From the NCBI GenBank assembly GCA_965198005.1, contig CBDAOI010000004.1:1568001-1632000 (forward strand): a stretch of DNA of 64,000 nucleotides, written 5' to 3'. The translations under genes were made by a program, and so were the position numbers. Origin of the DNA: Spirochaetia bacterium (GTDB taxonomy: Bacteria > Spirochaetota > Spirochaetia > SZUA-6 > Bin103). The notes under the pieces were generated by a model. That model was not told where the DNA came from and did no database searches. It saw only the letters and a program-made list of their open reading frames with translations. How positions within the stretch are numbered: the first letter of the stretch is position 1; each line of letters begins with the position of its first letter. Positions 1-64,000 of the stretch are shown here, piece by piece.

Positions 1-1
1 G

Positions 2-409
2 ATCACCGGCGACGCGATCCGGACCGCCCGCGAGCAGCTCATCCTGCGCCGCGAGACCCATCTCGAACAGCTCACCGACAAGCTGCAGGAAGAGCGCGTG
101 CGGCAGGTGATAGGACCGCTGCTGAGCGGCAGCGAGGCGATCGCCGACTTGCGCCCCGACGACCTGCAATACGTGCGCGACCTGGGCCTGGTCGCGCGGG
201 ACGCCCCCCTGCGCATCGCCAACCGGATCTACTGCGAGGTGATTCCGCGCGATCTCACCTGGACCACCCAGGAGTCTCTGCCGCACGAACCGGCCTGGTA
301 CGTGGACGACGACGGCTGCCTGAACCTGCCCAAGTTGCTGGCGGAGTTCCAGCAGTTCTTCCGCGAGCGACACCGCCCACCGCTTGGGATAGTATTGACT
401 CACCAGTAA
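2..409 (+). pseudogene. C-terminal part of AAA-like ATP-binding protein; runs off the window edge and appears 3'-truncated
   Basis: Frame reads AREQLILRRETHLEQLTDKLQEERVRQVI...DDLQYVRDLGLV...LRIANRIYCEVIPR...FQQFFRE, typical of this family; similarity is lost after FFRE. Confidence 0.6.
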
Positions 410-451
410 CTGCCAAACAGACCGAGGATAGCGGGGGAGGTCGACACTGTC

Positions 452-676
452 ATGTGTGAGACAACGATTGAAGAGATTCGATCACAATTCGTCTCTGAGT
501 GGGTGCTTATAGAACACCCGAGGACGGACGAAGCGCTCAACGTCCTGGGGGGCCGGGTGCTGCATCACAGCAAGGACAGGGAAGAGGTATACCGAACCGC
601 TGTCTTGCGTCAGCCCAAACGATCTGCAGTGGTTTACACGGGTGAGATCCCGGATGGAACGGCCGTTGTATTGTGA
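452..676 (+). CDS. Small DUF5678-like protein paired with a retropepsin-like protease
   Basis: 74 aa with SEWVLIE...GRVLHHSKDREEVY; GGAGG upstream; stop overlaps the next start. Confidence 0.6.
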   Translation: MCETTIEEIRSQFVSEWVLIEHPRTDEALNVLGGRVLHHSKDREEVYRTAVLRQPKRSAVVYTGEIPDGTAVVL

Positions 677-1071
677 ACCCGGTGTCGAGCGGCTACGCGT
701 TTGATCCGCTCCGGGGGCTTGTCGTAGTTCAAGCCGAGGTGTTCGGCCGGCTGGGGAGCATCGTGCTGCAGCTCGCCCTGGACACCGGCGCTACTGGTAC
801 CATGATCAACGTCGGACCGCTTGCGGCCGTAGGGTATGACCCGTCGTTGCAGACTGAACGGATCCAGGTCACGACTGGAAGCGGCGTAGAATACGCTCCG
901 AGGATCTCTGTCGTTCGCATGAGGGCGATCGGTCACGAGCGGACGGGATTTCCGGTCCTCGCTCATACTCTGCCTCCAAGCACGAGTATCGACGGCATTC
1001 TGGGACTGGATTTCTTGAGAGGCGCTCGGCTGAGCATTGATTTCCGCACCGGTCTCCTTACCCTGACCTGA
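673..1071 (+). CDS. Retropepsin-like (clan AA) aspartyl protease
   Basis: LALDTGAT catalytic motif and C-terminal IDGILGLDFL. Confidence 0.85.
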   Translation: MNPVSSGYAFDPLRGLVVVQAEVFGRLGSIVLQLALDTGATGTMINVGPLAAVGYDPSLQTERIQVTTGSGVEYAPRISVVRMRAIGHERTGFPVLAHTLPPSTSIDGILGLDFLRGARLSIDFRTGLLTLT

Positions 1072-1275
1072 CACTGATAGCAGATGGGCCAGCCCTTTGC
1101 GGCGCGGTGTCGAAAACGCGGATGAAGCGCGATTACACAGCCCACCATAGCCGCCCGTTAGCTGCAAACGCCAGCACTCGGGCAACCGTGACACAGGCGG
1201 CCGAGCGGATACGGCAATTCGTAAATGCTGTTCCCCAGGGGGCGGTCAGCCGCTTGACCGCGGCGGTCGCGGTGC

Positions 1276-1620
1276 AATTCGAAGATTGGCCGGAGGATGT
1301 CAGGCAGGCATTCGCGTACGACCCGGCCGGCGCCGAGGCGCTGCTCGATGAGGCAGGGTATCCGCGCGATGCGGACGGGGTCAGGTTCAAGACCGACTTC
1401 ATGCACCTCGAGCGCTATGATCTGAACTACACCGAGCTGCTGGCCAGCTACTGGCAGGCGATCGGCGTCGAGGTAGAGATCGAGGTGGCGCCACTGGCTG
1501 ACTTTGTCGCACGGCGGCAGGAGCGAAACTTTCGGATGATCAACGCGGAAGCGGCGGGGAAGGGCGCTCCGACGAATTGGGAGAAGCGCTTCATCCCATC
1601 GACGTCGTGGAACAGCGCCA
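1276..1620 (+). pseudogene. Internal fragment of family-5 ABC substrate-binding protein
   Basis: FEDWPEDVRQAFAYDPAGAEALLDEAGYPRDADGVRFK matches the conserved block of the intact SBPs in this window. Confidence 0.85.
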
Positions 1621-1695
1621 CTGCTCCAAGGGCCTGCTGGAGCGAGCGGTGATCCTGCGCCACGCGGTCAAGAACGCCCTGATCCCGGTGGTGAG
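1621..1695 (+). pseudogene. Short DppB permease fragment fused to the SBP fragment
   Basis: Reads SKGLLERAVILRHAVKNALIPVV (EAA-loop region). Confidence 0.75.
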
Positions 1696-1867
1696 TCGGC
1701 GGGATGGACCAAAAGCGACGCCTCGGGCGGCGGTATTGGGGCGGTAGCAGCCCGTGGCGAAACTCCGGCTGCATTCGAGCGGCGATGCATCCCGGCCTGC
1801 TGGGCGCGGTCGCTCCGTGACGCCGAAGGCCGTGAAAGGCGGCGCGCAGGGTTCGCCCGCTGGAGGA

Positions 1868-2610
1868 GGTTTCCTGACTCGGCTGCGCCGGGAGAAGCCG
1901 CTGGCGGTGGTGCTCGGGAGCGTGCTGCTGCTGTTGATCGGGGTGGCGCTGTTCGCCGACGTGCTGGCGCCGTTCTGCGCCCGCCTTACCCTGGGCGTCG
2001 GCCTGGCCGCGACCGCGGTCAACGTGCTGGTGGCGCTGGTGGTGGGCGGCGTGTCCGGCTTCATCGGCGGCCGGCTCGACCTGACCGTGCAGCGGCTGGT
2101 CGATGCCTGGATGTCGATTCCCGGCCTGCTGATCCTGCTGACGGTGATGTCGGTGGTCGGCCGGGGGGTGCTGCAGATCATCGTGGTGCTGGGGGTGCTG
2201 GGTGGCATCGGCGGCTCGCGGGTGGTCCGGGGCGCGGTGATCGGCGCCAAGGAGCAGGTCTACTTCGAGGCGGCGCGGGCGGTCGGCAGCTCGCGCTGGC
2301 GCACCCTGCTGCGCCACCTGCTGCCCAACATCGCGCCGGTACTGATCGTGATCTACAGCATCAACATCGGCGCGGTGGTGATCAGCGAGGCTTCCTTGAG
2401 CTTCCTGGGGTTCGGGCTGCCGACCAACGGTGCCGAGCTGGGGCGGCATGCTGAGCCGCGAGGGGCGCCAGTACATGGAGATCGCGCCGCGGCTGGCGGT
2501 GTGGTCGGGCCTGTGTCTGACCGTGGTGGTGTACTGCCTGAACATGGTCGGCGACGCGGTGCGCGACCTGCTCGACCCGCGCCTGCGCGGCGGCCGCGGC
2601 CGCCGCGGCG
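1868..2610 (+). pseudogene. dppC: DppC-type permease, internally deleted and frameshifted
   Basis: EKPLA...FADVLAPF/ARLTLGVG junction lacks the LLGTDxLGRD block; frame change near 2430; ends LLDPRLRGG. Confidence 0.85.
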
Positions 2611-2982
2611 AACCTGCTCGCGGGCCGGGGCCGCTACTGCCTGCGCTCGCCGGTTCGGCGCCGAACCGCCGGCAAGTAAGACGCCGGGGCCGGCGACCGC
2701 CGGAGCGCCAGCGGACAAGCTGGCAGCGACCGAGCCGGAATGGCGCAGAATCCGATCGCCACTCGGGTCCGGCATGCGCCGCGCATGGTTCTGCGCCGAA
2801 CCGGGTGTGGCCCGCTGATCCTACTCACTCCCCCGGGCCGCTACCAACTCCGCTCGCTGGTTCTGCGCCGAACTGCGTGTGTCGCACCGAACCTGCTCGC
2901 CGTCCGAGGCCCCTACCAGTTCCGCTTGCCGGTTCTGCGCAGAACTGCCGGCGCGCGCGACGCGGGGACCGGCGACCGCCGA

Positions 2983-3045
2983 TAGACGTTCAGATACATG
3001 CGGTCGACGCATTCCAATTCCAGGGTGGTGTGATCCGCCAGTCCG
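2983..3045 (-). pseudogene. Possible N-terminal remnant of a mobile-element protein
   Basis: Minus strand reads LADHTTLELECVDRMYLNVY, recalled as the N-terminus of an uncharacterised transposon-associated family; very short. Confidence 0.35.
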
Positions 3046-3136
3046 GACATCGACGTGCTTCCCAATACCGGCTGACCAAACCCTACGGAAGTGACCCACC
3101 TCGCCCGTGGTCCTGCCAGTTGCGATGCGCAGCTGG

Positions 3137-3770
3137 TTATCCCAGGGACAGGGTTTCCGGTACGAACAGGTCCGCCGGGGCAACCGCCTGCGGTATCACT
3201 CCCTGGTCCACGTTGAACCGGATGAAGGTCTCCGGAGTCTTGCGCGAACTCTCGAAGCCGTAGGGCAAGGGGTCGTCGCCGACGGTCTCCGCCAGCTTCA
3301 ACAGCGACCGATCTCCGGCGTCGGCGGCGGCGCCGGAGCGCAGGCGGTGCAGGTACTGGGACCTGGCCTCGTTGAACAGGCGGAACAGCTCGGTCGCCAG
3401 ACCGGCGTGCGACTCCAGCGCGGCGTCCTTCACCACCAGCAGGTGGCTGATCGGATAGACCCCGGTCTTGCGGTGCCAGGCGTCGTCGGCCTCGCGCGAT
3501 TCGGGGAACAGGGGTTGGATGTCCGGCGAGTCGACCGGGCCGGGCGCGATGGCGGCGTCGATCTCGCCCGCAAGCAGCATCCGACCGAGGTCGTTGTTGG
3601 GCGACGCCACCACGTTGGACGGCGCGACGTACTCCTCGACGTGTTCGTCGGTCGCCAGCACCCAGGTGACCGTGCCCAGGTCAACGCCGTATTCAGTCGC
3701 CAGGATGCCACGCGTCCAGACGCCCGTCGTGAACGTGTAGCTGCGGACGCCGACCCTCCGGCCGCGGCGC
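3137..3770 (-). pseudogene. 4,5-dihydroxyphthalate decarboxylase-like / PBP2-fold protein, 5'-truncated
   Basis: GRRVGVRSYTFTTGVWTRGIL...GVYPISHLLVVK...DPLPYG motifs; N-terminal third missing. Confidence 0.75.
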
Positions 3771-3809
3771 TCGGAGCACCACCCCGATCCGCTGCCCGCG
3801 GCGCATGCT

Positions 3810-4451
3810 GGTTTAGTTGGGAGCGACAGGCGCGGCATCACCTCCTGGGCGAACAGCTCGATGCCCTCGGTGCTCGGGAAGTCGATGGCGCCCACGATGA
3901 CGTACTGGACGCCGGCATCGATGTAGGCCTGCACCCGTTCGGCCACCTGCTCCGGGGTGCCGACGATCGGATCACTCTTGTGGGGCGAGGCCTCGGCGAT
4001 GCGCCGCGCCTGCTTCTCGGTGGCGGCCACGGCCAATGCCTCCGCCGCCCAGGTCTTGACGATCCGGTGGTAGTCGCGCCCGACCGCGTCACAGTGGCGG
4101 CGCAACACCCCGAGCTTGTGGGCGTAGGATTCGGGCGTGCCCGCGGTGACGTTCCACCAGTCGGCGTACTTGGCCACCACCCGCAGGGTAGCTCTGACAG
4201 AACACGAACGATCCGAAGGTGAGGTCGGGATAGCTGGTGGCGAAGTGGGCGATGGTGCTGACGCACTCGAGGAACGGCGTGTCCGCAGGCTGCCAACTGG
4301 CCCACGGCCACAGGTGGTCGTCGACCCAGACCGATTCGAAGTGCGGATGCAGTCGGTCCAGGGAGGCGCGAACCTGCTCCACGAACAGCCGCCCACTGCT
4401 GCCGTCGACCGGGAACGAGGGCATATGCCAGCCGAATCTCAACGTGCTCAT
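3810..4451 (-). pseudogene. LLM-class flavin-dependent oxidoreductase, internally deleted
   Basis: FESVWVDDHL in one frame; LRVVAKYADWWN...IVGTPEQVAERVQAYIDAGV in another; junction near 4185. Confidence 0.8.
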
Positions 4452-4590
4452 GACCGATTGTCCCCAGCGCCCGGACGCTGATCAAGCGCCTGGCTGAGAT
4501 CGAGAACGGGAAAGACCAGGTTTCATCGGGGAGTCGTCGCGCTACAGCCGCTTGCTGAACTGCCGCCTCAATCTGTAGTATGGCAGCCGA

Positions 4591-4827
4591 ATGCCGAAGA
4601 CCACGGAAACGGTCCTTGCGGAGGCGCTTCGCCTGGATCTGAAGGGACGGGCCCAGCTTGTCGGGGAGCTCCTCGCAACTCTTGACGGCCCAGCAGATCC
4701 GGATGTTGCTTCTGCCTGGTCCGCGGAGATAAAGCGGCGCGTCGCAGCTCTTGAGTCAGGCTCCGCCGAACTTGAGTCTTGGGATGACACCAAGCGCAGG
4801 ATCGAGCGCGACATCCTTGGCAGGTGA
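4591..4827 (+). CDS. Putative addiction module antitoxin
   Basis: 78 aa with EALRL...RAQL...AWSAEIKRR...SWDD; overlaps the toxin start. Confidence 0.85.
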   Translation: MPKTTETVLAEALRLDLKGRAQLVGELLATLDGPADPDVASAWSAEIKRRVAALESGSAELESWDDTKRRIERDILGR

Positions 4828-5123
4828 GCCTACGCGTTCGGAACCTCGCGGTTGCTCGCGAAGAGTTCGCTGCGGCGGTGCGCTGGTACGAGCAACAGCG
4901 TTCTGGTCTGGGCGCAGACTTCTTCGATTGCGTGACAGCCGCAACGTCTCTCATTCGAACGCACCCGCACATTGGGACGTTCGATCCGGAGACACGTACG
5001 CGGCGGGTACTAGTCCGTCGATTTCCCTATCAGGTTGTCTACCTTGTCTCCGACGACGAGATCGCGATCGTCGCGGTCGCTCATACGAAACGCCGACCGG
5101 GCTATTGGAAAGATCGAATATAG
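4824..5123 (+). CDS. RelE/ParE family toxin
   Basis: AREEFAAAVRWYEQQRSGLG...RRFPYQVVY...VAVAHTKRRPGYW. Confidence 0.9.
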   Translation: MSLRVRNLAVAREEFAAAVRWYEQQRSGLGADFFDCVTAATSLIRTHPHIGTFDPETRTRRVLVRRFPYQVVYLVSDDEIAIVAVAHTKRRPGYWKDRI

Positions 5124-5127
5124 CCTC

Positions 5128-5247
5128 GGTGTGCTCACGATCCGCCAGGGCGTTCGCTGGCATGACAAGGCGCCGATGAACGGTCGCGCGCTGACCGCCG
5201 CGGACATCGAATTCAACTACCACCGGATATTGGGCCTCGGCAGCGGG
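5128..5247 (+). pseudogene. Short family-5 SBP fragment
   Basis: IRQGVRWHDKAPMNGRALTAADIEFNYHRILGLGSG. Confidence 0.85.
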
Positions 5248-5424
5248 CGGAACCCGAGTAATCAGTCCCCGCTTTTCGAGTGTAACTACCATTTGGTGCA
5301 CGGCAGGCGGAGTGGTCTTGAAGTAGCGCTGCATGTCGGCCTCCGCCGGCGGCTCACCATGTATCTTGCTGTAGTAGTAGATGAAGGCGAGATACTGCCC
5401 CTGCGTTCGCGTGTATCGCGCCAT
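5248..5424 (-). pseudogene. Winged-helix (LexA/MarR-like) DNA-binding protein, 3'-truncated
   Basis: YTRTQGQYLAFIYYYSKIHGEPPAEADMQRYFKTTPPAVHQMVVTLEKRGLITRVP, cut off by the SBP fragment. Confidence 0.7.
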
Positions 5425-5639
5425 CACCTCAGCTTCACCGTGTCCTCAGACTTATGCGGGCGCAAGGGGCCTTCGGGCACATTTTGAATCGCCCAACGGG
5501 CTGAACTTTCGGGGCGCGGAGTGAGTGGCCAGGTTACCCAATCCGCCCAATCCCCCGCCCGGATCAGAACGGCTGCGGCGGGTCGGGTTGAATGCCGGTC
5601 ACGGTGGGGGTGGGCGCCGGTCGCGGCGCGTGACGGGCC

Positions 5640-6974
5640 GTGGGCTATAGTGCCGCGGTGGGGCGCGAACCGGACGAACCACAGCGGGTGCTGTTTCTGG
5701 AGCCGTTTTACGGCGGGTCCCATCGGGCGTTTGCCGACGGCCTGGTGGCGCACTCCAGCCACCGGATCGAACTGCACACGCTGCCGGCCCGCTTCTGGAA
5801 GTGGCGCATGCGCGGCGCCGCCCTGCACTTCGCGCGCCGCATTGCGCGGCCGGAGCGCTACGCCGTCCTGCTGGTGTCGGACTTGATGAGTGCCGCCGAC
5901 CTCAAGGCGCTGTGGGGCGAGCGCTGTCCGCCGATCGTGCTCTACCTGCACGAGAACCAGCTCAGCTATCCGCTGCCGCCGGGCGGCCAGGTCGACCTGC
6001 AGTTTGGGTTCACCGACGTCACCTCGGCGTTGGCCGCCAGTGCGATGGTATTCAACTCCCACTTCCATCGCGACAGCTTCTTCGCGGCGCTGCCCCGTTT
6101 CCTGCGCCAGATGCCCGACTACGTGCCGCGCTGGGTACCGGCGGCGCTGGAGGCCAAGGCACAGGTGCTCTACCCCGGATGCCGGCTGCCGCCGCCGGCA
6201 GCGGCTGCCGTTGGCGGTCGGAGTGAGCTGGCGCCACCGGTGGGCGCGGTGGCCACAGCCGCAGCGCCTGCCGCAGCCGGGGGCCGGAGTGAGCGCGCGC
6301 CACCGGTGGTCCCCGCGCCCGCTGCCGCGCGCAGTCTGCGTAACCCGGCGGCGCAGATGGTCCCGGCGCCCGCTACCGTACCGCCGCCGGGGCCGCCTCC
6401 GCCCCGACCGCCGGCCCTGCCCGAGGCCCCACCGCTGGTGATCTGGAATCACCGCTGGGAATTCGACAAGCAGCCGGAGGCGTTTTTCGCGGCGCTGCGC
6501 CGGGTGGACGCGGCGGGAGTGGCGTTTCGGGTGGCGCTGTTGGGCGAGAATTTTCAGGCCGTGCCGCAGGCGTTCATCAAGGCGCAGCGCTGGCTCGGCG
6601 CGCGGCTGGTCCACTACGGCTACGAGCCGGATCGGGGCGCCTACTGGGAGTGGCTGCGGCAGGGGTCGGTGGTGGTGTCGACCGCCCTGCAGGAGAACTT
6701 TGGCATCGCGGTGGTGGAGGCGGTGGCGGCCGGTAATTATCCGCTGCTGCCGCACCGCCTGGCCTATCCCGAGGTGATTCCCGAGCGCTACCACGCTGCC
6801 TGTCTGTATCGCGACGAGACGGAGCTGGCGGCCAAGCTGGTCGCGCTGCTGGCGGCGCCCCCGGTTACCGCCCCGGCCGGCTTGGCCGCGGCGATGGAGC
6901 GGTTCTCGTGGCGCCTGCTGGCCGGGCGCTACGACGCGCTGCTGGCAGCGGTCTGGCGCGCGGCGGTCAGGTGA
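5640..6974 (+). CDS. DUF3524 / GT-B glycosyltransferase (GTDC1-like)
   Basis: LEPFYGGSH, LPARFWKWRMRG, YLHENQLSYP, WNHRWEFDK and ENFGIAVVEA motifs. Confidence 0.85.
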   Translation: MGYSAAVGREPDEPQRVLFLEPFYGGSHRAFADGLVAHSSHRIELHTLPARFWKWRMRGAALHFARRIARPERYAVLLVSDLMSAADLKALWGERCPPIVLYLHENQLSYPLPPGGQVDLQFGFTDVTSALAASAMVFNSHFHRDSFFAALPRFLRQMPDYVPRWVPAALEAKAQVLYPGCRLPPPAAAAVGGRSELAPPVGAVATAAAPAAAGGRSERAPPVVPAPAAARSLRNPAAQMVPAPATVPPPGPPPPRPPALPEAPPLVIWNHRWEFDKQPEAFFAALRRVDAAGVAFRVALLGENFQAVPQAFIKAQRWLGARLVHYGYEPDRGAYWEWLRQGSVVVSTALQENFGIAVVEAVAAGNYPLLPHRLAYPEVIPERYHAACLYRDETELAAKLVALLAAPPVTAPAGLAAAMERFSWRLLAGRYDALLAAVWRAAVR

Positions 6975-7171
6975 CCACGCGCCGGGCACGTAGGTGGCGC
7001 AAGAGCGATGCCCGGGCATCGCTCGCTGGTCAGGACTGGCCGCCGCATGCGCAGGCGGCTGGCGCGGCAGCGGGCCACCGGGTTGCCGCCCAGCAGGGCG
7101 AGCAGAGTGACCAGCCCGATGATCACCGGCGGTGGGGGCCCTGCGGTTCGTGGTTACCAGTAGGTTCGTGG

Positions 7172-7495
7172 TTACCAGTAGCGGAGGGCATCAGCGAACA
7201 GCGCCGCCAGATCCGCCTCGGCGGCGCGGGTCAGCCCGACCGCGGCCAGCTCGGACGGCATGTCGACCGCGCGCATCAGGTCGACGATGGCGTCGGCCAG
7301 CGCCGCCCCGGCCTGGTCGCCGCCGCTGCGGCCGCGGACGTCGGCGCCCATCAGGCGGGCGGCCTCGAGGTGGCGCTCGGGATCGGCGGTGCCGGTGAAG
7401 CGGAACACCGCGGGGGCGTTGAGGATCACCGACATGCCGTGCGGGACCAGCGGGTGGTCGTCCGGGTACCCGGCCGGGTGGTAGCCGTCGCGCTG
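7172..7495 (-). pseudogene. C-terminal fragment of hydroxyacid-oxoacid transhydrogenase
   Basis: GYPDDHPLVPHGMSVILNAPAVFRFT...PERHLEAARLMGAD. Confidence 0.75.
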
Positions 7496-7808
7496 CGCAG
7501 TACCGGGACTGCCCGCGCCGCCGGAGCCGCCCGCGCGAGCCGTGGCGGCTGCCGCTTCGGTGAAATCCGCGCCAGCGGTGCGGTGGGCGCCGTTCGTGCC
7601 ACCGGCGGCGCCGCTGGCCACCAGGCTGGACACGCCTGCCCTAGTTGTACATGACGTCGGTTGTCTTTCCGGGTCTTCGATAAAGAACTCGTCTGGTCCC
7701 GCACAGGGGCGCACTTGCCCACATTCCTGCGGGCGCACATCAGTTGGGGCCCCAAAAAAGCTCGACGGTGGACCGCTCATCGGGCAAACTGCTGCGCACG
7801 GGGGACGG

Positions 7809-7882
7809 CGCCGGAGTTTGAGGAGGGGGCCGGCGAGAGAGAGCTCAGCGCAGCGGCGCAGCGGATGTGCGCGAAGCTGTAA
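7809..7882 (+). repeat. Copy of the last ~74 bp of the SDR gene (56694-56767)
   Basis: PEFEEGAGERELSAAAQRMCAKL* versus PEFEEGAGERELSAAAKQMGAKL*. Confidence 0.9.
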
Positions 7883-8193
7883 TTCAGCATCCTCGCGCAG
7901 GCGGCCCGCGCGCGACCGAGGTGCGAGGTCGATCCCTCTTTCTTGGGGGCCAAACCATCATGCGCGTGACTCAGAGTGGGCAGGGGCGCGGGGCTGTAAT
8001 GCTGAGGACGCGCACGGACCCTTCGGGTCCTTAGGCGACGAACGGTCCGTGCTCGACGTGGTCGTCTCGCCCCCAGTCGCGGTCATGACTTCATGACTTG
8101 GCTGTGAGGGGCACGGCTTTGCGGTGGCCTTCAGCTATTCGGCTCAGGGCTCGGTTCGCTCGGTCTCCAACGCTTGCCGTAGGATCTTGATCC

Positions 8194-8412
8194 TCATTCA
8201 ACCCGTTTCGTCAGTTCCTTCTTCGCAAGCTTCCAATCGGCTATTCGTTCCTTGCCAGCGGCCACGCGCGTCTCGGTCTCTGTGAGGACTTCCGCGTGCC
8301 AATCCGGTGACTCGACTTCGGTCTCGGACTGGGCCAGATCGGCCCATATGGCTTCCATAAGCTGAAGCTTCTCTGCCCGTGACATCTGCTTGATTTCAGG
8401 AACAGTGATCAT
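8194..8412 (-). CDS. Putative addiction module antitoxin; only the start of the cognate toxin remains
   Basis: MSRAEKLQLMEAIWADL...SPDWHAEVL...DWKLAK; the overlapping ATG gives MRIKIL and then decays. Confidence 0.8.
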   Translation of the reverse strand: MITVPEIKQMSRAEKLQLMEAIWADLAQSETEVESPDWHAEVLTETETRVAAGKERIADWKLAKKELTKRVE

Positions 8413-8602
8413 GAGAATAGGCTGATGTGGGGCACGACGTCGTTCGTGCCGCTCATCTCGGTCTGTCGACCCGCTGTCGACAGTAGGCGTTGCGAGACAG
8501 GCTGGTGGTTGTCGCTCGCACGTTGCGTGGCGACACTATCGGTATGATCAGTGCTCGACTGGCGATAACCGGGAGGCGGGCGCCGACGAGGCAAAATCGC
8601 TG

Positions 8603-8834
8603 TTGACATTACTTGCGCCGGGCCCCATGGTACTAGCTAGCTCACGATTGGACGGATGGTGATGAAGTCGGGCTTGACTAGGTCAGGCGAGCCTGAGACG
8701 ATAGGGAGTAAGGTGATCGAAGGATGCCGATGAAGCGCCATGACGACAGTCAGCGCAGTGACGGGTTGGCGGTGACGCAGGGTGATGAGCGCGGTGGGTC
8801 GCGCTTGACACGGATTTGGGGCGGCCTCTACAGT
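8603..8834 (+). promoter_or_regulatory. Three tandem sigma70-like promoters upstream of operon 1
   Basis: TTGACA-17-CATGGT (8603), TTGACT-17-GACGAT (8674), TTGACA-18-TACAGT (8805), separated by the shared GGAT..GATGAAG(CGCCATGACGAC) unit. Confidence 0.6.
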
Positions 8835-9184
8835 TGTCCGCGAATGGGCACTGACACCATCCAGCCCGACTACCGACTAGCCGCGCAGCAGCGGACCTCG
8901 CGGCGCCGGTGCTGAGCGCGGCACCATCGATCGGTGTGGCGCACAGCCGCCACGCGTCCGCGCGTCTAACGGCCGACAGCGTCGGCCGCAAACTCCACCG
9001 GTCCACAGCAGCGTGCGTAGCGACACTCGCCGGCACCTCTATACAGACAACCGACACATCTGTGCCCGACCATAGTTGTCGACGACAGATGCTCGCTAGC
9101 CGCGGCACCGGCCGGTCCGATGGCCGAGCCACCGTCCTGTCAAGGCACCCAATAGCTCAAATAGCACAAAAGAGGGGGTGCAAA

Positions 9185-9362
9185 ATGATACTCAAAGAGC
9201 CGTAGGCGCGTGCGGCGTGAGCCCGGGTAAACCCGGTGAGTCACGCGCCGCGCGCGTGTAGTGAATCTGACTCAGACTGGCCGTCCGCGTTTGCGGGCGC
9301 GCCCGCGTTGCGGTGCGTCAGAGTAGCCAGGGAGCGGCAGTCCGCTTCGCAATACTCTCGAG
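9185..9362 (+). promoter_or_regulatory. uORF (MILKEP*, shortened copy) and structured 5' leader of operon 1
   Basis: Homologous to the four other leaders; hairpins ccggg-taaa-cccgg and agagta...tactct. Confidence 0.65.
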
Positions 9363-9384
9363 AACACATTTCATGGAGAAAACA

Positions 9385-11166
9385 ATGAAGATACTAATCA
9401 CAAGGACCTTCGCGATTGCGTTGGTCCTCGTAATGACCGCAACCGGCCTCTGGGCCGCCGGCGCAGAAGAGGAGCCGGCAGCCGCTGCCGACAAGAAGTA
9501 TGTGACAGACCCCAGCACCGGCAAACCGGTGACCGCGCCGGAGTACGGCGGGTCTTTGACCTTTGCAACTATGCTCGAGCCACCGAGTGCTGATACCGGT
9601 GTGTACGGCAGTGCAGGACTGGCCATCGCTGGCGTTGCAGAGCGGCTACTCATCCCCAATTGGGCAGTAGATAGGGACGAATATGCGTTCTCGAGCCAGT
9701 ACATCCCGGCAGAGTTCGCGGCAGGGCAGCTGGCGGAAAGCTGGGAACAGCCCGACCCACTAACGTATGTCTTCCAAATCCGCCAGGGCGTTCACTGGCA
9801 TGATAAGCCACCGATGAACGGTCGGGAGCTGACTGCCGATGATATCGAATACAACTATCACCGTATCTTGGGACTCGGGAGCGGCTTCACCGAAGGTTTA
9901 CCCTATTCGCAACTGGCAGGTATAGGAATCGAATCGGTAACGGCCACCGACAAATGGACGGTTGTTTTTAAGCTGAAGGAACCAAGACTCGCTGCACTGC
10001 AAATGATCATGGTTGCCTATATGTCGTTTATGTTGCCCCCCGAGGTAATCGAACAACATGGCGACATTTCGGATTGGAGGAACTTCGTCGGCACTGGGCC
10101 CTATGAGCTGACTGACTGGGTCCAAGGCACGTCTATCACCCACACCAAGAATCCCGACTACTGGGGCTTCGACGAAAAGTACCCGCAAAACCGCTTACCT
10201 TACATTGACAAGTTAGAGGGCCTTTTCGTCATGGAGGAAGCGACACGTCTGGCGGGATTGCGCTCCGGTAGGATCGATTTCCTGGGTTTCCCTGCTGGGG
10301 TCTCTGATATCGTGTCGGTCGACGTGCTTGATAGCCTCCGGAAGACCAATCCTGAAATCGTGCTGATCCCGTGGTGGGACCGTTCGGAAACCTCTTATGG
10401 CCTTGACGTGACCAAGCCGCCGTTTGACGACATCAGGGTGCGCCACGCAATGCAGATGGCATTGGACCTTGAGACAATTAACAATACCTACTACAAGGGC
10501 ACTGCAATGTGGAAACCTCAGGGACTCGTAGGGGAAGCTCTCAAAGGGTATTACACGCCGTTTGACGAGTGGCCCGACGAGGTCAAGAAAGCCTATGCCT
10601 ATGACCCGGAGGGGGCGAGGCAGCTTCTGGCGGAAGCTGGCTATCCCAATGGCTTCGAGACGGTCTTGACCGCAAGCAGTGAGTTCGATGTGGGGTACGC
10701 TGAAATAGTGGCAGGATACTGGAAGGCAATTGGCGTCGATGTAGAGATCAGGGTGTTGGACCGGGCTCAGCTTATGCCTCTAGCTACAGAAGGAAACTGG
10801 GAAGGTATGGCTGGGACAGTTACCGGCTGGAATAATCCTTGGGGTGGTGTAGGGGTTCTACGCAATATGGCTCACTCGACATCACTTGTCAAATTCAAAG
10901 GACGTTCTGAGTTGGTGGATGCTATGATTGAAGCCGCCGAATCCGCTACCTCGATTGCAGAGGAGCAGAGGCTGGGTAGAGAGGCAGATATGTACATGAT
11001 AGAGCAGCATTTCTATATATGGGGTCCTAAAGTTGGAAAGTACATGGCGATCCAGCCGTGGGTCGAAGGTTATAACGGAGAAGTCCACTTTGGGGCCCAG
11101 CACCGACTTCTCATCTTCGCCCGCCTCTGGATTGATAGTGAGCTGAAGGAAGCAATGGGTCATTAG
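9385..11166 (+). CDS. Family-5 (peptide/nickel) ABC substrate-binding protein, operon 1
   Basis: Signal peptide, APEYGG, LAESWE, GTGPY, PPFDDIRVR, YDPEGA; GGAG before ATG 9385. Confidence 0.95.
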   Translation: MKILITRTFAIALVLVMTATGLWAAGAEEEPAAAADKKYVTDPSTGKPVTAPEYGGSLTFATMLEPPSADTGVYGSAGLAIAGVAERLLIPNWAVDRDEYAFSSQYIPAEFAAGQLAESWEQPDPLTYVFQIRQGVHWHDKPPMNGRELTADDIEYNYHRILGLGSGFTEGLPYSQLAGIGIESVTATDKWTVVFKLKEPRLAALQMIMVAYMSFMLPPEVIEQHGDISDWRNFVGTGPYELTDWVQGTSITHTKNPDYWGFDEKYPQNRLPYIDKLEGLFVMEEATRLAGLRSGRIDFLGFPAGVSDIVSVDVLDSLRKTNPEIVLIPWWDRSETSYGLDVTKPPFDDIRVRHAMQMALDLETINNTYYKGTAMWKPQGLVGEALKGYYTPFDEWPDEVKKAYAYDPEGARQLLAEAGYPNGFETVLTASSEFDVGYAEIVAGYWKAIGVDVEIRVLDRAQLMPLATEGNWEGMAGTVTGWNNPWGGVGVLRNMAHSTSLVKFKGRSELVDAMIEAAESATSIAEEQRLGREADMYMIEQHFYIWGPKVGKYMAIQPWVEGYNGEVHFGAQHRLLIFARLWIDSELKEAMGH

Positions 11167-11202
11167 TGGGTTTTCATCCCTTGCGACTTATCTCAGGGAA
11201 AA

Positions 11203-11306
11203 AGGGAGCTGGGAGTAAACCCCACAAGATCTCCGATATTACGGGGGCCCCAGTAAGCGGTTCCCGCAGCAAGCTGCGGGACGAGGGTCAAGCTTCCCAG
11301 CTCCCA
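11203..11306 (+). other. Post-SBP hairpin GGGAGCTGGGA...TCCCAGCTCCC with an enlarged loop
   Basis: Same arms as at 19791-19833, 27932-27976 and 59539-59582. Confidence 0.7.
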
Positions 11307-11517
11307 CACAAGATGTCTTTGCGAGGAGTCCGCCTTAGGGGGATTAAACTCCAGACGATAGGTTATTTGTATCTACCTCACCCCCTGTATGCCCCTCTCC
11401 AAGATTAGGAAGATGAGGGGATACCCCCCTCTTGTACACCTCCTGTCAAAGGAGAGGGGGAAGGATTAGGAGATCGCCACGCCCTTCAGTAGAAGGGCTC
11501 GCAATGAGGTGTGTCAC

Positions 11518-12477
11518 ATGAGAGCCTATATCATGAGGCGGTTATTGCTGATAATCCCCACCTTGTTTATATTGACTATCCTCGTCTTTCTCTCCGTCCG
11601 CTTCATCCCCGGCGATATCATCGACGTCATGATTGGAGATTTGGCGTACATGGGTGCCGGCGATATAGACCGTGAAGCTCTTGAGCGTAAGCTGGGATTA
11701 GACGTACCTGTCTACGTGCAGTATGGACGCTGGGTGGGAGATATCTTACTACACGGCACCCTTGGCGAATCACTGCTTGGCGGTTTCACAATAGAGGAGA
11801 GGATACTCGCCAGATTGCCGGTAACGATTGAGCTTGGCCTCATGGCAATCGTAATCGGGCTAGTGATAGCCCTGCCAGTTGGCATCTACTCGGCGATTCG
11901 CCAGTATACGGTCGCCGACTACGTGGGGCGCTCCATCGCCGTCGTCGGCCTGGCAACGCCTAACTTCTGGCTGGGTATTATGGTCATGATCTTCCCGGCA
12001 ATCTGGTGGGGCTGGTCGCCACCGATGAAGCTAATTCCTTTCACCGAAGACCCGCTGGGGAATCTGGGGATGTTCCTCATTCCCAGCCTGATTCTGGGGA
12101 CGTACCTTTCTGCAGCCACCATGCGGATGACCCGCACCATGATGCTGGAGGTGCTGAGGCAGGACTATATCAGGACGGCCTGGTCCAAGGGACTCAAGGA
12201 GAGGGTCGTTGTTATGAGACACGCCGTCAAGAATGCCCTCATCCCGGTAGTTACCCTGATAGGACTGCAGATGCCCATCCTGGTAGGCGGCTCGGTGATC
12301 ATGGAGAACATCTTCAACCTGCCGGGATTAGGTCGTCTTATGCTGGATGCACTCCAAGTCAGAGACTACCCGTTGGTCTCCGGAATAAACCTGTTTCTTG
12401 CCACGGCGGTTATTGGAATCAATCTCATGATCGACCTGATCTATCCTTATTTAGACCCCGCGGTCCGTTATAAATAA
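11518..12477 (+). CDS. dppB: DppB/OppB-type ABC permease
   Basis: MRAYIMRRLL, LPVTIEL, QDYIRTAWSKGL, RDYP. Confidence 0.95.
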   Translation: MRAYIMRRLLLIIPTLFILTILVFLSVRFIPGDIIDVMIGDLAYMGAGDIDREALERKLGLDVPVYVQYGRWVGDILLHGTLGESLLGGFTIEERILARLPVTIELGLMAIVIGLVIALPVGIYSAIRQYTVADYVGRSIAVVGLATPNFWLGIMVMIFPAIWWGWSPPMKLIPFTEDPLGNLGMFLIPSLILGTYLSAATMRMTRTMMLEVLRQDYIRTAWSKGLKERVVVMRHAVKNALIPVVTLIGLQMPILVGGSVIMENIFNLPGLGRLMLDALQVRDYPLVSGINLFLATAVIGINLMIDLIYPYLDPAVRYK

Positions 12478-12494
12478 AGGGGGTAATCACGAGT

Positions 12495-13427
12495 ATGAGT
12501 GATGCTATAGGGATACCATCAACAGTAAGTAAGCCAAAGAGACGTACCGGGCTGGCTGATTTATTCATCAGGCTGTGGAAGGAGCAGCCACTAGGTACTG
12601 CCTGCGGGATTGTTGTATTGATATTGATTCTGGTGGCTATCTTTGCCGATGTTCTGGCTCCTTATCCATTTTGGGAAGCGCACCTGGTAGACAGGATGCA
12701 GGGCTCATCAACCCGGTATCTGCTGGGTACCGACCATGCGGGGCGAGACCTCTTGAGCCGCCTTATCTACGGGGCTCGCATTTCGTTGCTTGTCGGCCTG
12801 GTAGCGACTAGTGTTAATGTTGTGGTGGCTATCCTGATAGGCGGCATCTCGGGATTCTTTGGCGGTAAACTGGACTTGGCTGTGCAGAGATTTGTCGATG
12901 CCTGGATGGCTTTCCCGGGACTGCTCCTGTTGTTAACCGTAATGTCCATAGTGGGGCGGGGTGTGCCACAGATAATATTGGTCCTGGGGATATCAGGAGG
13001 CATCGGCGGCTCAAGAGTAGTCAGAGGCGCGGTGATTGGGGTCAAAGAGAAAGTCTATTTTCAGGCGGCGGAGGCAATTGGCAGCTCAGAATGGAGAACA
13101 CTTATCCGACATGTCCTTCCCAATATTGCGGCGCCCATAATCATCATATTCAGCATCAACATCGGAGGGGTGATTATCAGTGCGGCTTCTCTGAGCTTCC
13201 TCGGATACGGTCTGCCAGTCCAGATTCCCGACTGGGGTGCTATGCTCAGCCGGGAAGGACGTCAGTACATGGAGTCGGCGCCATGGCTGGCTCTCTGGCC
13301 TGGTCTCTGCCTAACTGTAACCGTTTACAGTCTAAACATGTTCGGCGACGCGGTGAGGGACCTGCTGGACCCGAGGCTCAGAGGTGGCGGGGGGCGCCTG
13401 GGTGGTGATGCCGCCCGGTCGGTTTAA
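12495..13427 (+). CDS. dppC: DppC/OppC-type ABC permease
   Basis: LLGTDHAGRD, RHVLPN, SLSFLG, GDAVRDLLDPR. Confidence 0.95.
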   Translation: MSDAIGIPSTVSKPKRRTGLADLFIRLWKEQPLGTACGIVVLILILVAIFADVLAPYPFWEAHLVDRMQGSSTRYLLGTDHAGRDLLSRLIYGARISLLVGLVATSVNVVVAILIGGISGFFGGKLDLAVQRFVDAWMAFPGLLLLLTVMSIVGRGVPQIILVLGISGGIGGSRVVRGAVIGVKEKVYFQAAEAIGSSEWRTLIRHVLPNIAAPIIIIFSINIGGVIISAASLSFLGYGLPVQIPDWGAMLSREGRQYMESAPWLALWPGLCLTVTVYSLNMFGDAVRDLLDPRLRGGGGRLGGDAARSV

Positions 13428-13569
13428 GAGAGCTGTCCAGGAACAAGAAGCCAGCGTGACGTACCGCATGCGCGCCCTCTAGTCGGGCTGCTCCGCAGGT
13501 GGGGTCGGCCCCAGATGTCTTCGCGCTCGATCACCCCGCCGCCGGCATCCTTCGGCTTCGCCACCGCCC

Positions 13570-13840
13570 CGCCGACCGGTGCGTGCGCGGCCGAACGGCA
13601 GCCCGCGGGTCACGCCGGATGAACGGTGACCTCCACCCGATGGCGCCCTCCCTGGCGCCCCAGGTGTGCATGCGCCGTTGGCTGTTCCGGAGGCGCGCCC
13701 GGAACGCGCCCGACCAGGTCGACCAGCGCGGGGCTGTGTATGGGCGTGACCTGGCCGGTCAGCTCAAGGCGTCGCCTGGCATCGTAGTGTCTGCGCATCA
13801 TCGGGCACCGCAGACCGAGTCGGCGGAGTGTACCGAGTCG
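13570..13840 (+). repeat. Boundary repeat R2, downstream of operon 1
   Basis: gtcacgccggatg..gtgacctccaccc...ccggaggcgcgcccggaac...ggcaccgcagaccgagtcggcg shared with copies at 16.3, 22.8, 30.8, 36.2, 42.0 and 42.5 kb. Confidence 0.9.
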
Positions 13841-13891
13841 GTGCTCCCGTAGAGCCGGCTCCGTGCGGCGCGCCAGGTACTCGCCCGGGGG

Positions 13892-14233
13892 CTACAGGGT
13901 GGGACGCTCGACAATGAGGAAACTCTCAAGAGCTGTCTCAAGCTCCAATATTCGATGCTCGTTCTCGGTGAGCAATGCAGCAAGCTCTGTCACAGTGCAG
14001 TTCCCAACGCGCAGCCACACCACTTTGGGTGGTGCCCCGTGGACGAAGCTCAGTTGTCGGAAATCGCTGTCCTTGGAGACGATCGTGAAATCGTTCTGTC
14101 CCGCGTAATCATAGATCTGTGCGTCGGGGGCGTCGTCCAATCCAAGACTGATCACGTGATCGGAACCCGGAAACTTATCGCCCAACGTCTGAAGGAGGCT
14201 TCGTGGGAGATTCTGGTCGAGAAGAAGTTTCAC
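13892..14233 (-). CDS. DUF5615 PIN-like toxin
   Basis: MKLLLDQNL...IVSKDSDF...PPKVVWLRVGN. Confidence 0.9.
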   Translation of the reverse strand: MKLLLDQNLPRSLLQTLGDKFPGSDHVISLGLDDAPDAQIYDYAGQNDFTIVSKDSDFRQLSFVHGAPPKVVWLRVGNCTVTELAALLTENEHRILELETALESFLIVERPTL

Positions 14234-14457
14234 CCGTGACTGGAGGCCAGCCTTCGTTCCCGTGCTGCGGCGAACTGAAAAACTGCCTGCACATCATCGC
14301 GGGTAAGTTCGGGGAACTCACTCAGAAGCTCGTCCGTTGACATTCCTCCCGCCAGGTATTCGAGAACGTCGTAGACCGTGATGCGGGTCCCTCGAATGCA
14401 CGGTTTGCCCGAACGCCGGGCCGGATCAATGACTATGTGATCCAGGAGATCTTTCAT
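14230..14457 (-). CDS. DUF433 antitoxin
   Basis: GKPCIRGTRITVYDVLEYLAGGMS...FPELT. Confidence 0.9.
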   Translation of the reverse strand: MKDLLDHIVIDPARRSGKPCIRGTRITVYDVLEYLAGGMSTDELLSEFPELTRDDVQAVFQFAAARERRLASSHG

Positions 14458-14589
14458 GGCATCTCAGGATAGCTGAGATGCCGAGTGGTGAACACGGCTT
14501 CATGGGGCCCCGGTTGTCGGCGCCTTCACCTGGGCACCGACACGACCGCGCATAGTCTCGCCGTGCGAGCGAGCATCACCCTTTCGTAC

Positions 14590-14750
14590 CTCGCTCCACA
14601 CGCGCAAGGGGCCTTCGCGCACGGTCCGAATCGGCCAATGGGCCCTTTTGCTGGATCACAGGTATCGCCATTGTGCTGATGCCGCGGGCGCACCGTTAGT
14701 GACGGTTGGCCGGGTGGTGCCCGACCGGATCGTGGCGGCGTGAGCCGGCA
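14590..14750 (+). repeat. Dispersed repeat R3
   Basis: caaggggccttcg...gaatcggccaatgggcccttttg...gtgacggttggccgg also at ~32880 and ~42305, partial at ~5460. Confidence 0.85.
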
Positions 14751-14775
14751 GCGGCAATGGGCTGGTGGGCTCGCG

Positions 14776-14989
14776 TCACAGATCCTCTGGGGTTATTCCG
14801 GTCCGTCGGGCGATGCGTGCAAGCATCTTCGGACCGATCTCCTCACTGTCGTGAAAGGCAAATGAGTAATTGGGCCAACCGGGCTTGGTGAGCGTGCGGT
14901 GGGAGCCGGACTGTCTTTTTGACGGTCCAACCGATCTTCAGCAGGGCGGAGAGAACTCGCCGTGCACGAGTGCTCGGCCACTGCTTCAC
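14776..14989 (-). pseudogene. hicA: HicA toxin, frameshifted
   Basis: VKQWPSTRARRVLSALLKIGWTVK, then an extra A in an A-run; removing it restores RQSGSHRTL...EEIGPKMLARIA. Confidence 0.8.
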
Positions 14990-15100
14990 GCCGCGTCGAA
15001 GGAGATGTTGAGAAACTCCGGACCGGCCTCGCCGTGCTCGAGCTGATCGGCCACGACTCGCAGAGCCAGCGCCTGGACCTTGGCTTTGGCGTGGTCCGGG
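14986..15100 (-). pseudogene. hicB: HicB-like antitoxin, C-terminal fragment
   Basis: AKAKVQALALRVVADQLEHGEAGPEFLNISFDAA*, overlapping the hicA start. Confidence 0.7.
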
Positions 15101-15207
15101 GAGCGACGACGTGAAGTCCGACGAGACGTATCCGCACATCGACTGGAGAAGGGACTCATGGACGCAACGTATCACCAGTGATACGTTACACGATGATGAA
15201 AGATGTG

Positions 15208-15444
15208 ATGAAGGCTGTGACGATTCGTGACCTCAGAAACCATGGTCGCGAAGTGATAGACCGTGTGTTGAGGGGCGAACGGCTCACCATAACCCGATCG
15301 GGGCGGCCGGTGGCCGAGTTGCATCCGATCGCGCCGCACGGACTCGAGGCGGCCACACTTCTGGAGAGGTGGAAGCATTTGCCACGAGTGGACCCAGTGC
15401 AGTTCCGCCGCGATCTGGACCGCGCGCTCGACTCGGCCCTGTGA
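15208..15444 (+). CDS. Phd/YefM family antitoxin
   Basis: VTIRDLRNHGREVIDRVLRGERLTITRSGRPVAEL. Confidence 0.9.
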   Translation: MKAVTIRDLRNHGREVIDRVLRGERLTITRSGRPVAELHPIAPHGLEAATLLERWKHLPRVDPVQFRRDLDRALDSAL

Positions 15445-15585
15445 GCGAGGTCGAAACCCCGGCACGCGGCGTGCTCGACACCAACGCGGTGATTCTGTTG
15501 CCGCGCCTGCGAGACGAGGAGCAGCTGCCCCGGGTGTCCTTCATCACGGCCATCTCGCTGGCCGAGCTTTCGGTCGGACCGCATC
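15441..15585 (+). pseudogene. vapC: VapC PIN toxin, 3'-truncated
   Basis: GVLDTNAVI...ITAISLAELSVGP, then unrelated sequence. Confidence 0.75.
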
Positions 15586-16149
15586 AGACGCTCCTTCTCA
15601 TGGACGTGCTGTGTGACATTGCGCCGGTGCGCCTTGATGACCTCGAATGTTGGCATCATGCGCTCGGCCGAGCCAGGGATCAGCTCGTACTCCCGCATGA
15701 TGGACCCGCGGGAGCGTGGGCACCGTTACCTGAACGTCCAACACCTGAGGCTGTGTTGAAGGTGGCTGGGTGAGACAAGTGCGTCCTCGGGTGTCAGAAC
15801 CATTCTATCGAAGTGGTGGAAGACATCCCCTAACTGAGAGAATGCAACAAGATGGTCAGCGCGACCATGCCATCGCTGTATAGCGACGCGAGTAGACCGG
15901 TCGCGAGTCACGGTGGCTATCGTCAAAGTTCCTGGTCGCGCCGCTTCGCCCACGGTCTGCAACCGAGCAGCGTGGCGCAGGGACTGCCCGGCTGGGGTAG
16001 CCGCCGGACAAACCAGCTTGGCCAGCTGCATACCCGAACGGGACGTCATCGGCCGGATATGCGCCTCCCTTCAGACGACGGATCGCTACGTCGGACCGGA
16101 CCGACAAGTTTCGCCCAGAGAGCGCCCGATTAGCAGCATCGACGTAGCT

Positions 16150-16625
16150 GACCGGCTCGGTCAGCGGGTTCCATGACTCGGCGCTGGTGAGCGTGATGGT
16201 GCACGTGGCTCCGGACGCGCCCAATTCGCCCGCGCCCTCCATGGCGCGGGAACGCCTGTGGTGGGCCCCATGGACGGGGCCCACGAACGGATGACGCGTC
16301 AGTCGTGTGATGAGTTACCCGTGCACTTCGCCGACTCGGTCTGCGGTGCCCGATGATGCACAGACGCTGCGATGCCATGCGCCGCTGCGAACTGACCGGC
16401 CAGGTCATGCCCATACAGAGCCCTGCGCTGGTGACCTGGTCGGGCGCGTTCCGGGCGCGCCTCCGGAAAACAGCAACAACCTCTCCCAGCCGACGACGTC
16501 CCTGTCGCGGGCCGGGAGCTACAGTCCAGCCGTGGCGCCAGGGATGGCGCCACGGCTGGAGGTCACCGTGCATCCGGCGTGACCCGCGGGTTGCCGGTCG
16601 GCCGCGCACGCACGGGTCGGCGTGG
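16150..16625 (-). repeat. Boundary repeat R2 with extension, downstream of operon 2
   Basis: Reverse complement matches ~30772-31265 and 13570-13840. Confidence 0.9.
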
Positions 16626-16796
16626 CGGTGACGGAACTAAAGGATGGCGGCGGCGGCGCGGCCACACCGAGGGCCTCTGGGCTCGACCCGTTCGCACGGC
16701 TGGGTGGGGTGGACGGCCGCCCGCGCGCGCGCGTGGTCACCTGGGAAGCATCCCGATTGGGAACCGTATGGCCGTACGTCGCGCGTGGTGCTGGCG

Positions 16797-17717
16797 TCAT
16801 CTTCCTTCACTGAGACCACCACCACCGCCCCTCAGCCTCGGGTCTAGCAAGTCCCTCACGGCGTCACCGAACATGTTCAGGCTGTAAACAACGATGGTCA
16901 GCGCGACGCCTGGCCATAAAGCCAACCATGGCGCGTGCTCCATGTACCTACGCCCTTCCCGGCTGAGCATACCTCCCCAGCTAGGAATGTTCGGTGGCAG
17001 ACCGAATCCGAGGAAGCTCAGAGAGGCCTCAGATATAATCACCCCCCCGATGTTGATGCTGAAGATGATGATGAGGGGCGCCACAATATTGGGCAGGACA
17101 TGCCGCAACAGGATTTGGGTCGTGGGGGTGCCCACGGCCTTGGCTGCCAGAAAATAGTCATTCTCCTTAATTTCGATAACGGCGCCTCGGAGTACTCTCG
17201 AGCCGCCGATGCCCCCTGCTATCCCCAAGACCAAGATGATCTGGGGCAGACCCCGCCCCGCTATGGACATGATGGTCAATAACAGAAGCAGGCCCGGAAA
17301 AGCCATCCAAGCATCGACAAATCTTTGCACACCCAGGTCCAGTTTACCACCAAAGAATCCTGAAATGCCGCCTATCAGGACAGCCACCCCAACATTGAGA
17401 GTGGTCGCGGCCAGACCGACGGTTAACGAAAGACGAGCCCCGTAGACAAGGCGGCTCAGGAGGTCTCGCCCCAACTGGTCGGTACCCAGCAGATACCGGG
17501 CTGATGCGCCCTGCAGCCTGTCCACCGGGTGTATTTCCATATAGCGATAAGGAGCCAGAACATCAGCAAAGATAGCGACGAAAATCAATATCAATATGAT
17601 AATCCCGCCGGCAGTACCCAGTGGCTTCTCCCTCCACAGCCTGCTCAAGAAATCAGCCAGCCGGGAACGTCTCTTTGGCGCAATTTCTGCTGACGGTCTG
17701 CCTATGGCGTCGCTCAT
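16797..17717 (-). CDS. dppC: DppC-type ABC permease, operon 2
   Basis: LLGTDQLGRD, RHVLPN, EASLSFLG, DLLDPR. Confidence 0.95.
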   Translation of the reverse strand: MSDAIGRPSAEIAPKRRSRLADFLSRLWREKPLGTAGGIIILILIFVAIFADVLAPYRYMEIHPVDRLQGASARYLLGTDQLGRDLLSRLVYGARLSLTVGLAATTLNVGVAVLIGGISGFFGGKLDLGVQRFVDAWMAFPGLLLLLTIMSIAGRGLPQIILVLGIAGGIGGSRVLRGAVIEIKENDYFLAAKAVGTPTTQILLRHVLPNIVAPLIIIFSINIGGVIISEASLSFLGFGLPPNIPSWGGMLSREGRRYMEHAPWLALWPGVALTIVVYSLNMFGDAVRDLLDPRLRGGGGGLSEGR

Positions 17718-17726
17718 ATGCCCCCT

Positions 17727-18683
17727 TTAGCTGTAGCGGACCCTGGGGTCCAAGTACGGATAAATCAGGTCGATCATCAGATTGGCCCCCAAAACCGCGG
17801 TGGCAAAAACCAGGTTTACTCCGGAGACCACCGGGTAGTCTCTTTGACTGAGTGCCTTCACCATGAGACGACCTAACCCCGGCAGGTTGAATATGTTCTC
17901 CATGATAACGGAGCCGCCTACCAGGATAGGCAACTGCAGGCCGATCAGGGTAACTATCGGGATGAGGGCATTCTTGATGGCGTGTCTCAGAACGACGACC
18001 CTCTCATTGAGACCCTTGGACCAGGCCGTCCTTATATAGTCTTGCCTGAGCACCTCCAGCATCATGGTGCGCGTCATCCGCATGGTGGCTGCCGACAGGG
18101 CCGTCCCCAGAATCACAGCAGGAATGATGAACATCCCGAGATTCCCCAGCGGGTCTTCGGTGAAGGGAATCAGCTCTACCGATGGCGACCAGCCCCACCA
18201 GATTGCCGGGTAGAGAATGACCATGGTTGCCAGCCAGAAGTTGGGCGTTGCCAGGCCGATGATGGCGATGGTGCGCCCCACGTAGTCGGCGGCCGTATCC
18301 TGGCGAATCGCCGAGTAGATGCCGACCGGTAGGGCTATCAACAGCCCTATTACGATTGACAGAACACCCAGCTCGATGGTTACTGGCAATCTACCGAGAA
18401 TCTTCTCTTCTACCGCCGCAACGCCCCACAGTGATCGGCCGAGGGTGCCGTGCAGGAAAATATCTCCCATCCAGCGTCCATACTGTACGTGGACAGGCGC
18501 GTCTAAACCCAGCATACGCCGAAGAGCTTCCTCGTCCACTACTTTCCCTTGCCCAAAGCTCGTATCCGCAAAAAAGTCTACTATATCGCCGGGGATGAAG
18601 CGGACGGAGAGAAAGACCAGGATGGTCAGTATGAGCATGGTGGGGATTGTCAGCAACAACCGCCTGATGGTATAGGCTCTCAT
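17727..18683 (-). CDS. dppB: DppB-type ABC permease, operon 2
   Basis: MRAYTIRRLL, QDYIRTAWSKGL, RDYP. Confidence 0.95.
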   Translation of the reverse strand: MRAYTIRRLLLTIPTMLILTILVFLSVRFIPGDIVDFFADTSFGQGKVVDEEALRRMLGLDAPVHVQYGRWMGDIFLHGTLGRSLWGVAAVEEKILGRLPVTIELGVLSIVIGLLIALPVGIYSAIRQDTAADYVGRTIAIIGLATPNFWLATMVILYPAIWWGWSPSVELIPFTEDPLGNLGMFIIPAVILGTALSAATMRMTRTMMLEVLRQDYIRTAWSKGLNERVVVLRHAIKNALIPIVTLIGLQLPILVGGSVIMENIFNLPGLGRLMVKALSQRDYPVVSGVNLVFATAVLGANLMIDLIYPYLDPRVRYS

Positions 18684-18728
18684 GTCACAGCTTATTGAGC
18701 GTCCGCAGCAAAACCCGGCGCACGGGCA

Positions 18729-19721
18729 TCAAAAAACAACGTCTACTCCCCTTTCTCGGAGCTTGGAGATATGGACTTCCTTCGATGTCTCGCTCAAGGG
18801 GTTACCGGACAAACTGACTGTGTCCCCCTCAGAGAGCCCGCGGTTCTCGACCAGTGGTGAGATGTCGACTATCTGGTTGAACATGAGGTCGAGCTGGGCG
18901 AGATTAGTCAGGGAAGCTAGCGGTGAGAGGTCACTTATCTGATTCTGCTCAAGGCTGAGCGAGGTGATGCTGGTGAGGGAAGCTACCGGTGAGATGTCGC
19001 TTATCTGGTTCTGCTCAAGACTAAGCGCGGTTAAGTTGGTCAGCGGAGCCAGTAAGGAAGCCAGTAGTGAGAGGTCGCTTAGCTCGTTCCCCGTAAGGTC
19101 GAGCTCGGTGAGATTAGTCAGGGAAGCTAGCGGTGCAATGTCGCTTATCTGGTTCAACGCAAGGTCGAGCTCAGTGAGGTTAGTCAGAGAAGCCAGTGGT
19201 GAGATGTCGCTTATCCGGTTCTTCCTAAGGCCGAGATTGGTGAGATTAGTCAGGGAAGCTAGCGGCGAGATGTCGCTTATCCGGTTGTCGTAAAGGCTGA
19301 GCGAGGTGAAGTTGGCGAGCGAAGCCAGTGGTGAGAGGTCGCTTATCCGTCCATAGTGGAAAACCAGCTCGGTAAGGTTACTCAAATACTCCAATCCGGC
19401 GAGGTCGGTGATCTTGACTCTCGCATATCCCCTGCCTGATTCACGAAGCGAGGTGATGGTTTCCAGCTCCGAAACATGGATGGGACCTTGATGCTTCTGG
19501 ATAGCTGCCCTTATGACTCTCTCAAGAGCTTCGTCGGGGATGGTGACCCCTTCGCCCACTTCTTCTGTAGCACTAACAGGTTCTTCTGTAACACTAACAG
19601 GTTCTTCTGCAGTACTTGCAGGTTCTTCTGCAGTATTTACAGGTTCTTCCGCAGGGCCACAGCCGGAAAGAGTGAATATCATTACGAAGACAACGAACAA
19701 AGGCAAGCATTTCCTATCCAT
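18729..19721 (-). CDS. Internalin-like leucine-rich-repeat lipoprotein
   Basis: Lipobox LSGC, 7-aa EEPVSxT repeats, IPDEALERVIR cap, multiple 22-aa ISDISPLASLTNLTELDL repeats. Confidence 0.9.
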   Translation of the reverse strand: MDRKCLPLFVVFVMIFTLSGCGPAEEPVNTAEEPASTAEEPVSVTEEPVSATEEVGEGVTIPDEALERVIRAAIQKHQGPIHVSELETITSLRESGRGYARVKITDLAGLEYLSNLTELVFHYGRISDLSPLASLANFTSLSLYDNRISDISPLASLTNLTNLGLRKNRISDISPLASLTNLTELDLALNQISDIAPLASLTNLTELDLTGNELSDLSLLASLLAPLTNLTALSLEQNQISDISPVASLTSITSLSLEQNQISDLSPLASLTNLAQLDLMFNQIVDISPLVENRGLSEGDTVSLSGNPLSETSKEVHISKLRERGVDVVF

Positions 19722-19790
19722 CTGCGTCCACCTCCTGTTGCTTACCGCCCAAATTATACGCTGGCGCTCTATCCCGTTGCCCTGAGCAGA

Positions 19791-19833
19791 GGAACTGGGA
19801 AGCGCGCTTGCAAGCGACAGCCTCCCAGCTCCC
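19791..19833. other. Post-SBP hairpin
   Basis: ggaactggga...tcccagctccc; the T-run lies on the antisense side. Confidence 0.7.
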
Positions 19834-19840
19834 TTTTTCC

Positions 19841-21655
19841 CTAACGACCCATGGCGTTCTTCAGCTCACTATCGATCCAGATCCGGGCTTGGACGGTATT
19901 ACGTTCACCCCATCCCATTCCTGCTTCACCGAAATAACCCTCGACCCACGGCTGGCTCACGGAAAACTTAGGGGACTTGGATTTGACTAGGCCCCAGTGC
20001 TCCCTCACAGTGATCTCATCGGCCTGTCTCAAAAGACTCCTATACTCCTCCATGTCGGTAGTTTCTTGGGAGGCAAGATACAGGGCGTCCATACGCGGGT
20101 CCTTCGCTTTGTTGTAGCTCCAGCCAAAGTTTTGGCTAATCCCCTTCATGGGGTTCCAAGTGGTGACGCCGCTGCCGCCATTATATCCCCCTTGCACTAG
20201 CGCCCACTCGTGCGTGTCCGCGCTATTGTCAGCGTTATGCTCAGCGATAGTCTGCGGAACAAGCTCGCCTTCAACGCCAATGGCGTCGAAGTACCCCATG
20301 ATGAGTTCTGCATAGTCTGTGGTGTACCTCTCAAAGGCCCTTACCTTGAGCTTGAATCTATAGCCGTCGGCGCCGCGGGGATACCCGGCCTCATCAAGGA
20401 GCTCCTCGGCCCTTTCGGGGTTATAGGTATATTCTTGCTTGACCTCCTCGGGCCACTCTTCATATGGCCAGGCCCACCCTTCTTCAAGATCTTGTCTCAT
20501 TAACCCGGCAGGCGCTGGATCTCCATAACCCTTAAAGAAGCTGGCGGAATTTACCTCGCGGTCCACTGACATCTGCAGTGCCTTGCGCACAATGGGGTCG
20601 TCAGTGGGCGGCAAAGCCCAGTTAAAAACGAAAACGCCGGCCGGTGCCCCAAGAAAGGGCCACACCTCGATTTCAGGGTTGGTCCGCTCGAGGGTCTCCA
20701 AATCGTCGACATTGTATATCCAAGAGTCGCCGAAGTTACCCATCACATCAATCTTACCCGTGCGGAATGCCGCCAGACGTGCCGACATCTCTCGCATCAT
20801 CAGGGACCTTAACTCGTCAATATAGGGGAGACGGTTCTCCGGGAATTTTTCGTCGTAGCCCCAGTAGTTAGGATTCTTCTCCCAGGTTACAGAGCTGCCG
20901 TCCACGTACTCAGTCAGTCTCCAGGGCCCGGTGCCGACCAGATTGCTCCAGTCCTTAGCGTCTCCGTATTTCTCGATTACCTCGGGAGCGTACGCAACCC
21001 AGTAGGGGTTGAGCAGTTTCCCCAGCACATCGAGGGTAGGCTCCGTCAGCTTCATAACAACCGTCCATTTGTCGGTGGCAGTTACCGATTCGAGACCTAC
21101 ACCCCAGGTGGTAGCAAATGTATGGGCGCTAGGTCCGGCCTCGGTGAAATCGCCCAGACCGAAATAGCGGTGATAGTTGTGTTCGACGTCATAGGCATCG
21201 AACTCCCGACCGTTCACCGGCTCCTTATCGTCCCAGTAAACGCCCTTGCGGATGTTCCAGATGAACGTTGTGTCGTCGGGCATTGACCAGCTTTCAGCCA
21301 GAGCCCCTCGAGTCATCTCTGGGCTCACAATGGCGTAGTCTCTACCGTTCCATATGTCCCTGGATAGTCCCCAGTCGGCGAACGCTAGCCTCTCAGTAAC
21401 ACCACCGACGAAATGATGCGCCCAGCCACTAACCCACCAATGGTCAGCATTTTCAGGATACGCCGTAGCGGCCCACGTGAGTGTGCCGCCGTACTCCGGC
21501 GCGGTCCACGTCATACCGGTGGCGGGGTCGAACACCGTCTCTTTGTCGGCAGCGGCTCCCGGTGCCTCTTCTGTGCCACCGCCGGCCCAGAGGCCGGTTG
21601 CGGTCAGAACTAGGACCAACGCAATCGCGAAGGTCCTTGAAAAAAATAGCTTCAT
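19841..21655 (-). CDS. Family-5 ABC substrate-binding protein, operon 2
   Basis: Signal peptide, APEYGGTLT, LAESW, GTGPW, YNPERAEELLDEAGY. Confidence 0.95.
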   Translation of the reverse strand: MKLFFSRTFAIALVLVLTATGLWAGGGTEEAPGAAADKETVFDPATGMTWTAPEYGGTLTWAATAYPENADHWWVSGWAHHFVGGVTERLAFADWGLSRDIWNGRDYAIVSPEMTRGALAESWSMPDDTTFIWNIRKGVYWDDKEPVNGREFDAYDVEHNYHRYFGLGDFTEAGPSAHTFATTWGVGLESVTATDKWTVVMKLTEPTLDVLGKLLNPYWVAYAPEVIEKYGDAKDWSNLVGTGPWRLTEYVDGSSVTWEKNPNYWGYDEKFPENRLPYIDELRSLMMREMSARLAAFRTGKIDVMGNFGDSWIYNVDDLETLERTNPEIEVWPFLGAPAGVFVFNWALPPTDDPIVRKALQMSVDREVNSASFFKGYGDPAPAGLMRQDLEEGWAWPYEEWPEEVKQEYTYNPERAEELLDEAGYPRGADGYRFKLKVRAFERYTTDYAELIMGYFDAIGVEGELVPQTIAEHNADNSADTHEWALVQGGYNGGSGVTTWNPMKGISQNFGWSYNKAKDPRMDALYLASQETTDMEEYRSLLRQADEITVREHWGLVKSKSPKFSVSQPWVEGYFGEAGMGWGERNTVQARIWIDSELKNAMGR

Positions 21656-21679
21656 CGTTTCTTCCTTCAAAGTTATCTT

Positions 21680-22260
21680 GAGAGTATTGCGTAGCGGATT
21701 GCCGCTCCCTGGCTACTCTGACGCCCGCAACCGCGGGCGCGCCCGGCAACGCGGACGGCCAGTCTGAGTCAATTTGTGAAGCGGGCGGCGTGTGACTCAC
21801 CGGGTTCACCCGGGCTCACGCCGCGCGCGCGTGCGGTTCTTTGAGTATCATCTTCACCTCCTTCTTGGGGCACAGGGTGCCCTGCCAGATGGCTGACGTA
21901 AGATGGGATCCGCGTGCGCGGCCCATCATGCAAACGCCCACCGCTCGGCGGACGTCGGGACCTGCGTCACAACGCCACGCGGGGCGGTGGTCGGCCGAGC
22001 AACGAATGTGTTTGGCCGGCGACGTCGGCGGTCGGTTCTGTGACGGTGAGTTGGGGGGCGGGGATCCAGGACCGTTGCGGTCGTAGCCGGCCGCTACCCC
22101 GGTGCTGAAGGCGACGGCGTGCGCGGGGTCGCGTACGGGGCGATCAGCCGGAGCGGTTAGTTGATTCTCGGTTCGAAAAAGTACGGGGGGGGGGGGGGGG
22201 GGGGGGGGGGGGTATGATGCACCGGTCGCGTCACAGCGAACCGGTCACTGCGCTTACGCC
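21680..22260 (-). repeat. Type-A leader of operon 2, including G28 tract at 22185-22212
   Basis: Near-identical to ~29832-30390 and ~40802-41360. Confidence 0.95.
21816..21851 (-). CDS. Leader uORF MILKEPHARAA
   Basis: AAGGAGGTG Shine-Dalgarno; conserved in four copies with synonymous changes. Confidence 0.6.
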   Translation of the reverse strand: MILKEPHARAA

Positions 22261-22745
22261 ATCCTGGCGCGTCATCGTGACGCTTCATGACCATCCGTCG
22301 AACCCCAAGTGAGGCACGCTAGCATAGGCGCGGCGCGCCGTCAACGACTCGTGGGGGTCACCGGGGTGAGCGAAGGTCACCGCCAACCCGTCACTGGACG
22401 TCGTCATGGCGCTTCATCACCGTTCCGTCGAACCCCAAGCGAGGCAAGCTAGCATAGGCGCGGCGCGCCGTCAACGACTCGTGGGGGTCACCGTGAGCAG
22501 GTCACCGCCACCCGTCACCGCGCTGACTGTCGTCATGGCGCTTCATCACCGATCCGTCGAACCCCACGCGATGCAAGCTTGCTATGGACGCGGCCAGCCT
22601 GTCAACGACTCGGAGGTCACCGAGGTCACCGACCGTGACCGCCAACTGGCCACTGCGCTGGCGGTCGTCGTGGCGCTTCATCCTCATCGACTCTAACCCC
22701 TAACGGTGCAGTCTCTCGCGAGCGCGGCGACCCTGTCAACAGCGC
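22261..22745 (-). promoter_or_regulatory. Four tandem ~130-bp promoter-bearing repeats
   Basis: Minus-strand TTGACG-17-TAGCGT (22344), TTGACG-17-TAGCTT (22474), TTGACA-18-CAAGCT (22605), TTGACA with weak -10 (22739). Confidence 0.7.
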
Positions 22746-23038
22746 CGACCCGTGGGGTGCGCGCGAACGAAATTTGCGTTGCCGACCGGCAACGCGCGGT
22801 GTCACGCCGGACGAGCGGTGACCTTCACACGTGGCTCCATCCGTAGCGCCACGGGTGGCATGCAGCTCCCGGCCCGCGACAGGACGTCGTGGGCTGGGAG
22901 CCCGTTAGCTGTTCCGGAGGCGCGCCCGGAACGCACCCGACCAGGTCGACGAGCGCCGGGCTGGGTATGGGCGTGACCTGGCCGGTCAGCTCGAAGCGGC
23001 GCCTGGGCACCGCAGACCCAGTCGGCGAAGTGTACCGA
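22743..23038 (+). repeat. Boundary repeat R2, upstream of operon 2
   Basis: Matches the other R2 copies. Confidence 0.9.
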
Positions 23039-23121
23039 GAAGGACGCCACGGTACTCGCCCGGGCGACCGACGACCGCACCGAAATCCGCGAGGGCCGCC
23101 TCTCAGCTAGTTGCTTCGAAA

Positions 23122-23239
23122 TCAGGTACGACGCTGCCAGCGACGCGGATCTCGCCTGGCGTGCATGCATGCGACGACGACAATAGTGTCGCCATAGATG
23201 CGGTAGAAGAGCCCGTAAGGAAACCGCTGTGGGATTAGA
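23122..23239 (-). pseudogene. 3' fragment of RelE/ParE toxin, near-identical to 31494-31611, cut by IS1634
   Basis: LIPQRFPYGLFYRIYGDTIVVVACMHARRDPRRWQRRT*. Confidence 0.9.
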
Positions 23240-25216
23240 CCGAAGTTCCAGAGGATGATTGTTAGGTAAGTTGCGTGATAACATATAGTTACGTGCAATT
23301 TCTCAGGTGCCGTGCGTGGCTACATCCGAGGCGTGAATCCCCAGTAGTTCGAAGCAGCGCTGCTGCACGGGCGTCGGCTGCGTCAGTAACTGGAAGGCGC
23401 CGCCACCCTCTGCAACCTGCATTGTGTTCGCTGTCAGCGTGCCTAACACGCTGATCAGCCCACGAAAACTGTGCACCGGCAGATCATCTGCGGTGCGCTT
23501 GCTGGACGCTTTCGCCTGTGCCGCCGGCGACCGCACCGCCGGGCGCACCACCGACGACCGTTGCCGTTCCCCCGCCTCCGGATCGTGGTCATCGAACAGC
23601 ACCGGCGCCAAGGTGCCGCGCATGTGCCACTCCACGTAGTAGGCCAGCATACACAACAGCACGTGCGCCCGTACCCGCTCAGCCCGCCGATGGTAGATCG
23701 GACGCACCTTCAGATCCACCGTCTTCATACTCCGGAACGCGCGCTCCACCTTGGACAGGTCCTTGTACGCCCGCACCGTCTGATCGGCGTCGAACAGCTC
23801 GGGCTCGACGTTGGAGCGCACGATGTACCGCCCATCGAGTTCTTCTTCGGCCGCGATCTTCTCCTGGTCACGCACAAACGTGAATGAGGTCTCGGTGATC
23901 TCGGTGATGAAATGCTTGGCCACCTTGTGCTGGTTGATCACCTTGCCCACCCGGATGCCGATCTCACCGGCGCCGCGCAGCGGATCGTTGGCGCGCTGCG
24001 TGGCAGTCACGATGGAGGCCAGTTTCTCTTCGGTGGCGGCCAACAACTCCAGCCGCTTGCGCCGCCGTTGCTCGGCCAACACCGGGTTGCGGCACACGAC
24101 CAGCCGTTCGCCGGGAAAGTCGGGACTGCTGATCTCCGCCAAGTCACGTTCGTCGAACAACGTCGGCGTCACGCTCCCGGCCGCGATCAGCTTGCGGATG
24201 GTGGGCGCGCGCAAGGTCGTGATCCAGCGCAGCCCGTCGATTCCCTGCAGATCCTCCCGGATGCGCGCGCCAGTGAGCATGCCGCGGTCGCCCACCAGCA
24301 CCACCCGCTGCAACCCGAAGCGCCTGCGAATCTTGTCCACCTGCGCGGCGACCGTCTTCGGGTCGCTGGTCGAGCCCTCGAATACCTCGACCGCCACCGG
24401 ACAGCCGGCTGCCGTGCACAGCAGCCCGAACACGATCTGCAAGGTGCCGCGCTTGCCGTCGCGGCTGTGACCGCGCTGCGCCAACGGACAGGTGTGTCCC
24501 TCGAAATAGCTGGAGGCAAGGTCATACAACATCAGCGTGTTGTCACTCAGGTGGCGCTGTGCCAAGCGGTTCTCGATCCCCTGCTGGCGCCGTACCAGCC
24601 AGTCCATCGCTTGGTACAACTCATTCTCATCGACCGCGCCTAACCCCAGCAGTTGGCCCAGGGTGGACACTGCGGTCTCGGCGGACAGCGCGCTGGCGGT
24701 GGCCAGTTTGGAGCGGGCGTCGATCACGCGGGCGACGATCATGGCGATCACCAGACCGCGCATGCGGCTGGCAGGACGGGCGATGAGGGTGTGCAGACCG
24801 AGCTGCTTGAGGGTGCCGAGGACGGCGGCCACGTGACCATGGGCGTAGCTGCGCACGCAGGTGAAGGCGGCATCGGGATTGACGAGGGGTTCGCCTTTGA
24901 GAGCTCTGCGGATGAGATCGATGACGCGGCTGGGGAGGTGGGAGATGTTACCGAGGGTTTCGTGCTTGACCTTGCCGTCCTGGCGGAAGGTTCTGCGCAG
25001 CAAATGGGTGTGGTAGGTCTTGTTGTTGTGGCGGCGGGTGGTGGTGGCTACATGGACTGCACCGTTTCTGGTTGGCATCGTTGATAGAGTACACACAACA
25101 GCGAAATAAGTCAATGCCATTGGGGGTAAACTCGTGGCTACACATTGCACGGTCACAAAGCCACTAATTACTTGTATGTAAAGTAATTAACCCAGATTTT
25201 CCGTCTGGAACTTCGG
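23240..25216 (-). mobile_element. IS1634-family insertion sequence
   Basis: 13-bp IRs CCGAAGTTCCAGA / TCTGGAACTTCGG; ATTAGA direct repeat at 23234-23239 and 25217-25222. Confidence 0.9.
23303..25078 (-). CDS. IS1634-family DDE transposase
   Basis: YDLASSYFEG, GHSRDGK, VGDRGM, YKDLSKVERAFRSMK, RPIYHR. Confidence 0.95.
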   Translation of the reverse strand: MPTRNGAVHVATTTRRHNNKTYHTHLLRRTFRQDGKVKHETLGNISHLPSRVIDLIRRALKGEPLVNPDAAFTCVRSYAHGHVAAVLGTLKQLGLHTLIARPASRMRGLVIAMIVARVIDARSKLATASALSAETAVSTLGQLLGLGAVDENELYQAMDWLVRRQQGIENRLAQRHLSDNTLMLYDLASSYFEGHTCPLAQRGHSRDGKRGTLQIVFGLLCTAAGCPVAVEVFEGSTSDPKTVAAQVDKIRRRFGLQRVVLVGDRGMLTGARIREDLQGIDGLRWITTLRAPTIRKLIAAGSVTPTLFDERDLAEISSPDFPGERLVVCRNPVLAEQRRRKRLELLAATEEKLASIVTATQRANDPLRGAGEIGIRVGKVINQHKVAKHFITEITETSFTFVRDQEKIAAEEELDGRYIVRSNVEPELFDADQTVRAYKDLSKVERAFRSMKTVDLKVRPIYHRRAERVRAHVLLCMLAYYVEWHMRGTLAPVLFDDHDPEAGERQRSSVVRPAVRSPAAQAKASSKRTADDLPVHSFRGLISVLGTLTANTMQVAEGGGAFQLLTQPTPVQQRCFELLGIHASDVATHGT

Positions 25217-25238
25217 ATTAGACTTAAATGATCAATCA

Positions 25239-25547
25239 TTGATTGCGAACTACTCCACTCTTCATGGTATCCGGGATCTTCGGAACTTGCTGGCTCACGA
25301 AGTATCAGAGACAACCACGTGGCACAGCTTCAACACCGATCTTGGCGTCGTCGAAAATGAACTCCAGCATCTCGGCTTCGTCGGGGATCGTCCAGAATAT
25401 AAATACTTCGGTGAACGCTCTGCGATACGCGGGAGCGATGAGCCCGGCATCGCATTTGTGCAGGATTTTCGATTTGGAATCAAATGCAATGATCGCGTGA
25501 CCATGGAAATCTCGTTCACACGAAAGACACACAATGCTGGAGATTAG
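25239..25547 (+). CDS. Hypothetical protein or fragment in low-GC DNA
   Basis: 102-aa ORF with a HEPN-like RNLLAH motif; probably 5'-truncated by the IS. Confidence 0.4.
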   Translation: MIANYSTLHGIRDLRNLLAHEVSETTTWHSFNTDLGVVENELQHLGFVGDRPEYKYFGERSAIRGSDEPGIAFVQDFRFGIKCNDRVTMEISFTRKTHNAGD

Positions 25548-25808
25548 GTGGGCGTTTATCATTATGCCTTCTATGCGTTCACGAGCCGATAATTTCGCGA
25601 TAATTGACGCGTTTTCGTAATGATCGCTCCAGGATGATACATTGGCAGAGATTTCACAACCTCCGTTATCTTGTGTCGCCGAGAACATCATCAAACGGAG
25701 TCCCGCACTTCCTCTGAGGGGCCAATCGATATAGGTTATTCCTGGAACTGCCTGCCATGTATCTGCCTTCTCGGGATTTTGGGGATCATGTCGGGAATTA
25801 AGAAGATT

Positions 25809-26729
25809 TTACGCTCTTTCCTGCATACGCTCGACGCCACCTCTCAGCCTCGGGTCAAGCAGGTCCCTCACGGCATCGCCGAACATGTTTAGACTCCAAA
25901 CGGTAATCGTCAGGGCAAGACCCGGCCAGAGAGCCAGGTGTGGCGCTATATCCATGAACCTACGTCCTTCCTGGCTGAGCAGACCACCCCAATCAGGAAT
26001 CTCGGGAGGCAGACCGAATCCGAGGAAGCCCAGAGAAGCCAAAGTCAGGATTACGTCTCCTATACGCATGCTGAATGAAATGATTATGATAGGCATCACA
26101 TTGGGTATGACATGTCGCAGAAATGGTCTAAATCTTGAGCTGCCAATCGCCTCCGCCGCCTCAAAATACACATTCTCCTTAATGCCAATGACGGCGCTTC
26201 GGATTACTCTACTGCCGCCGATGCCTCCTGATATGGCCAGAACCAGTATTATCTGTGGCAAACCCCTTCCCACTATGGACATTACGGTTAACAACAGGAG
26301 CAGTCCCGGGAAACTAATCCAGGTATCAACAAATCTCTGCACACCCAGGTCCAGTTTACCACCAAAGAATCCTGAGATGCCGCCTATCAGGGTACTGAGC
26401 ACAACATTAAGTGTGGTCACTGTCAGACCGATAAGTACGGAAATACGAGCCCCATAGATAATGCGGCTCAAGAAGTCTCGCCCCAGCTGGTCAGTACCCA
26501 GGAGATACTTGGCTGATGAACCCTGAAGCCTGTCTACCAGGTGTAATTCATCATACGGATAAGGGGTCAAAACACCGCCAAAGATAGCCACAAAAATCAA
26601 TATCAATAAGATAATCCCGCAGGCAGTACCCAGTGGCTTCTTCTTCCATAGCCTGATAAAGAAATCAGCCAGCCTTTTACGTATCTTTGGTTCGCTTACT
26701 GCTGATGGTGTCCCTGTGCCGTCACTCAT
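25809..26729 (-). CDS. dppC: DppC-type ABC permease, operon 3
   Basis: LLGTDQLGRD, RHVIPN, DLLDPR. Confidence 0.95.
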   Translation of the reverse strand: MSDGTGTPSAVSEPKIRKRLADFFIRLWKKKPLGTACGIILLILIFVAIFGGVLTPYPYDELHLVDRLQGSSAKYLLGTDQLGRDFLSRIIYGARISVLIGLTVTTLNVVLSTLIGGISGFFGGKLDLGVQRFVDTWISFPGLLLLLTVMSIVGRGLPQIILVLAISGGIGGSRVIRSAVIGIKENVYFEAAEAIGSSRFRPFLRHVIPNVMPIIIISFSMRIGDVILTLASLGFLGFGLPPEIPDWGGLLSQEGRRFMDIAPHLALWPGLALTITVWSLNMFGDAVRDLLDPRLRGGVERMQERA

Positions 26730-26747
26730 ATTCCCGATATTCCTCCC

Positions 26748-27776
26748 TTATCTATAACGGACCCTGGGGTCTAAATAGGGATAAATCATGTCGGTAAGTA
26801 GAATGGCCAACATAGTTATGCCGCCGAAAAACAGGTTTACTCCGGAAATCACCGGGTAGTCTCTAAGACTGAGTGCCTCCAGAAAGAAACGACCTAACCC
26901 CGGCAGGTTGAATATGCTCTCTATGATAACTGAGCCACCTACCAGCAGGGGCAAAGACCCACCTACCAGGGTAACTACCGGGATGATTGCATTCTTCATG
27001 GCGTGTCTGATAATGACTACCCTCTCCTTGAGACCCTTGGACCAGGCCGTCCTGATATAGTCCTGCCTGAGCACCTCCAGCATCATGGTGCGCGTCAACC
27101 GCATTGTGCCGGCAGCCATGCCCGTCCCCAGAATCAGGCTGGGAATGATGAACACCCCGAGATTCCCCAGCGGGTCTTCCACGAAAGGAACCCACGTCAT
27201 CGGTGGCGACCATTTCCACCAGATTGCCGGGTATACCATGACCATAAGTGCCAGCCAGAAGTTGGGCGCTGCCATGCCGATGATAGCGACGGTGCGCCCC
27301 GTGTAGTCGGCGGCGGTATCCTGGCGAATCGCCGAGTAGATGCCGACTGGCAGGGCTATCACTAGCCCGATTACGATTGCCATGACGCCAAGCTCAATGG
27401 TTACCGGGAGTTTACGTAATATCCTCTCCTCTATCGAAAGAGATGAAGCCGGCGAGGTTGAGAAGTATTCGCCACGCTCAAACAGTGATTCGCCAAAGGT
27501 GCCCTGGAGGAGACCTTTGAAGTGGGACTCACCGGTAAACCAGTCAGGGGTCGGCAACACTCCTATCCAGCGTCCATACTGCACGTAGACAGGCACGTCT
27601 AATCCCAGCTGATGCTCAAGAGCTTCACGGTCAATATCGTATCCGAACTCCATCCGAGCCGCCATTGCGTCTATTACATCGCCCGGGATGAAGCGGACCG
27701 AGAGAAAGACTATGGTACTCAATATAAACAAGGAGGGGATTATCAGCAATAACCGCCTGATGAGATAGGCTCTCAT
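26748..27776 (-). CDS. dppB: DppB-type ABC permease, operon 3
   Basis: MRAYLIRRLL, QDYIRTAWSKGL, RDYP. Confidence 0.95.
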   Translation of the reverse strand: MRAYLIRRLLLIIPSLFILSTIVFLSVRFIPGDVIDAMAARMEFGYDIDREALEHQLGLDVPVYVQYGRWIGVLPTPDWFTGESHFKGLLQGTFGESLFERGEYFSTSPASSLSIEERILRKLPVTIELGVMAIVIGLVIALPVGIYSAIRQDTAADYTGRTVAIIGMAAPNFWLALMVMVYPAIWWKWSPPMTWVPFVEDPLGNLGVFIIPSLILGTGMAAGTMRLTRTMMLEVLRQDYIRTAWSKGLKERVVIIRHAMKNAIIPVVTLVGGSLPLLVGGSVIIESIFNLPGLGRFFLEALSLRDYPVISGVNLFFGGITMLAILLTDMIYPYLDPRVRYR

Positions 27777-27789
27777 GTCACACTACTCC

Positions 27790-27976
27790 TTGTCATTGCG
27801 AGCCCCCCCCCCCCGTCATTCCCGCGAAAGCGGGAATGCATAGTAATTTCAAATGGTTGCGTTTTCTGGATTCCGGGTCTTCGCCCGGAATGACAGTGAG
27901 AAAGCGCCCCTCTCATTATTTGAGGAGTATCGGGAGCTGGGAAGCGCGCCTGCAGGCGACAGCCTCCCAGCTCCCC
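27790..27976. repeat. REP-like palindromes and post-SBP hairpin
   Basis: gtcattcccgcgaaagcgggaat...ttccgggtcttcgcccggaatgac, a C-run, and gggagctggga...tcccagctccc. Confidence 0.7.
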
Positions 27977-27996
27977 TTTTCCCTGAGCTAAGCCAC

Positions 27997-29807
27997 CTAA
28001 TAACCCATGGCTTCCTTCATCTCGGAATCAATCCAGAGGCGGGCCCATAACTGACCATAACGCTGCCCCCAACCCAGCTGGAATTCACCGTTGTAGCCTA
28101 CGAGCCACGGCTGGTTCACGTTAAACATTGGGACTTTGAAGTACCATACGTAGTAATGGTTCTTAATCATGTACGCATCCGCCTCTTTCAGTCGCCTCTG
28201 CTGGTCCTCCAAGGTGGTAGCGGCTTCGGCGGCTTCAATCAAGCTATCAAGATGCTCGTCCTGTACTCCCGGTATGTTAACCGTTCCTTCCGAGTGACCA
28301 AAAGCGCGCATCATCCACATGGGGTCTCCATGATCGAACCCCAACATCGCCGATGTCATACCTTCGTAGCTATGGTCACGTGAAATAGCTTGCCAATGAC
28401 CAGAGGTGTCGACGGGTACATTTACCTCTACATCAACGCCAATCGCAGCCCAGTAGTCGGCAGCTATTTCTGAAAGGCTTGTGTCCCCTAACGCCACCCC
28501 AAACTGCGTCTGGGTGGTCTTGAATCTAATGCCATCCGCACCGCGCGGGTATCCAGCCTCATCAAGCAGCTTCTCGGCCCCTTCCGGGTCATACCTATAG
28601 CCTTTCTTGACCTCTTCGGGCCACTCATCAAATGGGACGAAATAATCCACAACACCGTCACCTATCACCCCCTGAGGTATCCACTTAGCCCGACCCTTGT
28701 AGTAGGCATTGTTGACTGTCTCGAGGTCCTGAGCCATCTGCATTGCCTTGCGCACCCGGATGTCGTCAAAGGGCGACTGACTTACGTTCATGGCAAAAGA
28801 TGTGTAGTCCGACCGAAATTGGTACGGGAGAAACTTGAGTTCGGGGTTGGTCTTCTGGAGGCCATCTACTTGGTCGAGTCTTGTTTCACTGCCGCCACTG
28901 AAACCCATGTAATCAATCTTACCCGTGCGCATTGCCGAAATACGCGTTGCCTCATCTTCCATCATCAGGAGCCTTATCTCGTCAAAATAAGGCAAGCGGT
29001 TCTCCGGGAACTTCTCGTCATAGCCCCAGTAGTCAGGATTCTTGGTCCAGGTGGCAGAGGTCGCCTCGACAACATCAGTCAGCATAAAGGGACCGGTGCC
29101 GACCAGGTTCCTCCAATCGTTAGCGTCCCCGTGTTCCTCGATTACCTCGGGGGGATATATATAAGGATCATAGTTGTTGAAGATAACCGACAGCACCCCG
29201 AGGTATGGCTTCGTCAGCTTAAAAACAACCGTCCAATCGTCGGTAGCCGTTACCGATTCAATTGGCAGGCTCTCATATTTTTGGACAGGTCCAAATTCAC
29301 TCCACTTGCCCAGACCAAAATAGCGGTGCCAGTTGTATTCCACATCCTTGGCAGTTAGCTCCCGACCGTTCATCGGCTCCTTATCGTGCCAGTGAACGCC
29401 CTTGCGGATGTAGAAGACTATCGTTGTGTCGTCGGGCGTTTCCCAGCTTTCCGCCAGCTGCCCTATCATGACCCAGAGAGGTACAGCCGACTAATGTGGT
29501 CATGTACGTCCCTATCTATTCCCCAGTCCGCGATGGATAGCCTCTCGACGACGCCACCCGCCGCAGCTAGGCCGCCGGTGGGTGTGGGATAACTGTCAGT
29601 GTTTTGACCTGTTTGGTATCGGCTGACCCAGGTGAATGTCCCGCCATACTCTGGCGCGGGCACCTCCTTGCCGGTGGTGGGGTCGGTCACGTACTTCTTG
29701 TCGGCGGCCGCTGCCGGCTCCTCTTCTGAGCCAGCGGCCCACAGGCCGGTTGCGCTCAGAATCAGGACCAACGTAATCGCGAAGGTCCTTGCAAAAAATA
29801 TCTTCAT
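27997..29807 (-). pseudogene. Family-5 SBP of operon 3, split by a frameshift near 29470
   Basis: N-terminal ORF (signal peptide, APEYGG) stops at 29466; the rest (GQLAESWE onward) is in another frame. Confidence 0.85.
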
Positions 29808-29831
29808 CGTTTCTTCCTTGAATGTTATTTC

Positions 29832-30390
29832 GAGAGTATTGCGGAGCGACTTGCGCTCCCTGGCTACTCTCATGCCCGCAACAGCGGGCGCGCCCGCCAA
29901 TGCAGACGGCCAGTTTGAGTCAAATGGCTGAAGCGCGCGGCGTGTGACTCACCGGGTTCGCCCGGGCTCACGCCGCGCGCGCGTGCGGTTCTTTCAGTAT
30001 CATCTTCACCTCCTTCTTGGGGCACAGGGTGCCCTGCCAGATGGCTGACGTAAGATGGGATCCGCGTGCGCGCCCCATCATGCAAACGCCCACCGCTCGG
30101 CGGACGTCGGGACCTGCGTCACAACGCCACGCGGGGCGGTGGTCGGCCGAGCAACGAATGTGTTTGGCCGGCGACGTGGGCGGTCGGTTCTGTGACGGTG
30201 AGTTGGGGGGCGGGGATCCAGGACCGTTGCGGTCGTAGCCGGCCGCTACCCCGGTGCTGAAGGCGACGGCGTGCGCGGGGGCACGTAGGGGGCGATCAGC
30301 CGGAGCGGTTAGTTGATTCTCGGTTTGAAAAAGTGGGGGGGGGGTATGATGCACCGGTCGCGTCACAGCGAACCGGTCACTGCGCTTACG
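29832..30390 (-). repeat. Type-A leader of operon 3, including G10 tract at 30335-30344
   Basis: Near-identical to the leaders at 21.7 and 40.8 kb. Confidence 0.95.
29968..30003 (-). CDS. Leader uORF MILKEPHARAA
   Basis: AAGGAGGTG Shine-Dalgarno; conserved. Confidence 0.6.
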   Translation of the reverse strand: MILKEPHARAA

Positions 30391-30772
30391 CCATCCTGGC
30401 GCGTCATCGTGACGCTTCATGACCATCCGTCGAACCCCAGGCGAGGCACGCTAGCATAGGCGCGGCGCGCCGTCAACGACTCGTGGGGGTCACCGAAGGT
30501 CACCGCCAACCCGTCACCGCGCTGTCGCCATCCTGGCGCCTCATGCCATCCTGGCACGTCATCATGGCAGTTCATCACCGATCCGTCGAACCCCACGCGA
30601 CGCAAGCTTGCTATGGACGCGGCCAGCCTGTCAACGACTCGGAGGTCACCGAGGTCACCGACCGTGACCGCCAACTGGCCACTGCGCTGGCGGTCGTCGT
30701 GGCGCTTCATCCTCATCGACTCTAACCCGGAACGGTGCACTCTCTCGCGAGCGCGGCCACCCTGTCAACAGC
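30391..30772 (-). promoter_or_regulatory. Three tandem promoter-bearing repeats
   Basis: Minus-strand TTGAC(G/A) starting at 30476, 30634 and 30768. Confidence 0.7.
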
Positions 30773-31265
30773 GCCGACCCGTGGGTGCGGGCGAACGAAG
30801 TTCGCGCCGCCGACAGGGAACTCCCGCGGTATCACGCCGGATGAGCGGTGTGACCTCCACCCGTGGCTCCATCCCTGGCGCCACGGGTGGCATGCAGCCT
30901 CCAGACCGCGACAGGACGTCGGGGGCTGGGAGCGGTTGTTGCTCTTTTCCGGAGGCGCGCCCGGAACGTGCCCGACCAGGTCAACGAGCGCCGGGCTGGG
31001 CATGGGCGTGAGCTGGCCGGTCAGCTCGAAGCGGCGCCTCGCATCGTAGTGTCTGCGCATCATAGGGCACCGCAGACCCAGTCGGCGAAGTGCACAGGTA
31101 ACTCATCACACGACTGACGCGTCGTCCGTTCGTGGGCCCCGTCCATGGGGCCCAGCACAGGCGTTCCCGCGCCATGGAGGGCGCGGGCGATTGCGCGCGT
31201 CCGGAGTCACCACCCATCACGCTCACCAGCGACGGGTCATGGAACCCGCTGACCGAGCCGGTCAG
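30772..31265 (+). repeat. Boundary repeat R2 with extension, upstream of operon 3
   Basis: Matches the other R2 copies; inverted match to 16150-16625. Confidence 0.9.
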
Positions 31266-31493
31266 TCTGAAAGCAGCGACTGGCATCGCAGGGTCTTTGC
31301 ATCATCGTGGCGAAGGTCGGAGGCCACCACCCGGCAGTAGCCGGCGGCTGGGAGGCCACGCCACACGAGCCGTGAACCCGCTCCCCACCGACCGTCGGCA
31401 GGCCGCTCTTTGAATTCATCGCGACCTGCAACCTGGCAACCTGCTGGCGGGAGACGGCAGGCTCAACGGCGTGATCGACTAGTTGCTTCGAAA

Positions 31494-31790
31494 TCAGGTA
31501 CGACGCTGCCAGCGACGAGGATCTCGCCTGGCGTGCATGCATGCGACGACGACAATAGTGTCGCCATAGATGCGGTAGAAGAGCCCGTAAGGAAACCGCT
31601 GTGGGATTAGACCGCGCCGGGTGTCGCGGTACAGGACAGGAAACGATTCAGGGTGATCGAGCAGTCGCTCTTGCATCGACCTCAGTGCTGCGAGGAACTG
31701 TTCGCCCAAGCCCGGCTGCTGTGTCTCGTACCAGTGAAAGGCATCCTCGATGTCGGCGGCAGCCGCCGGCCGGATGACGACCCGCTTCAC
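31494..31790 (-). CDS. RelE/ParE family toxin
   Basis: AAADIEDAFHWYETQQPGLG...RFPYGLFY...CMHARRDP. Confidence 0.9.
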   Translation of the reverse strand: MKRVVIRPAAAADIEDAFHWYETQQPGLGEQFLAALRSMQERLLDHPESFPVLYRDTRRGLIPQRFPYGLFYRIYGDTIVVVACMHARRDPRRWQRRT

Positions 31791-32008
31791 CGGTGCCGAC
31801 TGCGAATCCGGCTAAGGACCTCCTCCCAGGGGATGCCGACCGGACCCTCGACATCTAGCTCGTCCAGCCGTCGGTCGAGTTCCGCGCACTGCGCTTCGGT
31901 GAGCAGAATCGCTTCGGGCGTGGCCGCCAGGCTGTCCCAGAGCGCGTCCAGGAGGCTCAGGCGCTCCTGCGGCGTCATTGATGCGATGTCTAAACCGCGG
32001 CTGTTCAT
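31787..32008 (-). CDS. Putative addiction module antitoxin
   Basis: MTPQERLSLLDALWDSL...AELDRRL...IPWEEV. Confidence 0.9.
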   Translation of the reverse strand: MNSRGLDIASMTPQERLSLLDALWDSLAATPEAILLTEAQCAELDRRLDELDVEGPVGIPWEEVLSRIRSRHR

Positions 32009-32194
32009 GCCGGCAGTATAACCTACGCCCGTCCTCGGGGACGAAGTTCCGGCGGCTACCCCAGCCGGACAGTCCCTGCGCCCCGCTGCTCGGTTGCAGA
32101 CCGTCGGCGAAGCGGCGCGACCAGGGAACTTTGACCCCCGGACCCGGCTTAGCTATCTTCTTGACAGACATATCGGCGGCACAGATGCTTGGCC

Positions 32195-32483
32195 ATGATA
32201 TGGTCCTTCAAGGACAAGGAGACAGCGCGGATCTTTCACCAACAGTGGTCGACCAAGTTTCCGAGAGATATCCAGGCGCGTGCCCTCAAGAAGTTGCTGC
32301 TGCTGAACGCCGCTGAGTCTGAGATGGACCTGCGCAATCCGCCGGGCAACCGCCTGGAACGTCTCAAGTCTCAAAGGTGATAGGGCCGGAGAGATGTCGA
32401 TCCGCATCAATCGGCAGTGGCGAATCTGCTTTCGGTTCCGAGCGGGTCACGCCTCTGACGTCGAAATCGAAGATTACCATTAG
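32195..32483 (+). pseudogene. higB: HigB toxin frameshifted by a 7-bp duplication
   Basis: PPGNRLERLK, then GTCTCAA twice (32361-32374); removing one copy restores GDRAGEMSIRINRQWRICF...EDYH*. Confidence 0.9.
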
Positions 32484-32497
32484 CGAGGTGTCGCGCC

Positions 32498-32821
32498 ATG
32501 GCTACGAATTATAGGCCCGCGTTGGCGGGGAAAATCCCGACGCCGACGGTGGGCGAAATCCTCCAGGAAGAGTTTCTTCAGCCACTGGGGATGACGCCCT
32601 ACCGCCTTGCGAAAGAGCTGCGGGTGGCCACAAGTTCGATACTTGACCTAGTCCACGGGCGCCGCCGCCTCTCGGTCGACATGGCGTTGAGGCTGGCGCG
32701 CCTCTTCGGCACGACGGAGAGATTCTGGCTGAACCTGCAGAACGAGATCGACGTGCGTAATCGCCGAGACGAGTTGAGTCGGGAGCTCGAGGCAATCCAG
32801 CCCGTCGCCCACGACGGATGA
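32498..32821 (+). CDS. higA: HigA antitoxin
   Basis: GEILQEEFLQPLGMTPYRLAK...DMALRLARLFGTT..FWLNLQ. Confidence 0.95.
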   Translation: MATNYRPALAGKIPTPTVGEILQEEFLQPLGMTPYRLAKELRVATSSILDLVHGRRRLSVDMALRLARLFGTTERFWLNLQNEIDVRNRRDELSRELEAIQPVAHDG

Positions 32822-32877
32822 GCCGCCGCAACACCAAGGAGCAAGCCAACGCGTTTCGAAGATTGGCTAACCTACCT

Positions 32878-33096
32878 CCACACGCGCAAGGGGCCTTCGG
32901 ACACGTTCTGAATCGGCCAATGGGCCCTTTTGCCGGATCACGGATGTCGCCATTGTGCTGATGTAGCGGGCGCACCGCTAGTGACGGTTGGCCGGTGGTG
33001 CCGGCGTGGATCGTGGCGGCGTGAGAGGTAGCGCTGCCACGTCATGCCGCCGCTTCATCGGCCGCGGCAGAGTTCGTAATCGGTGACCTCCACCCG
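32878..33096 (+). repeat. Dispersed repeat R3 running into the left arm of an R2 hairpin
   Basis: Near-identical to ~42305-42517. Confidence 0.9.
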
Positions 33097-33554
33097 TAAT
33101 GGTGAGTACCGTGTTATGTGGAGCTGCGGTTGTAAGTTCATGTATGGTGGTGGTTTGCGGTTGACGCACTCACCATAAGCATGCCCCACCCCCTGGTGAC
33201 AACAGTCTCCCTATGCGCGCATCACCATGCAGATGAAGCGCAAGGACGCGGCTCTCGCGCCAAACACTGACAGCTGCGGCTAGCGGCTGCCTGTCTGGCA
33301 TGAAGACGAGGCCCTGCTGGCCTATCTGGAGAGCCTCGGTCGACCGCACGATCATGTGGCGAGCTCTCAGCAGGAAAATCATGTGACGAAAGGAGTTGCA
33401 GGCGCCAACTCGTAAACATTCGGTTCACTGGTATCCCCGAGGGTAGTGAGTAAGCGCGCTGGCGCGCTGAACGGTAACCACTGACACTCAAGTTTCGAAG
33501 TTTCGACTGGACACTCCCGAATTCGGGTGTTAGATTCTTGTAGGCGAGAGCTGG

Positions 33555-35207
33555 ATGAGGGGAACTGCTCGGCACACTGACGAGGAACGGCGCGGGGAGC
33601 GCTGCGCGGGGGGATGTGTCCACGTGGTAGCGAAACTGCGGCGGGAGAACCTGGAGCTCAAGCAGCAGGCGGGGTACTACCGGGCGCTGCACCGCAAAGC
33701 GGTGGCGCGCGAGCGGCGACTGAAAGAGCAGCTGAGCGGGGTGCGGACGAAGGCCCGGGAGTTGCGGCAGCAGCTGCGGGAACGGCGGGCGCGGCGCAAC
33801 AACAAGAGCGAGAAGCGCGCCAAGAGCGGCAGCGGCAGCAGCGGCAGCGAGGCGGCGGCAGCGCCGCGCCCGCGGGGCCAGCAACCCGGGTCGAGTGGGC
33901 ATGGCCGGCGCGACCACTCAGCGCTGCCGGCGCAGGAGGAACACCACAAGCTGGAGCCGAACGCGCGCTGCTGTCCCCAGTGTGGCGGGGAGTACGGCGC
34001 GGCCGGCAGCGAGGACTCCGAGGTGCTGGAGATTGAAGTGCGCGCCCACCGGCGGGTGATCAAGCGCCAGCGGTACCACTGCAGTTGCGAGTGCGCCGGG
34101 GTGCCGCGGGTGCTCACCGCGCCGGCGCCGCCACGGCTGATTCCGAAGGGGATTCTGGGGGTCTCGATCTGGGTGCAGGTGCTGCTCGACAAGTACCGCT
34201 TTCACCGACCGACCTATCGGCTGCTGGAAGACCTGAGCACGCATGGCCTGGAGCTTGCGCAAGGCACCGTCACCGACGGCCTGAAACGGCTGGCGCCGCT
34301 GTTTGCGCCGCTGCTGGAGGCGCTGCGCGCGCGCAACCTCCAGGGTGACCACTGGCATGCCGACGAGACCGGCTGGTACGTGTTTGAAGCGACTGACGAG
34401 CAGGCTGGCCAGCGCTGGTGTCTGTGGGTGTTCTGGGGTCGTGAGGCGGTGGTGTTCACCCTTGATCGGACGCGCTCGGCGCGGGTGCCGAAGGAGCATT
34501 TTGCGGGGGTGGCGGGAGGCATCGTGAGTGTCGACCGGTATTCCTCCTACAAACGGTTGGCCAAGGACACCCCGCTGGAATTGCAGTACTGCTGGGCGCA
34601 TGTTCGACGCGATTTTATCCGCGTGGCCGAGAAATGGGACGAGCACCGGGAATGGGGCGAGCAGTGGCTGGAGCTGATCGGCGAGCTGTATCACTTGAAT
34701 GCTGTACGCCTGCCGGTGTGCAACGACCCCGTACAGTGGGCTGCGGCCGACGCGGCGCTGCGCGCGGCGGTAACAGCGATGGCGCAGCGGTTGGAGCGCG
34801 AACTGGCACAGCCGAAGCTGCCTCAGGCACGCAAGAAAGTGCTTACCAGTCTGCGCAACCACTGGTCAGGGCTGATCCGGTTCGTCGACCAGCCCGCTAT
34901 CCCGATGGACAACAATCAGGCCGAACGCGCGTTGCGCGGGCCGGTGGTGGGGCGCAAGAACTACTACGGCTCGGGGGCGACCTGGAGCGGTGAGTTGACC
35001 GCCACGCTGTTCAGCCTGTTCCACACGCTCGAGTTGTGGCAGATCAACCCGCGCATTTGGCTGACCGAGTACCTGAATGCATGCGCCGCCGCCGGCAGTC
35101 GGGTGCCGGAGGACTTTGAGCGCTTCCTGCCCTGGAACCGCCGCGACCGGCAAGCACCGCGCGCCTCGCCAGCCCCGCCAGGGGCTGCCCCGCAGCGCGC
35201 CGCCTGA
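33555..35207 (+). CDS. tnpC: IS66 transposase
   Basis: Coiled coil, CPQCG zinc finger, HADETG, CWAHVRR, DNNQAERALR. Confidence 0.95.
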   Translation: MRGTARHTDEERRGERCAGGCVHVVAKLRRENLELKQQAGYYRALHRKAVARERRLKEQLSGVRTKARELRQQLRERRARRNNKSEKRAKSGSGSSGSEAAAAPRPRGQQPGSSGHGRRDHSALPAQEEHHKLEPNARCCPQCGGEYGAAGSEDSEVLEIEVRAHRRVIKRQRYHCSCECAGVPRVLTAPAPPRLIPKGILGVSIWVQVLLDKYRFHRPTYRLLEDLSTHGLELAQGTVTDGLKRLAPLFAPLLEALRARNLQGDHWHADETGWYVFEATDEQAGQRWCLWVFWGREAVVFTLDRTRSARVPKEHFAGVAGGIVSVDRYSSYKRLAKDTPLELQYCWAHVRRDFIRVAEKWDEHREWGEQWLELIGELYHLNAVRLPVCNDPVQWAAADAALRAAVTAMAQRLERELAQPKLPQARKKVLTSLRNHWSGLIRFVDQPAIPMDNNQAERALRGPVVGRKNYYGSGATWSGELTATLFSLFHTLELWQINPRIWLTEYLNACAAAGSRVPEDFERFLPWNRRDRQAPRASPAPPGAAPQRAA

Positions 35208-35212
35208 CGCTG

Positions 35213-36094
35213 GTGCGCTACTGCGGGCGCACCTTCAGCGTGCAGGAGCTGGAGTTGATCCGCAGCCTCATGGCCGAGCATCCGGGCCACCATCGGCTGG
35301 CCCTGTCGCGGCTGGTCTGCGAACGGCTCGACTGGCGGCGCCCCAACGGGGGACTGAAGGATATGAGTTGTCGGGTCGCCCTGCTGCGCATGCACCGTGC
35401 CGGCCTGATCCAACTACCCCCACCACGGCAGGCCTGCTACAACGGCCGCCTGCGGCGTCGCCGCACGCCGCAGGCAGAGCCCCAATCACCGATCACCGGC
35501 AGCCTCCAGGGGCTGTCCGAACTGCACCTGCGCCCGCTCGCCACGGGCGCCGAAGCGGCGCTCTGGCGCGAGTACGTGGACCGCTACCATTACCTCGGCT
35601 ACACCCCGCTGGCGGGAGCACAACTGCGCTATCTGGTGCTCAGCGGGCCGCAGGTGCTCGCCGTGCTGGGGTTTGCCGCCTGCGCCTGGAAGGTGGCGCC
35701 GCGCGACCGGTTCATCGGCTGGAGTGCGGCCCAACGCGAGGCCCGCTTGCCGCTCGTGGTCAACAACGCCCGCTTCCTGATCCTGCCGTGGGTGCAGGTC
35801 AAGAACCTCGCCTCCTGGGTGCTCGCGCGCAGCTGCCGCCGGTTGCCGGAGGACTGGCACAGCCGCTACGGCTACCGCCCCCTGCTGCTGGAGACCTTCG
35901 TCCAGTCCGATCGGTTCGTCGGCACCAGCTACCGTGCCGCCAATTGGATCCACGTCGGGCAAACCCAAGGCCGCGGCAAACTCGATGTCCACAACCAACA
36001 CGCTCTGCCCAAGAAGGACATCTGGCTCTATCCGCTCCGCCGCGATTTCCGCCGCCGCCTCTGCGCCCCGCTCGATCCTCACCCCAACCAGTAG
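35213..36094 (+). CDS. DUF4338 (DruA-like domain) protein
   Basis: YHYLGY..LAGAQLRY, RDRFIGW, NNARFLILPWV, LLETFV, GTSYRAANW. Confidence 0.9.
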   Translation: MRYCGRTFSVQELELIRSLMAEHPGHHRLALSRLVCERLDWRRPNGGLKDMSCRVALLRMHRAGLIQLPPPRQACYNGRLRRRRTPQAEPQSPITGSLQGLSELHLRPLATGAEAALWREYVDRYHYLGYTPLAGAQLRYLVLSGPQVLAVLGFAACAWKVAPRDRFIGWSAAQREARLPLVVNNARFLILPWVQVKNLASWVLARSCRRLPEDWHSRYGYRPLLLETFVQSDRFVGTSYRAANWIHVGQTQGRGKLDVHNQHALPKKDIWLYPLRRDFRRRLCAPLDPHPNQ

Positions 36095-36139
36095 ACCGAA
36101 TATTTACGCCAACTCCACATAACACGGTACTCACCATTA

Positions 36140-36228
36140 CGGGTGGAGGTCACCGAGCATCCGGCGTGACACCGCCCCGGCTACCGGTCGGCCGCGCGAA
36201 GTTCGTTCGCGCGCACCCGTGGGTCGGC
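36140..36228 (-). repeat. Partial boundary repeat R2, downstream of operon 4
   Basis: Reverse complement matches ~30772-30863 up to cacccg. Confidence 0.85.
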
Positions 36229-36377
36229 GCGGCGATGGCGAAGCCGAAGGCTGCCCGCGCCGGGGTGATCGAGCGCGAAGACATCAGGGCCGACCAGTCG
36301 CATCTCGCCTTGCTGACTGGGCTGGACGGCGACCCGGCGCAGGCGCGTGGCGTCTATGCCGCCGCAGGCGGGCTCTC

Positions 36378-37301
36378 TTAAACCGACCCGGCGGCTCCGG
36401 CACCGAGACTACCACCGCCCCTCAGCCTCGGGTCGAGCAGATCCCTCATGGCGTCGCCGAACATGTTCAGACTGTAAATCACAATAGTCAGGCAAAAACC
36501 GGGCCAGAGAGCCAGCCGTGGCGCCGTCTCCATGAATTCGCGCCCTTCCCGGCTGAGCAGACCTCCCCACTCAGGAATCGTGAATGGCAGACCGTATCCG
36601 AGGAAGCTCAGAGAAGCAATACTCAGGATCGTGCCTCCTACGTTTATGCTGAATATGATGATTACGACAGGCGCAATATTGGGCAGGAGATGTCGGATAA
36701 GTGTTCTCCATCTTGAGGAGCCAATCGCTTCCGCCGTCTGAAAATACACATTCTCTTTAATGCCAATAACGGCGCCTCTAACTACTCTTGAGCCGCCGAT
36801 GCCTCCGGCGATCCCCAGGACCAGTATTATCTGTAACACACCCCGTCCCACTATGGACATTAACGTTAACAACAGGAGCAATCCCGGGAAACACATCCAG
36901 GCATCGACAAATCTCTGCACAACCAGGTCGAATTTACCACCAAGGAATCCTGAGGTGCCACCTATCAGGGTACTGACCACAACATTGAGAGCGGTCGTGG
37001 CCAGACCAACAAGTAACGAAATACGAGCCGCGAAGATAAGGCGGCTCAAGAAGTCTCGTCCCATGTGGTCTGTACCGAGGAGATACTGGGTTGATGGGAC
37101 CTTCATTATGTCATACAGGTGTACTTCATCATATGGATAAGGAGTCAGAACATCGGCAAAGATAGCTACAAAAATCAATAGCAATATGATAATCCCGCAG
37201 GCAGTACCCAACGGCTTCTCCTTGACCAGCCTGATGAAGAAATCAGCCAGACCGGCACGTCCATTTGGCTCACTTACAGCCGACGGTATCTCGTCACTCA
37301 T
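36378..37301 (-). CDS. dppC: DppC-type ABC permease, operon 4
   Basis: LLGTDHMGRD, RHLLPN, DLLDPR. Confidence 0.95.
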   Translation of the reverse strand: MSDEIPSAVSEPNGRAGLADFFIRLVKEKPLGTACGIIILLLIFVAIFADVLTPYPYDEVHLYDIMKVPSTQYLLGTDHMGRDFLSRLIFAARISLLVGLATTALNVVVSTLIGGTSGFLGGKFDLVVQRFVDAWMCFPGLLLLLTLMSIVGRGVLQIILVLGIAGGIGGSRVVRGAVIGIKENVYFQTAEAIGSSRWRTLIRHLLPNIAPVVIIIFSINVGGTILSIASLSFLGYGLPFTIPEWGGLLSREGREFMETAPRLALWPGFCLTIVIYSLNMFGDAMRDLLDPRLRGGGSLGAGAAGSV

Positions 37302-37319
37302 GTTCTTGATTATCCCCCT

Positions 37320-38327
37320 TTATCTATAACGGACCCTAGGGTCTAAAAAGGGATACATCAGGTCGATCACTAGATTGATCCCCATAACCGCGGTGGCGAA
37401 AAACAGGTTTATTCCGGAGACCGCCGGGTAGTCTCGGTCATTGAGGGCGTTCACCATGAGGCGACCTAGCCCCGGCAGGTTGAATATGTTTTCTATGATA
37501 ACGGAGCCGCCTACCAGGAGAGGCAACTGCATGCCAATGAGGGTAACTACCGGGATGAATGCATTCTTGAGGACGTGTCTCATAACAACCACCCTCTCCT
37601 TCAGACCCTTGGACCATGCCGTCCTGATATAGTCCTGCCTGAGCACCTCCAGCATTGCGGTACGCGTCAGCCGCATGGTGGCTGCAGAATAGGCCGTCCC
37701 CAGAATCAGGCTGGGAATGATGAACATCCCCAGATTCCCCAGCGGGTCTTCCGTGAAAGAAATCAGCTCCATCGGAGGCGACCAGCCCCACCAGATTGCC
37801 GGGAAGATAATGACCATCAGGGCCAGCCAGAAGTTAGGCGTTGCCAGGCCGATGACGGCGATGGTGCGTCCAGCATAGTCGGTGGCTGTATCCTCACGAA
37901 TCGCCGAGTAGATGCCGACTGGCAGGGCTATCACCAGCCCGATTACGATTGCCATGGCGCCAAGCTGAATGGTTACCGGCAATCTACCTATTATCTTCTC
38001 CTCTATCGAAAAACCGCCAAGAGTCCATGATTTGCCAAGGGTGCCCTGCAGGAGACCCTTGAAGTGGGACTCACCGGTACCCCAGTCAGGGGTTGGCAAT
38101 ACTCCTATCCAGCGTCCATACTGCACGTGAACATGCGCGTCTAATCCCAGATAACGCATAATAGCTTCACGGTCAATCTCGATCCCCGCACCCCAGGCCT
38201 GCATCCTATTCACCGTTGCGTCTATGACATCGCCCGGAAGGAGCCGGACCGCGAGAAAGACCAGGATGGTCAATATAAACAGGGTGGGGATTATCAGCAA
38301 TAACCGCCTGATGATATAGGCTCTCAC
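37320..38327 (-). CDS. dppB: DppB-type ABC permease, operon 4 (GTG start)
   Basis: VRAYIIRRLL after GAGG; QDYIRTAWSKGL. Confidence 0.95.
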   Translation of the reverse strand: MRAYIIRRLLLIIPTLFILTILVFLAVRLLPGDVIDATVNRMQAWGAGIEIDREAIMRYLGLDAHVHVQYGRWIGVLPTPDWGTGESHFKGLLQGTLGKSWTLGGFSIEEKIIGRLPVTIQLGAMAIVIGLVIALPVGIYSAIREDTATDYAGRTIAVIGLATPNFWLALMVIIFPAIWWGWSPPMELISFTEDPLGNLGMFIIPSLILGTAYSAATMRLTRTAMLEVLRQDYIRTAWSKGLKERVVVMRHVLKNAFIPVVTLIGMQLPLLVGGSVIIENIFNLPGLGRLMVNALNDRDYPAVSGINLFFATAVMGINLVIDLMYPFLDPRVRYR

Positions 38328-38954
38328 GTGACACACCTCATTACGATTGCCCCCGTCATTCCGGTGAAAACCGCAATCCACCTTCCACGTCTTTCCGGCC
38401 CCTTCCAGTGAAGGGCTTGTCCTGAACGAAGTTGAAGGGCGCGGCATTCTCTAAGGTGCGAATGACCCCTGCCAAGAAACTCGCCTCTCACCGTTTTGGG
38501 GAGTTCAGAGGGGTGAAACCCCTTTGAAACGGGGAATCAAGGGGGTTTCCCCCTTGATTCCCCCTGTCCAGGGTTCAAGGATCACTCGATAGAACATCTG
38601 TAGCCCATCGTTGGTGAAGGCCCCATCCCCCTGTATCCGGCCGGGTAGAATCGCGGCGCGCGCAAGCCTTAGGCAGAGATTCATAACCACCTCGCTCTTT
38701 CGATTGCGAGGCAGGGGGTCATATTTCGGGGCTGCAGACATTCCTTTATGTTCAGGCTCCTGTGCTCGCTCGACCCTCTGGATGCCCCCACCTTGCAGTC
38801 CTGTGCCTAACAAAGCGGCAGGGCCTTATACACCACGCAGCTATCGTGCGGTTACCCAACACGAACTGTGGCATCACTACGTACCCGAACCGGGTAATTG
38901 GTACGGCCGGTTCTTCCCCGGCTGGAATGCAGTCTTGTCGGCTGCTCAAAACCC

Positions 38955-40778
38955 CTAATAACCCATTGCTTCCTTCAGCTCCTGGTCGATCCAGAGGCGG
39001 GCGGCGATGACATACTCAAATTGGGTTTGTCCTATTTGCCATTCTCTGTTAAGACCTTTGACCCACGGCTGGGTCGCGCCTATCGATGGTAGTTCCTCAC
39101 CCCATACGGACCAGTACCTCTCTATTGCGTACATATTCAGCTCTCTCACCAACGGCAATTGCTCTTCTTCTGTGCTTACCAATCGGCCGGCTTCGTACAT
39201 GGCGTCATAAGCCGGATCGCTCACATTGGGGCGGTTAAAGGAAGAACCAGTCACGTAAGTACTCATCGTTCCGAAAGGCGCTTTCCTAGTGCCCAATACC
39301 GTAGCAATCATGTCATGATCTCTATTTGCAGCGCGAGGACCTAGCTCCGCACCTGTCACTGGCTCAATCTCTAGATCAACGCCAATGTCACGATAGTATG
39401 TAGCGGCTATTAATTCTGCATAGCTCACATCGGCGGCGTCATGCCAGGTCAATGTGGCCTTGAACCTGATGCCGTCGGCCCCGCGCGGATACCCCGCCTC
39501 ATCAAGGAGCTTCTCGGCCCCTGCCGGGTCATACATATAGCCTTTCTTGACCTCTTCGGGCCACTCTTCAAATGGGATGCCAGCCACTGGGACATCGTTG
39601 CCTACCGTTCCCTGAGGTATCCAGTTTCCCCACCCTTTGAAGTAGGTATCGTGAATTGTCTCAAAGTCCAGTGCCATGTTCATTGCCTTGCGCACCCGGA
39701 TGTCATCAAAGGGTGGCCTCTCCGTGTTCATGCTAAAACTATTAAGCGACCGTACCCAATGCTCGGTTATGACGATTTCGGGGTTGGTCCGCTGCAGGCT
39801 CTCCACTTTGTCGATACTGCCGAACATCCTATAGGCATGCAAGCCGGTGTAATCGATCTTACCCGTGCGCAGCGCCGCCAGCTGCGTTGCGTGTTCTGGT
39901 ATAATCAGGCCCCTTAACTCGTCAATATAGGGCAGTCGGTTCCCCGGGTATTTTTCGTCGTCGCTCCAGTAGTTACGATTCTTGGTATAGGTTACAGAGC
40001 TGCCGTCGACATACTCAGTCAGCATAAAGGGCCCAGTGCCGACCACGTTCCTCCAATCCTTCATGTCTCCGTATTCCTCGATTACCTCCCGTGGAACAAT
40101 GATGTGAACTACAGGGTCGATGATAGACCGCAGCGCACGGGGGTCTGGCTGCTTCAGCTTAAAAACAACCGTCCATTTGTCCGTTGCTGTTATCGATTCG
40201 ATCGGTATAGCATCCCACCCATCATACCCGAGGCCGGGGGTAGGTTCGGCTTCGGAGAATTCGCCCATAGCAAGATTGCGTTGAAAGGTATATTCTACAT
40301 CATAGGCAGTCATCTCCCGACCGTTCACCGGTGGCTTGTCATGCCAGTGAACGCCCTTGCGGATGTGGAAGGTATAGGTGAGGCCGTCCTCGGAAATATC
40401 CCAGCTTTCCGCCAGCGCACCTCTTAAGGTAGATAGAGGAGTGGAAAAACCTGAGAAGTCAAATATGTCCCTATCTATTCCCCAGTCGCCGATGCTTAGC
40501 TTCTCTAGAACACCTTGGCTCATTATGTAGAGGACACAGCCGTGGGAATAATACGGGTCAGCAGTCGGACAAAGCCCCTTTTCACTCCTGCCAATGGTTA
40601 ATGTCCCGCCATACTCCGGCGCGGTCACCATCTTGCCGGTGGTGGGGTCGAGCACCATTTCCTTCTCGGCAGCGGCTGCCGGCGCCTCTTCCTCTGCGCC
40701 GGCGGCCCAGAGGCCGGTTGCGGTCATTACGAGGACCAACGCAACCGCGAAGGTCATTCTAATTCTTACAATGTCCAT
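38955..40778 (-). CDS. Family-5 ABC substrate-binding protein, operon 4
   Basis: Signal peptide, APEYGGTLT, LAESWD, GTGPF, PPFDDIRVR. Confidence 0.95.
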   Translation of the reverse strand: MDIVRIRMTFAVALVLVMTATGLWAAGAEEEAPAAAAEKEMVLDPTTGKMVTAPEYGGTLTIGRSEKGLCPTADPYYSHGCVLYIMSQGVLEKLSIGDWGIDRDIFDFSGFSTPLSTLRGALAESWDISEDGLTYTFHIRKGVHWHDKPPVNGREMTAYDVEYTFQRNLAMGEFSEAEPTPGLGYDGWDAIPIESITATDKWTVVFKLKQPDPRALRSIIDPVVHIIVPREVIEEYGDMKDWRNVVGTGPFMLTEYVDGSSVTYTKNRNYWSDDEKYPGNRLPYIDELRGLIIPEHATQLAALRTGKIDYTGLHAYRMFGSIDKVESLQRTNPEIVITEHWVRSLNSFSMNTERPPFDDIRVRKAMNMALDFETIHDTYFKGWGNWIPQGTVGNDVPVAGIPFEEWPEEVKKGYMYDPAGAEKLLDEAGYPRGADGIRFKATLTWHDAADVSYAELIAATYYRDIGVDLEIEPVTGAELGPRAANRDHDMIATVLGTRKAPFGTMSTYVTGSSFNRPNVSDPAYDAMYEAGRLVSTEEEQLPLVRELNMYAIERYWSVWGEELPSIGATQPWVKGLNREWQIGQTQFEYVIAARLWIDQELKEAMGY

Positions 40779-40801
40779 AGTAGCTCCGTATGTAGATTTT
40801 T

Positions 40802-41360
40802 CGAGAGTATTGCGGAGCGACTTGCGCTCCCTGGCTACTCTCATGCCCGCAACAGCGGGCGCGCCCGCCAACGCGGACGGCCAGTTTGAGTCAAATGGCT
40901 GAAGCGCGCGGCGTGTGACTCACCGGGTTCACCCGGGCTCACGCCGCGCGCGCGTGCGGTTCTTTCAGTATCATCTTCACCTCCTTCTTGGGGCACAGGG
41001 TGCCCTGCGAGATGGCTGACGTAAGATGGGATCCGCGTGCGCGCCCCATCATGCAAACGCCCACCGCTCGGCGGACGTCGGGACCTGCGTCACAACGCCA
41101 CGCGGGGCGGTGGTCGGCCGAGCAACGAATGTGTTTGGCCGGCGACGTGGGCGGTCGGTTCTGTGACGGTGAGTTGGGGGGCGGGGATCCAGGACCGGTG
41201 CAGTCGTAGCCGGCCGCTACCCCGGTGCTGAAGGCGACGGCGTGCGCGGGGGCACGTAGGGGGCGATCAGCCGGAGCGGTTAGTTGTTTCTCGGTTTGAA
41301 AAAGTGGGGGGGGGGTATGATGCACCGGTCGCGTCACAGCGAACCGGTCACTGCGCTGCC
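40802..41360 (-). repeat. Type-A leader of operon 4, including G10 tract at 41306-41315
   Basis: Near-identical to the leaders at 21.7 and 29.8 kb. Confidence 0.95.
40939..40974 (-). CDS. Leader uORF MILKEPHARAA
   Basis: AAGGAGGTG Shine-Dalgarno; conserved. Confidence 0.6.
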   Translation of the reverse strand: MILKEPHARAA

Positions 41361-41970
41361 TGTCATCGTGACCCTTCATGACCATCCGTCGAACCCCAAG
41401 CGAGGCACGCTAGCATAGGCGCGGCGCGCCGTCAACGACTCGTGGGGGTCACCGAAGGTCACCGCCAACCCGTCACCGCGCTGTCGCCATCCTGGCGCCT
41501 CATGCCATCCTGGCACGTCATCATGGCAGTTCATCACCGATCCGTCGAACCCCAGACGAGGCAAGCTTGCTATGGACGCGACCACCCTGTCAACGACTCG
41601 CACGTCACCGAACATCACCGGCCACCGGTCACTGCGCTGACTGTCGTCATGGCGCGTCATCATCGATCCGTCGAACCCCACCCCAAGCGAGGCAAGCTTG
41701 CTATGGAGGCGACCACCCTGTCAACGACTCGCAGGTGACCGACCGTGACCGCCAGCCGGTTACTGCGCTGACTGTCATCATGGCAGTTCATCACCGTTCC
41801 GTCGAACCCCAGGCGAGGCCAGCTTGCTACGGACGCGGCCACCCTGTCAACGACTCGGACGTCACCGAACATCACCGGCCACCGCGCTGGCGGTCGTCGG
41901 GGCGCATCATCTGCATTCGCCGAACCCCTAACGGTGCACTCTCTTGCGAGCGCGGCCACCCTGTCAACAG
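41361..41970 (-). promoter_or_regulatory. Five tandem promoter-bearing repeats
   Basis: Minus-strand TTGAC(G/A) starting at 41435, 41593, 41724, 41850 and 41967. Confidence 0.7.
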
Positions 41971-42680
41971 CGCCGACCGGCACCTCCCGGGGTGTCACGC
42001 CGGATGCACCGTGACCTCCACCCGTGGCTCCATCCGTGGCGCCACGGGTGGCATGTAGCTCCCGGCCCGCGACAGGGACGTCGTGGGCTGGGAGCCCGTC
42101 GGCAACTCCGGAGGCGCGCCGGGCACGCGTCCGAGCAGGTCCACGAGCGCCGGGCTGTGTATGGGCGTGAGCTGGCCAGCCAGCTCGAAGCGGCCCCTGG
42201 CATTGTGGTGTCGGCGCATCAACGGGCACCGCAGACCGAGTCGGCGAAGTGACTCATCACACGACTGACGTGTCGTCCGTTCGTGGGCAGACACGGTCGG
42301 TCGCGAACAAGGGGCCTTCGGACACGTTCTGAATCGGCCAATGGGCCCTTTTGCCGGATCACAGGTATCGCCATTGTGCTGATGCCGCGGGCGCACCGCT
42401 AGTGACGGTTGGCCGGTGGTGCCCGCGCGGATGGTGGCGGCGTGAGAGGTAGCGCTGCCACGTCATGCCACCGCTTCATCGGCCACGGCAGAGTTCGTAT
42501 CCAGTGGCCTCCACCCGTGGCGCCCTCCCTGGCGCCACGGCTGGCAACGGCCCACAGACCACGACACGAGGTCGGGGGCTGTGGGCTGCTTCGCTGGTCC
42601 GGAGGGGGGGCCCGGAAGGCGACCGAGCAGGTCGGCGAGCGCCCGGCTGTGCATGGGCGTGGCCTTGCCGGTCAGCGGGA
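41970..42680 (+). repeat. R2 - R3 - diverged R2 repeat cluster, upstream of operon 4
   Basis: R2 ~41970-42252, R3 ~42305-42505, diverged R2 ~42505-42680. Confidence 0.85.
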
Positions 42681-42703
42681 AGCCGATGCTCCGATCTGGA
42701 CCC

Positions 42704-43300
42704 TCAGTACTCGTCGTCACAGAGGCCGTCGCGGAAGGTATGCGGCACCACCCAGTAGCCGTCGACCGTGGCGAACAGGTCGGCGGTCGCCACCCGACAG
42801 AACGCCGGAGCGACAGGCGGCCGCGAGGCCACCACGAAGGTCGGCTTGAGGTGGTAGAGCGCCGAGCGATAGGCAAGCCGCGAGCCCGGACCCCACTGCC
42901 GGTCGGCAGGGCGCTCGGGGAACAGCACCACCAGCGAGCTGCGCTTGACCAGCCACAGGGTACGCCGCGCCAGCGCCGCCCGGGGCGGGATGCCCTCGGG
43001 CACCACCGCCGAGGCGAACAGCCCCTCGGCCCGGCAGCGCCGTGCGCGCTGGCCGAACGCGCAGCCGACGAACACCTCGTCGGGGCCGCACGCTGAGTGG
43101 GCCAGCGCCGCGCGGAACGCCGCATCGACGCCGGTCGCGCAGCCCACGAAGAACCCGAACCCGTGGCGGCGGAACCGCTCGACCAGCGCGCGGCAGACCG
43201 GCTGCTCCACCTGCCCGCGGCGGCTGCCGGCAAACAGCACCGAGCGCGCCGCCACCTTGAACCGCAGCGCCGGCTGACCGGAAACCTGAAAGCTCACCAT
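42704..43300 (-). CDS. SLOG/DprA-like fold protein
   Basis: VLFAGSR...VGCATGVDAAF...ALARRT...GSRLAY; GGAGGTG Shine-Dalgarno. Confidence 0.6.
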   Translation of the reverse strand: MVSFQVSGQPALRFKVAARSVLFAGSRRGQVEQPVCRALVERFRRHGFGFFVGCATGVDAAFRAALAHSACGPDEVFVGCAFGQRARRCRAEGLFASAVVPEGIPPRAALARRTLWLVKRSSLVVLFPERPADRQWGPGSRLAYRSALYHLKPTFVVASRPPVAPAFCRVATADLFATVDGYWVVPHTFRDGLCDDEY

Positions 43301-43517
43301 CGATCGCACCTCCTGGTACTTGGTGCGGCGCCTAATTCGCACTCGGTTCCCAGCCGTCAAGCACTTTCTTCGCGCGATCTGCGCTCTCGGTTCCCTCTCC
43401 CTACGGCAGCTCCGGCTCGGCGGCGCTAGCGATCAGGCGCTCCTTCTGGGCCGCGTGCGTCATCACGCTGCGCAGGTACGCCTTGATGATGGTGCGGTAC
43501 TCGGCCGGCAGGGGCCG

Positions 43518-43851
43518 TCAGGTGCCTTGGGTGGGGGATGTCCCCTCGCCGTCTCCACGAGAGGTCCGCTCGCGGGGGTGGTAGAGGCTGTGCACGCGCT
43601 TCAGATCGCCGATCTCCACCCGCAGGTACTTCTGCGTGGTCTTCAGCGAGGCGTGGCCGAGCAGCTTGGCGATGTGCATCACGTTCGCATCGGCTCGCAG
43701 AAGATGGGTCGCCACCGAATGGCGAAACGTATAGCAGGTCAGGTCTTTCTTGAGCCCCGCCTCGGTGGCGATCTTCCACATCACCGAGCGGTTGATAGTG
43801 CTGGCGTTGAAGGTGTTGCCCCAGCCCGATAGGAACAACAGGCCCGGCTCG
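43518..43851 (-). pseudogene. C-terminal catalytic part of a tyrosine recombinase
   Basis: YTFRHSVATHLL...LLGHASLKTTQKY; 5' part replaced by the adjacent element. Confidence 0.85.
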
Positions 43852-43965
43852 TGTTTCCAGCCCGCCACTGTTTCCAAACCGTGCCAAGCAGGGTTGCCAG
43901 CGCGTGCCAGCCTGTGATGCTGGTATCCGCCAGCGGCGAACGCCAGCGGTGCCGGCTGTCGCGGT

Positions 43966-44763
43966 TTAGTCGTGGAGTTCATCGGCAACGATGTTGGTGG
44001 AGTCGATGATGCGGATATCGTTGACGGCGGCACGCAGGATGGAGCGATAGCAGACGGCGTTGACCAGGCGCGGAACGCCGCCGGCGTGGCGGTGAATGTC
44101 AGCTTTGGCATCATCGGCGAAGATCGAGGCAGGGCGGCCACAGCGGGCGGTGTGGTGGTCGATGTAGCGACAGGTCTCCTCCAGAGCCATGGCCGGCATG
44201 TGATAGGAGATACGGATGCGCTGGCGCAAGGAAGCGAAGGAAACATATCTGAGCAACTCGCGCAGCTCGGGTTGGCCGGCGAGGACGAAGGTGATGGAGT
44301 TTTTGGTGTCGAAGGCGAAGTTGACCATGTTCTTGATGGCCACCAGGGCGGTGGCCGCAAGGTCCTGAGCATCGTCGAGGATGACTAGTGGTTTCTTGGT
44401 CAGCTCGGGGATGGTCTTGAAGAACAGCTGCTTGGCCTGGCCGGCGAAGAACGGCGGATCGATCTTCAACTCATCGAGGATTGCCTTGTAGAGCTGGGCT
44501 TCCGAGAGGCCGGCGCCGCGGACATAGAGGGGGCGGTAGCGGTTGCCGTCGAGTTCGCTGACGAAGGCGGCGAGGGCGACCGACTTGCCGCAACCGATGG
44601 GGCCGGTGAGGAGCAGGAGATCCTCGTCGGCGACGCCGAAGGAGAGGCGGGAGAGCGCCTCCTGATGGGCGGCGGAGAGGAACGTGTCGGCGGGCTGGAG
44701 GTGCTTGCCGAACGGCAGGCGGGAGAAGCCGAAGAAGGAGAGGACGTGATCATGCATCTGCAT
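43966..44763 (-). CDS. ExeA-like AAA transposition ATPase
   Basis: FFGFSRLPF, Walker A GPIGCGKS, Walker B ILDDAQ, LAGQPEL, GVPRLVN. Confidence 0.9.
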   Translation of the reverse strand: MQMHDHVLSFFGFSRLPFGKHLQPADTFLSAAHQEALSRLSFGVADEDLLLLTGPIGCGKSVALAAFVSELDGNRYRPLYVRGAGLSEAQLYKAILDELKIDPPFFAGQAKQLFFKTIPELTKKPLVILDDAQDLAATALVAIKNMVNFAFDTKNSITFVLAGQPELRELLRYVSFASLRQRIRISYHMPAMALEETCRYIDHHTARCGRPASIFADDAKADIHRHAGGVPRLVNAVCYRSILRAAVNDIRIIDSTNIVADELHD

Positions 44764-46153
44764 CGTGGTGCTCCTTGGGGGTAGTGCGGAACTGGCTGAA
44801 CGAAGTCTGGTTACGGTCGCGAAGCCGGGCGTGGTGCTGCTCGCGCAGGCGGGTGAAGTAGTCCCGGGCGGCGGCCGACACCTCAGGCGGCTTGGCGCGG
44901 GACTCCTCGGGGACCGCCGGCACCTGTGTGGTGACCTGTTTGGAAGTGCTGGTGGTCTCCAGCAGGCCGCCGCCGGGGTCGTAGATGGCCAGCTGGGCGA
45001 GGTCGTAGGGATCGAAGCGGACCTCGACGACGCTGCCATGAGGAACGGCGGTGACAGGGTATTGGTTGCCGTGCAGCTTGATCCTGCCGTACTTGCTGAC
45101 GGTGCGCCGTTCGCGCCACAGGAACAGGGCGTTGAAGGTCTCCAGATCGGTGATGCGGCGGTGGTCGGCGGGCAGCCCGTCGCGGAAACGTGCATCTGGA
45201 CTCTGGCCGGTGGCTGAGTGGACGCGGACGTTGTATTCCAGATCCATCCAGGCCCAGAAGGCGGAGTTCAGTTCATCGAGAGTACGCATCCCGGCGACTT
45301 GGGCCTCGCGTTGGAACTGGTTCTTGATGATCTTGTTGGCGGCCTCGACCTTGCCCTTGCAATAACTTTGATAGGGCGGGTGGCGCACTCGTTTGACCTG
45401 TAACTCGACCAGGATGGCCAGCATGTGGCGCGAGATGTAAACTTTTCCGTTGTCGACATAACACCGAACCGGCACGCCGTAACGCAGGACGCAATAGCGG
45501 AAGCTGTCCATCAGGGCGGGCAGCTTCTCGTCGAAATAGTACTTGCCGAACAGGATTTTGCGGGAGAAGTCGTCGATCCAGAGGAACAGGTAGGTTTTCT
45601 TGCGGCCTTGGGGGGTGTTGAGCCAGATGCCGTCGCGGGCGTCGGCCTGCAGGAGGGCCAGGGAGTGCGGTGCCTCGAACGAGCGGTAGGAGCTGCGCGA
45701 GTCTTCAGCGAGCATGCGGTAGCGGACCGCCTGGGTGAGGCCCTGCTCGGCCAGGAAGCGGTAGATGGTGCGATCTGAGATGCGTTTGATCTTGCTGCCC
45801 AACTGATCGTCGGTGGCGAGCAGCTTGCGCAGTTGGGGGACGCTCCTGGTGGGCAGCTCGTTGACCAGCGCGAGGAGCTTGGCGCGCAGCCCAGGATCGT
45901 GGACGCGAGGCGAGGTGGGCCGCGGCCGGTAGAACAGCAGCCCCCGGGGGCCCTTCTTGCGATAGCGGTGGAGGTAGCCTCTGATGGTGCGCCCCCCAAC
46001 CCGATGCTGCTCGCAGTAGCGCCGGCGTTCCGCGCGTTTGTCGGCGTTCCCGATGTGCGGGTCGAGCAGCATCTCGACCAAGCGCAGGCGTTCGTCAAAC
46101 GCCTCCATGGCCGCGTCCGGGATCTGCTCCCAAGGGAAGTCGGGGCCGCTCAT
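44750..46153 (-). CDS. DDE (rve) transposase with Mu-like C-terminus
   Basis: QADARDG, IDDFSR, YVDNG, KGKVE, YNVRVHS, RTVSKYG. Confidence 0.9.
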   Translation of the reverse strand: MSGPDFPWEQIPDAAMEAFDERLRLVEMLLDPHIGNADKRAERRRYCEQHRVGGRTIRGYLHRYRKKGPRGLLFYRPRPTSPRVHDPGLRAKLLALVNELPTRSVPQLRKLLATDDQLGSKIKRISDRTIYRFLAEQGLTQAVRYRMLAEDSRSSYRSFEAPHSLALLQADARDGIWLNTPQGRKKTYLFLWIDDFSRKILFGKYYFDEKLPALMDSFRYCVLRYGVPVRCYVDNGKVYISRHMLAILVELQVKRVRHPPYQSYCKGKVEAANKIIKNQFQREAQVAGMRTLDELNSAFWAWMDLEYNVRVHSATGQSPDARFRDGLPADHRRITDLETFNALFLWRERRTVSKYGRIKLHGNQYPVTAVPHGSVVEVRFDPYDLAQLAIYDPGGGLLETTSTSKQVTTQVPAVPEESRAKPPEVSAAARDYFTRLREQHHARLRDRNQTSFSQFRTTPKEHHDADA

Positions 46154-46782
46154 TCGAGGTCCTCGCGCTCGCCGACGACGGCCCGCCGGCACAGCCAATC
46201 GCGGTACTCGCTGGTGAGCTCGTCGAGGGACAGGCGGGACTGCTCAGCGTACAGCTCACGCAGGCGCTCGACCTCCTCGGCGAGCTTCTGCAGCAGCACC
46301 TCGCCGGCTACCTCCAGGTGGTGTGAATCGAGCGACTGCCACGGCTCGGGAGTGAGGAACAACTCCAGCACCCAGTCACAGAGAAACTGCAACCGGTCGC
46401 CGATCAGCTGCAGCAGCTGGGAGAGTTCATCGAATCCGCCCAGCACGCACTGGGGAGCATCGATGAGCTGGCTCAGAATGTTCTCCCGCACCAGCGCCGC
46501 CTGGCGGCTGAAGATCGACCCCCGAGTGTGGTCGGCGTGCAGCAACGCCGTCGCATCGCTGCTGCGGTAGCCAGCCAGGGCACGCCACAGATCGCGCTCA
46601 TCGGCGCTCCTGCGCCGGCAATGCTCCAGCAACCAGTCGCGGCGGCGTGGCGGTGGCGTCGGTTCGGTCAAGATCCGATGAAAGAGCAGCAGCAGCTCTT
46701 CCAGCTGCGCCAAACGGTCGGGGGAAACCAGTAGTTGATCCACTTTGATGCCTCCTGAGGGTGGATGCTTAAGTGGTATCAA
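46150..46782 (-). CDS. Hypothetical protein of the transposon
   Basis: 210-aa ORF overlapping both neighbours on the same strand. Confidence 0.6.
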   Translation of the reverse strand: MIPLKHPPSGGIKVDQLLVSPDRLAQLEELLLLFHRILTEPTPPPRRRDWLLEHCRRRSADERDLWRALAGYRSSDATALLHADHTRGSIFSRQAALVRENILSQLIDAPQCVLGGFDELSQLLQLIGDRLQFLCDWVLELFLTPEPWQSLDSHHLEVAGEVLLQKLAEEVERLRELYAEQSRLSLDELTSEYRDWLCRRAVVGEREDLE

Positions 46783-47362
46783 ACCAACAGCCGCCTCGAA
46801 ATACTAAACTCAATGGAATCGGCGGGGGGCTCCGGGCGCGCTCCGCGACGTAGGCGAGGTGAACGCAGCCGATAACGGTGAACGCTACTCCGATGGCGGT
46901 GAGCGCGGCCTGTCTGGCATCCTCCAGCGCGGCCACTGAGCGCCGCAACTGCGCCAGCGCACCTTCGCCCACGCGCACCGGTGGCAAGGCGGTGAACGGC
47001 GCCAGCTCGGCCACCCACTCGTTCACCTCCAGCAGCATCGCTGCGATGTTGTCGTCCACCCACAGCAGATGACGCGCTATGGTGCGCTCACAGGCGCTGC
47101 CGATCACCGCGTAGCCGTGGTCACGCGCGCTGCCGGCCGTGGGGTGCTTCTTCCGCAGCTCGAGCACCAGGTCGAGCCTGATGTTGCACTCGGGAATCAC
47201 AAACCACGGCAGCATGCGTTTGGTGTACTGGGTGCCCGCTTCCCGCGCCCGCTCACAGATGATCACCACGATCAGGTGTTGGTGATTACTGCCGTCGGTG
47301 CACCGCACCAGGCGTTTGCAGTAGCAATGAATCACCACCGCATGGCTCTCCCCGCACAGCAC
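46769..47362 (-). CDS. DUF6431-like Cys-containing protein; start uncertain
   Basis: LCG...HCYCKR...IICE...TKRMLPWFVIP; first gene of the element. Confidence 0.55.
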   Translation of the reverse strand: MLCGESHAVVIHCYCKRLVRCTDGSNHQHLIVVIICERAREAGTQYTKRMLPWFVIPECNIRLDLVLELRKKHPTAGSARDHGYAVIGSACERTIARHLLWVDDNIAAMLLEVNEWVAELAPFTALPPVRVGEGALAQLRRSVAALEDARQAALTAIGVAFTVIGCVHLAYVAERARSPPPIPLSLVFRGGCWFDTT

Positions 47363-47594
47363 GCAGGGACGCTTGCCGCCTTCTCTGATCAGGGATTGGC
47401 GGTAGGCTTGAAAGTCGAAGCCGTCTAGTTCAGGATGATCCAGCTTTTAGGTGGGGGTCACCGTTGTACCCGGAGTAAGTACTGGCGGTGGCCCCTATCT
47501 TTTTTCGTGATCTCCGGAACGCTTCCCGGGCGAACCTATCCTACCCCACTGGCGGATTTGTCCACATCTCGGAAATCTCACCTGGCGGGCAACA

Positions 47595-48069
47595 CGATGC
47601 GACCGAGCAACTCCCCGCGCAACTCCTCCGGTCCCACCTGCGTCTGGTCGATCAACAGGTGCGCGTAGCGCGGCACTCCCGGCCAATCTCGCACCGCTTC
47701 GGCAAACAGCTCCGCAAACTCGCGCGCTTCGCGCCAAACGCGCCCGCCCTGATACAGAACCAGCGGTACGATCGGGCGCAACTGTTTCTCCTGCGGATGC
47801 CGCCGCCGATCGCGTTCCCAGATCCGGATGCTGTACTTCAGCAGCCGCAGCCGCAACCACGGGTCCGGGGTCGACTGGTGCTCCAGCAGCACGTACAGCC
47901 ACGCCGCGGCGCCGTCGGCCGTGCGCCGGATCGCGTACAGCAGGTCCGATTCGCTGTCGCGCAGGCGGTCGTCGATGAAGCTCACCGACTGCCACTCGAG
48001 GCTCGACCACAGCAATTCGCGGCTGACCGACGGCGGCAGGTAGGCTTGCAGCAGGCTGGCCGCCTCGGT
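47595..48069 (-). pseudogene. Rpn (YhgA-like) recombination-promoting nuclease fragment
   Basis: SFIDDRLRDSESDLLY...YVLLEHQSTPD...RLLKY...IVPLVLYQG. Confidence 0.9.
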
Positions 48070-48545
48070 CAGGGTCAGGCACAGGCCTGACCACAGCGCC
48101 AGCCACGGCGCCTGCTCCATGTACTTGCGGCCGTCCCGGCTCAGCAGCGTCCCCCAGCTCGGAATCTCGGGCGACAGTCCGAACCCCAGGAAACTCAGCG
48201 ACGCCTCGCTGATGATCACCGCGCCGATGTTGATGCAGCCCCGGAAACGCCATCCAGGCATCGACAACCCGCTGGACCACCAGGTCCAGCTTGCCACCGA
48301 AGAATCCGGCCGTGCCGCCGATCAGCACCGCAACCAGGACGTTGAGGCTGGTCGCGACCAGGCCGACGAACATGGAAATACGCGCCCCGTGGATATTGCG
48401 GCTCAAGAAGTCGCGCCCCAACTGATCGGTACCCATCAGATGCTCGGCCGACGGGGGCTTCAGCAGCGCTCTCAGGTGCACTTCATCGAAAATCGCCACC
48501 AGAATCAAGCCCAGTACGACCACGCCGCCAGCGGTGCCGAGCGGC
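48070..48545 (-). pseudogene. dppC: GC-rich DppC permease with several deletions
   Basis: PLGTAGGVV...MGTDQLGRD...AWMAFPG / INIGAVIISEASLSFLG; near-identical in part to ~50940-51265. Confidence 0.85.
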
Positions 48546-48547
48546 TC

Positions 48548-48866
48548 TCTACGTCGACGCCAATGGCCTGCCAGTAGGAGGCAGCGAATTGTGCATAGTC
48601 GAAATCGGCATGTTCGAAATGGGACTCGGTAGCCTTGATTCGAATACCGTCGGCGCCGCGCGGATATCCAGCCTCATCCAGAAGCTTCTCGGCCCCTTCC
48701 GGGTCGTAGTAGGTGTCGTTCATCGTCTCGAGGTCGAGTGCCATCTGCATCGCCCGGCGCACCCTGACGTCTTTTGAGAACGGATTGTCCTTGCTCATGT
48801 TAAAAGCGAAAGCGTTCTCCGACCGAATCGACCACGGGTAGAATGTGATTTCGGGGTTGGTCCGCA
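48548..48866 (-). pseudogene. Family-5 SBP internal fragment with deletion
   Basis: RTNPEITFYPW...DVRVRRAMQMALDLE...YY/DPEGAEKLLDEAGYPRGADG. Confidence 0.85.
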
Positions 48867-48956
48867 TGGAGGGGTCGGGGAATTCGCGGCTGACCGCCGT
48901 ACGCGAAGCGTAGTAGTACTTGCCTTCCATCGCTGCCGGACGTACATTGGCCGTAC

Positions 48957-49244
48957 ATGCCGACAGTCACGAACCGTCGCCGCAGCGAGCGTTTGGAAGT
49001 CAGGACCACGCCGGAGGATCGCACTCTCATCGACCGAGCCGTTGCCGCGGAGGGAACTGATCTCACTGCGTTCGTCGTGAGCAGCGTCACAACCGCTGCG
49101 CGCCGCGTGCTCGCGGATCGGTCCGCGTTCATCATGACCCCCGAAGTTGCCAAGGTCTGGGAGGCCACCAACAAGCGCCAAGCCCGGGACTTGCCCGGAC
49201 TTCGCAAGCTGATGAAGCGTGCCTCACCCTTCGTCACCGGATGA
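48957..49244 (+). CDS. DUF1778 antitoxin
   Basis: RSERLEVRTT...LIDRAVA...AFVV...AARRVL. Confidence 0.9.
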   Translation: MPTVTNRRRSERLEVRTTPEDRTLIDRAVAAEGTDLTAFVVSSVTTAARRVLADRSAFIMTPEVAKVWEATNKRQARDLPGLRKLMKRASPFVTG

Positions 49245-49762
49245 TCCACGGATACCTGCCGCCGGGACTGCTGACCAACGACCACGTGGTGGAGAGCTTC
49301 GCGTGCCGTTCCGTGGAGCAGACCCAGTGGCTCAGACGATACGCCCGCCAGTCGGCTGCTGCCGGTACGACGAAGGTCTTGGTGGTCACGCAGTCCGACC
49401 GCGTGGAGGTCGTCGGCTATTACGCATGGTGCATGGCAAGCATCGCTGTGGAGGCCGCCCCGCAGCGGCTGAGGAGGGGAGCTGGACGCTATCCACAGCC
49501 GGTTGCTCTGCTGGCGCGACTTGGCGTCAGTGTCCGACACGAACGGCGTGGCTTGAGTGCAGGGATGCTGCAAGACGTGATCAAGCGCACCACCGCCCTT
49601 GGTACCGAAATCGGCTGTCGAGGGCTCCTGGTCCATGCCGAGACTGCTGAGGTCAGCGACTTCTACCGGCACCTGGTCCCCGAGTTCGAGCCCTCGCCGA
49701 CAGACGAGCTCCATCTGCTGCTGCTCATGAAGGACATTCTCCGCACCCTGAGCGTGCGGTAG
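49241..49762 (+). CDS. GNAT-family toxin (TacT/AtaT-like)
   Basis: FAC...WLRRYA, VVGYY, PVALLARLGV, GLLVHA, FYRH. Confidence 0.9.
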   Translation: MIHGYLPPGLLTNDHVVESFACRSVEQTQWLRRYARQSAAAGTTKVLVVTQSDRVEVVGYYAWCMASIAVEAAPQRLRRGAGRYPQPVALLARLGVSVRHERRGLSAGMLQDVIKRTTALGTEIGCRGLLVHAETAEVSDFYRHLVPEFEPSPTDELHLLLLMKDILRTLSVR

Positions 49763-49765
49763 CGC

Positions 49766-49845
49766 CGTCGGCAGGTAGGCTTGCAGCAGGCTGGCCGCTT
49801 CGGTTTCCTTGTGTTCTCCGAAGACGGAACGGAACAGGTGCCACA
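49766..49845 (-). pseudogene. Rpn N-terminal fragment
   Basis: LFRSVFGEHKETEAASLLQAYLP; shares ~35 bp with 48035-48069. Confidence 0.7.
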
Positions 49846-49926
49846 CCAGACCGACGGGGGATCGGGAACTCCGGGTGGTAACCGCCCATGGCGCCTTCGT
49901 GAACCCGGGACATCGCCGCGCTTTGA

Positions 49927-50232
49927 TCAGGCTGGTTCGTAGCGCTGAACTGCGATCTCACTCGCACGTGCACGCATCTGAGCGGCATCGTACCATGCCT
50001 GCATCTTCAGCAGCAGGTCCAGGCTGACGTCGAAGGCTTTCTCGATGCGCAACGCCATTTCCGGAGAGAGCGAGGCGTTGCCATTGAGCAGGGCCGAGAG
50101 GGTCGCCCGACGGACCCCGAGAATCAGGGCTGCCCTCGTTACGCTCAGCCCCAACTCCTCAATAACCTCCGTGCGGATAAAATCGCCCGGATGAGATGGG
50201 GCCATGTTCACTTCGATACCGTTGGTAGCCAT
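49927..50232 (-). CDS. higA: HigA antitoxin
   Basis: HPGDFIRTEVIEELGLSVTRAA...LSPEMALRIEKAF. Confidence 0.95.
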   Translation of the reverse strand: MATNGIEVNMAPSHPGDFIRTEVIEELGLSVTRAALILGVRRATLSALLNGNASLSPEMALRIEKAFDVSLDLLLKMQAWYDAAQMRARASEIAVQRYEPA

Positions 50233-50522
50233 CAGTGGTAATCCTCCAGATTCAAGCTGTCGATGTAGCCGTCCTCTACTGCAAACGTGATCCGCCAATT
50301 GCCGGAGACCGAAACGCTCCAGTCGTGCTGCCGGTCACCGGAGAGTCGGTGAACACGCCAGCCAGGCGGCGCCGCGGCAATAAACTCGTCAATGTTCTCG
50401 GCCAGGATGAACACGGTCAGGATCTTTCGCACTCGGTCGACAAGGTCCTGCGGCAGAAACCTGGGGTTGTCGTCCTCGAGCAGGCGGCGCAACCCCCGGT
50501 GACGCACAGAGCGAATGATCAC
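50232..50522 (-). CDS. higB: HigB (RelE-like) toxin
   Basis: IRSVRHRGLRRL...PGWRVHRLSGDR..WSVSVSGNWRITF...LEDYH. Confidence 0.9.
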   Translation of the reverse strand: MIIRSVRHRGLRRLLEDDNPRFLPQDLVDRVRKILTVFILAENIDEFIAAAPPGWRVHRLSGDRQHDWSVSVSGNWRITFAVEDGYIDSLNLEDYH

Positions 50523-50717
50523 GCCACAAGCGTACGGCTGCACCGTTCGCGTGGCAAGCAGCGCGTCGTGCGCGGTGGCGCGGCAAGCGGTGCCCGTTTC
50601 CCGGATCCGCGGCATCTCCCGGCGGTGGCGCGAGGTCGAAGTGTTCGGGAGGCTGTGACCTGCCCTCACCCGCGCGACCGGCTGCGACCGGACCTGGGCC
50701 GTGCCCGCCGGCCGCGG

Positions 50718-51347
50718 CGCCGCCACGTTGGGCAGCACGTGGCGCACCAGCGCTCCCATCCGGGTGCTGCCGGTGGCCGTGGCCGCCTGCAGGTAGTCGT
50801 TCTCCTTGACCGCGATTACCGCGCCTCGGACCAGCCGCGAGGCCACCACGCCGCCCGTGACGCCCAGCACCAGGATGAGCTGCAGCAGGCCCTGTCCGAC
50901 CAGCGACATGATCGTCAGCAACAGGAGCAGACCCGGAAACGCCATCCAGGCGTCGACAAACCGCTGCACCACCAGGTCCAGCTTGGCGCCGAAGAATCCG
51001 GCGGTGCCGCCGATCAGCACCGCAACCAGGACGTTGAGGCTGGTCGCGACCACGCCCACGAGCATGGAAACCCGAGCCCCGTGGATATTGCGGCTCAAGA
51101 AGTCGCGCCCCAACTGATCGGTACCCATCAGATGCTCGGCCGACGGCGGTTTCAGCAGCGCTCTCAGGTGCACTTCATCGAACGGATAGGGGGCCAGCAC
51201 GTCGGCGAAGATCGCCACCAGAATCAAGCCCAACACGACCACGCCGCCAGCGGTGCCGAGCGGCTTCTCGCGCCACAGCCGGAGCAGAAAGTGAACCAGC
51301 CCCGCTGATGGTGTCCTTGCGGCGTCCCCCATGCGCTCGGTCCCCAT
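50718..51347 (-). pseudogene. dppC: GC-rich DppC permease, 3'-truncated
   Basis: EKPLGTAGG...MGTDQLGRD...RHVLPNVAAP, then unrelated sequence. Confidence 0.9.
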
Positions 51348-51364
51348 ACCTGGCTAGGTGTAGC

Positions 51365-51885
51365 GCGGGTGACGACCGGAATGAGGGCGTTCTTGACGGC
51401 GTGCCGGATGACCACGACCCGCTCCCGCAGTCCTTTCGACCAGGCGGTTCTGATGTAGTCCTGGCGCAGCACCTCCAGCATCATGGTGCGCGTCATGCGC
51501 ATGGTGGCTGCCGACAGCGCCGTCCCCAGGATCAGGCCGGGAATGATGAACATGCCCAGGTGTCCCAGCGGGTCGTCGGAGAACGGAATGAGCTGCATCC
51601 GTGGCGTCCAACCCCACCAGATCACCGGATAGGTCATGAGTCGCCGAGGGTGCCGCGCAGGATAATGCCCTCCAACCAGCGGCCATACTGCACGTGGACC
51701 GGCACGTCCAACCCCAGCTCGTGCAGCAGCGCCTCGCGGTCCAGGCCGAACAGGGCATTGTCAGTCGCCACCATCTGGTCTATTACGTCGCCCGGGATGA
51801 AGCGGGCCGAGAGGAAAACCAGAATGCTCAATATGAAGAGCGTAGGGATGACGAGCAGCAGCCGCCGGATGACGTAGGCTCGCAT
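51365..51885 (-). pseudogene. dppB: GC-rich DppB permease with internal and 3' deletions
   Basis: MRAYVIRRLL...GTLGDS / MTYPVIWWGW...KNALIPVVT. Confidence 0.9.
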
Positions 51886-51996
51886 AGGCAGTTGAAGGCG
51901 CAGCGATTCCGTCGCAATGAGCGGGAGAGCCGAGCGGCGACGCTCACCTGCGAAGCCTCTCCGCTCTCCCTGCGGCAACCTGCGAGGGAAAAGCCC

Positions 51997-52668
51997 CTAC
52001 TGACCCATTTCTTTCATCAGATCGTGGTCGAACCAGAGGCGGGAGAACACGAGAATACGGTCATCGCCGCCCAAGGTTGCTTCACCGTTATAGCCTATGA
52101 CCCACGGCTGCACTGCGTTGAAGTTTGGAACCACGGGACCCCATATAGTGATGTGGTTCCGTATGTAGTACATATCTGCCGCTTTGACCGCCCTCTGCTG
52201 CTCCTCGACACTGGTAGCGTCTCGGACGGCTTCAAACAGCCGGTCATATTCCGGATCGTTGTAGTGTGGGGGGTTCCATGTTGCCCCCGAGAAATAGTAG
52301 CCAATCGGCTCGACCGGGGCAAGATACTGGACCGCAGCAGCCCAGGAGACCATGTCTCCGTATTGCGCTTCACGAACCATGCCCCCGTAAGCACCCGCCG
52401 GCGGAATGGACACATCCACGTCAACGCCAATTTCCATCCAGTAGCCGGCCACGAGTTCGAAGTAGTCAATGGCAAACTCGAAAGCGGTCATGGTGGCCTT
52501 CAATCGAATGCCGTCCGCGCCGCGCGGATATCCCGCCTCATCCAGGAGCTTCTCAGCTCCTTCCGGGTCATACGTATAGGCCTTCTTGACCTCTTCGGGC
52601 CACTCTCGGAATGGAGTATTGTACCCTACGAGGGCCTCCCCTATCAAACCCTGAGGCTGCCACTTGGA
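51997..52668 (-). pseudogene. C-terminal third of a family-5 SBP
   Basis: KWQPQG...YDPEGAEKLLDEAGYPRGADG...SRLWFDHDLMKEMGQ. Confidence 0.9.
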
Positions 52669-52670
52669 CA

Positions 52671-53177
52671 ATCCCCGTGTCGCTTGATAGCACCTACCAG
52701 TTGAACACGGGTGGCAACACGGATTTCCTCAATATGAAGGCCTTAGACCGCCTGAAGTCCAAGAAAGTCTCCAAGACGGAGTCCGTGCAGTCGCAATTGG
52801 ACGAACGGCTGGATTCTCGGAACATTCATATTGGACCGTCCGACTACGTGCCGTGGCAGGGCGACAACAAGGTTGCCTTCATCCGGATGGAAGGTCGCGG
52901 CTTCGGGGACGTGCCGTTGGAACTCGAACTCAGGCTGTCGGTCCAGGATTCCCCCAACAGCGCCGGCGTGGTCATCGATGCCATCCGTTGCGCCAGACTG
53001 GGGTTGGAGCGCGGCATCGGCGGACCATTGGAGGCGCCTTCCGCCTACTATATGAAAAGCCCTCCGAAACAGATGCGTGATTCGGTGGGCCATGATTTGA
53101 CCGAGGCATTTATTCAAGGTAGTGATGCCGGCGGCACTTCCAGTACGGAGGATGTTCGAACAACCGCCGGTGAATAG
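52671..53177 (+). pseudogene. ino1: myo-inositol-3-phosphate synthase, 5'-truncated
   Basis: [42 protein letters not shown]. Confidence 0.9.
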
Positions 53178-54044
53178 CCCCGACAGTCAGGCTGCCGATA
53201 ATGGTCCTGGCGGTGCGAACGCTGCGCGGACCGCCGCCTCGCCCTGGACGGAGCGGTTACTTATGCTCCACCGCCAAGTGCGGAGTGCGGTCGCGAACGC
53301 CGACCGCGCTGGAACCGGATCCAGGAACGCGAAGGGCGACGATGTCAAACGCTTCGACCTGGTTGCCGACGACGCGGCTTTAGCTGTCCTCCGGGAACTC
53401 CAGTTGCCGGTCGTCATTGTTTCCGAGGAGGCGAGCCTCTTGAAATCGGTTCCGGCACGCCGCGACCTCGTCTCGTCCTCGATCCAGTGGATGGGTCCGA
53501 CAACTGGGCGCAGGGGTTGCCGCTGTCAGCCTTGTCCTGCGCCGTGCTGCCGGCTGACGCCCCCCTCCACCCCGATTGGGTCGAAGCGGCTCTGGTTGGG
53601 CCGCTCGAGCCGGGCACGCCCCTGATCGCCGTTAAGGGCTCTGGTGCTTGGCGCGGGAAGCAACGCCTCCATACTTTCGGCGTCCGCAACGTCGCCGAGG
53701 CCACGATCTCGGTCGAACTCAATCATCATTCTCCGTCGCCGGGCCTTGCCCGCCTGATGACCGCTGCCAGAGGCGTGCGGTGTTACGGCTGCGCGTCACG
53801 CGCCATCTCCCTGGTCGCCGAGGGCGCGACAGACGCCCATGTGGACGCGCGTGGCCGTCTGACCGCGGAAAGCTACCTCGCCGCCGCTCGGTTGGTGATC
53901 GAGGCGGGGGGCTGGGTTGTCGGCCTCAACGGCGCGCCCTTGGCGGCGCCGGAAAGCTTGACCGACCGCGTCAGCCTGGTCGCCGCGTCGAGCCGGACGC
54001 TGTGCGATGAAATCGTGGAAGTTTTGGGCGATGAACAACACTGA
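53170..54044 (+). pseudogene. Inositol monophosphatase family, frameshifted near 53450
   Basis: NAKGDDVKRFDLVAD...IVSEE in one frame; LDPVDGSDN...AARLVIEAGG in another. Confidence 0.8.
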
Positions 54045-55083
54045 CTTGACTACGGCGGCACCGGATATGGCGCTGATCCTGGCTGCCGGATTGGGGTCGC
54101 GGCTTCGACCGCAAACCAAGACACCGAAACCCCTGGCCAGGGTGCTTGGATTGACTCTCGCGGAACGGGTCGTGTGCACAATGTTGGCCGCCGGCATCCG
54201 CCGGTTTCTTGTCATCCTTGGTCATGAGGCCGAAACGGTCAGAGCCCATTTTTCCGATATCGCCCAACGTCGCGGCGTCACGATTGACTTCATCGAAGGC
54301 GAGGCCTGGGAGCGCGGCAATGGCGCCAGTGCCCTGGCGGCCAAGGGTCGCACCGGCGAGGCGCCCTTCTTCCTGGTCATGATCGATCATCTTTTTGATC
54401 CCCGGATCGCGCGTGCACTGGACGACGACCCTCCCGCACCAGGAGAAATGTGCCTCGCGGTGGACCGCGATAAGGATGGCATCTTCGATCTCGACGATGT
54501 CACTCGGGTCAAGATCGACGACGGACGCATTCAAGAGATCGAGAAGACGCTCGATGATTGGGATGCCGGCGACACCGGAGTCATGCTTTGTACGTCCGGC
54601 CTGTTCGAAGGGCTTGAGCGCGCGGCGGCGCGGAACGAGCATGGACTCTCCGACGGGCTCAGGGAACTGGCGCGTGAAGGCCGCGCGAGCACCGTCGATG
54701 TGACGGGAATGCCGTGGCTCGACGTGGATACACCCGAAGCCTTGCGTGAGGCCCAGCGAAGGCTCATGCGCGACCAAGCCGGTAAAACCTGGGACGGACC
54801 GGTGGCGCGCCATTTCAACCGACGGGTTTCCCGCTGGCTCAGCCGCTACCTGGTTGGCACAGCCGTGACGCCCAACCAAATTTCCCTAGCCTCCTGGTTG
54901 CTGTCGTGTATCGCGGCGGGATTGATGGCATTGGGCGGCTATCCGGCCCTGGCCGCCGGTGGCGTGCTCGCACAGCTGGCCTCGGTCGTCGACGGGTGCG
55001 ATGGCGAGATCGCTCGTCTGAAGCACTCGCAGAGCGAGTTTGGCGGCTGGTTCGACGCGGTCCTCGACCGGTATGCCGACGCC
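54031..55083 (+). pseudogene. Bifunctional inositol-phosphate cytidylyltransferase / CDP-alcohol phosphotransferase (IPCT/DIPPS-like), 3'-truncated
   Basis: ILAAGLGSRL..PKPL, WLDVDT, TPNQIS, DGCDGEIAR...GGWFDAVLDRYAD, then unrelated sequence. Confidence 0.85.
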
Positions 55084-55486
55084 CCGCCTGCGTTCCTTAG
55101 CAATGCAGGAGCTACGCTCCTGCGTGACACGGGCGCACGTTGGGCGCGGCCCCCTAAAAAGCGGCCATTCGTCAGGAGATCGGTGGTGGGTTGGCGCCTG
55201 CCAGGATCGCCTCCATCCGCAAGCGGACGCGGCTCAGGGTCGGCTCAGGATGGGTGAGCAGGGTAGAACCGTTCCTCACGGCTGCCATCGACCGCGAGAC
55301 TGGCCACCGCCCCGGGGGAGATACCCTCGACCTGCTGCCGGTCGTAGCGGTGGTGATCCGCGTAACCGCGTATTTACTCGCGGCGTAGGTGGGCGCGCCG
55401 TGGGCAGAAGACGTCCCCGCTACAGTGTGGACAGTGTGGCGACCCGGCTTGACCACTCTGCCCCAGTCTAGTACCAAGGAGTCAAT

Positions 55487-56767
55487 ATGCCAAGAATTAC
55501 AGGACCATCAGAGGGCCCCGTTGCCGTAACTGGCGCTGCCGGCTACATCGGCTCGCACGTCGTGCTCAAGCTCGTCCAGGCCGGCTATGATGTGCGTGCC
55601 TGCGTGCGCAACGCCCTCGACCACGAGAAGGTCGCGCACCTCAATCAGATGAACCACATCGAGGGCTGCGACGGCTCGGTCACCCTCTACGAGGCCGACA
55701 TGACCGTGCAGGGCGCGTACGACGAGCCCTTCAGCGACGCTACCTGCGTCTTCCACGTCGCCGCCGAGATGGGCAACCTGCCGGACTCCACGCCGATGAA
55801 GGTGTACGAAGGGGGCCGCCTGGCCATCGTGCCCGTGATGAACAGCGTCAAGCAGAGCGGCAGCGTGAGGAGGTTCATCTTCACGAGCTCGTTCGCGGCC
55901 GTTGGTCATCGTGGCAGCACACGGCCGTTCACCGAGGACTCATGGGCGTACTTCACCTCGAGCGACGACCACACCCCGCACGAGAACTGGACCATGGATG
56001 TGGTGCGCGTGAACCGGGACGTCGCGTATTCGATGACGAAGGTCGACACGGAGAAGTACTGCTACGAGGAAGGTGAGAAGTCCGGCGGTCAGTTCGATTG
56101 TTTTGGGATCATGCCGTGGACCGTCGTCGGGCCGGTGCTCTGCGCCAGGCACAACATTCAGTTCGGGTGGCAGTCGATGGTCGGCGACCTCATGAACGGC
56201 TTCAGCCACAGAGACATGAACTACAATATCATCGATGTGCGTGACGTGGCGGAGGCGCAGCTCCGCATCGCCGAGAGCGACGCGGTCAGCAATGGCGACC
56301 GCTACAACCTCGTGTGCCATGGCGATGACGGTTTCATCACACTGGCGGAGGTCAAGCAGGTCCTGCAGGCGCATTTTCCGGGGAAGGGCATCGGCACTGG
56401 ACTCCAGCAAAAGAAGAGTGGCGAGTGGGTGGAGTCCACGAACACCGGTGGCACGCCACCCGCAGTCCTCGAGAAGTGCATCACTCAGCTCGGGATGACT
56501 CCCATCCCGCCGGCGCAGTCACTCATCGACAATGCGGAGAGCCTCGTCTCGATGGGCTTGGTCAACCTGCGTGAGGGCGAGGACAATTTCCAAAAGGACA
56601 TCATCTCACCACCCGGCGGCAAGGGGAAGACTTCGGGCGGCCTGGGCATCGAGTCCACCTGGCTTGGTGAGGGATATCCGGCGGGTCTCAACGCGCCGGA
56701 GTTTGAGGAGGGGGCCGGCGAGAGGGAACTCAGCGCAGCGGCGAAGCAGATGGGCGCGAAGCTGTAA
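55487..56767 (+). CDS. NAD-dependent epimerase/dehydratase (extended SDR, DFR-like)
   Basis: VTGAAGYIG, FHVAA, FTSS, YSMTK, IDVRDVA; AAGGAG Shine-Dalgarno. Confidence 0.9.
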   Translation: MPRITGPSEGPVAVTGAAGYIGSHVVLKLVQAGYDVRACVRNALDHEKVAHLNQMNHIEGCDGSVTLYEADMTVQGAYDEPFSDATCVFHVAAEMGNLPDSTPMKVYEGGRLAIVPVMNSVKQSGSVRRFIFTSSFAAVGHRGSTRPFTEDSWAYFTSSDDHTPHENWTMDVVRVNRDVAYSMTKVDTEKYCYEEGEKSGGQFDCFGIMPWTVVGPVLCARHNIQFGWQSMVGDLMNGFSHRDMNYNIIDVRDVAEAQLRIAESDAVSNGDRYNLVCHGDDGFITLAEVKQVLQAHFPGKGIGTGLQQKKSGEWVESTNTGGTPPAVLEKCITQLGMTPIPPAQSLIDNAESLVSMGLVNLREGEDNFQKDIISPPGGKGKTSGGLGIESTWLGEGYPAGLNAPEFEEGAGERELSAAAKQMGAKL

Positions 56768-56876
56768 CAGAAACGTGCCCAGGCCCACGCGAGCAGTGGC
56801 CGGTTGGCGGTGACGCGCGCAAGCTCAACGCATTGCAGGGCCGGGCGTGGCAAGGTGCACGAGGCCAAAATCGCTA

Positions 56877-56905
56877 TTGACGTTTCTTGCGCCGCGCCCT
56901 ATACT
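56877..56905 (+). promoter_or_regulatory. sigma70-like promoter of operon 5
   Basis: TTGACG-17-TATACT followed by the repeat-unit sequence gacggatgccgatgaagcgccatga. Confidence 0.8.
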
Positions 56906-56995
56906 ACCGGTTCACGACTCGACGGATGCCGATGAAGCGCCATGATGACATTCAGAGTAGTGGCCGGTTGGCGGTGACGCAGCAACCGGTTTACT

Positions 56996-57007
56996 CCCCC
57001 CCCCCCC
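56996..57007 (+). repeat. C12 tract at the position homologous to the type-A leader tracts
   Basis: Directly follows the promoter repeat unit. Confidence 0.85.
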
Positions 57008-57199
57008 GCTAGCCGCCCAGCCAACCGCGCGGCAGCCGAGTGCGCGGCCCCGGTGCTGACTGCGGCACCATCGATCGGTGTGGCGCACACCCGCCACGCC
57101 TCCCTGTCCGGAACGGCAGACCACGTCGGCCGCAGCCTCCACCAGTGCACTGAGCCAGCGTTGCCGGCAACCCCAGCTCGAGCACCCAGCTACAGCTCA

Positions 57200-57520
57200 C
57201 CTTCCGTGACTGCGTTCCCGTGTGGGGTGACCATAGCCGCGCCGCCTGCGGCAGCTCCCGTCCTTGTTCGCGGGCTTTCTCCGTTCATCGTCGGCGCACG
57301 TCCTTGGATTCCCGACACGGCCCGCGGCGCCATCCGCCACCGGCGAAGCTGGGATCTCCCGGCTCCCGCGCAGGGTGCCGTGACGCCTCGCAATATCGGC
57401 GTCCCGGGTGTGGCCGCCCTCGCGAGCGGCGGCGCATGACTCGGGGCCGCCGTGGGTCGCTAACCCTTCGACGTATGACCCTTTCATTCACAACAACCCT
57501 GCCGGTTTTTGCCGGCGCAC
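57200..57520 (-). mobile_element. Group II intron 5' (domain I) remnant with no RT
   Basis: Starts GTGCG exactly where leader homology resumes; contains gaagggttagcgacccacggcggccccgagtcatgcg and gggagatccc...ggccgtgtcgggaatccaaggacg...gatgaacg...gaacaa. Confidence 0.7.
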
Positions 57521-57532
57521 AGGAGGTGCAAA

Positions 57533-57568
57533 ATGATACTCAAAGAACCGCACGCGCGCGCAGCGTGA
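57533..57568 (+). CDS. Leader uORF MILKEPHARAA
   Basis: AGGAGGTG Shine-Dalgarno; conserved. Confidence 0.6.
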   Translation: MILKEPHARAA

Positions 57569-57703
57569 ACCCGCCGAGTCCCACGCCGCGCGCTCTTAGT
57601 GGATTTGACTCGGACTGGCCGCCTGCGTTGCGGGCTGCGAGAGTAGCCAGGGAGCGGCAATCCGCTTCGCAATACTCTTAAAGATCAAGATACGGAGTTA
57701 CGT

Positions 57704-59527
57704 ATGCTAATTGTACACACGAGGACCTTCGCGGTTGCGTTGGTCCTGGTTCTGACCGCAACCGGCCTCTGGGCCGCGGGCGCAGACGAGGAGCCGGCAG
57801 CCGCCGCCGAGAAGGAGATGGTGCTCGATCCGACCACCGGCGAGATGGTGGAGGCGCCGCAGTATGGCGGGACACTAACCTATGGCCTGGTCAGTTGGGC
57901 CGCGAACGTTGATGACTGGTATGGCTACGCGAAGGATAACACCGGTTTGGTTAATGAGCAGCTCGCCATCTGGGACTGGGGAATAGATAGGGACGTCTGG
58001 GACTGGCGGATCTTCGCAGAGACACCTGTATGGGCCATAAACGGGGCACTGGCGGAAAGCTGGGAAACGCCCGACGATACCACCATTATCTTCAACATCC
58101 GCAGGGGCGTTCACTGGCACAACAAGGCGCCGATGAACGGTCGGGAGCTCACTGCCGAGGATGTAGAATACAACTTTCACCGCTATTTTGGGAATAGGTT
58201 GGCAGGGACCGAGTTCAGTGAAGCCGAACCTACCCCAGCGGCACGTAACCTCGTAGCTTTGCCAGTCGAATCGGTAACGGCCACCGACAAGTATACGATG
58301 GTCGTCAAGCTGGAGAAGCCAGACCTCAGCGCCGTGAAACACTTTATCGGCTACGGCTACGGTGGATCGGGTACGGTAATGCCTCCGGAGGTCATCGAGC
58401 AACACGGCGACTATCAGGATTGGCGGAACACGGTCGGCACCGGACCCTATGAGCTGACGGAGGTGGTCGAAGGCAGCTCCAGGACCTGGACCAAGTATCC
58501 TGACTACTGGGGCTTCGACGAAAAATACCCGGACAACCGCCTGCCCTATGCTGACGAGATACGGGCCTTGCGGATGGCGGAGTCAGCAACCCGTCTGGCG
58601 GCTCTGCGCACGGGTAAGATTGATATCCTGGGTCCCGGCGCCAGTACATTGAGGTCGATCGACACGGTAGAGAGCCTCGAGCGGACCGACCCGGAAATCG
58701 AGCTGTGGCCGTTCAAGTTTCGGTCCGACAACCAATTCTATATCGTCCGTATGGACATACCGCCCTTGAATGATATCCGGGTGCGCCAGGCACTGCAGAT
58801 GGCACTGGACCTGGAGACCGTTGTAGCTACCTACTTCAAGGGTCGTGGCGATGCGACTCCGCAGGGACATTTCGCCAATGATGTGCCGGGGATTGGCACG
58901 CCATTTGAGGAGTGGCCCGAAGAGGTCAAGAAAACCTATCGGTATGACCCGGAAGGGGCCGAAGCGTTGCTTGATGCGGCCGGGTATCCGCGCGGCGCCG
59001 ACGGCATCAGGTTCAAGATGGGCATGGCCTACTTTGAACGATACGATGTGAGCTATGCGGAACTGGTCGCCGGATACTGGCGCGAGATTGGCGTGGACAC
59101 GGAGACTGATGTTTTAGCTGGTGGGTCAGCCGAAATAACAATGGTCTATAATGATCCAGATCAGGATACGTACATAATTAGATGGGGGGAAGGGGCCTTC
59201 AGGTATGGTATCCCGGATCGTCTGACATCACAATTTTATAAAGGCAACCTCAGCACCGGCCACTTGAACGACCCCGAATATGACGCCATGGCTGACGCCG
59301 TCATGGCCGCTACCACCCTCGAGGAGATGAATAGGCTGGTAAAAGAAATAAATATGTACATCACGGAACAGCATTTTAAGATATGGGGTCCTGAAACCCC
59401 ACAGTACCAGGCAACGCAGCCGTGGGTCAAAGGTTTTAACGGAGAACTCGGATCTTTTTCCGACGGGTTGAAACACTTAGCCCGCATCTGGATTGACCAG
59501 GAGATGAAGGAAGCAATGGGTTTTTAG
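57704..59527 (+). CDS. Family-5 ABC substrate-binding protein, operon 5
   Basis: Signal peptide, APQYGGTLT, LAESWE, GTGPY, YDPEGA. Confidence 0.95.
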   Translation: MLIVHTRTFAVALVLVLTATGLWAAGADEEPAAAAEKEMVLDPTTGEMVEAPQYGGTLTYGLVSWAANVDDWYGYAKDNTGLVNEQLAIWDWGIDRDVWDWRIFAETPVWAINGALAESWETPDDTTIIFNIRRGVHWHNKAPMNGRELTAEDVEYNFHRYFGNRLAGTEFSEAEPTPAARNLVALPVESVTATDKYTMVVKLEKPDLSAVKHFIGYGYGGSGTVMPPEVIEQHGDYQDWRNTVGTGPYELTEVVEGSSRTWTKYPDYWGFDEKYPDNRLPYADEIRALRMAESATRLAALRTGKIDILGPGASTLRSIDTVESLERTDPEIELWPFKFRSDNQFYIVRMDIPPLNDIRVRQALQMALDLETVVATYFKGRGDATPQGHFANDVPGIGTPFEEWPEEVKKTYRYDPEGAEALLDAAGYPRGADGIRFKMGMAYFERYDVSYAELVAGYWREIGVDTETDVLAGGSAEITMVYNDPDQDTYIIRWGEGAFRYGIPDRLTSQFYKGNLSTGHLNDPEYDAMADAVMAATTLEEMNRLVKEINMYITEQHFKIWGPETPQYQATQPWVKGFNGELGSFSDGLKHLARIWIDQEMKEAMGF

Positions 59528-59538
59528 GGCAAAAAAGG

Positions 59539-59582
59539 GGGAGCTGGGAGGCGGTCGCCTGCAGGCGCGCCTCCCAGCTCCC
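59539..59582. other. Post-SBP hairpin
   Basis: gggagctgggaggcg...cgcctcccagctccc preceded by an A-run. Confidence 0.8.
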
Positions 59583-59615
59583 ACAAACGCCGTGTAGAAT
59601 GGCGAGACCTGTCAC

Positions 59616-60629
59616 ATGAGAGCCTATATCATCAGGCGGTTATTGCTTATAATCCCGACCTTGTGGATATTGACCACTCTGGTCTTTCTCTTGGTCCGCT
59701 TCCTCCCGGGCAACGTAGTAGACATGATGGCGCTGAGGATGGAAATCTCAGGGTTCGGGGGAGCGGACACGATTGACCGTGAAGCTATGGAACGTATGCT
59801 GGGACTGGACGTGCCTGCCCACGTGCAGTATGGACGCTGGATGGGAGTGTTGCCGACCCCTGACTGGATTACCGGTGAGTCCCACTTTAGAGGTCTCCTC
59901 CAGGGCACCCTTGGAGAATCACTGATCACCTCGCATTTGACGGTAGAAAAGGAGATATTCGGTAGATTGCCGGTAACCATTCAGCTCGGCATCATGGCGA
60001 TCGTCATCGGGCTCGTGCTAGCGCTGCCCGTCGGCATTTACTCGGCGATTCGCCAGGATACGGCCGCCGACTACCTGGGGCGCACCGCGGCCGTCATCGG
60101 CCTGGCTACGCCGAACTTCTGGCTGGCCCTGATGGTCATGATCTTCCCAGTAATATGGTGGGGCTGGGCGCCCCCTCTGGAATACATTCCTTTCATCGAA
60201 GACCCACTGGGAAGTCTCGCGGGGTTATTCGTTCCCGGCCTGATTCTGGGGACTGCCTCGGCTGCAGCCACCATGCGGATGACCCGCACCATGATGCTGG
60301 AGGTGCTCAGGCAAGACTATATCAGGACCGCCTGGTCCAAGGGTCTCAAGGAGAGGGTCGTTATTATGAGGCACGCTATCAAGAATGCCCTCATACCCGT
60401 GGTTACCCTGATAGGTCTGCAGTTGCCTATCCTGATAGGTGGCTCCGTCATCATAGAGACCATCTTCAACCTGCCCGGGATAGGTCGCCTCGTGGTGTTC
60501 GCCCTCACTGAGAGAGACTACCCGGTGGTCTCCGGAGTAAATCTGTTTTTCGCGACCGGGGTCTTAGGAGTCAATCTAATGATCGATCTGATCTATTTCT
60601 ATTTGGACCCCAGGGTCCGCTACAGTTAG
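59616..60629 (+). CDS. dppB: DppB-type ABC permease, operon 5
   Basis: MRAYIIRRLL, QDYIRTAWSKGL, RDYP. Confidence 0.95.
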   Translation: MRAYIIRRLLLIIPTLWILTTLVFLLVRFLPGNVVDMMALRMEISGFGGADTIDREAMERMLGLDVPAHVQYGRWMGVLPTPDWITGESHFRGLLQGTLGESLITSHLTVEKEIFGRLPVTIQLGIMAIVIGLVLALPVGIYSAIRQDTAADYLGRTAAVIGLATPNFWLALMVMIFPVIWWGWAPPLEYIPFIEDPLGSLAGLFVPGLILGTASAAATMRMTRTMMLEVLRQDYIRTAWSKGLKERVVIMRHAIKNALIPVVTLIGLQLPILIGGSVIIETIFNLPGIGRLVVFALTERDYPVVSGVNLFFATGVLGVNLMIDLIYFYLDPRVRYS

Positions 60630-60638
60630 AGAGGGCTT

Positions 60639-61571
60639 GTGAGCGACGCAGTCGAGGTACGATCCGCAGTAATCGCGTCAAAGAGACGTTCCCAGCTGGC
60701 CGAATTCTCTATAAGAATGGTGAAAGAGAAGCCGCTAGGTACTATCAGCGGGATTATCATATTGATATTGATTCTCGTCAGTATCTTTGCCGATGCTCTG
60801 GCACCCTATCCATACTGGGAAATGCACCTGGCAGACAGGCTGCAGGGCTCATCAGCCCAATATCTGCTGGGTACCGACCAGTTGGGGCGAGACTTCTTGA
60901 GCCGCATCATCGTAGGGGCTCGTCTTTCCATATTTGTCGGTCTGGCGGCGACCGCTCTCAATGTTGTGGTCGCTGTCCTGATAGGCGGCATTTCAGGATT
61001 CCTTGGTGGTAAATTGGACCTGGTTATGCAGAGATTTGTCGATGCCTGGATGGCTTTCCCGGGGCTGCTCATATTGTTGACCGTGATGTCCATAGCGGGG
61101 CGGGGTGTGTTGCAGATAATACTGGTCCTGGGGATAGCGGGAGGGATCGGCACCTCGAGAGTAGTCAGGGGCGCGGTTATCGGCATTAAAGAGAATGACT
61201 ATTTTCTGGCGGCCCCGGCAGTTGGCAGCGGCGGCACCGCGACACTGATGCGACACGTCCTGCCCAATATCATGCCTGTCTTGATCATCATATTCAGCAT
61301 CAGCGTCGGGGGGGTGATCATGAGTGAGGCCAGCTTGAGCTTCCTGGGATTCGGTCTGCCAGTCGAGGTTCCTAGCTGGGGAGGTCTGCTCAGCCGGGAA
61401 GGGCGCCAGTTCATGGAGGTGGCGCCGCGGCTGGCGATGTGGCCCGGTCTGTTCCTGACGGTGACGGTGTACTGCCTCAACATGTTCGGCGACGCGGTGC
61501 GGGATCTGCTCGACCCGCGGCTGCGGGGCGGTGGGGGTCACCTCGGGGCCGGCGGTGTCACGTCGGTTTAG
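60639..61571 (+). CDS. dppC: DppC-type ABC permease, operon 5
   Basis: LLGTDQLGRD, RHVLPN, EASLSFLG, DLLDPR. Confidence 0.95.
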   Translation: MSDAVEVRSAVIASKRRSQLAEFSIRMVKEKPLGTISGIIILILILVSIFADALAPYPYWEMHLADRLQGSSAQYLLGTDQLGRDFLSRIIVGARLSIFVGLAATALNVVVAVLIGGISGFLGGKLDLVMQRFVDAWMAFPGLLILLTVMSIAGRGVLQIILVLGIAGGIGTSRVVRGAVIGIKENDYFLAAPAVGSGGTATLMRHVLPNIMPVLIIIFSISVGGVIMSEASLSFLGFGLPVEVPSWGGLLSREGRQFMEVAPRLAMWPGLFLTVTVYCLNMFGDAVRDLLDPRLRGGGGHLGAGGVTSV

Positions 61572-61902
61572 CCACCAACCTTGACGCCGCTCTGCGCTCC
61601 GAGCCCGGAGGTGGCCTTCACCGGGCCGGCAAGCGTCGCCGCAAACGCCGCACTCAACGACTCGATGTCGTCGGCCACATCAATGCTGCGGAGTCTCTCT
61701 CGGCTTGTCGCTGCGCGGTTGCGGATGGTATCTTTTGCGTTACCAAACGTCGATGATCGAGATCCGGGAGTACATCGACGCTGAAGGCCGTAGCCGGTAC
61801 TGCGCTCCTGCGGGAAAGCGAGGTCGCACCTAACCGACAAAAGCGCGCTCGCCGGCAAGAGCCCGTCGGCGTTTCACCGTCTCCAACTGGCAGGCGCGAA
61901 CG

Positions 61903-62070
61903 ATGCCGATGACCGCCTTCGCTGCCGGACTGGACCGGCCACCTGCTACCGCCGGCCAGCCGCCTCCCGAAGGGCTGAGCTGGACGCCCTTTACCTACCC
62001 GTTCAACATCACCGGCCAGCCGGCGGCCACCGTACCGTGCGGCTTCGACGCCGCCGGCCTGCCCATCGGA
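61903..62070 (+). pseudogene. Amidase-signature family C-terminal fragment
   Basis: [27 protein letters not shown]. Confidence 0.8.
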
Positions 62071-62408
62071 CCCTCAAACTGCCTCAGACCTCGGCCACCG
62101 GTCAGTCGGCCGCGCCACTCGCGCGAAGCGCCGAAGACGCAGAAAAAAAGGGCCGAGCCGGATGACAGGAATTCCGACTCGGCACCACATATGGAGAAGA
62201 CGTATGAATATCTTCATCAAATAGAACAACCATCGGCGAGTTTTGTTACTCGGGGCGTGCATGCCGTTAGCCGAATCCTCCGAGCACAGGGTGGGCACAG
62301 GCGCTCTCACCTTGTCGTCTTCCGGATCTGCGCATCCGAGCTTGGCCTCGGTGATTGGGGCTTGGGAGGCTGGTGTGATGGCGGGCTGCTTGTGGTACCT
62401 TCCCCATC

Positions 62409-62789
62409 ATGCAGAGCACTGACAGCGCAGGCGTGACCAAGCAGGTCGACGCGGTTCCCCGCCAGCCGGTGGCAGCCGGCACCGCCACCGAGACGCACGT
62501 CCTGATCGGACCGGCAGATGGCGCTCCCAACTTCGCCCTGCGCCGCTTCGTCATGGGGCCGGGCGGAGGCATGCCGCGCCACACCAACGCGGTAGAGCAC
62601 GAGCAGTTCGTCCTCGCCGGGGCAGCGCGCGTCACCATCGGCGACACGGTGCACCAGGTGCAGGCCGGCACCGCCCTGTACATCCCCGCCGAAGTACCCC
62701 ACTCCTACGAGGTAACCGAGGCCCCGTTCGAGTTCCTGTGCATCGTCCCCAACCGCGAGGACTGTATCACCCTGACCGAACCACAGTGA
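62409..62789 (+). CDS. Cupin domain protein
   Basis: APNFALRRF...[15 protein letters not shown]...IPAEVPHSY. Confidence 0.9.
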
Positions 62790-62900
62790 CTGCCGACGAT
62801 CTCTGCTTCCGGTGGTCGGCACGGTCCCGGACTTGGTCACGCACCTCTCGGTCGCCGTCTCGGCGCAGGCTGGCTGGTCGTCGGTCTCCCTCGGAGGACG

Positions 62901-63839
62901 TCAAAGCGAGGTGAGCGCTTCCAGGGTTTGCTGAATGTCAGGCGGGAGCGGGCCGGCCTGTGCGGCCACGACGCTCTCCTCAAGCTCCTCGGGTGTGGAC
63001 GCGCCCACCAGGATGGTCGCAATCTCCCGATTCGTCATCAAGAAGCGCACACTCAGCGCCGCAATCGAAACACCGGTCGCCCGGGCCAACTCGAGCAGGC
63101 GCTCATCCTGGAACAGCGCGCCGTTGACGACGCCTCTGCCAGGAATGGAAAAAATGCCGCCGATCACGTAGGCAATTCCCTGTTCACGAATGACCGGGAG
63201 CATCACGCGTGGAGAACGACGGTCCATCAGCGAATACTCATTGGCGGACAGACACATGTCGAGCCTGACCCGCCGCAACACGTGAGCCAGTGGCTCCGAC
63301 CGGTTGGTGCTGAGACCCAGGTAGCGGCAGAACCCCTGCGCCTTTGCCTCACGCAGGGCTTGCATCACCGGCGCGTTCTCGTAGTCGAGCGGCTCATCGA
63401 TCTCCAGCCGCTCCGTGTCGCTCGCATCCGGCTTCCAGAATCTTCTCTGCTCCATGTCGTGGCCCAGGAGCACGTCGACCCGGTCACGACGCAGAATCCG
63501 GAGGTTGTCTCGTACCTCCGCAAGACAATCTTCTACCGTGTGATCATACGCCTGCCAGGCACCGATCTTGGTCGCCAGCAGATGCGGCTTGCTGGTCCCC
63601 TCGAGCCCCTCACCCGCGATTCGCTGCGACTCACCCTGGCTGATCCACCGACCATCAGGGCCCCCGATGCCGTACAAAGGAGAGGTATCGAAATAGCTGA
63701 TCCCCAGATCAAGCGCATGTTTGACCGTGTCCAGCCCGTGCTGGTAGCTGTGCTTGTGGAGAGCGGCGCCACCCAGCCCGATGACGCTGACCGTCTCGCC
63801 GGTACGCCCGAACGGGCGCTGTTCCAGTGTCCCTGTCAT
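62901..63839 (-). CDS. Aldo/keto reductase
   Basis: FGRTG..VSVIGLG, YFDTSPLYG, LATK, ILVGA. Confidence 0.9.
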   Translation of the reverse strand: MTGTLEQRPFGRTGETVSVIGLGGAALHKHSYQHGLDTVKHALDLGISYFDTSPLYGIGGPDGRWISQGESQRIAGEGLEGTSKPHLLATKIGAWQAYDHTVEDCLAEVRDNLRILRRDRVDVLLGHDMEQRRFWKPDASDTERLEIDEPLDYENAPVMQALREAKAQGFCRYLGLSTNRSEPLAHVLRRVRLDMCLSANEYSLMDRRSPRVMLPVIREQGIAYVIGGIFSIPGRGVVNGALFQDERLLELARATGVSIAALSVRFLMTNREIATILVGASTPEELEESVVAAQAGPLPPDIQQTLEALTSL

Positions 63840-64000
63840 GGCAAGTCCTTTAATGCGTTCAAGCTAGCTAGGTGCAGGCGCACTCAGGTGTCAACACCGC
63901 GACACCGCGCAACGTGATCCGTGGTACGGTAGCACGGTGGGATTCCGAACGCGACCGGTGATCATGGGCCGCCGCGGCGTGGTGACCGCGGGTCACTACC

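Follow-up and report, generated by a model that had tools for sequence, protein, structure and literature searches.

ABC importers are textbook examples of stable, vertically evolving operons. How, then, did a 64,000-nt stretch of a Spirochaetia genome (the window) come to hold several of them, with near-identical non-coding regions in front of divergent binding proteins? The original prediction described five solute-binding protein (SBP)-permease operons and at least four relics, all without an ATPase, and Pfam and profile searches bore this out, with one SBP frame found to be broken. Each operon consists of an SBP_bac_5 gene (E 1e-54 to 1e-73 across op1-op5) followed by two BPD_transp_1 permease genes, one with a DppB-type N-terminus (BPD_transp_1_N) and one with a DppC/OppC-type N-terminus (OppC_N); none of the genome's 8 oligo_HPY matches falls in the window. 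The nearest solved relatives of the SBPs bind peptides, dipeptides or heme (E 1e-31 to 1e-25).

Op1 (9385-13427, plus strand) carries its SBP at 9385-11166 (E 8e-66; start set by alignment), a DppB-like permease at 11509-12477 and a DppC-like permease at 12495-13427. Op2 (21655-16797, minus strand) carries its SBP at 19841-21655, a DppB-like permease at 17727-18683 and a DppC-like permease at 16797-17717, with an LRR gene (18729-19721, minus strand; LRR_4, 1.5e-39) lying between SBP and permeases. Op3 (29807-25809, minus strand) has permeases at 25809-27776 and an SBP at 27997-29807 whose frame is broken near 29466-29490, giving two ORFs (29466-29948 and 27997-29490) with 113 aa open from the ATG. 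Op4 (40778-36378, minus strand; SBP 38955-40778, permeases 36378-38447) and op5 (57704-61571, plus strand; SBP 57704-59527, permeases 59616-61571) complete the set. The relics comprise a high-GC family member with an SBP fragment and a DppC-like gene (profile coverage 0.73) at 1041-3263 and an SBP fragment at 5014-5487, both on the plus strand and ahead of the range originally reported, and, on the minus strand, DppC-like and SBP fragments at 47495-48966 (coverage 0.18-0.37) and a relic operon at 50232-52728 with DppC-like (0.64), DppB-like and SBP (0.38) fragments. Toxin-antitoxin-like genes, which had been predicted to space the operons, are indeed present (DUF5615, 13892-14233; ParE, 31494-31790; an HTH gene, 32498-32821); the spacer role did not hold up, as these genes and the IS elements of the window look incidental. 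In public sequencing runs, searched as short Logan contigs of which none spans the whole stretch, op3 was detected in 20 runs from 10 studies; six of these runs are recorded as RNA, two of the six carrying the label sponge metagenome, and contigs specific to the op3 SBP were present in RNA libraries.

A sliding-window comparison showed that the 1.2 kb upstream of op2, op3 and op4 are 94-100% identical, while the SBP genes behind them are 50-80% and the permease genes 75-90% identical. The leaders thus lie far above the synonymous-site identity of the genes (0.57-0.77 for permeases, 0.48-0.53 for SBPs), and on this point the original prediction was correct. Upstream of op1 and op5, only the last ~200 nt before the ATG are alike (~85%).

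The original prediction had also proposed a fixed order of parts, and in op2-4 we found just such an order: a boundary repeat (BR), 130-nt tandem units, a poly-C tract, a 12-codon upstream ORF (uORF), hairpins, a conserved signal peptide, the SBP, a strong hairpin past the SBP stop, and then the two permeases. The label of promoter unit was not borne out, as a consensus scan of the leader returned no sigma-70-like site. In the op3 leader, our reference (29808-31150, minus strand), the hairpins occupy 29812-29935, the uORF (MILKEPHARAA) 30003-29968, followed by a C-rich spacer, a C10 tract at 30335-30344, tandem units at ~30390-30760 and a BR at 30800-31150. The op2 leader (21656-23035, minus strand) has the same 5'UTR hairpins, ribosome-binding site (RBS) and conserved signal peptide (together termed the M module) and uORF, with C28 at 22185-22212, tandem units at 22270-22622 and a BR at 22775-23035, and the op4 leader (40779-42288, minus strand) has C10 at 41306-41315, tandem units at 41332-41968 and a BR at 41971-42288. 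The op5 leader (56996-57703, plus strand) holds a C12 tract (56996-57007) and an M module, and op1 an M module at 9260-9474 (plus strand, ATG 9385), one of the five sequences from which a DNA profile was built that matches 123 times in the genome.

Several of these leader parts have a regulatory appearance. The uORF, which is present in 72 of 113 leaders (as MILKEPHARAA in 32, the others including close variants), encodes a conserved 11-residue peptide behind a strong Shine-Dalgarno (SD) sequence, adjoins the C-rich spacer and has its stop codon inside a stem. C-runs of at least 7 occur in 67 of 113 leaders, with a length of 7-28 and a median position of -510, against a genome-wide rate of 0.04 per kb; the tract reads C28, C10 and C10 in the otherwise near-identical leaders of op2, op3 and op4, and a 3-base deletion at 30335 appears in some contigs of three runs, at a site to which paralogous leaders also map. 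Across 68 distinct copies the leader hairpin pairs are formed in 93% of cells, with sparse covariation (12 double-change cells in 5 of 14 pairs). Folding z-scores were -3.7 and -5.9, the latter for the strong hairpin directly past the op5 SBP stop (59539-59582, plus strand; -52.3 kcal/mol for a 96-nt stretch), and the op2 SBP is trailed by the same kind of stem. RNA-library depth over the op3 leader drops upstream of ~30725, a weak hint.

BRs also trail three of the five operons, as had been predicted: full copies facing into the operon past op1 (13584-13837, minus strand; C4:1581682-1581833, with an opposite-strand pC gene at distance 0) and past op2 (16148-16607, plus strand; 88% identical to 31265-30804), and a partial copy at the 3' end of op4 (36139-36230, plus strand), where similarity to the ortholog in genome G001 stops at 36139. 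These border elements are hairpin-rich and about 350 bp long, unlike short attC-like sites. Of 51 copies in the genome, 26 aim into the 3' end of a DppC-like gene and 12 toward an SBP start, and operons are often bracketed by inverted copies.

Comparison with congeneric genomes revealed that leaders and cassettes have discordant histories, again in line with the original prediction. The op2 SBP has a 96% ortholog in G005 only, and this ortholog sits behind a leader from another of the leader families of the present genome (G000), the modules of which are found upstream of other cassettes in G000; similarity between the two loci stops ~2100 nt past the ATG, and the swapped segment extends into the RBS and the first signal-peptide codons. 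The op3 SBP has 96% orthologs in G005 and G006, and the leaders of op2, op3 and op4 are 38-85% alike to those of their 96% orthologs, with the borders of exchange near -210 to +90 of the ATG. Paralogous leaders are therefore more alike than orthologous ones and have sharp borders, as expected of a gene family under gene conversion. Leader identity correlates weakly with SBP identity (Spearman 0.14, 1869 pairs), as compared to 0.41 for permease versus SBP identity. Cassette content and position vary among congeneric genomes: the op4 SBP is 98.5% and its permeases are 99.2-99.3% identical to those of G001, yet there is no synteny between G000 and G001 around op4 although the cassettes are 98-99% alike. 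In other hosts the upstream excess of conservation is modest (80-83% vs 68-70%). Since the leader family can differ between orthologous cassettes and one leader can be common to different cassettes, we infer from these alignments that leaders and cassettes recombine within the genus.

The idea of a local array behind one constant platform, by contrast, has to be abandoned: every operon comes with a separate leader, near-identical long leaders form a minority, with 71 of 113 left ungrouped at 90% identity (the groups number 12, 7, 5 and fewer), and the op2/3/4 type is present on all four contigs. A 90% stretch is shared by 255 leader pairs, in 196 of them in the distal part only, and such distal-only stretches may belong to an IS or to some other kind of dispersed repeat.

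The family extends far beyond the window. Our own profiles for the three genes found 131/137/139 full and 104/92/113 partial ORFs, the first figure of each set being for the SBP; 78 operons are clean S-B-C sets, and the family takes up ~15.2% of the genome's DNA. Genomes of the same genus hold 10-219 SBPs and other families of the order 4-42, all counted as first-look candidates, and copy counts in other phyla are based on loose first-look candidates. Pfam-type matches in the genome number at least 133 for SBP_bac_5, 150 for OppC_N and 8 for oligo_HPY, the last corresponding to four DppD/F-type pairs: three in complete distant operons and one standing alone at C3:1172856-1174917, with no family gene within 9 kb. 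The best matches of this lone pair in other hosts reach 82% and, twice, 74%, versus 52-53% for the runner-up in the same genome; another such comparison in other hosts gave 59-61% versus 49-50%. Its counterparts there likewise lack any ORF for an SBP or permease within 1.5 kb. Supply of the ATPase in trans, as originally proposed, fits these counts and the presence of a pair standing alone. From the counts and the likeness among hosts we further suggest that it is the lone pair that energises the ATPase-less permeases; if it energised all cassettes, that would also account for the permeases having diverged far less than the binding proteins.

What the original prediction overlooked is that the cassettes are not confined to spirochaetes. 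The coding blocks (mature SBP, permease B and permease C) are a pool held in common with Chloroflexota and unclassified low-GC bacteria, as relatives, GC content, trees and near-identity show. The 267 relatives in genome_contigs bear record titles of Spirochaetia, Dehalococcoidia, Caldilineaceae, Deltaproteobacteria and 'bacterium'. The GC content of the coding blocks stays near 55%, against 44-66% in the hosts (cassettes mostly 0.53-0.58, up to 0.66 at a few Spirochaetia loci; flanks 0.41-0.70). A DppC tree of 213 rows requires 22 changes of host group where the minimum is 4, and a tree of both permeases (70 rows) requires 19 where the minimum is 3, at least 11 of them forced by starred branches. 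A Spirochaetia locus (L007) and a Dehalococcoidia locus (L004) share 92.4% identity over 1659 nt of SBP and 88.3% over 1918 nt of permeases, and G000 matches a locus with flanks of 41-51% GC (L030) at 94.7% over 1722 nt, 97.8% over 1005 nt and 90.8% over 851 nt. In the latter pair homology starts right past the signal peptide and the intergenic junctions cannot be aligned; overall, cross-lineage identity reaches 91-98% at the nucleotide level and breaks at intergenic junctions and the 3' end. N-termini are host-specific, and the M module is confined to Spirochaetia-titled loci, being absent from all 53 others. Values of dN/dS for orthologs and the cross-lineage pair were 0.18-0.57. A search for a transfer vector found none.

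Together, these data probably reflect a very large family of ATPase-less, three-gene Opp/Dpp-type cassettes that draws on a cross-phylum pool, swaps leaders, is served by an ATPase in trans and is controlled operon by operon. Incoming blocks would be fitted into resident operons, and leaders swapped or homogenised, most likely by homologous recombination or gene conversion, for which the conserved flanks (the 5'UTR hairpin module, the signal peptide and the permease genes) could serve as handles; a site-specific system would not be needed. The lone ATPase pair would energise all cassettes in trans. Each operon may be regulated singly by its long leader, through the leader peptide, C-rich spacer, hypervariable poly-C and hairpins, and the strong hairpin past the SBP gene would tilt the mRNA balance from the permeases toward the SBP. 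The predicted outcome is a large set of uptake specificities, each tunable by itself, within a sponge-type community.

The upstream region might instead be a young, non-autonomous mobile or BOX/REP-like repeat that spread before and behind old operons, so that its identity stems from recent transposition and not from gene conversion or leader swapping. The distribution of the 51 BR copies, the occurrence of leader modules separately and in many combinations genome-wide, and the abundance of IS elements near cassettes all speak for such a repeat. However, the op2 ortholog in G005 shows no empty site and has a full leader of another family, the swapped part reaches into the RBS and signal peptide, the platform contains no transposase, and the leader past the poly-C has the conserved uORF and hairpins of a regulatory region; we therefore regard this explanation as unlikely. 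Ordinary paralogue expansion, with purifying selection on a regulatory RNA keeping leaders alike and no leader-cassette recombination, would account for the functional-looking uORF, hairpins and signal peptide and for the partial correlation of permease with SBP identity. It is already contradicted by the comparison of leaders between orthologs in G005 and elsewhere, where closely similar cassettes have dissimilar leaders and dissimilar paralogues near-identical ones; selection cannot favour paralogous over orthologous likeness across 1.2 kb that include tandem repeats, which makes this account highly improbable.

An integron-like system, in which a tyrosine recombinase acting on BRs as att sites inserts, excises or inverts operons, draws on a different set of observations. 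In three places (the window; C4:1993.6-1996.3 kb; and C3:765-767 kb, a short fragment only), two BR copies have a Xer-like recombinase gene, or a piece of one, on the same strand and less than 3 kb away, with a leader and cassette following in the first two; operons are bracketed by BRs; and an IS66 element plus op4 lie between direct copies of a 210-nt repeat, the corresponding flanks of which adjoin in G001. Integron-like machinery is nonetheless not supported. The recombinase in the window is a C-terminal fragment only (43518-44372), and its intact relative is Xer-like, scoring 135 bits on TIGR02249 against a cut-off of 265; XerC/D models match it better, yet also below their cut-offs. Recombinase matches are not enriched within 3 kb of BRs (4 of 46 vs 2.5 +/- 1.6 at random) or near family ORFs (18 of 46 vs 17.5), and neither an integron integrase nor an att-like site was found. 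Moreover, each cassette carries its own leader, cassettes lie in both orientations, and cross-phylum exchange is block-wise within coding sequence, not at BRs. We consider such a system very unlikely. That repeats collapsed or mis-joined operons, or that foreign reads were built in, is suggested by the highly repetitive family, by certain whole operons that are 100% identical on different contigs and by a contamination estimate of 3.3%, and short Logan contigs cannot test joins. The same architecture nevertheless turns up in several assemblies made independently, single-contig chromosomes of 3.4-7.0 Mb among them; cross-lineage copies are 91-98% and not 100% identical, with host-specific signal peptides, junctions and flanks; and zero-mismatch op3 contigs occur in runs of several studies. 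An artefact is thus barely credible.

Returning to the recombining cassette family, we tentatively raise a broader possibility, which we hold to be doubtful as it stands: that symbionts of several phyla in one holobiont share an actively exchanged cassette stock. The conserved lone ATPase pair would be its universal engine, and host 'adaptor' segments (leader, signal peptide or lipid-anchored tether, and intergenic junctions) its landing pads, into which an imported specificity could be plugged by homologous recombination; poly-C length, tandem-unit number and leader peptide might switch or tune each cassette. A literature search found no published description of a community-wide, modular, partly phase-variable uptake repertoire. 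One importer class makes up ~15% of a genome without its own ATPases, at 91-98% DNA identity across Spirochaetota, Chloroflexota and low-GC bacteria, and its cassettes are equipped anew with the export signal and control region of each host, an unusual route to a very large repertoire. If the model is true, a large paralogous family can serve as its own landing pad for cross-phylum transfer, one ATPase pair for ~100 permease pairs becomes a testable case, and more than 100 naturally occurring binding proteins, built on an almost constant scaffold, form a library from which to learn what sponge symbionts take up. The leaders, with leader peptide, poly-C of 7-28 and tandem units, are a candidate new device for per-operon control or phase variation.

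How do these cassettes compare with known systems? Escherichia coli DppABCDF is an ABC importer of the Opp/Dpp (peptide/opine/nickel, PepT-type) class, with which the cassettes share a leading family-5 SBP, two following BPD_transp_1 permeases (BPD_transp_1_N, OppC_N) and a hairpin past the SBP gene; they differ in lacking DppD/F, in numbering more than 100 copies per genome and in having SBPs distant from every solved one. MsiK of Streptomyces and MsmK of Firmicutes are shared 'multitask' ABC ATPases for many sugar importers, and there too many ATPase-less SBP-permease operons coexist with an ATPase locus standing alone elsewhere. Here the system is of the two-ATPase Opp/Dpp type, with a putative ~100 operons per pair, and the lone pair has unusually close relatives in other host lineages (74-82%). 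Peptide/nickel ABC transport genes are reported to be enriched in Ircinia sponge metagenomes (PMC9531527); the accessible part of that report concerns the same transporter class and gives gene-count enrichment, with no mention there of cassettes lacking ATPases, copies per genome, near-identity between phyla or exchange of leaders.

With integrons and superintegrons the family shares the logic of many exchangeable units of varied function, border repeats and interspersed toxin-antitoxin genes. Here, however, no integron integrase or short attC-like site was seen, the units are whole ~4.2 kb operons with their own leaders of 0.7-1.4 kb, in both orientations and on all contigs, and exchange breakpoints lie inside coding sequence. 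The hypervariable poly-C at a fixed leader position resembles the homopolymers of phase-variable contingency loci, but the tract lies ~500 nt upstream of the start codon, probably within the 5'UTR, and is a putative switch. Similarly, the conserved short uORF with its own strong SD recalls tnaC-type leader-peptide attenuation, in which the peptide controls Rho-dependent termination or ribosome stalling, and is a candidate for such control; here it is accompanied by a C-rich spacer and by a stem that covers its stop codon. Finally, pilE/pilS of Neisseria and vlsE of Borrelia are families under concerted evolution or segmental gene conversion, and like them the cassettes have conserved flanks around variable cores, block-wise mosaic exchange and paralogous segments more alike than orthologous ones. 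The present family, in contrast, lacks one expression site fed by silent donors, since each copy comes with a leader of its own; what varies is a solute receptor and not a surface antigen, and other phyla are among the donors.

Pfam searches of the window identified five operons, op1 (9385–13427, + strand), op2 (21655–16797, − strand), op3 (29807–25809, − strand), op4 (40778–36378, − strand) and op5 (57704–61571, + strand), each with a gene for a solute-binding protein (SBP; SBP_bac_5) followed by two BPD_transp_1 permease genes, DppB-like and DppC/OppC-like; we refer to these three coding genes as the cassette and to the region upstream as the leader. By Pfam content the operons predicted from sequence are indeed five, but not all are full: the op3 SBP frame is broken into two ORFs, with 113 aa alone open from the ATG, and op2 is split by an LRR-protein gene (18729–19721, − strand; LRR_4, E 1.5e-39) in the gap between SBP and permeases. 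This LRR gene holds internal 66/132-nt tandem repeats, and similarity of op2 to its ortholog in the congeneric genome G005 stops ~2100 nt past the SBP start. Other parts of the original prediction for the window held up: our own family profiles marked four relic regions (1041–3263, 5014–5487, 47495–48966 and 50232–52728), where at least four relics had been proposed; TA-like genes (DUF5615, ParE and one HTH gene) sit between the operons; and no ATPase is present, since none of the genome's 8 oligo_HPY (DppD/F-type) matches falls within the window. The operons have a GC content of ~53% versus 66% for the genome. Within the window, Rfam at gathering thresholds gave no matches, and a tRNA/tmRNA search found none.

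The cassettes sit in ordinary chromosomal surroundings, as shown by housekeeping genes at 52611–56767 (+ strand), between a relic operon and op5, that encode an epimerase, a nucleotidyl-transferase/CDP-alcohol phosphatidyltransferase and part of a myo-inositol-1-phosphate synthase. Mobile elements in the window comprise two IS elements, DDE_Tnp_1 (23303–25156) and IS66 (33555–35207), and a Mu/Tn7-like pair interrupting a tyrosine-recombinase gene (43966–46198). The recombinase gene is cut to its C-terminal part and lies beside genes for an rve + Mu-transpos_C transposase and an AAA_22 ATPase (43518–46198, − strand); it is probably the site of transposon insertion.

The original prediction read as a local array, a view superseded by the genome-wide extent of the family. 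The 4.89 Mb genome (G000; four contigs, C1–C4) contains 133 matches to SBP_bac_5 and 150 to OppC_N, and profiles built from the window genes detected 131, 137 and 139 full-length and 104, 92 and 113 partial ORFs for SBP, DppB-like and DppC-like proteins, respectively, with 78 clean SBP-DppB-DppC operons; family ORFs occupy 15.2% of the genome. A DNA profile of the M module (5'UTR hairpins, RBS and conserved signal peptide), spanning −125 to +89 of the SBP start, had 123 matches that anchored 113 start codons, 93 of which begin frames open for 520 aa or more. First-look SBP candidates number 10–219 in congeneric genomes (the lowest four counts, 10, 37, 54 and 61, include two fragmented assemblies, 76–81% complete), 5–57 in the sister genus and 4–42 in other families of the order. 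The GC content of DppC-like genes within G000 is bimodal (0.54–0.56 and 0.62–0.72), which would fit newer versus older residents. Some operons and their leaders are 99–100% identical between contigs (C1:5109 and C4:1735324; C2:7543 and C3:799267; approximately so, C2:13295 and C4:693219); such pairs reflect either segmental duplication in the very recent past or contig ends that are redundant in the assembly.

We aligned the five window loci with MAFFT and read identity in 100-column windows. Identity is 94–100% over the 1.2 kb that precede op2, op3 and op4, whereas in the same alignment their SBP genes are 50–80% and their permease genes 75–90% identical; op1 and op5 share with the other loci only ~200 nt round the start codon, at ~85% identity. 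Near-identical leaders therefore precede divergent SBPs, as originally noticed, and their identity exceeds even that at synonymous sites (0.57–0.77 for permeases, 0.48–0.53 for SBPs). In sense order, the op3 leader consists of a boundary repeat (BR; ~350 nt, hairpin-rich), 130-nt tandem units, a C10 tract, a C-rich spacer, a 12-codon uORF, four hairpins (folding z −3.7), the RBS and the signal peptide. The uORF encodes MILKEPHARAA, is preceded by AAGGAGG and has its stop codon inside a stem; a further, very strong hairpin follows the SBP stop codon (z −5.9 in op5). Poly-C lengths in op2–op5 are C28, C10, C10 and C12, and op3 has a second homopolymer in its SBP-permease intergenic region, C12 on the + strand (G12 in op3 sense; 27803–27814).

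Among the 113 anchored leaders, 72 have a short ORF behind GGAGG (MILKEPHARAA in 32, with close variants), 67 have C-runs of at least 7 (7–28 long, median position −510; genome-wide rate 0.04 per kb), and 25 have tandem units in 1–7 copies each. Calling these "promoter units" remains unproven: a sigma-70 and terminator consensus scan covering 25600–31400 returned 5 promoter-like sites versus 3.1 expected, none of them in the leader. In the op4 ortholog of congener G001, one TTGACA-17-TATATT box, read by eye, takes the place of the tandem units. RNAalifold on 68 distinct M-module copies recovered a 4-pair helix only; when pairs were counted over the same copies on the hairpin read from sequence, the hairpin before the RBS was paired in 93% of cells, with few compensatory changes.

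Within the genus, leaders and cassettes have been reshuffled relative to each other. Among five congeners searched, the op2 SBP has an ortholog (96%) in G005 only, op3 is matched by orthologs in G005 and G006, and op4 by one in G001 (98–99%); the G005 orthologs of op2 and op3 sit on separate contigs, and G000 and G001 show no synteny round op4 past the operon itself. These orthologous cassettes carry other leaders, so that leader and SBP histories are not congruent: op2 and its G005 ortholog are 38–53% identical upstream of −210 and differ in the RBS and first signal-peptide codons, and the op3 leader is 64–85% identical to those of its orthologs, giving 38–85% to ortholog leaders versus 94–100% among the paralogous op2, op3 and op4 leaders within G000. 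The leader of the G005 op2 ortholog is instead composed of modules found in G000 upstream of other cassettes, with, for example, a 94% match to the leaders preceding the SBPs at C4:412071, C4:381466, C3:979575 and C4:360568. Over 1869 pairs, leader and SBP identity had a Spearman correlation of 0.14, versus 0.41 for SBP and permease identity. Leaders at least 90% alike next to the M module formed groups of 12, 7, 5, 3, 3, 3, 3, 2, 2 and 2, plus 71 singletons; the op2/op3/op4 type is the group of 12, with members on all four contigs. A 90% stretch occurs in 255 leader pairs, 196 of which share distal sequence only, and a count of 115 leader pairs thus overstates true leader identity; the distal stretches may be IS or other repeats. 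In other hosts, the excess of leader over coding conservation was modest only.

The cassettes belong to a pool common to several phyla. A scan over one genome per species with the op4 DppC-like protein found 267 relatives, and the best 80 of these 267 loci lie in records titled Spirochaetia, Dehalococcoidia, Caldilineaceae, Deltaproteobacteria and plain "bacterium". Cassette GC in these 80 is mostly 0.53–0.58 (a few Spirochaetia loci reach as high as 0.66), and flank GC is 0.61–0.70 in Spirochaetia, 0.59–0.63 in Dehalococcoidia and 0.41–0.52 in "bacterium" records. A DppC-like tree (FastTree, 213 proteins) required 22 host-group changes versus a minimum of 4, and a concatenated permease-pair tree (IQ-TREE quick, 70 pairs) 19 versus a minimum of 3, its starred branches forcing at least 11. 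The nucleotide identities between host lineages settle the matter: a Spirochaetia and a Dehalococcoidia locus are 92.4% identical across 1659 nt of SBP sequence and 88.3% identical across 1918 nt of permease sequence, and the G000 cassette at C4:1319956–1323669 matches that of a "bacterium" record with 41–51% GC flanks at 94.7% (SBP, 1722 nt), 97.8% (permease B, 1005 nt) and 90.8% (permease C, 851 nt), and Dehalococcoidia loci at up to 91.4%. Loose candidate counts of permeases in other hosts, among the matches listed, are 77–248. No close relatives were found on IMG/VR viral contigs or in a plasmid search, where the best match had 49.6% protein identity.

The SBP N-terminus differs by host lineage: spirochaetes have a nearly invariant signal peptide (...LVLVLTATGLWAAGAEEE), Dehalococcoidia a lipobox and a long VEVPGETVVVEKEVVKT-repeat segment, a probable tether, and low-GC records MQSLLLTLTLMVAAFWVS-type signals, and all join a common mature start, K-K/N-Y-V-T-D-P-T-T-G-K. 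The M module is confined to loci of Spirochaetia-titled records (0 of 53 other loci). In the pair formed by C4:1319956–1323669 and the "bacterium" cassette, homology begins exactly past the signal peptide, halts at the SBP stop codon, restarts over permease B, drops out across the B-C junction and the N-terminal part of the DppC-like gene, and ends 40–80 nt short of the DppC-like stop. Because point mutation cannot erase junctions while coding blocks stay 91–98% alike, we infer that coding blocks recombined into resident host-type operons, or that junctions were converted from such operons. Dehalococcoidia SBPs (L004, L027, L039 and others) carry 8–12 tandem VEVPGETVVVEKEVVKT-like units between lipobox and mature domain, probably the long tether, and low-GC "bacterium" loci (L006, L030, L018 and others) have their own tandem repeats upstream of the SBP, with in-frame read-through "VENVLSGTKAGFKSILNLVFNQK"; repeat-bearing leaders may be a convergent feature.

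The search for dppD/F found four ATPase pairs in the genome, three within complete, distantly related operons and one alone at C3:1172856–1174917, more than 9 kb from any family gene. In each of five other host genomes, a single relative of the lone DppD-like protein stands out, at 82% in a spirochaete, 74% and 74% in low-GC records (next best 52–53%) and 59–61% in Dehalococcoidia (next best 49–50%); a second ATPase gene adjoins each, and no SBP or permease ORF lies within 1.5 kb in these five genomes. From this gene arrangement, one shared ATPase pair would serve many cassettes, and sharing one engine is the proposed reason that permeases are held at 75–90% while SBPs drift. Orthologous and cross-lineage pairs have dN/dS of 0.18–0.57, indicating purifying selection. 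The best solved relatives of the SBPs are peptide, dipeptide and heme binders (E 1e-31 and weaker).

The original prediction drew a likeness in logic to a superintegron, but no integron-like machinery was found. In three places, one of them with the window fragment at 43518–44372, two BR copies have an Xer-like tyrosine recombinase gene or fragment close by on the same strand, but the intact recombinase scores 135 bits versus an integron-integrase cut-off of 265; recombinase matches lie within 3 kb of a BR in 4 of 46 cases versus 2.5 ± 1.6 at random, and near family ORFs in 18 of 46 versus 17.5. We therefore reject the integron reading. Of the 51 BR copies in the genome, 26 point inward at the 3' end of DppC-like genes and 12 face an SBP start, so that inverted copies enclose many operons; BR itself may be of the BOX/REP type.

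Other repeats accompany the operons. A ~210-nt repeat (93% identity) occurs at 32887–33097, 42308–42518 and 14588–14744, the first two being direct copies that flank IS66 and op4; in G001 one copy was matched, and the flanks corresponding to window 31686–32131 and 42307–43275 are ~640 nt apart, which points to an insertion/deletion polymorphism of the whole operon. A 1.1–1.8 kb repeat (95–97.5% identity) lies 1–2 kb upstream of many SBP genes, at L091 3440–4573 in G001 and at 12 or more sites in G000 (for example, C4:394217–395999 and C2:735487–737267); its ORF ends with an IS4-like transposase motif, identified by eye, and a tyrosine recombinase gene adjoins the repeat in G001. Tyrosine recombinase genes also occur in threes, in several copies (C3:906587–909037, C3:787472–789922, C2:907451–909901 and others), resembling recombinase-in-trio elements.

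Op3 was found in 20 public runs, drawn from 10 studies; six of the runs are recorded as RNA, and two of those six are labelled sponge metagenome. All runs are short Logan contigs, no piece spans the stretch, and paralogues map too. With the same contigs and paralogue mapping, the op3 leader depth in two RNA libraries drops at least 20-fold upstream of ~30725, where DNA runs continue, and SBP-specific contigs in RNA libraries are deeper than permease-specific ones; both are weak hints.

In the literature searched we found no description of such a cassette system; the available text of PMC9531527 reports only that sponge metagenomes are enriched in peptide/nickel ABC genes. Massive gene families, ATPase sharing, conversion and horizontal transfer are each known, and the literature searched did not report their proposed combination. 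The parts of the cassette belong to the Opp/Dpp ABC class, although the ATPases of that class are absent from cassettes, and the system fails the tests for integrons. Its arrangement would work like MsiK-type shared-ATPase systems and like gene families under conversion.

Follow-up and report, generated by a model that had tools for sequence, protein, structure and literature searches.

Transporter cassettes in the genome of a sponge-associated spirochaete carry a poly-C tract in their sense-strand leader, where it is part of a short upstream reading frame, and it is proposed, with moderate confidence, that this arrangement constitutes a slippage-driven frameshift switch in the leader ORF whose output is probably exerted via Rho. 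Replication slippage would alter the length of the poly-C tract; at one length in three, ribosomes would read the entire leader and the transporter genes would probably stay expressed, and at the other two lengths ribosomes would halt early and Rho would probably terminate transcription. The gain or loss of one base would flip each transporter on or off at random. The observations began with a window of 64,000 nt and were extended to the 4.89-Mb genome, which encodes roughly 145 nutrient-binding proteins (SBPs) and has the tract system before more than half of their genes.

Tracts and cassettes

The genome contains 121 G/C runs of 9 or more and 6 A/T runs of this length, and the tracts are thus far beyond chance. 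Of these 121, 88 precede an SBP match by no more than 1.8 kb with C on the sense strand, and none of the 121 lies upstream of an SBP in the reversed orientation, against about 4 runs expected per strand upstream of SBP matches. The cassettes behind the tracts are of the Opp-type SBP-permease kind. Approximately 90 such tract places exist genome-wide, with lengths of 7-28, and an earlier note on the window had covered four of them, at exactly the positions found here: G28 (22185-22212), G10 (30335-30344), G10 (41306-41315), and C12 (56996-57007), each of which is a C-run on the sense strand of its own cassette. The homologous position that it ascribed to the four is borne out on the upstream side, where all directly follow one common promoter-array unit, but not on the downstream side, where the body of the 57k copy is unrelated. 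Promoter hexamers were scanned at 113 tracts, and at the 69 with a promoter match the tract lies 49-257 nt downstream of the sense -10; reading frames were analyzed at 82 loci. Fifty of the 145 long SBP loci lack a slot repeat by the thresholds of this analysis. Counts of C12 across 31 genomes were left out of the evidence because overlapping matches were counted and some runs were probable contig-start artefacts. The C-runs at the contig starts of two of the genomes, G006 and G008, look artefactual (three and one such starts viewed, respectively).

Within the window, both C10 copies read through and the C28 and C12 copies stop early. The 22k cassette (minus strand) has three tandem sense σ70-like promoters, known by consensus match only (TTGACN-17/18-TAGCGT/TAGCTT/CAAGCT; 22316..22605), and the last -10 ends 103 nt upstream of the C28 tract (22185..22212). 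Its leader ORF as assembled (22157..22294) starts at an ATG at 22294, 7 nt behind an SD-like GGGGT, and specifies 45 aa with a TAA stop 25 nt past the tract, a predicted short-peptide (OFF) state; one extra C (C29) would give read-through to 159 aa. Further downstream are an SD (AGGAGG) with the mini-ORF MILKEPHARAA (21816..21862), the stop of which is also the long-frame stop and is located inside a predicted GC hairpin, and a conserved structured 3' module before the SBP start (21656..21815) that displays hairpins and GAGTC/GACTC complementarity and is almost devoid of covariation. The SBP_bac_5 gene (604 aa; 19841..21655) is followed by permeases B (17727-18683) and C (16797-17717), an LRR gene lying in between. 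The 30k cassette (minus strand) comprises two sense promoters by consensus match (30448..30634), the C10 tract (30335..30344) in the read-through (ON) state, a leader ORF of 152 aa (29968..30426) that is in frame with the mini-ORF and shares its stop, and an SBP gene (27997..29807) that is split by a frameshift after 113 codons. No exact-sequence match to the 152-aa product was present in the protein collection searched, which says little.

The 41k cassette (minus strand) is likewise ON, with four tandem sense promoters by consensus match (41407..41850), the C10 tract (41306..41315), a leader ORF of 148 aa (40939..41385) that ends at the mini-ORF stop, and a 607-aa SBP_bac_5 gene (38955..40778). 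In the 57k cassette (plus strand), a consensus-match sense promoter (TTGACG-17-TATACT; 56877..56905) precedes the C12 tract (56996..57007), and the leader ORF as assembled (56926..57012) specifies 28 aa, the OFF state; read-through is predicted at C11 or C14, and the long frame would end at 57439. The SD and mini-ORF MILKEPHARAA (57521..57568) are out of frame with the long frame here, and a 607-aa SBP_bac_5 gene (57704..59527) and permeases (59616-61571) come next. A fifth cassette that the earlier note had overlooked has its leader ORF at 8844..9203 on the plus strand, where the slot is filled by two copies of a 7-mer (8866-8879) followed by a stop at 8913; one frame is open up to the mini-ORF stop at 9203, and the SBP starts at 9385. 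The window yielded no Rfam matches at the gathering score, and weak matches only were obtained, in two leaders. Parts of the leader are present in contigs of public RNA runs, which show neither strand, level, nor ends.

Reading frames of the leader and their proposed output

At 68 of the 82 loci, two frames stop within 60 nt past the tract and one remains open for at least 150 nt; the pattern fails at the other 14. Dinucleotide shuffles gave it at a mean of 8.5 loci (maximum 15) and piecewise shuffles at 16.5 (maximum 23), and it occurs at 41 of 277 other C-runs and on the antisense side of 16 of 82 loci. With one locus retained per body cluster, it is seen in 19 of 29. Upstream, 74 of 82 promoter heads carry an ATG frame that is open to the tract, in one frame only in 72 of them, compared with 31.8 (maximum 42) for shuffled heads; in the largest head family the SD is weak (score 2). 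By eye, several of the heads resemble one another (Met, Met, and an acidic pair). The head is in register with the open frame at 36 loci (ON), out of register at 25 (OFF), and uncallable at 21 (P = 3e-5 against one third), and about 19 of 33 unique head-body combinations are in frame (P = 0.004). By length, ON/OFF counts are 18/6 for tracts up to 11 and 18/19 above, the states of long tracts such as C28 being uncertain. Sister genomes present the same frame pattern, with 7- and 8-mer repeats sometimes in the slot, and 27 picked rows from relatives comprise 13 ON, 8 OFF, and 6 uncallable. Counted against the frame switch are the modest conservation of a body-length frame (19/29 loci, 11/21 distinct lengths), the ON state of the 30k copy despite its broken SBP, and the presence of MutS and MutL in the genome.

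The leader ORF is presumed to be translated and its read-through to be the ON state, in which case the RNA past the early stops would be left bare at the other two lengths. For 200 nt after the tract this RNA has a C-over-G skew of +0.15 to +0.22, against -0.16 to +0.06 before the tract and about 0 beyond +200, and the genome encodes Rho. An intrinsic terminator (hairpin plus T-run) was found in 1 of 82 leaders, a lack that makes a Rho-mediated output probable. It is from this base composition and the want of terminators that we infer Rho, which would act on the 200 nt of C-rich RNA; a C-rich Rho-loading site, offered in the earlier note as an alternative, has thereby been taken up into the proposed mechanism.

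Where the long frame closes also counts in favor of the frame switch: at 60 of 82 loci this is 61-210 nt short of the SBP, in 6/82 its stop overlaps the SBP ATG, and in 8/82 the frame continues into that of the SBP, and local structure at the stop is stronger (-26.5 vs -20.3 kcal/mol). The same frameshift switch could instead have a translational output independent of Rho, with ribosomes at the end of the long frame refolding the 3' module or re-initiating at the SBP start. The 6 overlapping and 8 continuing frames would suit such an output, as would the position of the stop in a hairpin of the conserved module, with its GAGTC/GACTC complementarity. Nevertheless, the SDs of both SBP and mini-ORF are predicted to be mostly unpaired, none of the module's 20 consensus pairs is compensated among 44 distinct sequences, and the C-over-G skew past the early stops would be superfluous; a translational output is considered unlikely. 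A further point against the frame switch is that the mini-ORF has its own strong SD, predicted to be unpaired, and may be translated regardless of the state of the switch.

A graded dial, in which a longer poly-C would bring stronger Rho loading or a longer EF-P-dependent polyproline stall, is an improbable replacement for the frame switch. CCC encodes proline whichever frame is read, with 10 in a row in the 22k peptide, both EF-P and Rho are present, and polyproline stalls in Escherichia coli are described as promoting Rho termination (PMC5021804). A dial nonetheless leaves unexplained why unrelated bodies have paired early stops, why in-frame heads are in excess, and why some slots are filled by 7-/8-mers that lack polyproline coding. 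It may act on top of the frame switch as modulation.

Slot repeats, likely reshuffling, and the antisense-promoter proposal

Paralogues with equal flanks differ in tract length (C7/9/10/18, C16/28, and C7/10/10). At the 57k locus, one contig of public run X1, the only one of four runs in which a contig spans the tract, has C13 compared with the assembled C12, a difference that may stem from an error in the consensus of one assembly or the other; the G28 length is as assembled, the comparison with public-run contigs having skipped 22175-22221. Slots without a C-run of 7 include 13 patterned repeats, whose units measure 4, 7, or 8 nt and thus never a multiple of 3, whereas such multiples make up 62% in a 1.5-Mb background. 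The 13 were, however, selected on the frame pattern, and among them are two duplicate pairs as well as a family of related 7/8-mers; in the relative L033, moreover, the unit is 6 nt. No tract junction turned up in two pattern scans of JGI metagenome contigs.

The tract is likely also a crossover point for reshuffling promoter heads and leader bodies, judging from patterns of homology. Concordance of homology across a split point is lowest at the tract (0.08-0.13); it stands at 0.64-0.75 from -140 to -40, with 0.38-0.54 upstream of that stretch and 0.21-0.36 past the tract, and the 82 loci display 48 head-body combinations. Each head delivers one frame and each body has one open frame, and heads and bodies are therefore interchangeable. 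Signal peptides are predicted by the leader body and not by the head. Some junctions are ragged, with mixed (AC)n and short add-ons, for which a reverse transcriptase or an end-joining polymerase adding bases without a template is a conceivable source. It could be argued that the tract is a mere recombination joint or repair scar, arising from microhomology or a G-quadruplex, and that the frame pattern is inherited baggage. The sharp break in homology, the many combinations, and the add-ons would all accord with this, as would the nearest counterpart of the 57k SBP within genome G005, which at 91% DNA identity has a different head and body. The frame pattern, however, recurs in body clusters of little common sequence (the 19 of 29 above) and in sister genomes, repeats that cannot form a G-quadruplex occupy the same slot, and heads and bodies are partly linked (161 shared pairs vs 96 expected), leaving a scar with a slight chance of being the whole explanation.

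In the earlier note the G-run was taken to space the hexamers of a convergent antisense promoter, which would fire at G12-G14 and silence a single cassette. Its motif, TTGAAA-AAGT-G10-TATGAT with a 14-nt spacer, is confirmed in both G10 copies, and poly-G promoters are known from Neisseria porA (PMC3639595) and Treponema tprL (PMC7864442). A flanking -35/-10 pair is nevertheless found at 6 of 113 tracts genome-wide, with spacers of 11, 14, 14, 14, 14, and 22 nt and none of 16-18 nt; it is absent at 57k and also at 22k, where the sequence is TCGAAA and the gap 34 nt. Six pairs exceed the 2.5 ± 1.4 obtained under head/body permutation (P about 0.03), but five of these tracts form one near-identical head-body lineage, and shared descent accounts equally well for the excess. 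The reverse complement of TATGAT falls within His-His-Thr codons in the head of the leader ORF. A consensus promoter scan of 29700-31400 found none on either strand, tract lengths (7-28) do not cluster round one optimal spacer (16-18 nt), and the layout of porA, with the tract between -35 and -10, is not the general one here, the sense promoters being upstream of the tract. As a general function the antisense promoter was dropped, the pair being missing from 107 of 113 tracts and no spacer having the 16-18 nt length, and we regard it as very improbable; what survives of the proposal is the slippery tract as a per-cassette switch. That the long tracts arose as artefacts of sequencing or assembly is hardly credible: homopolymer lengths are prone to sequencing error, and of the artefact-like C-runs at the G006 and G008 contig starts one is beside adapter-like sequence, yet placement and orientation are strict, the same slot recurs in several other genomes, and the 13-C run comes from an independent run, which confines the doubt to exact lengths.

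Known systems and the reach of the proposed switch

Taking the frameshift switch with Rho as its output, a genome-wide combinatorial switchboard can be tentatively envisaged, though we put it at somewhat short of even: about 95 of 145 SBP cassettes would bear a Rho-read, one-in-three switch, the tract would be the joint for reshuffling heads, bodies, and binding proteins, and each cell would express a random subset of transporters. The bacterium is a sponge symbiont with a free-living-sized genome. OppD/F-type ATPase matches number 8, or about four pairs, for the roughly 145 binding-protein genes, and the switchboard, if true, would explain how so many can be afforded, most being silent in any cell. 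For this uncultured sponge symbiont, whether substrate uptake (or phage receptors) is subject to bet-hedging would become directly testable, as the DNA gives the state of each locus (tract length modulo 3) for comparison with RNA coverage. No description of this transporter leader system was found in the literature searched, a scope with subscription papers mostly outside it, and the accessible part of PMC3711429 contains nothing on leader-ORF switches.

Variable G/C homopolymers upstream of surface or envelope genes are also found in Neisseria porA (PMC3639595) and in tprL of Treponema pallidum, likewise a spirochaete (PMC7864442), where the tracts are described as lying within the promoter, in contrast to their position downstream of the sense -10 here. 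E. coli fim and Clostridioides difficile flgB (PMC12360218) share a stochastic DNA change in the leader that toggles premature termination, although this is a recombinase inversion at one locus and not slippage in a leader ORF. As in the uORF-dependent Rho attenuators tnaC, speFL, cruR, and mgtL (PMC12360218), translation of a uORF would shield or expose C-rich RNA, and Rho together with C-over-G RNA behind the uORF stop are both found; those attenuators respond to a metabolite via ribosome stalling, whereas here a heritable length change would set the frame.

The closest likeness is to leader-peptide phase variation by GCAGA pentamers at pil1 and pil3 of Streptococcus gallolyticus (PMC3894217), two pilus loci of one pathogen, for which alone it has been worked out in the literature found. 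Both systems have a non-triplet repeat in a leader peptide (here with units of 1, 2, 4, 7, and 8 nt) whose frame would here, as there, determine how far ribosomes travel with respect to a hairpin, with a long frame that here reaches it (68/82 loci), and the relation of long peptide to expression at pil1/pil3 is the one proposed here. They differ in that pil1/pil3 have an intrinsic terminator with a T-run and two of three frames ON (PMC3894217), whereas the tracts here are mostly poly-C at about 95 loci, with a terminator in 1/82, a long frame in only one case out of three, heads and bodies that can be exchanged, and nutrient transporters of a symbiont as their targets. The switch design would be compact, portable, and stochastic, and would extend leader-peptide switch logic to nearly a hundred loci of a non-pathogenic bacterium, governing nutrient transporters and operating without an intrinsic terminator.

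C-tracts ahead of solute-binding protein genes

Opp/Dpp-type cassettes are arranged in series across the window, interspersed with transposase genes, and the four considered here, named by tract position (22k, 30k, 41k, and 57k), each comprise one family 5 solute-binding protein (SBP) gene and two permease genes. An earlier note had reported homopolymer runs of G28 (22185-22212), G10 (30335-30344), G10 (41306-41315), and C12 (56996-57007), with TTGAAA-AAGT-G10-TATGAT on the plus strand of both G10 copies. Sequence checking found the runs exactly placed and this arrangement in both copies, but its antisense hexamer pair is missing from 22k and 57k; the observation holds in part. Each run reads as poly-C in the direction of its cassette's coding strand, where one to four sigma70-like promoters come before it and 350-700 nt of leader after it. 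Proteins that share a 90% cluster with the 57k SBP carry the name Spirochaetaceae, Spirochaetia genomes are among the best relatives, and several sequencing runs containing the stretch are labelled sponge metagenome.

The window holds other features of note. In the 22k cassette a leucine-rich-repeat gene (18729-19721) separates the SBP from permease B, and 47495-52671 is a decayed cassette that retains a piece of an SBP gene, pieces of permease genes, and a permease C frame continuing into a HigB-like toxin-antitoxin domain. The interval separating the 30k SBP from its permease contains, at 27803-27850, a plus-strand C12 run (G on the sense strand) that is not in a leader slot; it is adjoined by the palindrome ATTCCC-N8-GGGAAT, which occurs four times in the genome.

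The genome containing the window (4.89 Mb, 66% GC) has 194 SBP match loci, 145 of them long, and eight matches to the OppD/F ATPase tail. Runs of at least 9 number 121 for G/C vs. 6 for A/T; of the 121, 88 are followed within 1.8 kb by an SBP on whose sense strand they read as C, where about 4 would be expected by chance, and none lies upstream of an SBP in the opposite orientation. A cut-off of 7 yields 113 tracts ahead of 95 SBP loci. Thirteen more long SBP loci carry a 4-, 7-, or 8-nt repeat with the frame pattern described below, and at the thresholds of this analysis 50 have neither C-tract nor patterned repeat. Two pairs of SBP loci with equal match length and upstream features (C1:5043/C4:1733552 and C2:5777/C3:799222) are probably recent whole-cassette duplications.

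Reading frame and length of the tract

The frame pattern was assessed at 82 loci, taking for each locus the one tract closest to the SBP and requiring an SBP match of at least 1300 nt, separated from the tract by at least 150 nt. Two frames stop within 60 nt after the tract and the third is open for at least 150 nt at 68 of the 82, compared with 8.5 (maximum 15) in dinucleotide shuffles, 16.5 (maximum 23) in shuffles preserving local composition, 41 of 277 other C-runs of the genome, and 16/82 on the antisense side; with one locus per body cluster (the body being the leader downstream of the tract), 19/29 show it. Heads, the leader parts upstream, contain an ATG whose frame starts 40-140 nt ahead of the tract and stays open through to it at 74/82 loci (31.8 when shuffled), in a single frame only for 72. 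Head and open frame agree (ON) at 36 loci, disagree (OFF, with an early stop) at 25, and are uncallable at 21. Agreement exceeds one third (P 3e-5), also among unique head-body combinations (about 19/33, P 0.004), an excess expected if the ATG is a real start and read-through the favoured state.

Both C10 leaders are ON, and their products (152 aa at 30k, 148 aa at 41k) share their stop codon with the mini-ORF MILKEPHARAA, which lies near the leader 3' end before the SBP start. The 22k product is 45 aa with C28 and would be 159 aa with C29, and that of 57k is 28 aa with C12 and would be 170-171 aa with C11 or C14. The 57k body also contains an antisense group II intron remnant (57374-57520; a sub-gathering-score match to Rfam D1-D4-6, E 1e-4), and its apparent 5' end abuts the mini-ORF Shine-Dalgarno sequence (SD).

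Paralogues with identical 20 upstream and 12 downstream bases differ in length (C7/9/10/18, C16/28, and C7/10/10). The 57k head-body pair occurs once in this genome, and one public run, the only one of four with a tract-spanning contig, has 13 C in a single 140-nt contig (depth 17.9) that is otherwise identical, which may reflect length variation. MutS and MutL are encoded.

Likely exchange of heads and bodies, and related genomes

Concordance, the frequency with which the two sides of a leader split point find homologues in one and the same other leader, is 0.38-0.54 at -200 to -160, 0.64-0.75 at -140 to -40, 0.08-0.13 over the tract itself, and 0.21-0.36 past it. The 82 loci comprise 48 head-body combinations with residual linkage (161 pairs share both vs. 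96 expected). In 75 long SBPs, the signal peptide can be predicted from a common body (score 74-78 vs. 43-47) but not from a common head, and the mature SBP from neither (identity 0.47-0.49). In genome G005, the SBP most closely related to that of 57k has a different head and body, and at a locus of G001 the 57k body stands behind two 7-mer copies in place of C12. Because homology breaks at the tract and these relatives show swapped parts, sequence comparison makes it likely that heads and bodies are exchanged there, the tract being perhaps a hotspot, perhaps just the one tolerated cut.

In some leaders (e.g. C2:457969-458312 and C4:339777-339861) one tract follows another, separated by a module of 50 or 300 nt that ends in a second head, and these are possible nested switches. 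One head family carries 1-7 copies of a promoter-like unit of ~125 nt (window 22316-22605 and 41407-41850), each with its own ATG-led head fragment, and their number may provide a further means of tuning.

Relatives were represented by 41 leader rows of SBP loci that are Spirochaetia-titled or belong to the same genus, five of them chosen for having a C12 run. Thirteen have no repeat, and all 28 with a repeat show the frame pattern at one or more repeats; 7-mers, or 8-mers in up to 13 copies, can take the place of poly-C in the slot. Leaving out one row with a 6-nt unit, the 27 scored are 13 ON, 8 OFF, and 6 uncallable. In the window's own genome, none of 13 multi-nucleotide slot units is a multiple of 3 vs. 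62% in the background, although these units were pattern-selected and are not independent. In two 50%-GC genomes, related SBP genes (L001, L025, L031, and L038) are preceded by arrays in which a C-rich 7-mer recurs 8-13 times; the strict two-stop pattern is missing there, and these arrays are possibly a parallel switch.

Probable readout of the proposed switch and comparison with known systems

At 60/82 loci the long frame terminates 61-210 nt short of the SBP start, and at 3 this distance is 4-60 nt; it overlaps the SBP ATG at 6, enters the SBP frame at 8, and is otherwise placed at 5. Structure at its stop is predicted to be more stable than in random body windows, and an intrinsic-terminator-like site was found in just 1/82 leaders. 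C-over-G skew is -0.16 to +0.06 upstream of the tract, +0.15 to +0.22 across the 200 nt behind it, and about 0 further down. The genome encodes Rho as a 583-aa frame (G000:C3:1094517-1095761), which exceeds the 415-position model and thus likely includes a large extra domain. C-rich untranslated RNA is an established Rho target (PMC12360218; PMC13650167). Given the encoded Rho, the skew, and this known preference, we infer polarity, in which an out-of-frame leader would stop early, expose C-rich RNA, and be terminated.

The main rival is a translational output of the same frameshift, favoured by a mini-ORF with its own, predicted unpaired, SD and by direct coupling of some long frames to the SBP start. 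An SBP of 520 aa or more lies behind 32/36 ON, 18/25 OFF, and 18/21 uncalled leaders (raw counts), and the 30k copy is ON although its SBP is broken. A frameshift switch in the leader ORF with either output is quite probable; that it is read out by Rho is modestly favoured.

The convergent antisense promoter with a G-run spacer proposed in the earlier note is unsupported, as an antisense -35/-10 pair flanks only 6/113 tracts (spacers 11, 14, 14, 14, 14, and 22), five of the six belonging to one head-body lineage that includes both G10 copies, and the slight excess over head/body permutation (2.5 +/- 1.4; P about 0.03) can be explained equally well by common descent; an incidental antisense promoter at G13 may exist in that lineage. 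For 69/113 a sense promoter match is found 49-257 nt ahead of the tract, which is therefore transcribed leader, unlike the tract of Neisseria porA, which sits between -35 and -10 (PMC3639595). A porA-like arrangement as the note proposed, on the sense strand and in another phylum, was seen in a Dehalococcoidia-titled genome, where six of nine such loci checked (SBP paralogues L005, L008, L020, L021, L024, and L040) have a G-run of 7-9, found upstream of position 3001, that begins at the end of the sense -35 (TTGACG) and extends into the spacer before a TATAA-type -10.

No published description of this system was found in the literature searched, which was incomplete. Its proposed manner of working resembles that of Streptococcus gallolyticus pil1/pil3, in which a leader peptide is frameshifted by GCAGA repeats and, when long, opens a terminator (PMC3894217). 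The intrinsic terminator, one of the defining features of pil1, is missing in the spirochaete leaders, which are thus classed as a variant of this type and not as a member. Elements are also shared with uORF-dependent Rho attenuators and with Rho-based phase variation by inversion (PMC12360218).

Follow-up and report, generated by a model that had tools for sequence, protein, structure and literature searches.

Introduction

Promoter tandem repeats have been described in Mycobacterium tuberculosis. In the excerpt of that report used here, the repeats are 57 bp long at dop, 58 bp at lpdA and 54–56 bp at cysG, and an engineered second lpdA copy gives a phenotype (PMC12817950). A given repeat is confined to a single locus, where its copies are near-identical (PMC12817950, same excerpt). 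The PeSL cassettes of the T4-type phages RB49 and phi1 are promoter repeats at which recombination reshuffles the intervening DNA. Besides a terminator stem-loop they have an AT-rich upstream region, and they flank single phage ORFs (excerpt of PMC2839356). Putative mobile promoters have been surveyed as pairs or small families in front of unrelated genes, and the excerpt of PMC3575422 mentions neither stacking nor a common coding head. In phage T7, the promoters A1, A2 and A3 (annotated at 498, 626 and 750) form a sigma-70 series about 125 bp apart that yields one transcript. They are one fixed trio at one locus and are not known as an exchangeable family of many loci. Integron cassettes are moved by an integrase at attC sites. 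The gene-less cassettes of Vibrio superintegrons are mobile promoter-only units that raise downstream expression (10.1101/2023.11.21.568050, in excerpt).

Here, stacks of promoter-like units are described from a sponge-associated spirochaete, in which they lie 5' of many related nutrient-uptake operons. A stack comprises 1 to ~8 small modules per operon, each consisting of a predicted promoter and the start of a leader gene. The stacks resemble the M. tuberculosis repeats in their head-to-tail order, in the promoter within each unit and in the variable copy number before a gene. In contrast to those repeats, about a dozen promoter types are mixed and common to about 50 loci, and the units are twice as long with a translation start in each. 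Near-identical copies private to one locus are not the pattern found here (2 of 91 adjacent pairs are at least 95% alike; 117 of 125 units have their closest match elsewhere). With PeSL cassettes the modules share a sigma-70-like promoter, a Shine-Dalgarno sequence and a start codon in one repeated unit. Unlike PeSL, they sit directly on one another in the chromosome of a bacterium, their tail is G+C-rich, and a leader ORF starts in them; the units have neither a conserved stem-loop nor an AT-rich upstream region, and the two arrays scanned contain no terminator-like site. As with putative mobile promoters, near-identical promoter regions precede far less alike genes. The spacing of the promoters, mostly 114–143, is close to that of the T7 series. 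Unlike Vibrio superintegrons, the heads show no conserved attC-type hairpin (RNA parameters, 74 diverged heads), and no integron integrase is encoded near the array of operon 4. No description of this element or of the transporter expansion of the organism was found in the full-text literature outside subscription papers.

Arrays and operons of the window

The window, i.e. the whole stretch of 64,000 nucleotides that was analysed, contains five SBP-oppB-oppC operons. In front of operons 1–5 there are 3, 4, 3, 5 and 1 promoter-like units, respectively, which confirms the original prediction of tandem promoter-like units at these sites. Unit lengths in the arrays of the window are 117–158 nt.

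The array of operon 2 (22216–22739, minus strand) has four promoter-plus-head modules of the types A-B-C-C. Its outer promoters are TTGACA-18-GAGACT (22739–22710) and TTGACA-18-CAAGCT (22605–22576), and its inner ones TTGACG-17-TAGCTT (22474–22446) and TTGACG-17-TAGCGT (22344–22316). Directly behind the innermost module lies a tract of 28 C on the sense strand (22185–22212). The leader ORF that starts in the innermost head (22157–22294, minus strand, coordinates counted from the translation) stops after 45 codons because it is out of frame past this tract. The operon itself (16797–21670, minus strand) encodes an SBP_bac_5 protein (19841–21670), an LRR protein (18729–19721), an oppB-type (17727–18683) and an oppC-type protein (16797–17717).

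Operons 3 and 4 are also encoded on the minus strand. Three modules of the types A-B-C form the array of operon 3 (30350–30768, 3' limit approximate), with promoters at 30768–30739, 30634–30605 and 30476–30448 (–35 boxes at 30768, 30634 and 30476). Its leader ORF (29968–30426, 152 aa) runs from the innermost head through a 10-C tract to an in-frame end on the mini-ORF MILKEPHARAA. The operon (25809–29900) encodes SBP_bac_5, with a frameshift near 29470, and oppB-type and oppC-type proteins. The array of operon 4 (41320–41967) has five modules of the types A-B-B-B-C, with promoters at 41967–41938, 41850–41821, 41724–41695, 41593–41564 and 41435–41407. Here, too, the leader ORF (40939–41385, 148 aa) passes from the innermost head through a 10-C tract to an in-frame end on the mini-ORF, and SBP_bac_5, oppB-type and oppC-type genes follow (36378–40871). 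One end of a multicopy element (41976–42290, minus strand) abuts the outermost type-A promoter; it has almost no RNA contig cover. Further copies of this end are found at about 22785–23006 and 30813–31137.

Operons 1 and 5 are on the plus strand. For 8603–8834, three promoter-like motifs with the conserved downstream sequence between them had been predicted. There are three promoters in the stack of operon 1 (8603–8900), but a full block follows the middle one only. The first promoter (TTGACA-17-CATGGT, 8603–8631) has its head cut off, the second (TTGACT-17-GACGAT, 8674–8702) has a full head, and the third (TTGACA-18-TACAGT, 8805–8834) has a diverged head of type H. The operon (9313–13427) comprises SBP_bac_5, oppB-type and oppC-type genes. 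In front of operon 5 (57704–61571; SBP_bac_5, oppB-type, oppC-type) lies a single module (56877–57010) with the promoter TTGACG-17-TATACT (56877–56905), a head and a 12-C tract. The window contains no tRNA or tmRNA gene, and no protein family was matched by the short ORFs close to the arrays, one leader ORF among them.

Distribution of the block family

A profile search with the conserved downstream block gave 148 matches at 51 loci of the genome and none in the reversed genome. These matches exceed chance. The downstream sequence quoted in the original prediction is one variant, and the block is not invariant. The family is also present in sister species. At the DNA level, matches were found in 7 of 40 relatives, i.e. 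in 6 of 10 members of the genus plus one marginal match in the family. The exact block pattern, searched strictly in JGI metagenomes and also in viral contigs, had no match.

At least one promoter-like site in sense orientation is present at 110 of 146 SBP 5' ends and at least two at 52, compared with 31 and 1 on the antisense strand. The remaining 36 have no such site within 1.7 kb. The genome encodes 8 OppD/F-type domains, compared with 146 SBP starts and 170 oppC ends. The units are related by descent, and all p-values given below therefore overstate significance.

Promoter elements

TTGAC is found upstream of 118 of the 131 blocks with an intact 5' end (5.2% of random positions), nearly always at a distance of 38–47 nt from the block. 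A –10 box of the form NANNNT at a spacer of 17 or 18 is present in 57 of 62 distinct promoters, compared with 13.3% of 7006 genomic TTGAC sites. In this box the A (position 2) and the T (position 6) are kept, and the other four positions vary. The rRNA operon of the same genome has an identical layout (TTGACC-17-TATATT). RpoD is encoded (profile score over the cut-off), and its regions 2.4 and 4.2 presumably resemble their E. coli counterparts. The common head is found behind about a dozen promoter types that differ in their spacers. These are not strong-consensus promoters and match the full –10 consensus poorly; examples are CAAGCT at spacer 18, the most frequent inner type, and the outer type GAGAGT. 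With its requirement of 4 matching positions of 6 in the –10 box, a stock promoter scan of the operon-2 and operon-4 arrays found no site. Intact SBPs are more frequent at loci with at least two sites (46 of 51) than at loci with none or one (69 of 95; nominal Fisher p 0.018), a hint of selection. That each unit is a promoter, as originally predicted, is well supported by the –35/–10 statistics of the sequence and weakly by RNA contigs.

In two RNA runs from two studies, the depth over the operon-4 array is 132–621 and 473–2118. The bin that contains the outermost promoter has depths of 11 and 27, respectively, and beyond it they fall to 0–2 and 0–45. Two other runs show no drop past the array edge (depth 366–1341). 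In all four runs cover is that of contigs summed over paralogues, and a library is on record for two of them. The fall in cover at the outer edge is a weak hint that transcription starts within the array. Contig joints that skip units are present as well, and such joints look the same in the contigs as joints between paralogous loci; they were left out of the analysis of copy-number variation.

The head of the unit

The block had originally been placed at +1 and proposed as an operator or a small RNA. The best reading of it is a ribosome-binding site followed by the first part of a leader ORF, probably doubling as a crossover zone. ANGGA lies at –8/–9 from the ATG of the head in 71 of 84 cases, compared with 3.6% of random ATGs. 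An additional start codon is present in frame in 92 of 100 cases and out of frame in 5. In 83 of the 111 intervals between heads the head frame stays open as far as the following head (19 and 19 in the other two frames). Of these 83 reading frames, 37 fuse with the next head and 46 stop there, mostly with ATGA or TGATG overlaps; the other 28 of the 111 stop early. The frame relative to the mini-ORF was scorable in 46 arrays, with the other 69 of 115 left out; 25 of these 46 loci have the mini-ORF in the frame of the innermost head, and at 17 this frame is open the whole way. Selection at the peptide level is weak (pN/pS 0.77, about 1.0 in the other five frames). Rho is encoded in the genome.

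The predicted ribosome-binding energy shows no excess over shuffles of the same G-rich letters (–6.1 and –6.0, respectively). The in-frame TGA of the –35 box is found in 10 of 109 cases, and its avoidance is not significant by distinct lengths (6 of 28, nominal p 0.13). With RNA parameters, the consensus structure over 74 diverged heads is empty. The folding z has a median of –0.03, with 2 values below –2 in 40 of the 88 distinct internal units. No terminator-like site was found inside the arrays of operons 2 and 4, the two that were scanned. No Rfam family reaches its gathering score in the window, and three matches at 40800–42400 are at chance level. Some units contain an inserted GGA hairpin; 22 of its 37 genomic copies lie in arrays.

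Probable exchange of modules between loci

The closest match of a unit usually lies at another locus, and adjacent units rarely reach 95% identity (the two counts given in the Introduction), with a median of 79%. Likeness within and between arrays is 0.864 and 0.851 for type B (nominal p 0.08) and 0.853 and 0.861 for type C. Over 100 nt, no two units within an array are identical, and 26 units are identical to one elsewhere. Furthermore, 28 of 91 consecutive unit pairs recur at another locus. From the few alike neighbours and the recurring pairs it follows that number and type of the units probably change mainly by exchange between loci. The expansion and contraction of the array that had been predicted has to be corrected accordingly, and duplication in place was ruled out as the main source of units.

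The unit consensus has a G+C-rich tail. This tail is linked more strongly to the next promoter (excess MI 1.02) than to its own (0.34), and the linkage flips within the head between about +16 and +31. The true module therefore consists of tail, promoter, 5'UTR and start. The arrays are mosaics with module joints inside the conserved head, and the modules seem to be traded between loci. Leaders are 95–98% identical where the SBPs are 45–53% identical. Among nine inspected pairs of counterparts in the sister species (92–96% protein identity), the promoter set differs in all nine and the block count in seven; the relatives' loci were picked for carrying the block.

Proposed mechanism

With a probability of roughly 0.6, the arrays are stacks of exchangeable modules of promoter and leader start that set the transcription input of the operons. 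A unit of ~120–160 bp would be the 5' end of a transcription unit with a sigma-70 promoter. A short untranslated stretch containing a G-rich ribosome-binding site would follow, then one or two in-frame start codons and the initial ~16 codons of a leader ORF of the MKRHDDSQRSDRLAVT type. Modules would be added, removed and swapped when heads at about 50 loci recombine homologously or undergo gene conversion, whether in register or not. All promoters of a stack would feed one downstream leader. Ribosomes from an upstream unit would fuse into the next head or hand over to it, and this relay along the stack may shield the RNA from Rho. The innermost head would lead into the poly-C tract, which would set the frame of the long leader ORF. 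In this way, number and type of the modules would set the transcription input for ~140 binding-protein operons individually, all of which would draw on about four common ATPase pairs.

Taken genome-wide, the modules might form a promoter construction kit, in which standard parts (a promoter, a ribosome-binding site and a common coding linker) are stacked in series, reshuffled via the linker among dozens of loci and joined by relayed translation. Each operon would then have a graded heritable setting plus a poly-C on/off switch. This wider proposal is tentative, and the odds are somewhat against it.

Alternatively, the innermost promoter alone matters and the outer modules are debris, whose number has little effect, from recombination among ~140 look-alike leaders and from mobile elements that target cassette edges. 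The weak –10 boxes of types A and B, the frequent insertions that cut arrays, the multicopy element, 10 of whose 62 copies have an end that abuts the outermost module, and the many SBPs with one promoter-like site or none agree with such a neutral by-product. However, type B is mostly not innermost, yet its –35 box, spacing and –10 A and T are kept across many variants. The head frame stays open across the next promoter, intact SBPs are commoner at multi-promoter loci, and RNA contigs (possibly of paralogues or DNA) span the –35/–10 boxes of inner units and therefore need a start further upstream. A neutral origin is thus unlikely, although it is the most serious of the alternatives. A classical promoter tandem repeat, in which slippage or unequal exchange between sisters lengthens and shortens the array on the spot, with phase variation as at lpdA, dop and cysG of M. 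tuberculosis, would explain head-to-tail units with a promoter each, 1–7 blocks, the two adjacent pairs of at least 95% likeness and counts that differ between species. It is improbable in view of the dissimilar neighbours, of same-type units that are not significantly more alike within than between arrays, and of identical units that are found across loci only.

Three further alternatives concern the block itself. The operator of the original prediction survives as a minor possibility: the nucleoid protein EbfC/YbaB could bind GTnAC between the unit start and the next –35 box, so that more units bind more protein. GTnAC is the most enriched gapped word of internal units (2.0 per unit, 6x the genome rate), at one site it is mainly the middle letter that varies, and YbaB/EbfC is encoded (PF02575 over the cut-off). 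The EbfC of Borrelia has a preference for GTnAC and binds at two sites immediately 5' of erp promoters; according to the same excerpt, it is not gene-specific (PMC2665219). The variable middle letter also falls on a third codon position of the leader ORF, about half of the units have lost another site, diverged heads lack the motif, and some word is always the most enriched in any repeat, which leaves this reading slightly less probable still than the tandem repeat. It is very improbable that the modules are gene-less promoter cassettes which a site-specific recombinase moves by acting on the block. Such cassettes are known in Vibrio superintegrons (10.1101/2023.11.21.568050, in excerpt), the linkage flip is confined to a narrow zone of the block, and about 1.5 kb upstream of the operon-4 array there is a gene for a tyrosine recombinase. 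This recombinase, however, scores 52 bits against an integron-integrase cut-off of 265, the diverged heads share no conserved hairpin, attC-type included, and have no Rfam match, and the flip zone coincides with the most conserved stretch, at which one would expect homologous exchange. A small regulatory RNA in each unit, such as a CsrB-like sponge with repeated GGA motifs, is hardly credible, despite one ANGGA per unit, the inserted GGA hairpin and a CsrB match of 12.6 bits (gathering score 71). The GGA lies at a fixed ribosome-binding distance, and a consensus fold and terminator-like sites are missing as described above. CsrA/RsmA is encoded in none of five genomes of the genus (90–98% complete), which rules out a CsrA target or sponge. 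The original interpretation as a whole is partly supported.

Implications

Tuning by promoter copy number at single loci with identical repeats is already known, as are recombining promoter cassettes in phages. If stacked exchangeable modules set the input of the operons, they would form a chromosomal system with a library of different promoters, combined in stacks throughout a very large family of paralogues. For the symbiont this would be a way to allot expression among ~140 binding-protein operons with few ATPases, possibly without a dedicated regulator for each operon.

Stacked promoter-like units in a transporter-rich genome

The window contains five operons, each with a family-5 solute-binding protein (SBP) gene and two permease genes, surrounded by transposases and decayed cassette copies. 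None of the 51 ORFs scanned encodes an ATPase. The whole genome carries a very large transporter expansion, with 146 SBP 5' ends and 170 oppC 3' ends, but only 8 OppD/F-type domains; literature searches found no paper on it. In operon 2, a leucine-rich-repeat protein gene (66-nt repeat; 18729–19721, minus strand) lies between SBP and oppB. A frameshift at ~29470 (minus strand), which may be real or an assembly error, interrupts the SBP of operon 3. In a decayed cassette, one ORF (50232–51347, minus strand) fuses an oppC fragment with a HigB-like toxin domain.

The stacked promoter-like units of the original prediction are all found as described, with 3, 4, 3, 5 and 1 of the 16 sites at operons 1–5, respectively. 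A profile search of the genome with the conserved block behind each promoter yields 148 blocks at 51 loci (1–7 per locus) and 0 matches in the reversed genome. The arrays end mostly 250–900 nt ahead of a same-strand SBP gene. Since the search is anchored on the block and not on the promoter, the promoter statistics are free of circularity. TTGAC is present upstream of 118 of the 131 blocks with an intact 5' end (5.2% at random positions). NANNNT follows at a spacer of 17–18 in 57 of 62 distinct promoters, compared to 13.3% of all genomic TTGAC. The −10 boxes (among others GAGAGT, CAAGCT, TAGCGT, TATCAT, GAAGAT, GACGAT, TATACT, GACGGT and AAGGGT) share only A at position 2 and T at position 6, the two positions most needed by sigma-70. 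RpoD is encoded in the genome, and the rRNA operon promoter is TTGACC-17-TATATT. Of the 146 SBP upstream regions, 110 carry one or more sense-strand sites, 52 carry two or more, and a single region reaches eight; the antisense control has one or more in 31 and two or more in 1. These sequence statistics argue strongly that the promoter architecture of the units is under selection. A stock promoter scanner detects 0 sites in the two arrays scanned (operons 2 and 4); promoter types A and B may therefore be weak.

A second, shorter tandem series of promoter type H (102–112 nt, diverged head) has three copies in a region fetched from a relative (L070) and two in contig C4 of the genome under study (~2001500–2001750). 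Its head ATG lies ~9 nt behind the −10 box and is possibly leaderless. An overlapping promoter-like pair, TTGACC-17-TATCTT and TTGACA-17-GATGCT (32131–32189, plus strand), is unrelated to the arrays.

Homologues are assigned to Spirochaetaceae and the same DNA motif is present in Spirochaetia MAG records. The DNA matched 7 of 40 relatives searched and was found in RNA runs labelled sponge metagenome. The element is real and lineage-restricted.

The end of a ~300-nt multicopy element (62 merged genome matches) is located at 41976–42290, 30813–31137, 22785–23006, 13602–13830 and 16279–16598. Its 3' end adjoins an array in 10 of the merged matches, and in 22 it is no more than 260 nt away from the 3' end of an oppC gene in opposite orientation; the element thus favours cassette edges. 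Behind the end at 41976–42290, an ORF (42704–43360, minus strand) without an NCBIfam match encodes a putative DprA/SLOG-type protein. Next to it are a tyrosine recombinase gene and a transposase/ATPase pair of the Mu type.

The conserved block as a probable translation start

The block reads ATG AAG CGC CAY GAY GAC onward (MKRHDDSQRSDRLAVT; at most 5 mismatches in 142 of 148 blocks). Of 84 distinct transcripts, 71 carry ANGGA 8–9 nt 5' of the ATG (3.6% of random ATGs), and an extra start codon 3–9 nt upstream is in frame in 92 of 100 and out of frame in 5. Other promoter types carry diverged head homologues in the same frame, e.g. MRDDTSQRSHRLAVTQPV and MAENTTQRCHRLGATQPA. Stops interrupt 7 of 81 dereplicated heads in the head frame, compared to 76 and 74 in the other sense-strand frames. 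By these sequence signs, the block contains a coding head. For the same 81 heads, the head frame has a pN/pS of 0.77 and the other five frames 0.98–1.05; selection on the peptide is weak, as expected if translation outweighs the product. The predicted ribosome-binding energy of the heads is no better than that of shuffled sequences. A small RNA, one of two roles proposed earlier for the block, finds no support: neither a fold nor an Rfam match was found, nor CsrA in any of 5 genomes. As for the other, an operator, a GTnAC/EbfC role is possible, yet it is confounded with the reading frame. Some heads carry 18 additional nt (41486–41521, 30527–30562 and other arrays), inserted or duplicated and including a small GGA hairpin; arrays account for 22 of the 37 genomic copies of the core, and the reading frame is kept.

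Between heads, the head frame is open to the next head in 83 of 111 distinct intervals (19 and 19 in the other frames): 37 are in-frame fusions, 46 end at the next head and 28 before it. The stops at the next head form ATGA/TGATG overlaps in 42 of 46 cases, ATGA being an automatic consequence of the ATG-A sequence. Avoidance of an in-frame −35 TGA is not significant when counted by distinct lengths. The innermost head frame runs across the poly-C tract and matches the frame of the mini-ORF MILKEPHARAA, the downstream end of the leader ORF, in 25 of 46 scorable loci (open throughout in 17), 69 of 115 arrays having been dropped (67 without a mini-ORF match, 2 too far). The leader frame reads through in operons 3 and 4 and stops early in operons 2 (28 C) and 5.

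Origin of the stacks

Expansion and contraction of the arrays, as originally proposed, would leave near-identical neighbours; these are rare (2 of 91 adjacent pairs at least 95% alike). For the 125 units in multi-unit arrays, the closest match is at another locus in 117 cases, in the same array in 5 and tied in 3 (median identity 0.96 and 0.80 for other locus and same array). Since other loci supply more candidate matches, same-type pairs were compared as a control. For type B units, similarity within arrays does not significantly exceed that between arrays (0.864 and 0.851, p 0.08), and type C units show no within-array excess (0.853 and 0.861). Consecutive unit pairs recur at another locus in 28 of 91 cases. 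In 101 distinct internal units from this genome and fetched relatives, the tail shows stronger linkage to the following promoter than to its own (excess mutual information 1.02 and 0.34), and the 5' UTR shows stronger linkage to its own than to the following one (1.05 and 0.22). Position by position, the linkage switches at about +16 to +31 of the head, an approximate zone because low variation in the conserved block lowers mutual information. This switch indicates that modules are joined inside the block. The stacks are mosaics, with the crossover between modules in the head.

Leaders of operons 2–4 are 95–98% identical, whereas their SBPs share 45–53%. The sister-species set comprises 60 regions, fetched because of block presence; 10 SBPs have a best match of at least 92% in this genome and 9 were inspected. 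In these counterpart pairs (one-way best hits), all 9 have different promoter sets, and 7 of them also have different block counts (e.g. 7 and 3; 0 compared to 2 and 3). Operon 3 has 3 promoters here and 2 blocks in two sister species. Counterpart genes of sister species carry different stacks. SBPs are intact at 46 of 51 loci with at least two sites and at 69 of 95 others (p 0.018), although the broken class may include assembly errors and p-values are overstated because all counts involve related sequences.

Transcription and proposed function

In assembled contigs from 4 of 24 listed runs (strandless, without start positions, paralogues summed), the operon-4 array is covered in two RNA runs of two studies at depths of 132–621 and 473–2118. 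The cover then falls off: the bin of the outermost promoter has depths of 11 and 27, and the bins beyond it 0–2 and 0–45. In two further runs of unrecorded kind the depth stays at 366–1341. The inner −35/−10 boxes are spanned by RNA contigs identical to the locus. This coverage is a weak hint, at the level of the family, of transcription from the arrays.

Full-text literature searches found no description of this stacked promoter element. Promoter tandem repeats of M. tuberculosis (PMC12817950) and PeSL cassettes (PMC2839356) work similarly. However, the former are private identical copies, which the spirochaete arrays are not, and the terminator stem-loop defining PeSL is missing from the spirochaete units. 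The ~125-bp spacing is common to the T7 A1–A3 promoters. Mobile promoters (PMC3575422) and gene-less integron cassettes (10.1101/2023.11.21.568050) overlap in concept with the modules.

Homologous exchange would be the engine of module exchange, and stacked promoters may give additive output. Rho is encoded in the genome; translation relayed from unit to unit could protect the RNA against it. The stacks may help to allot expression among cassettes with few common ATPases.
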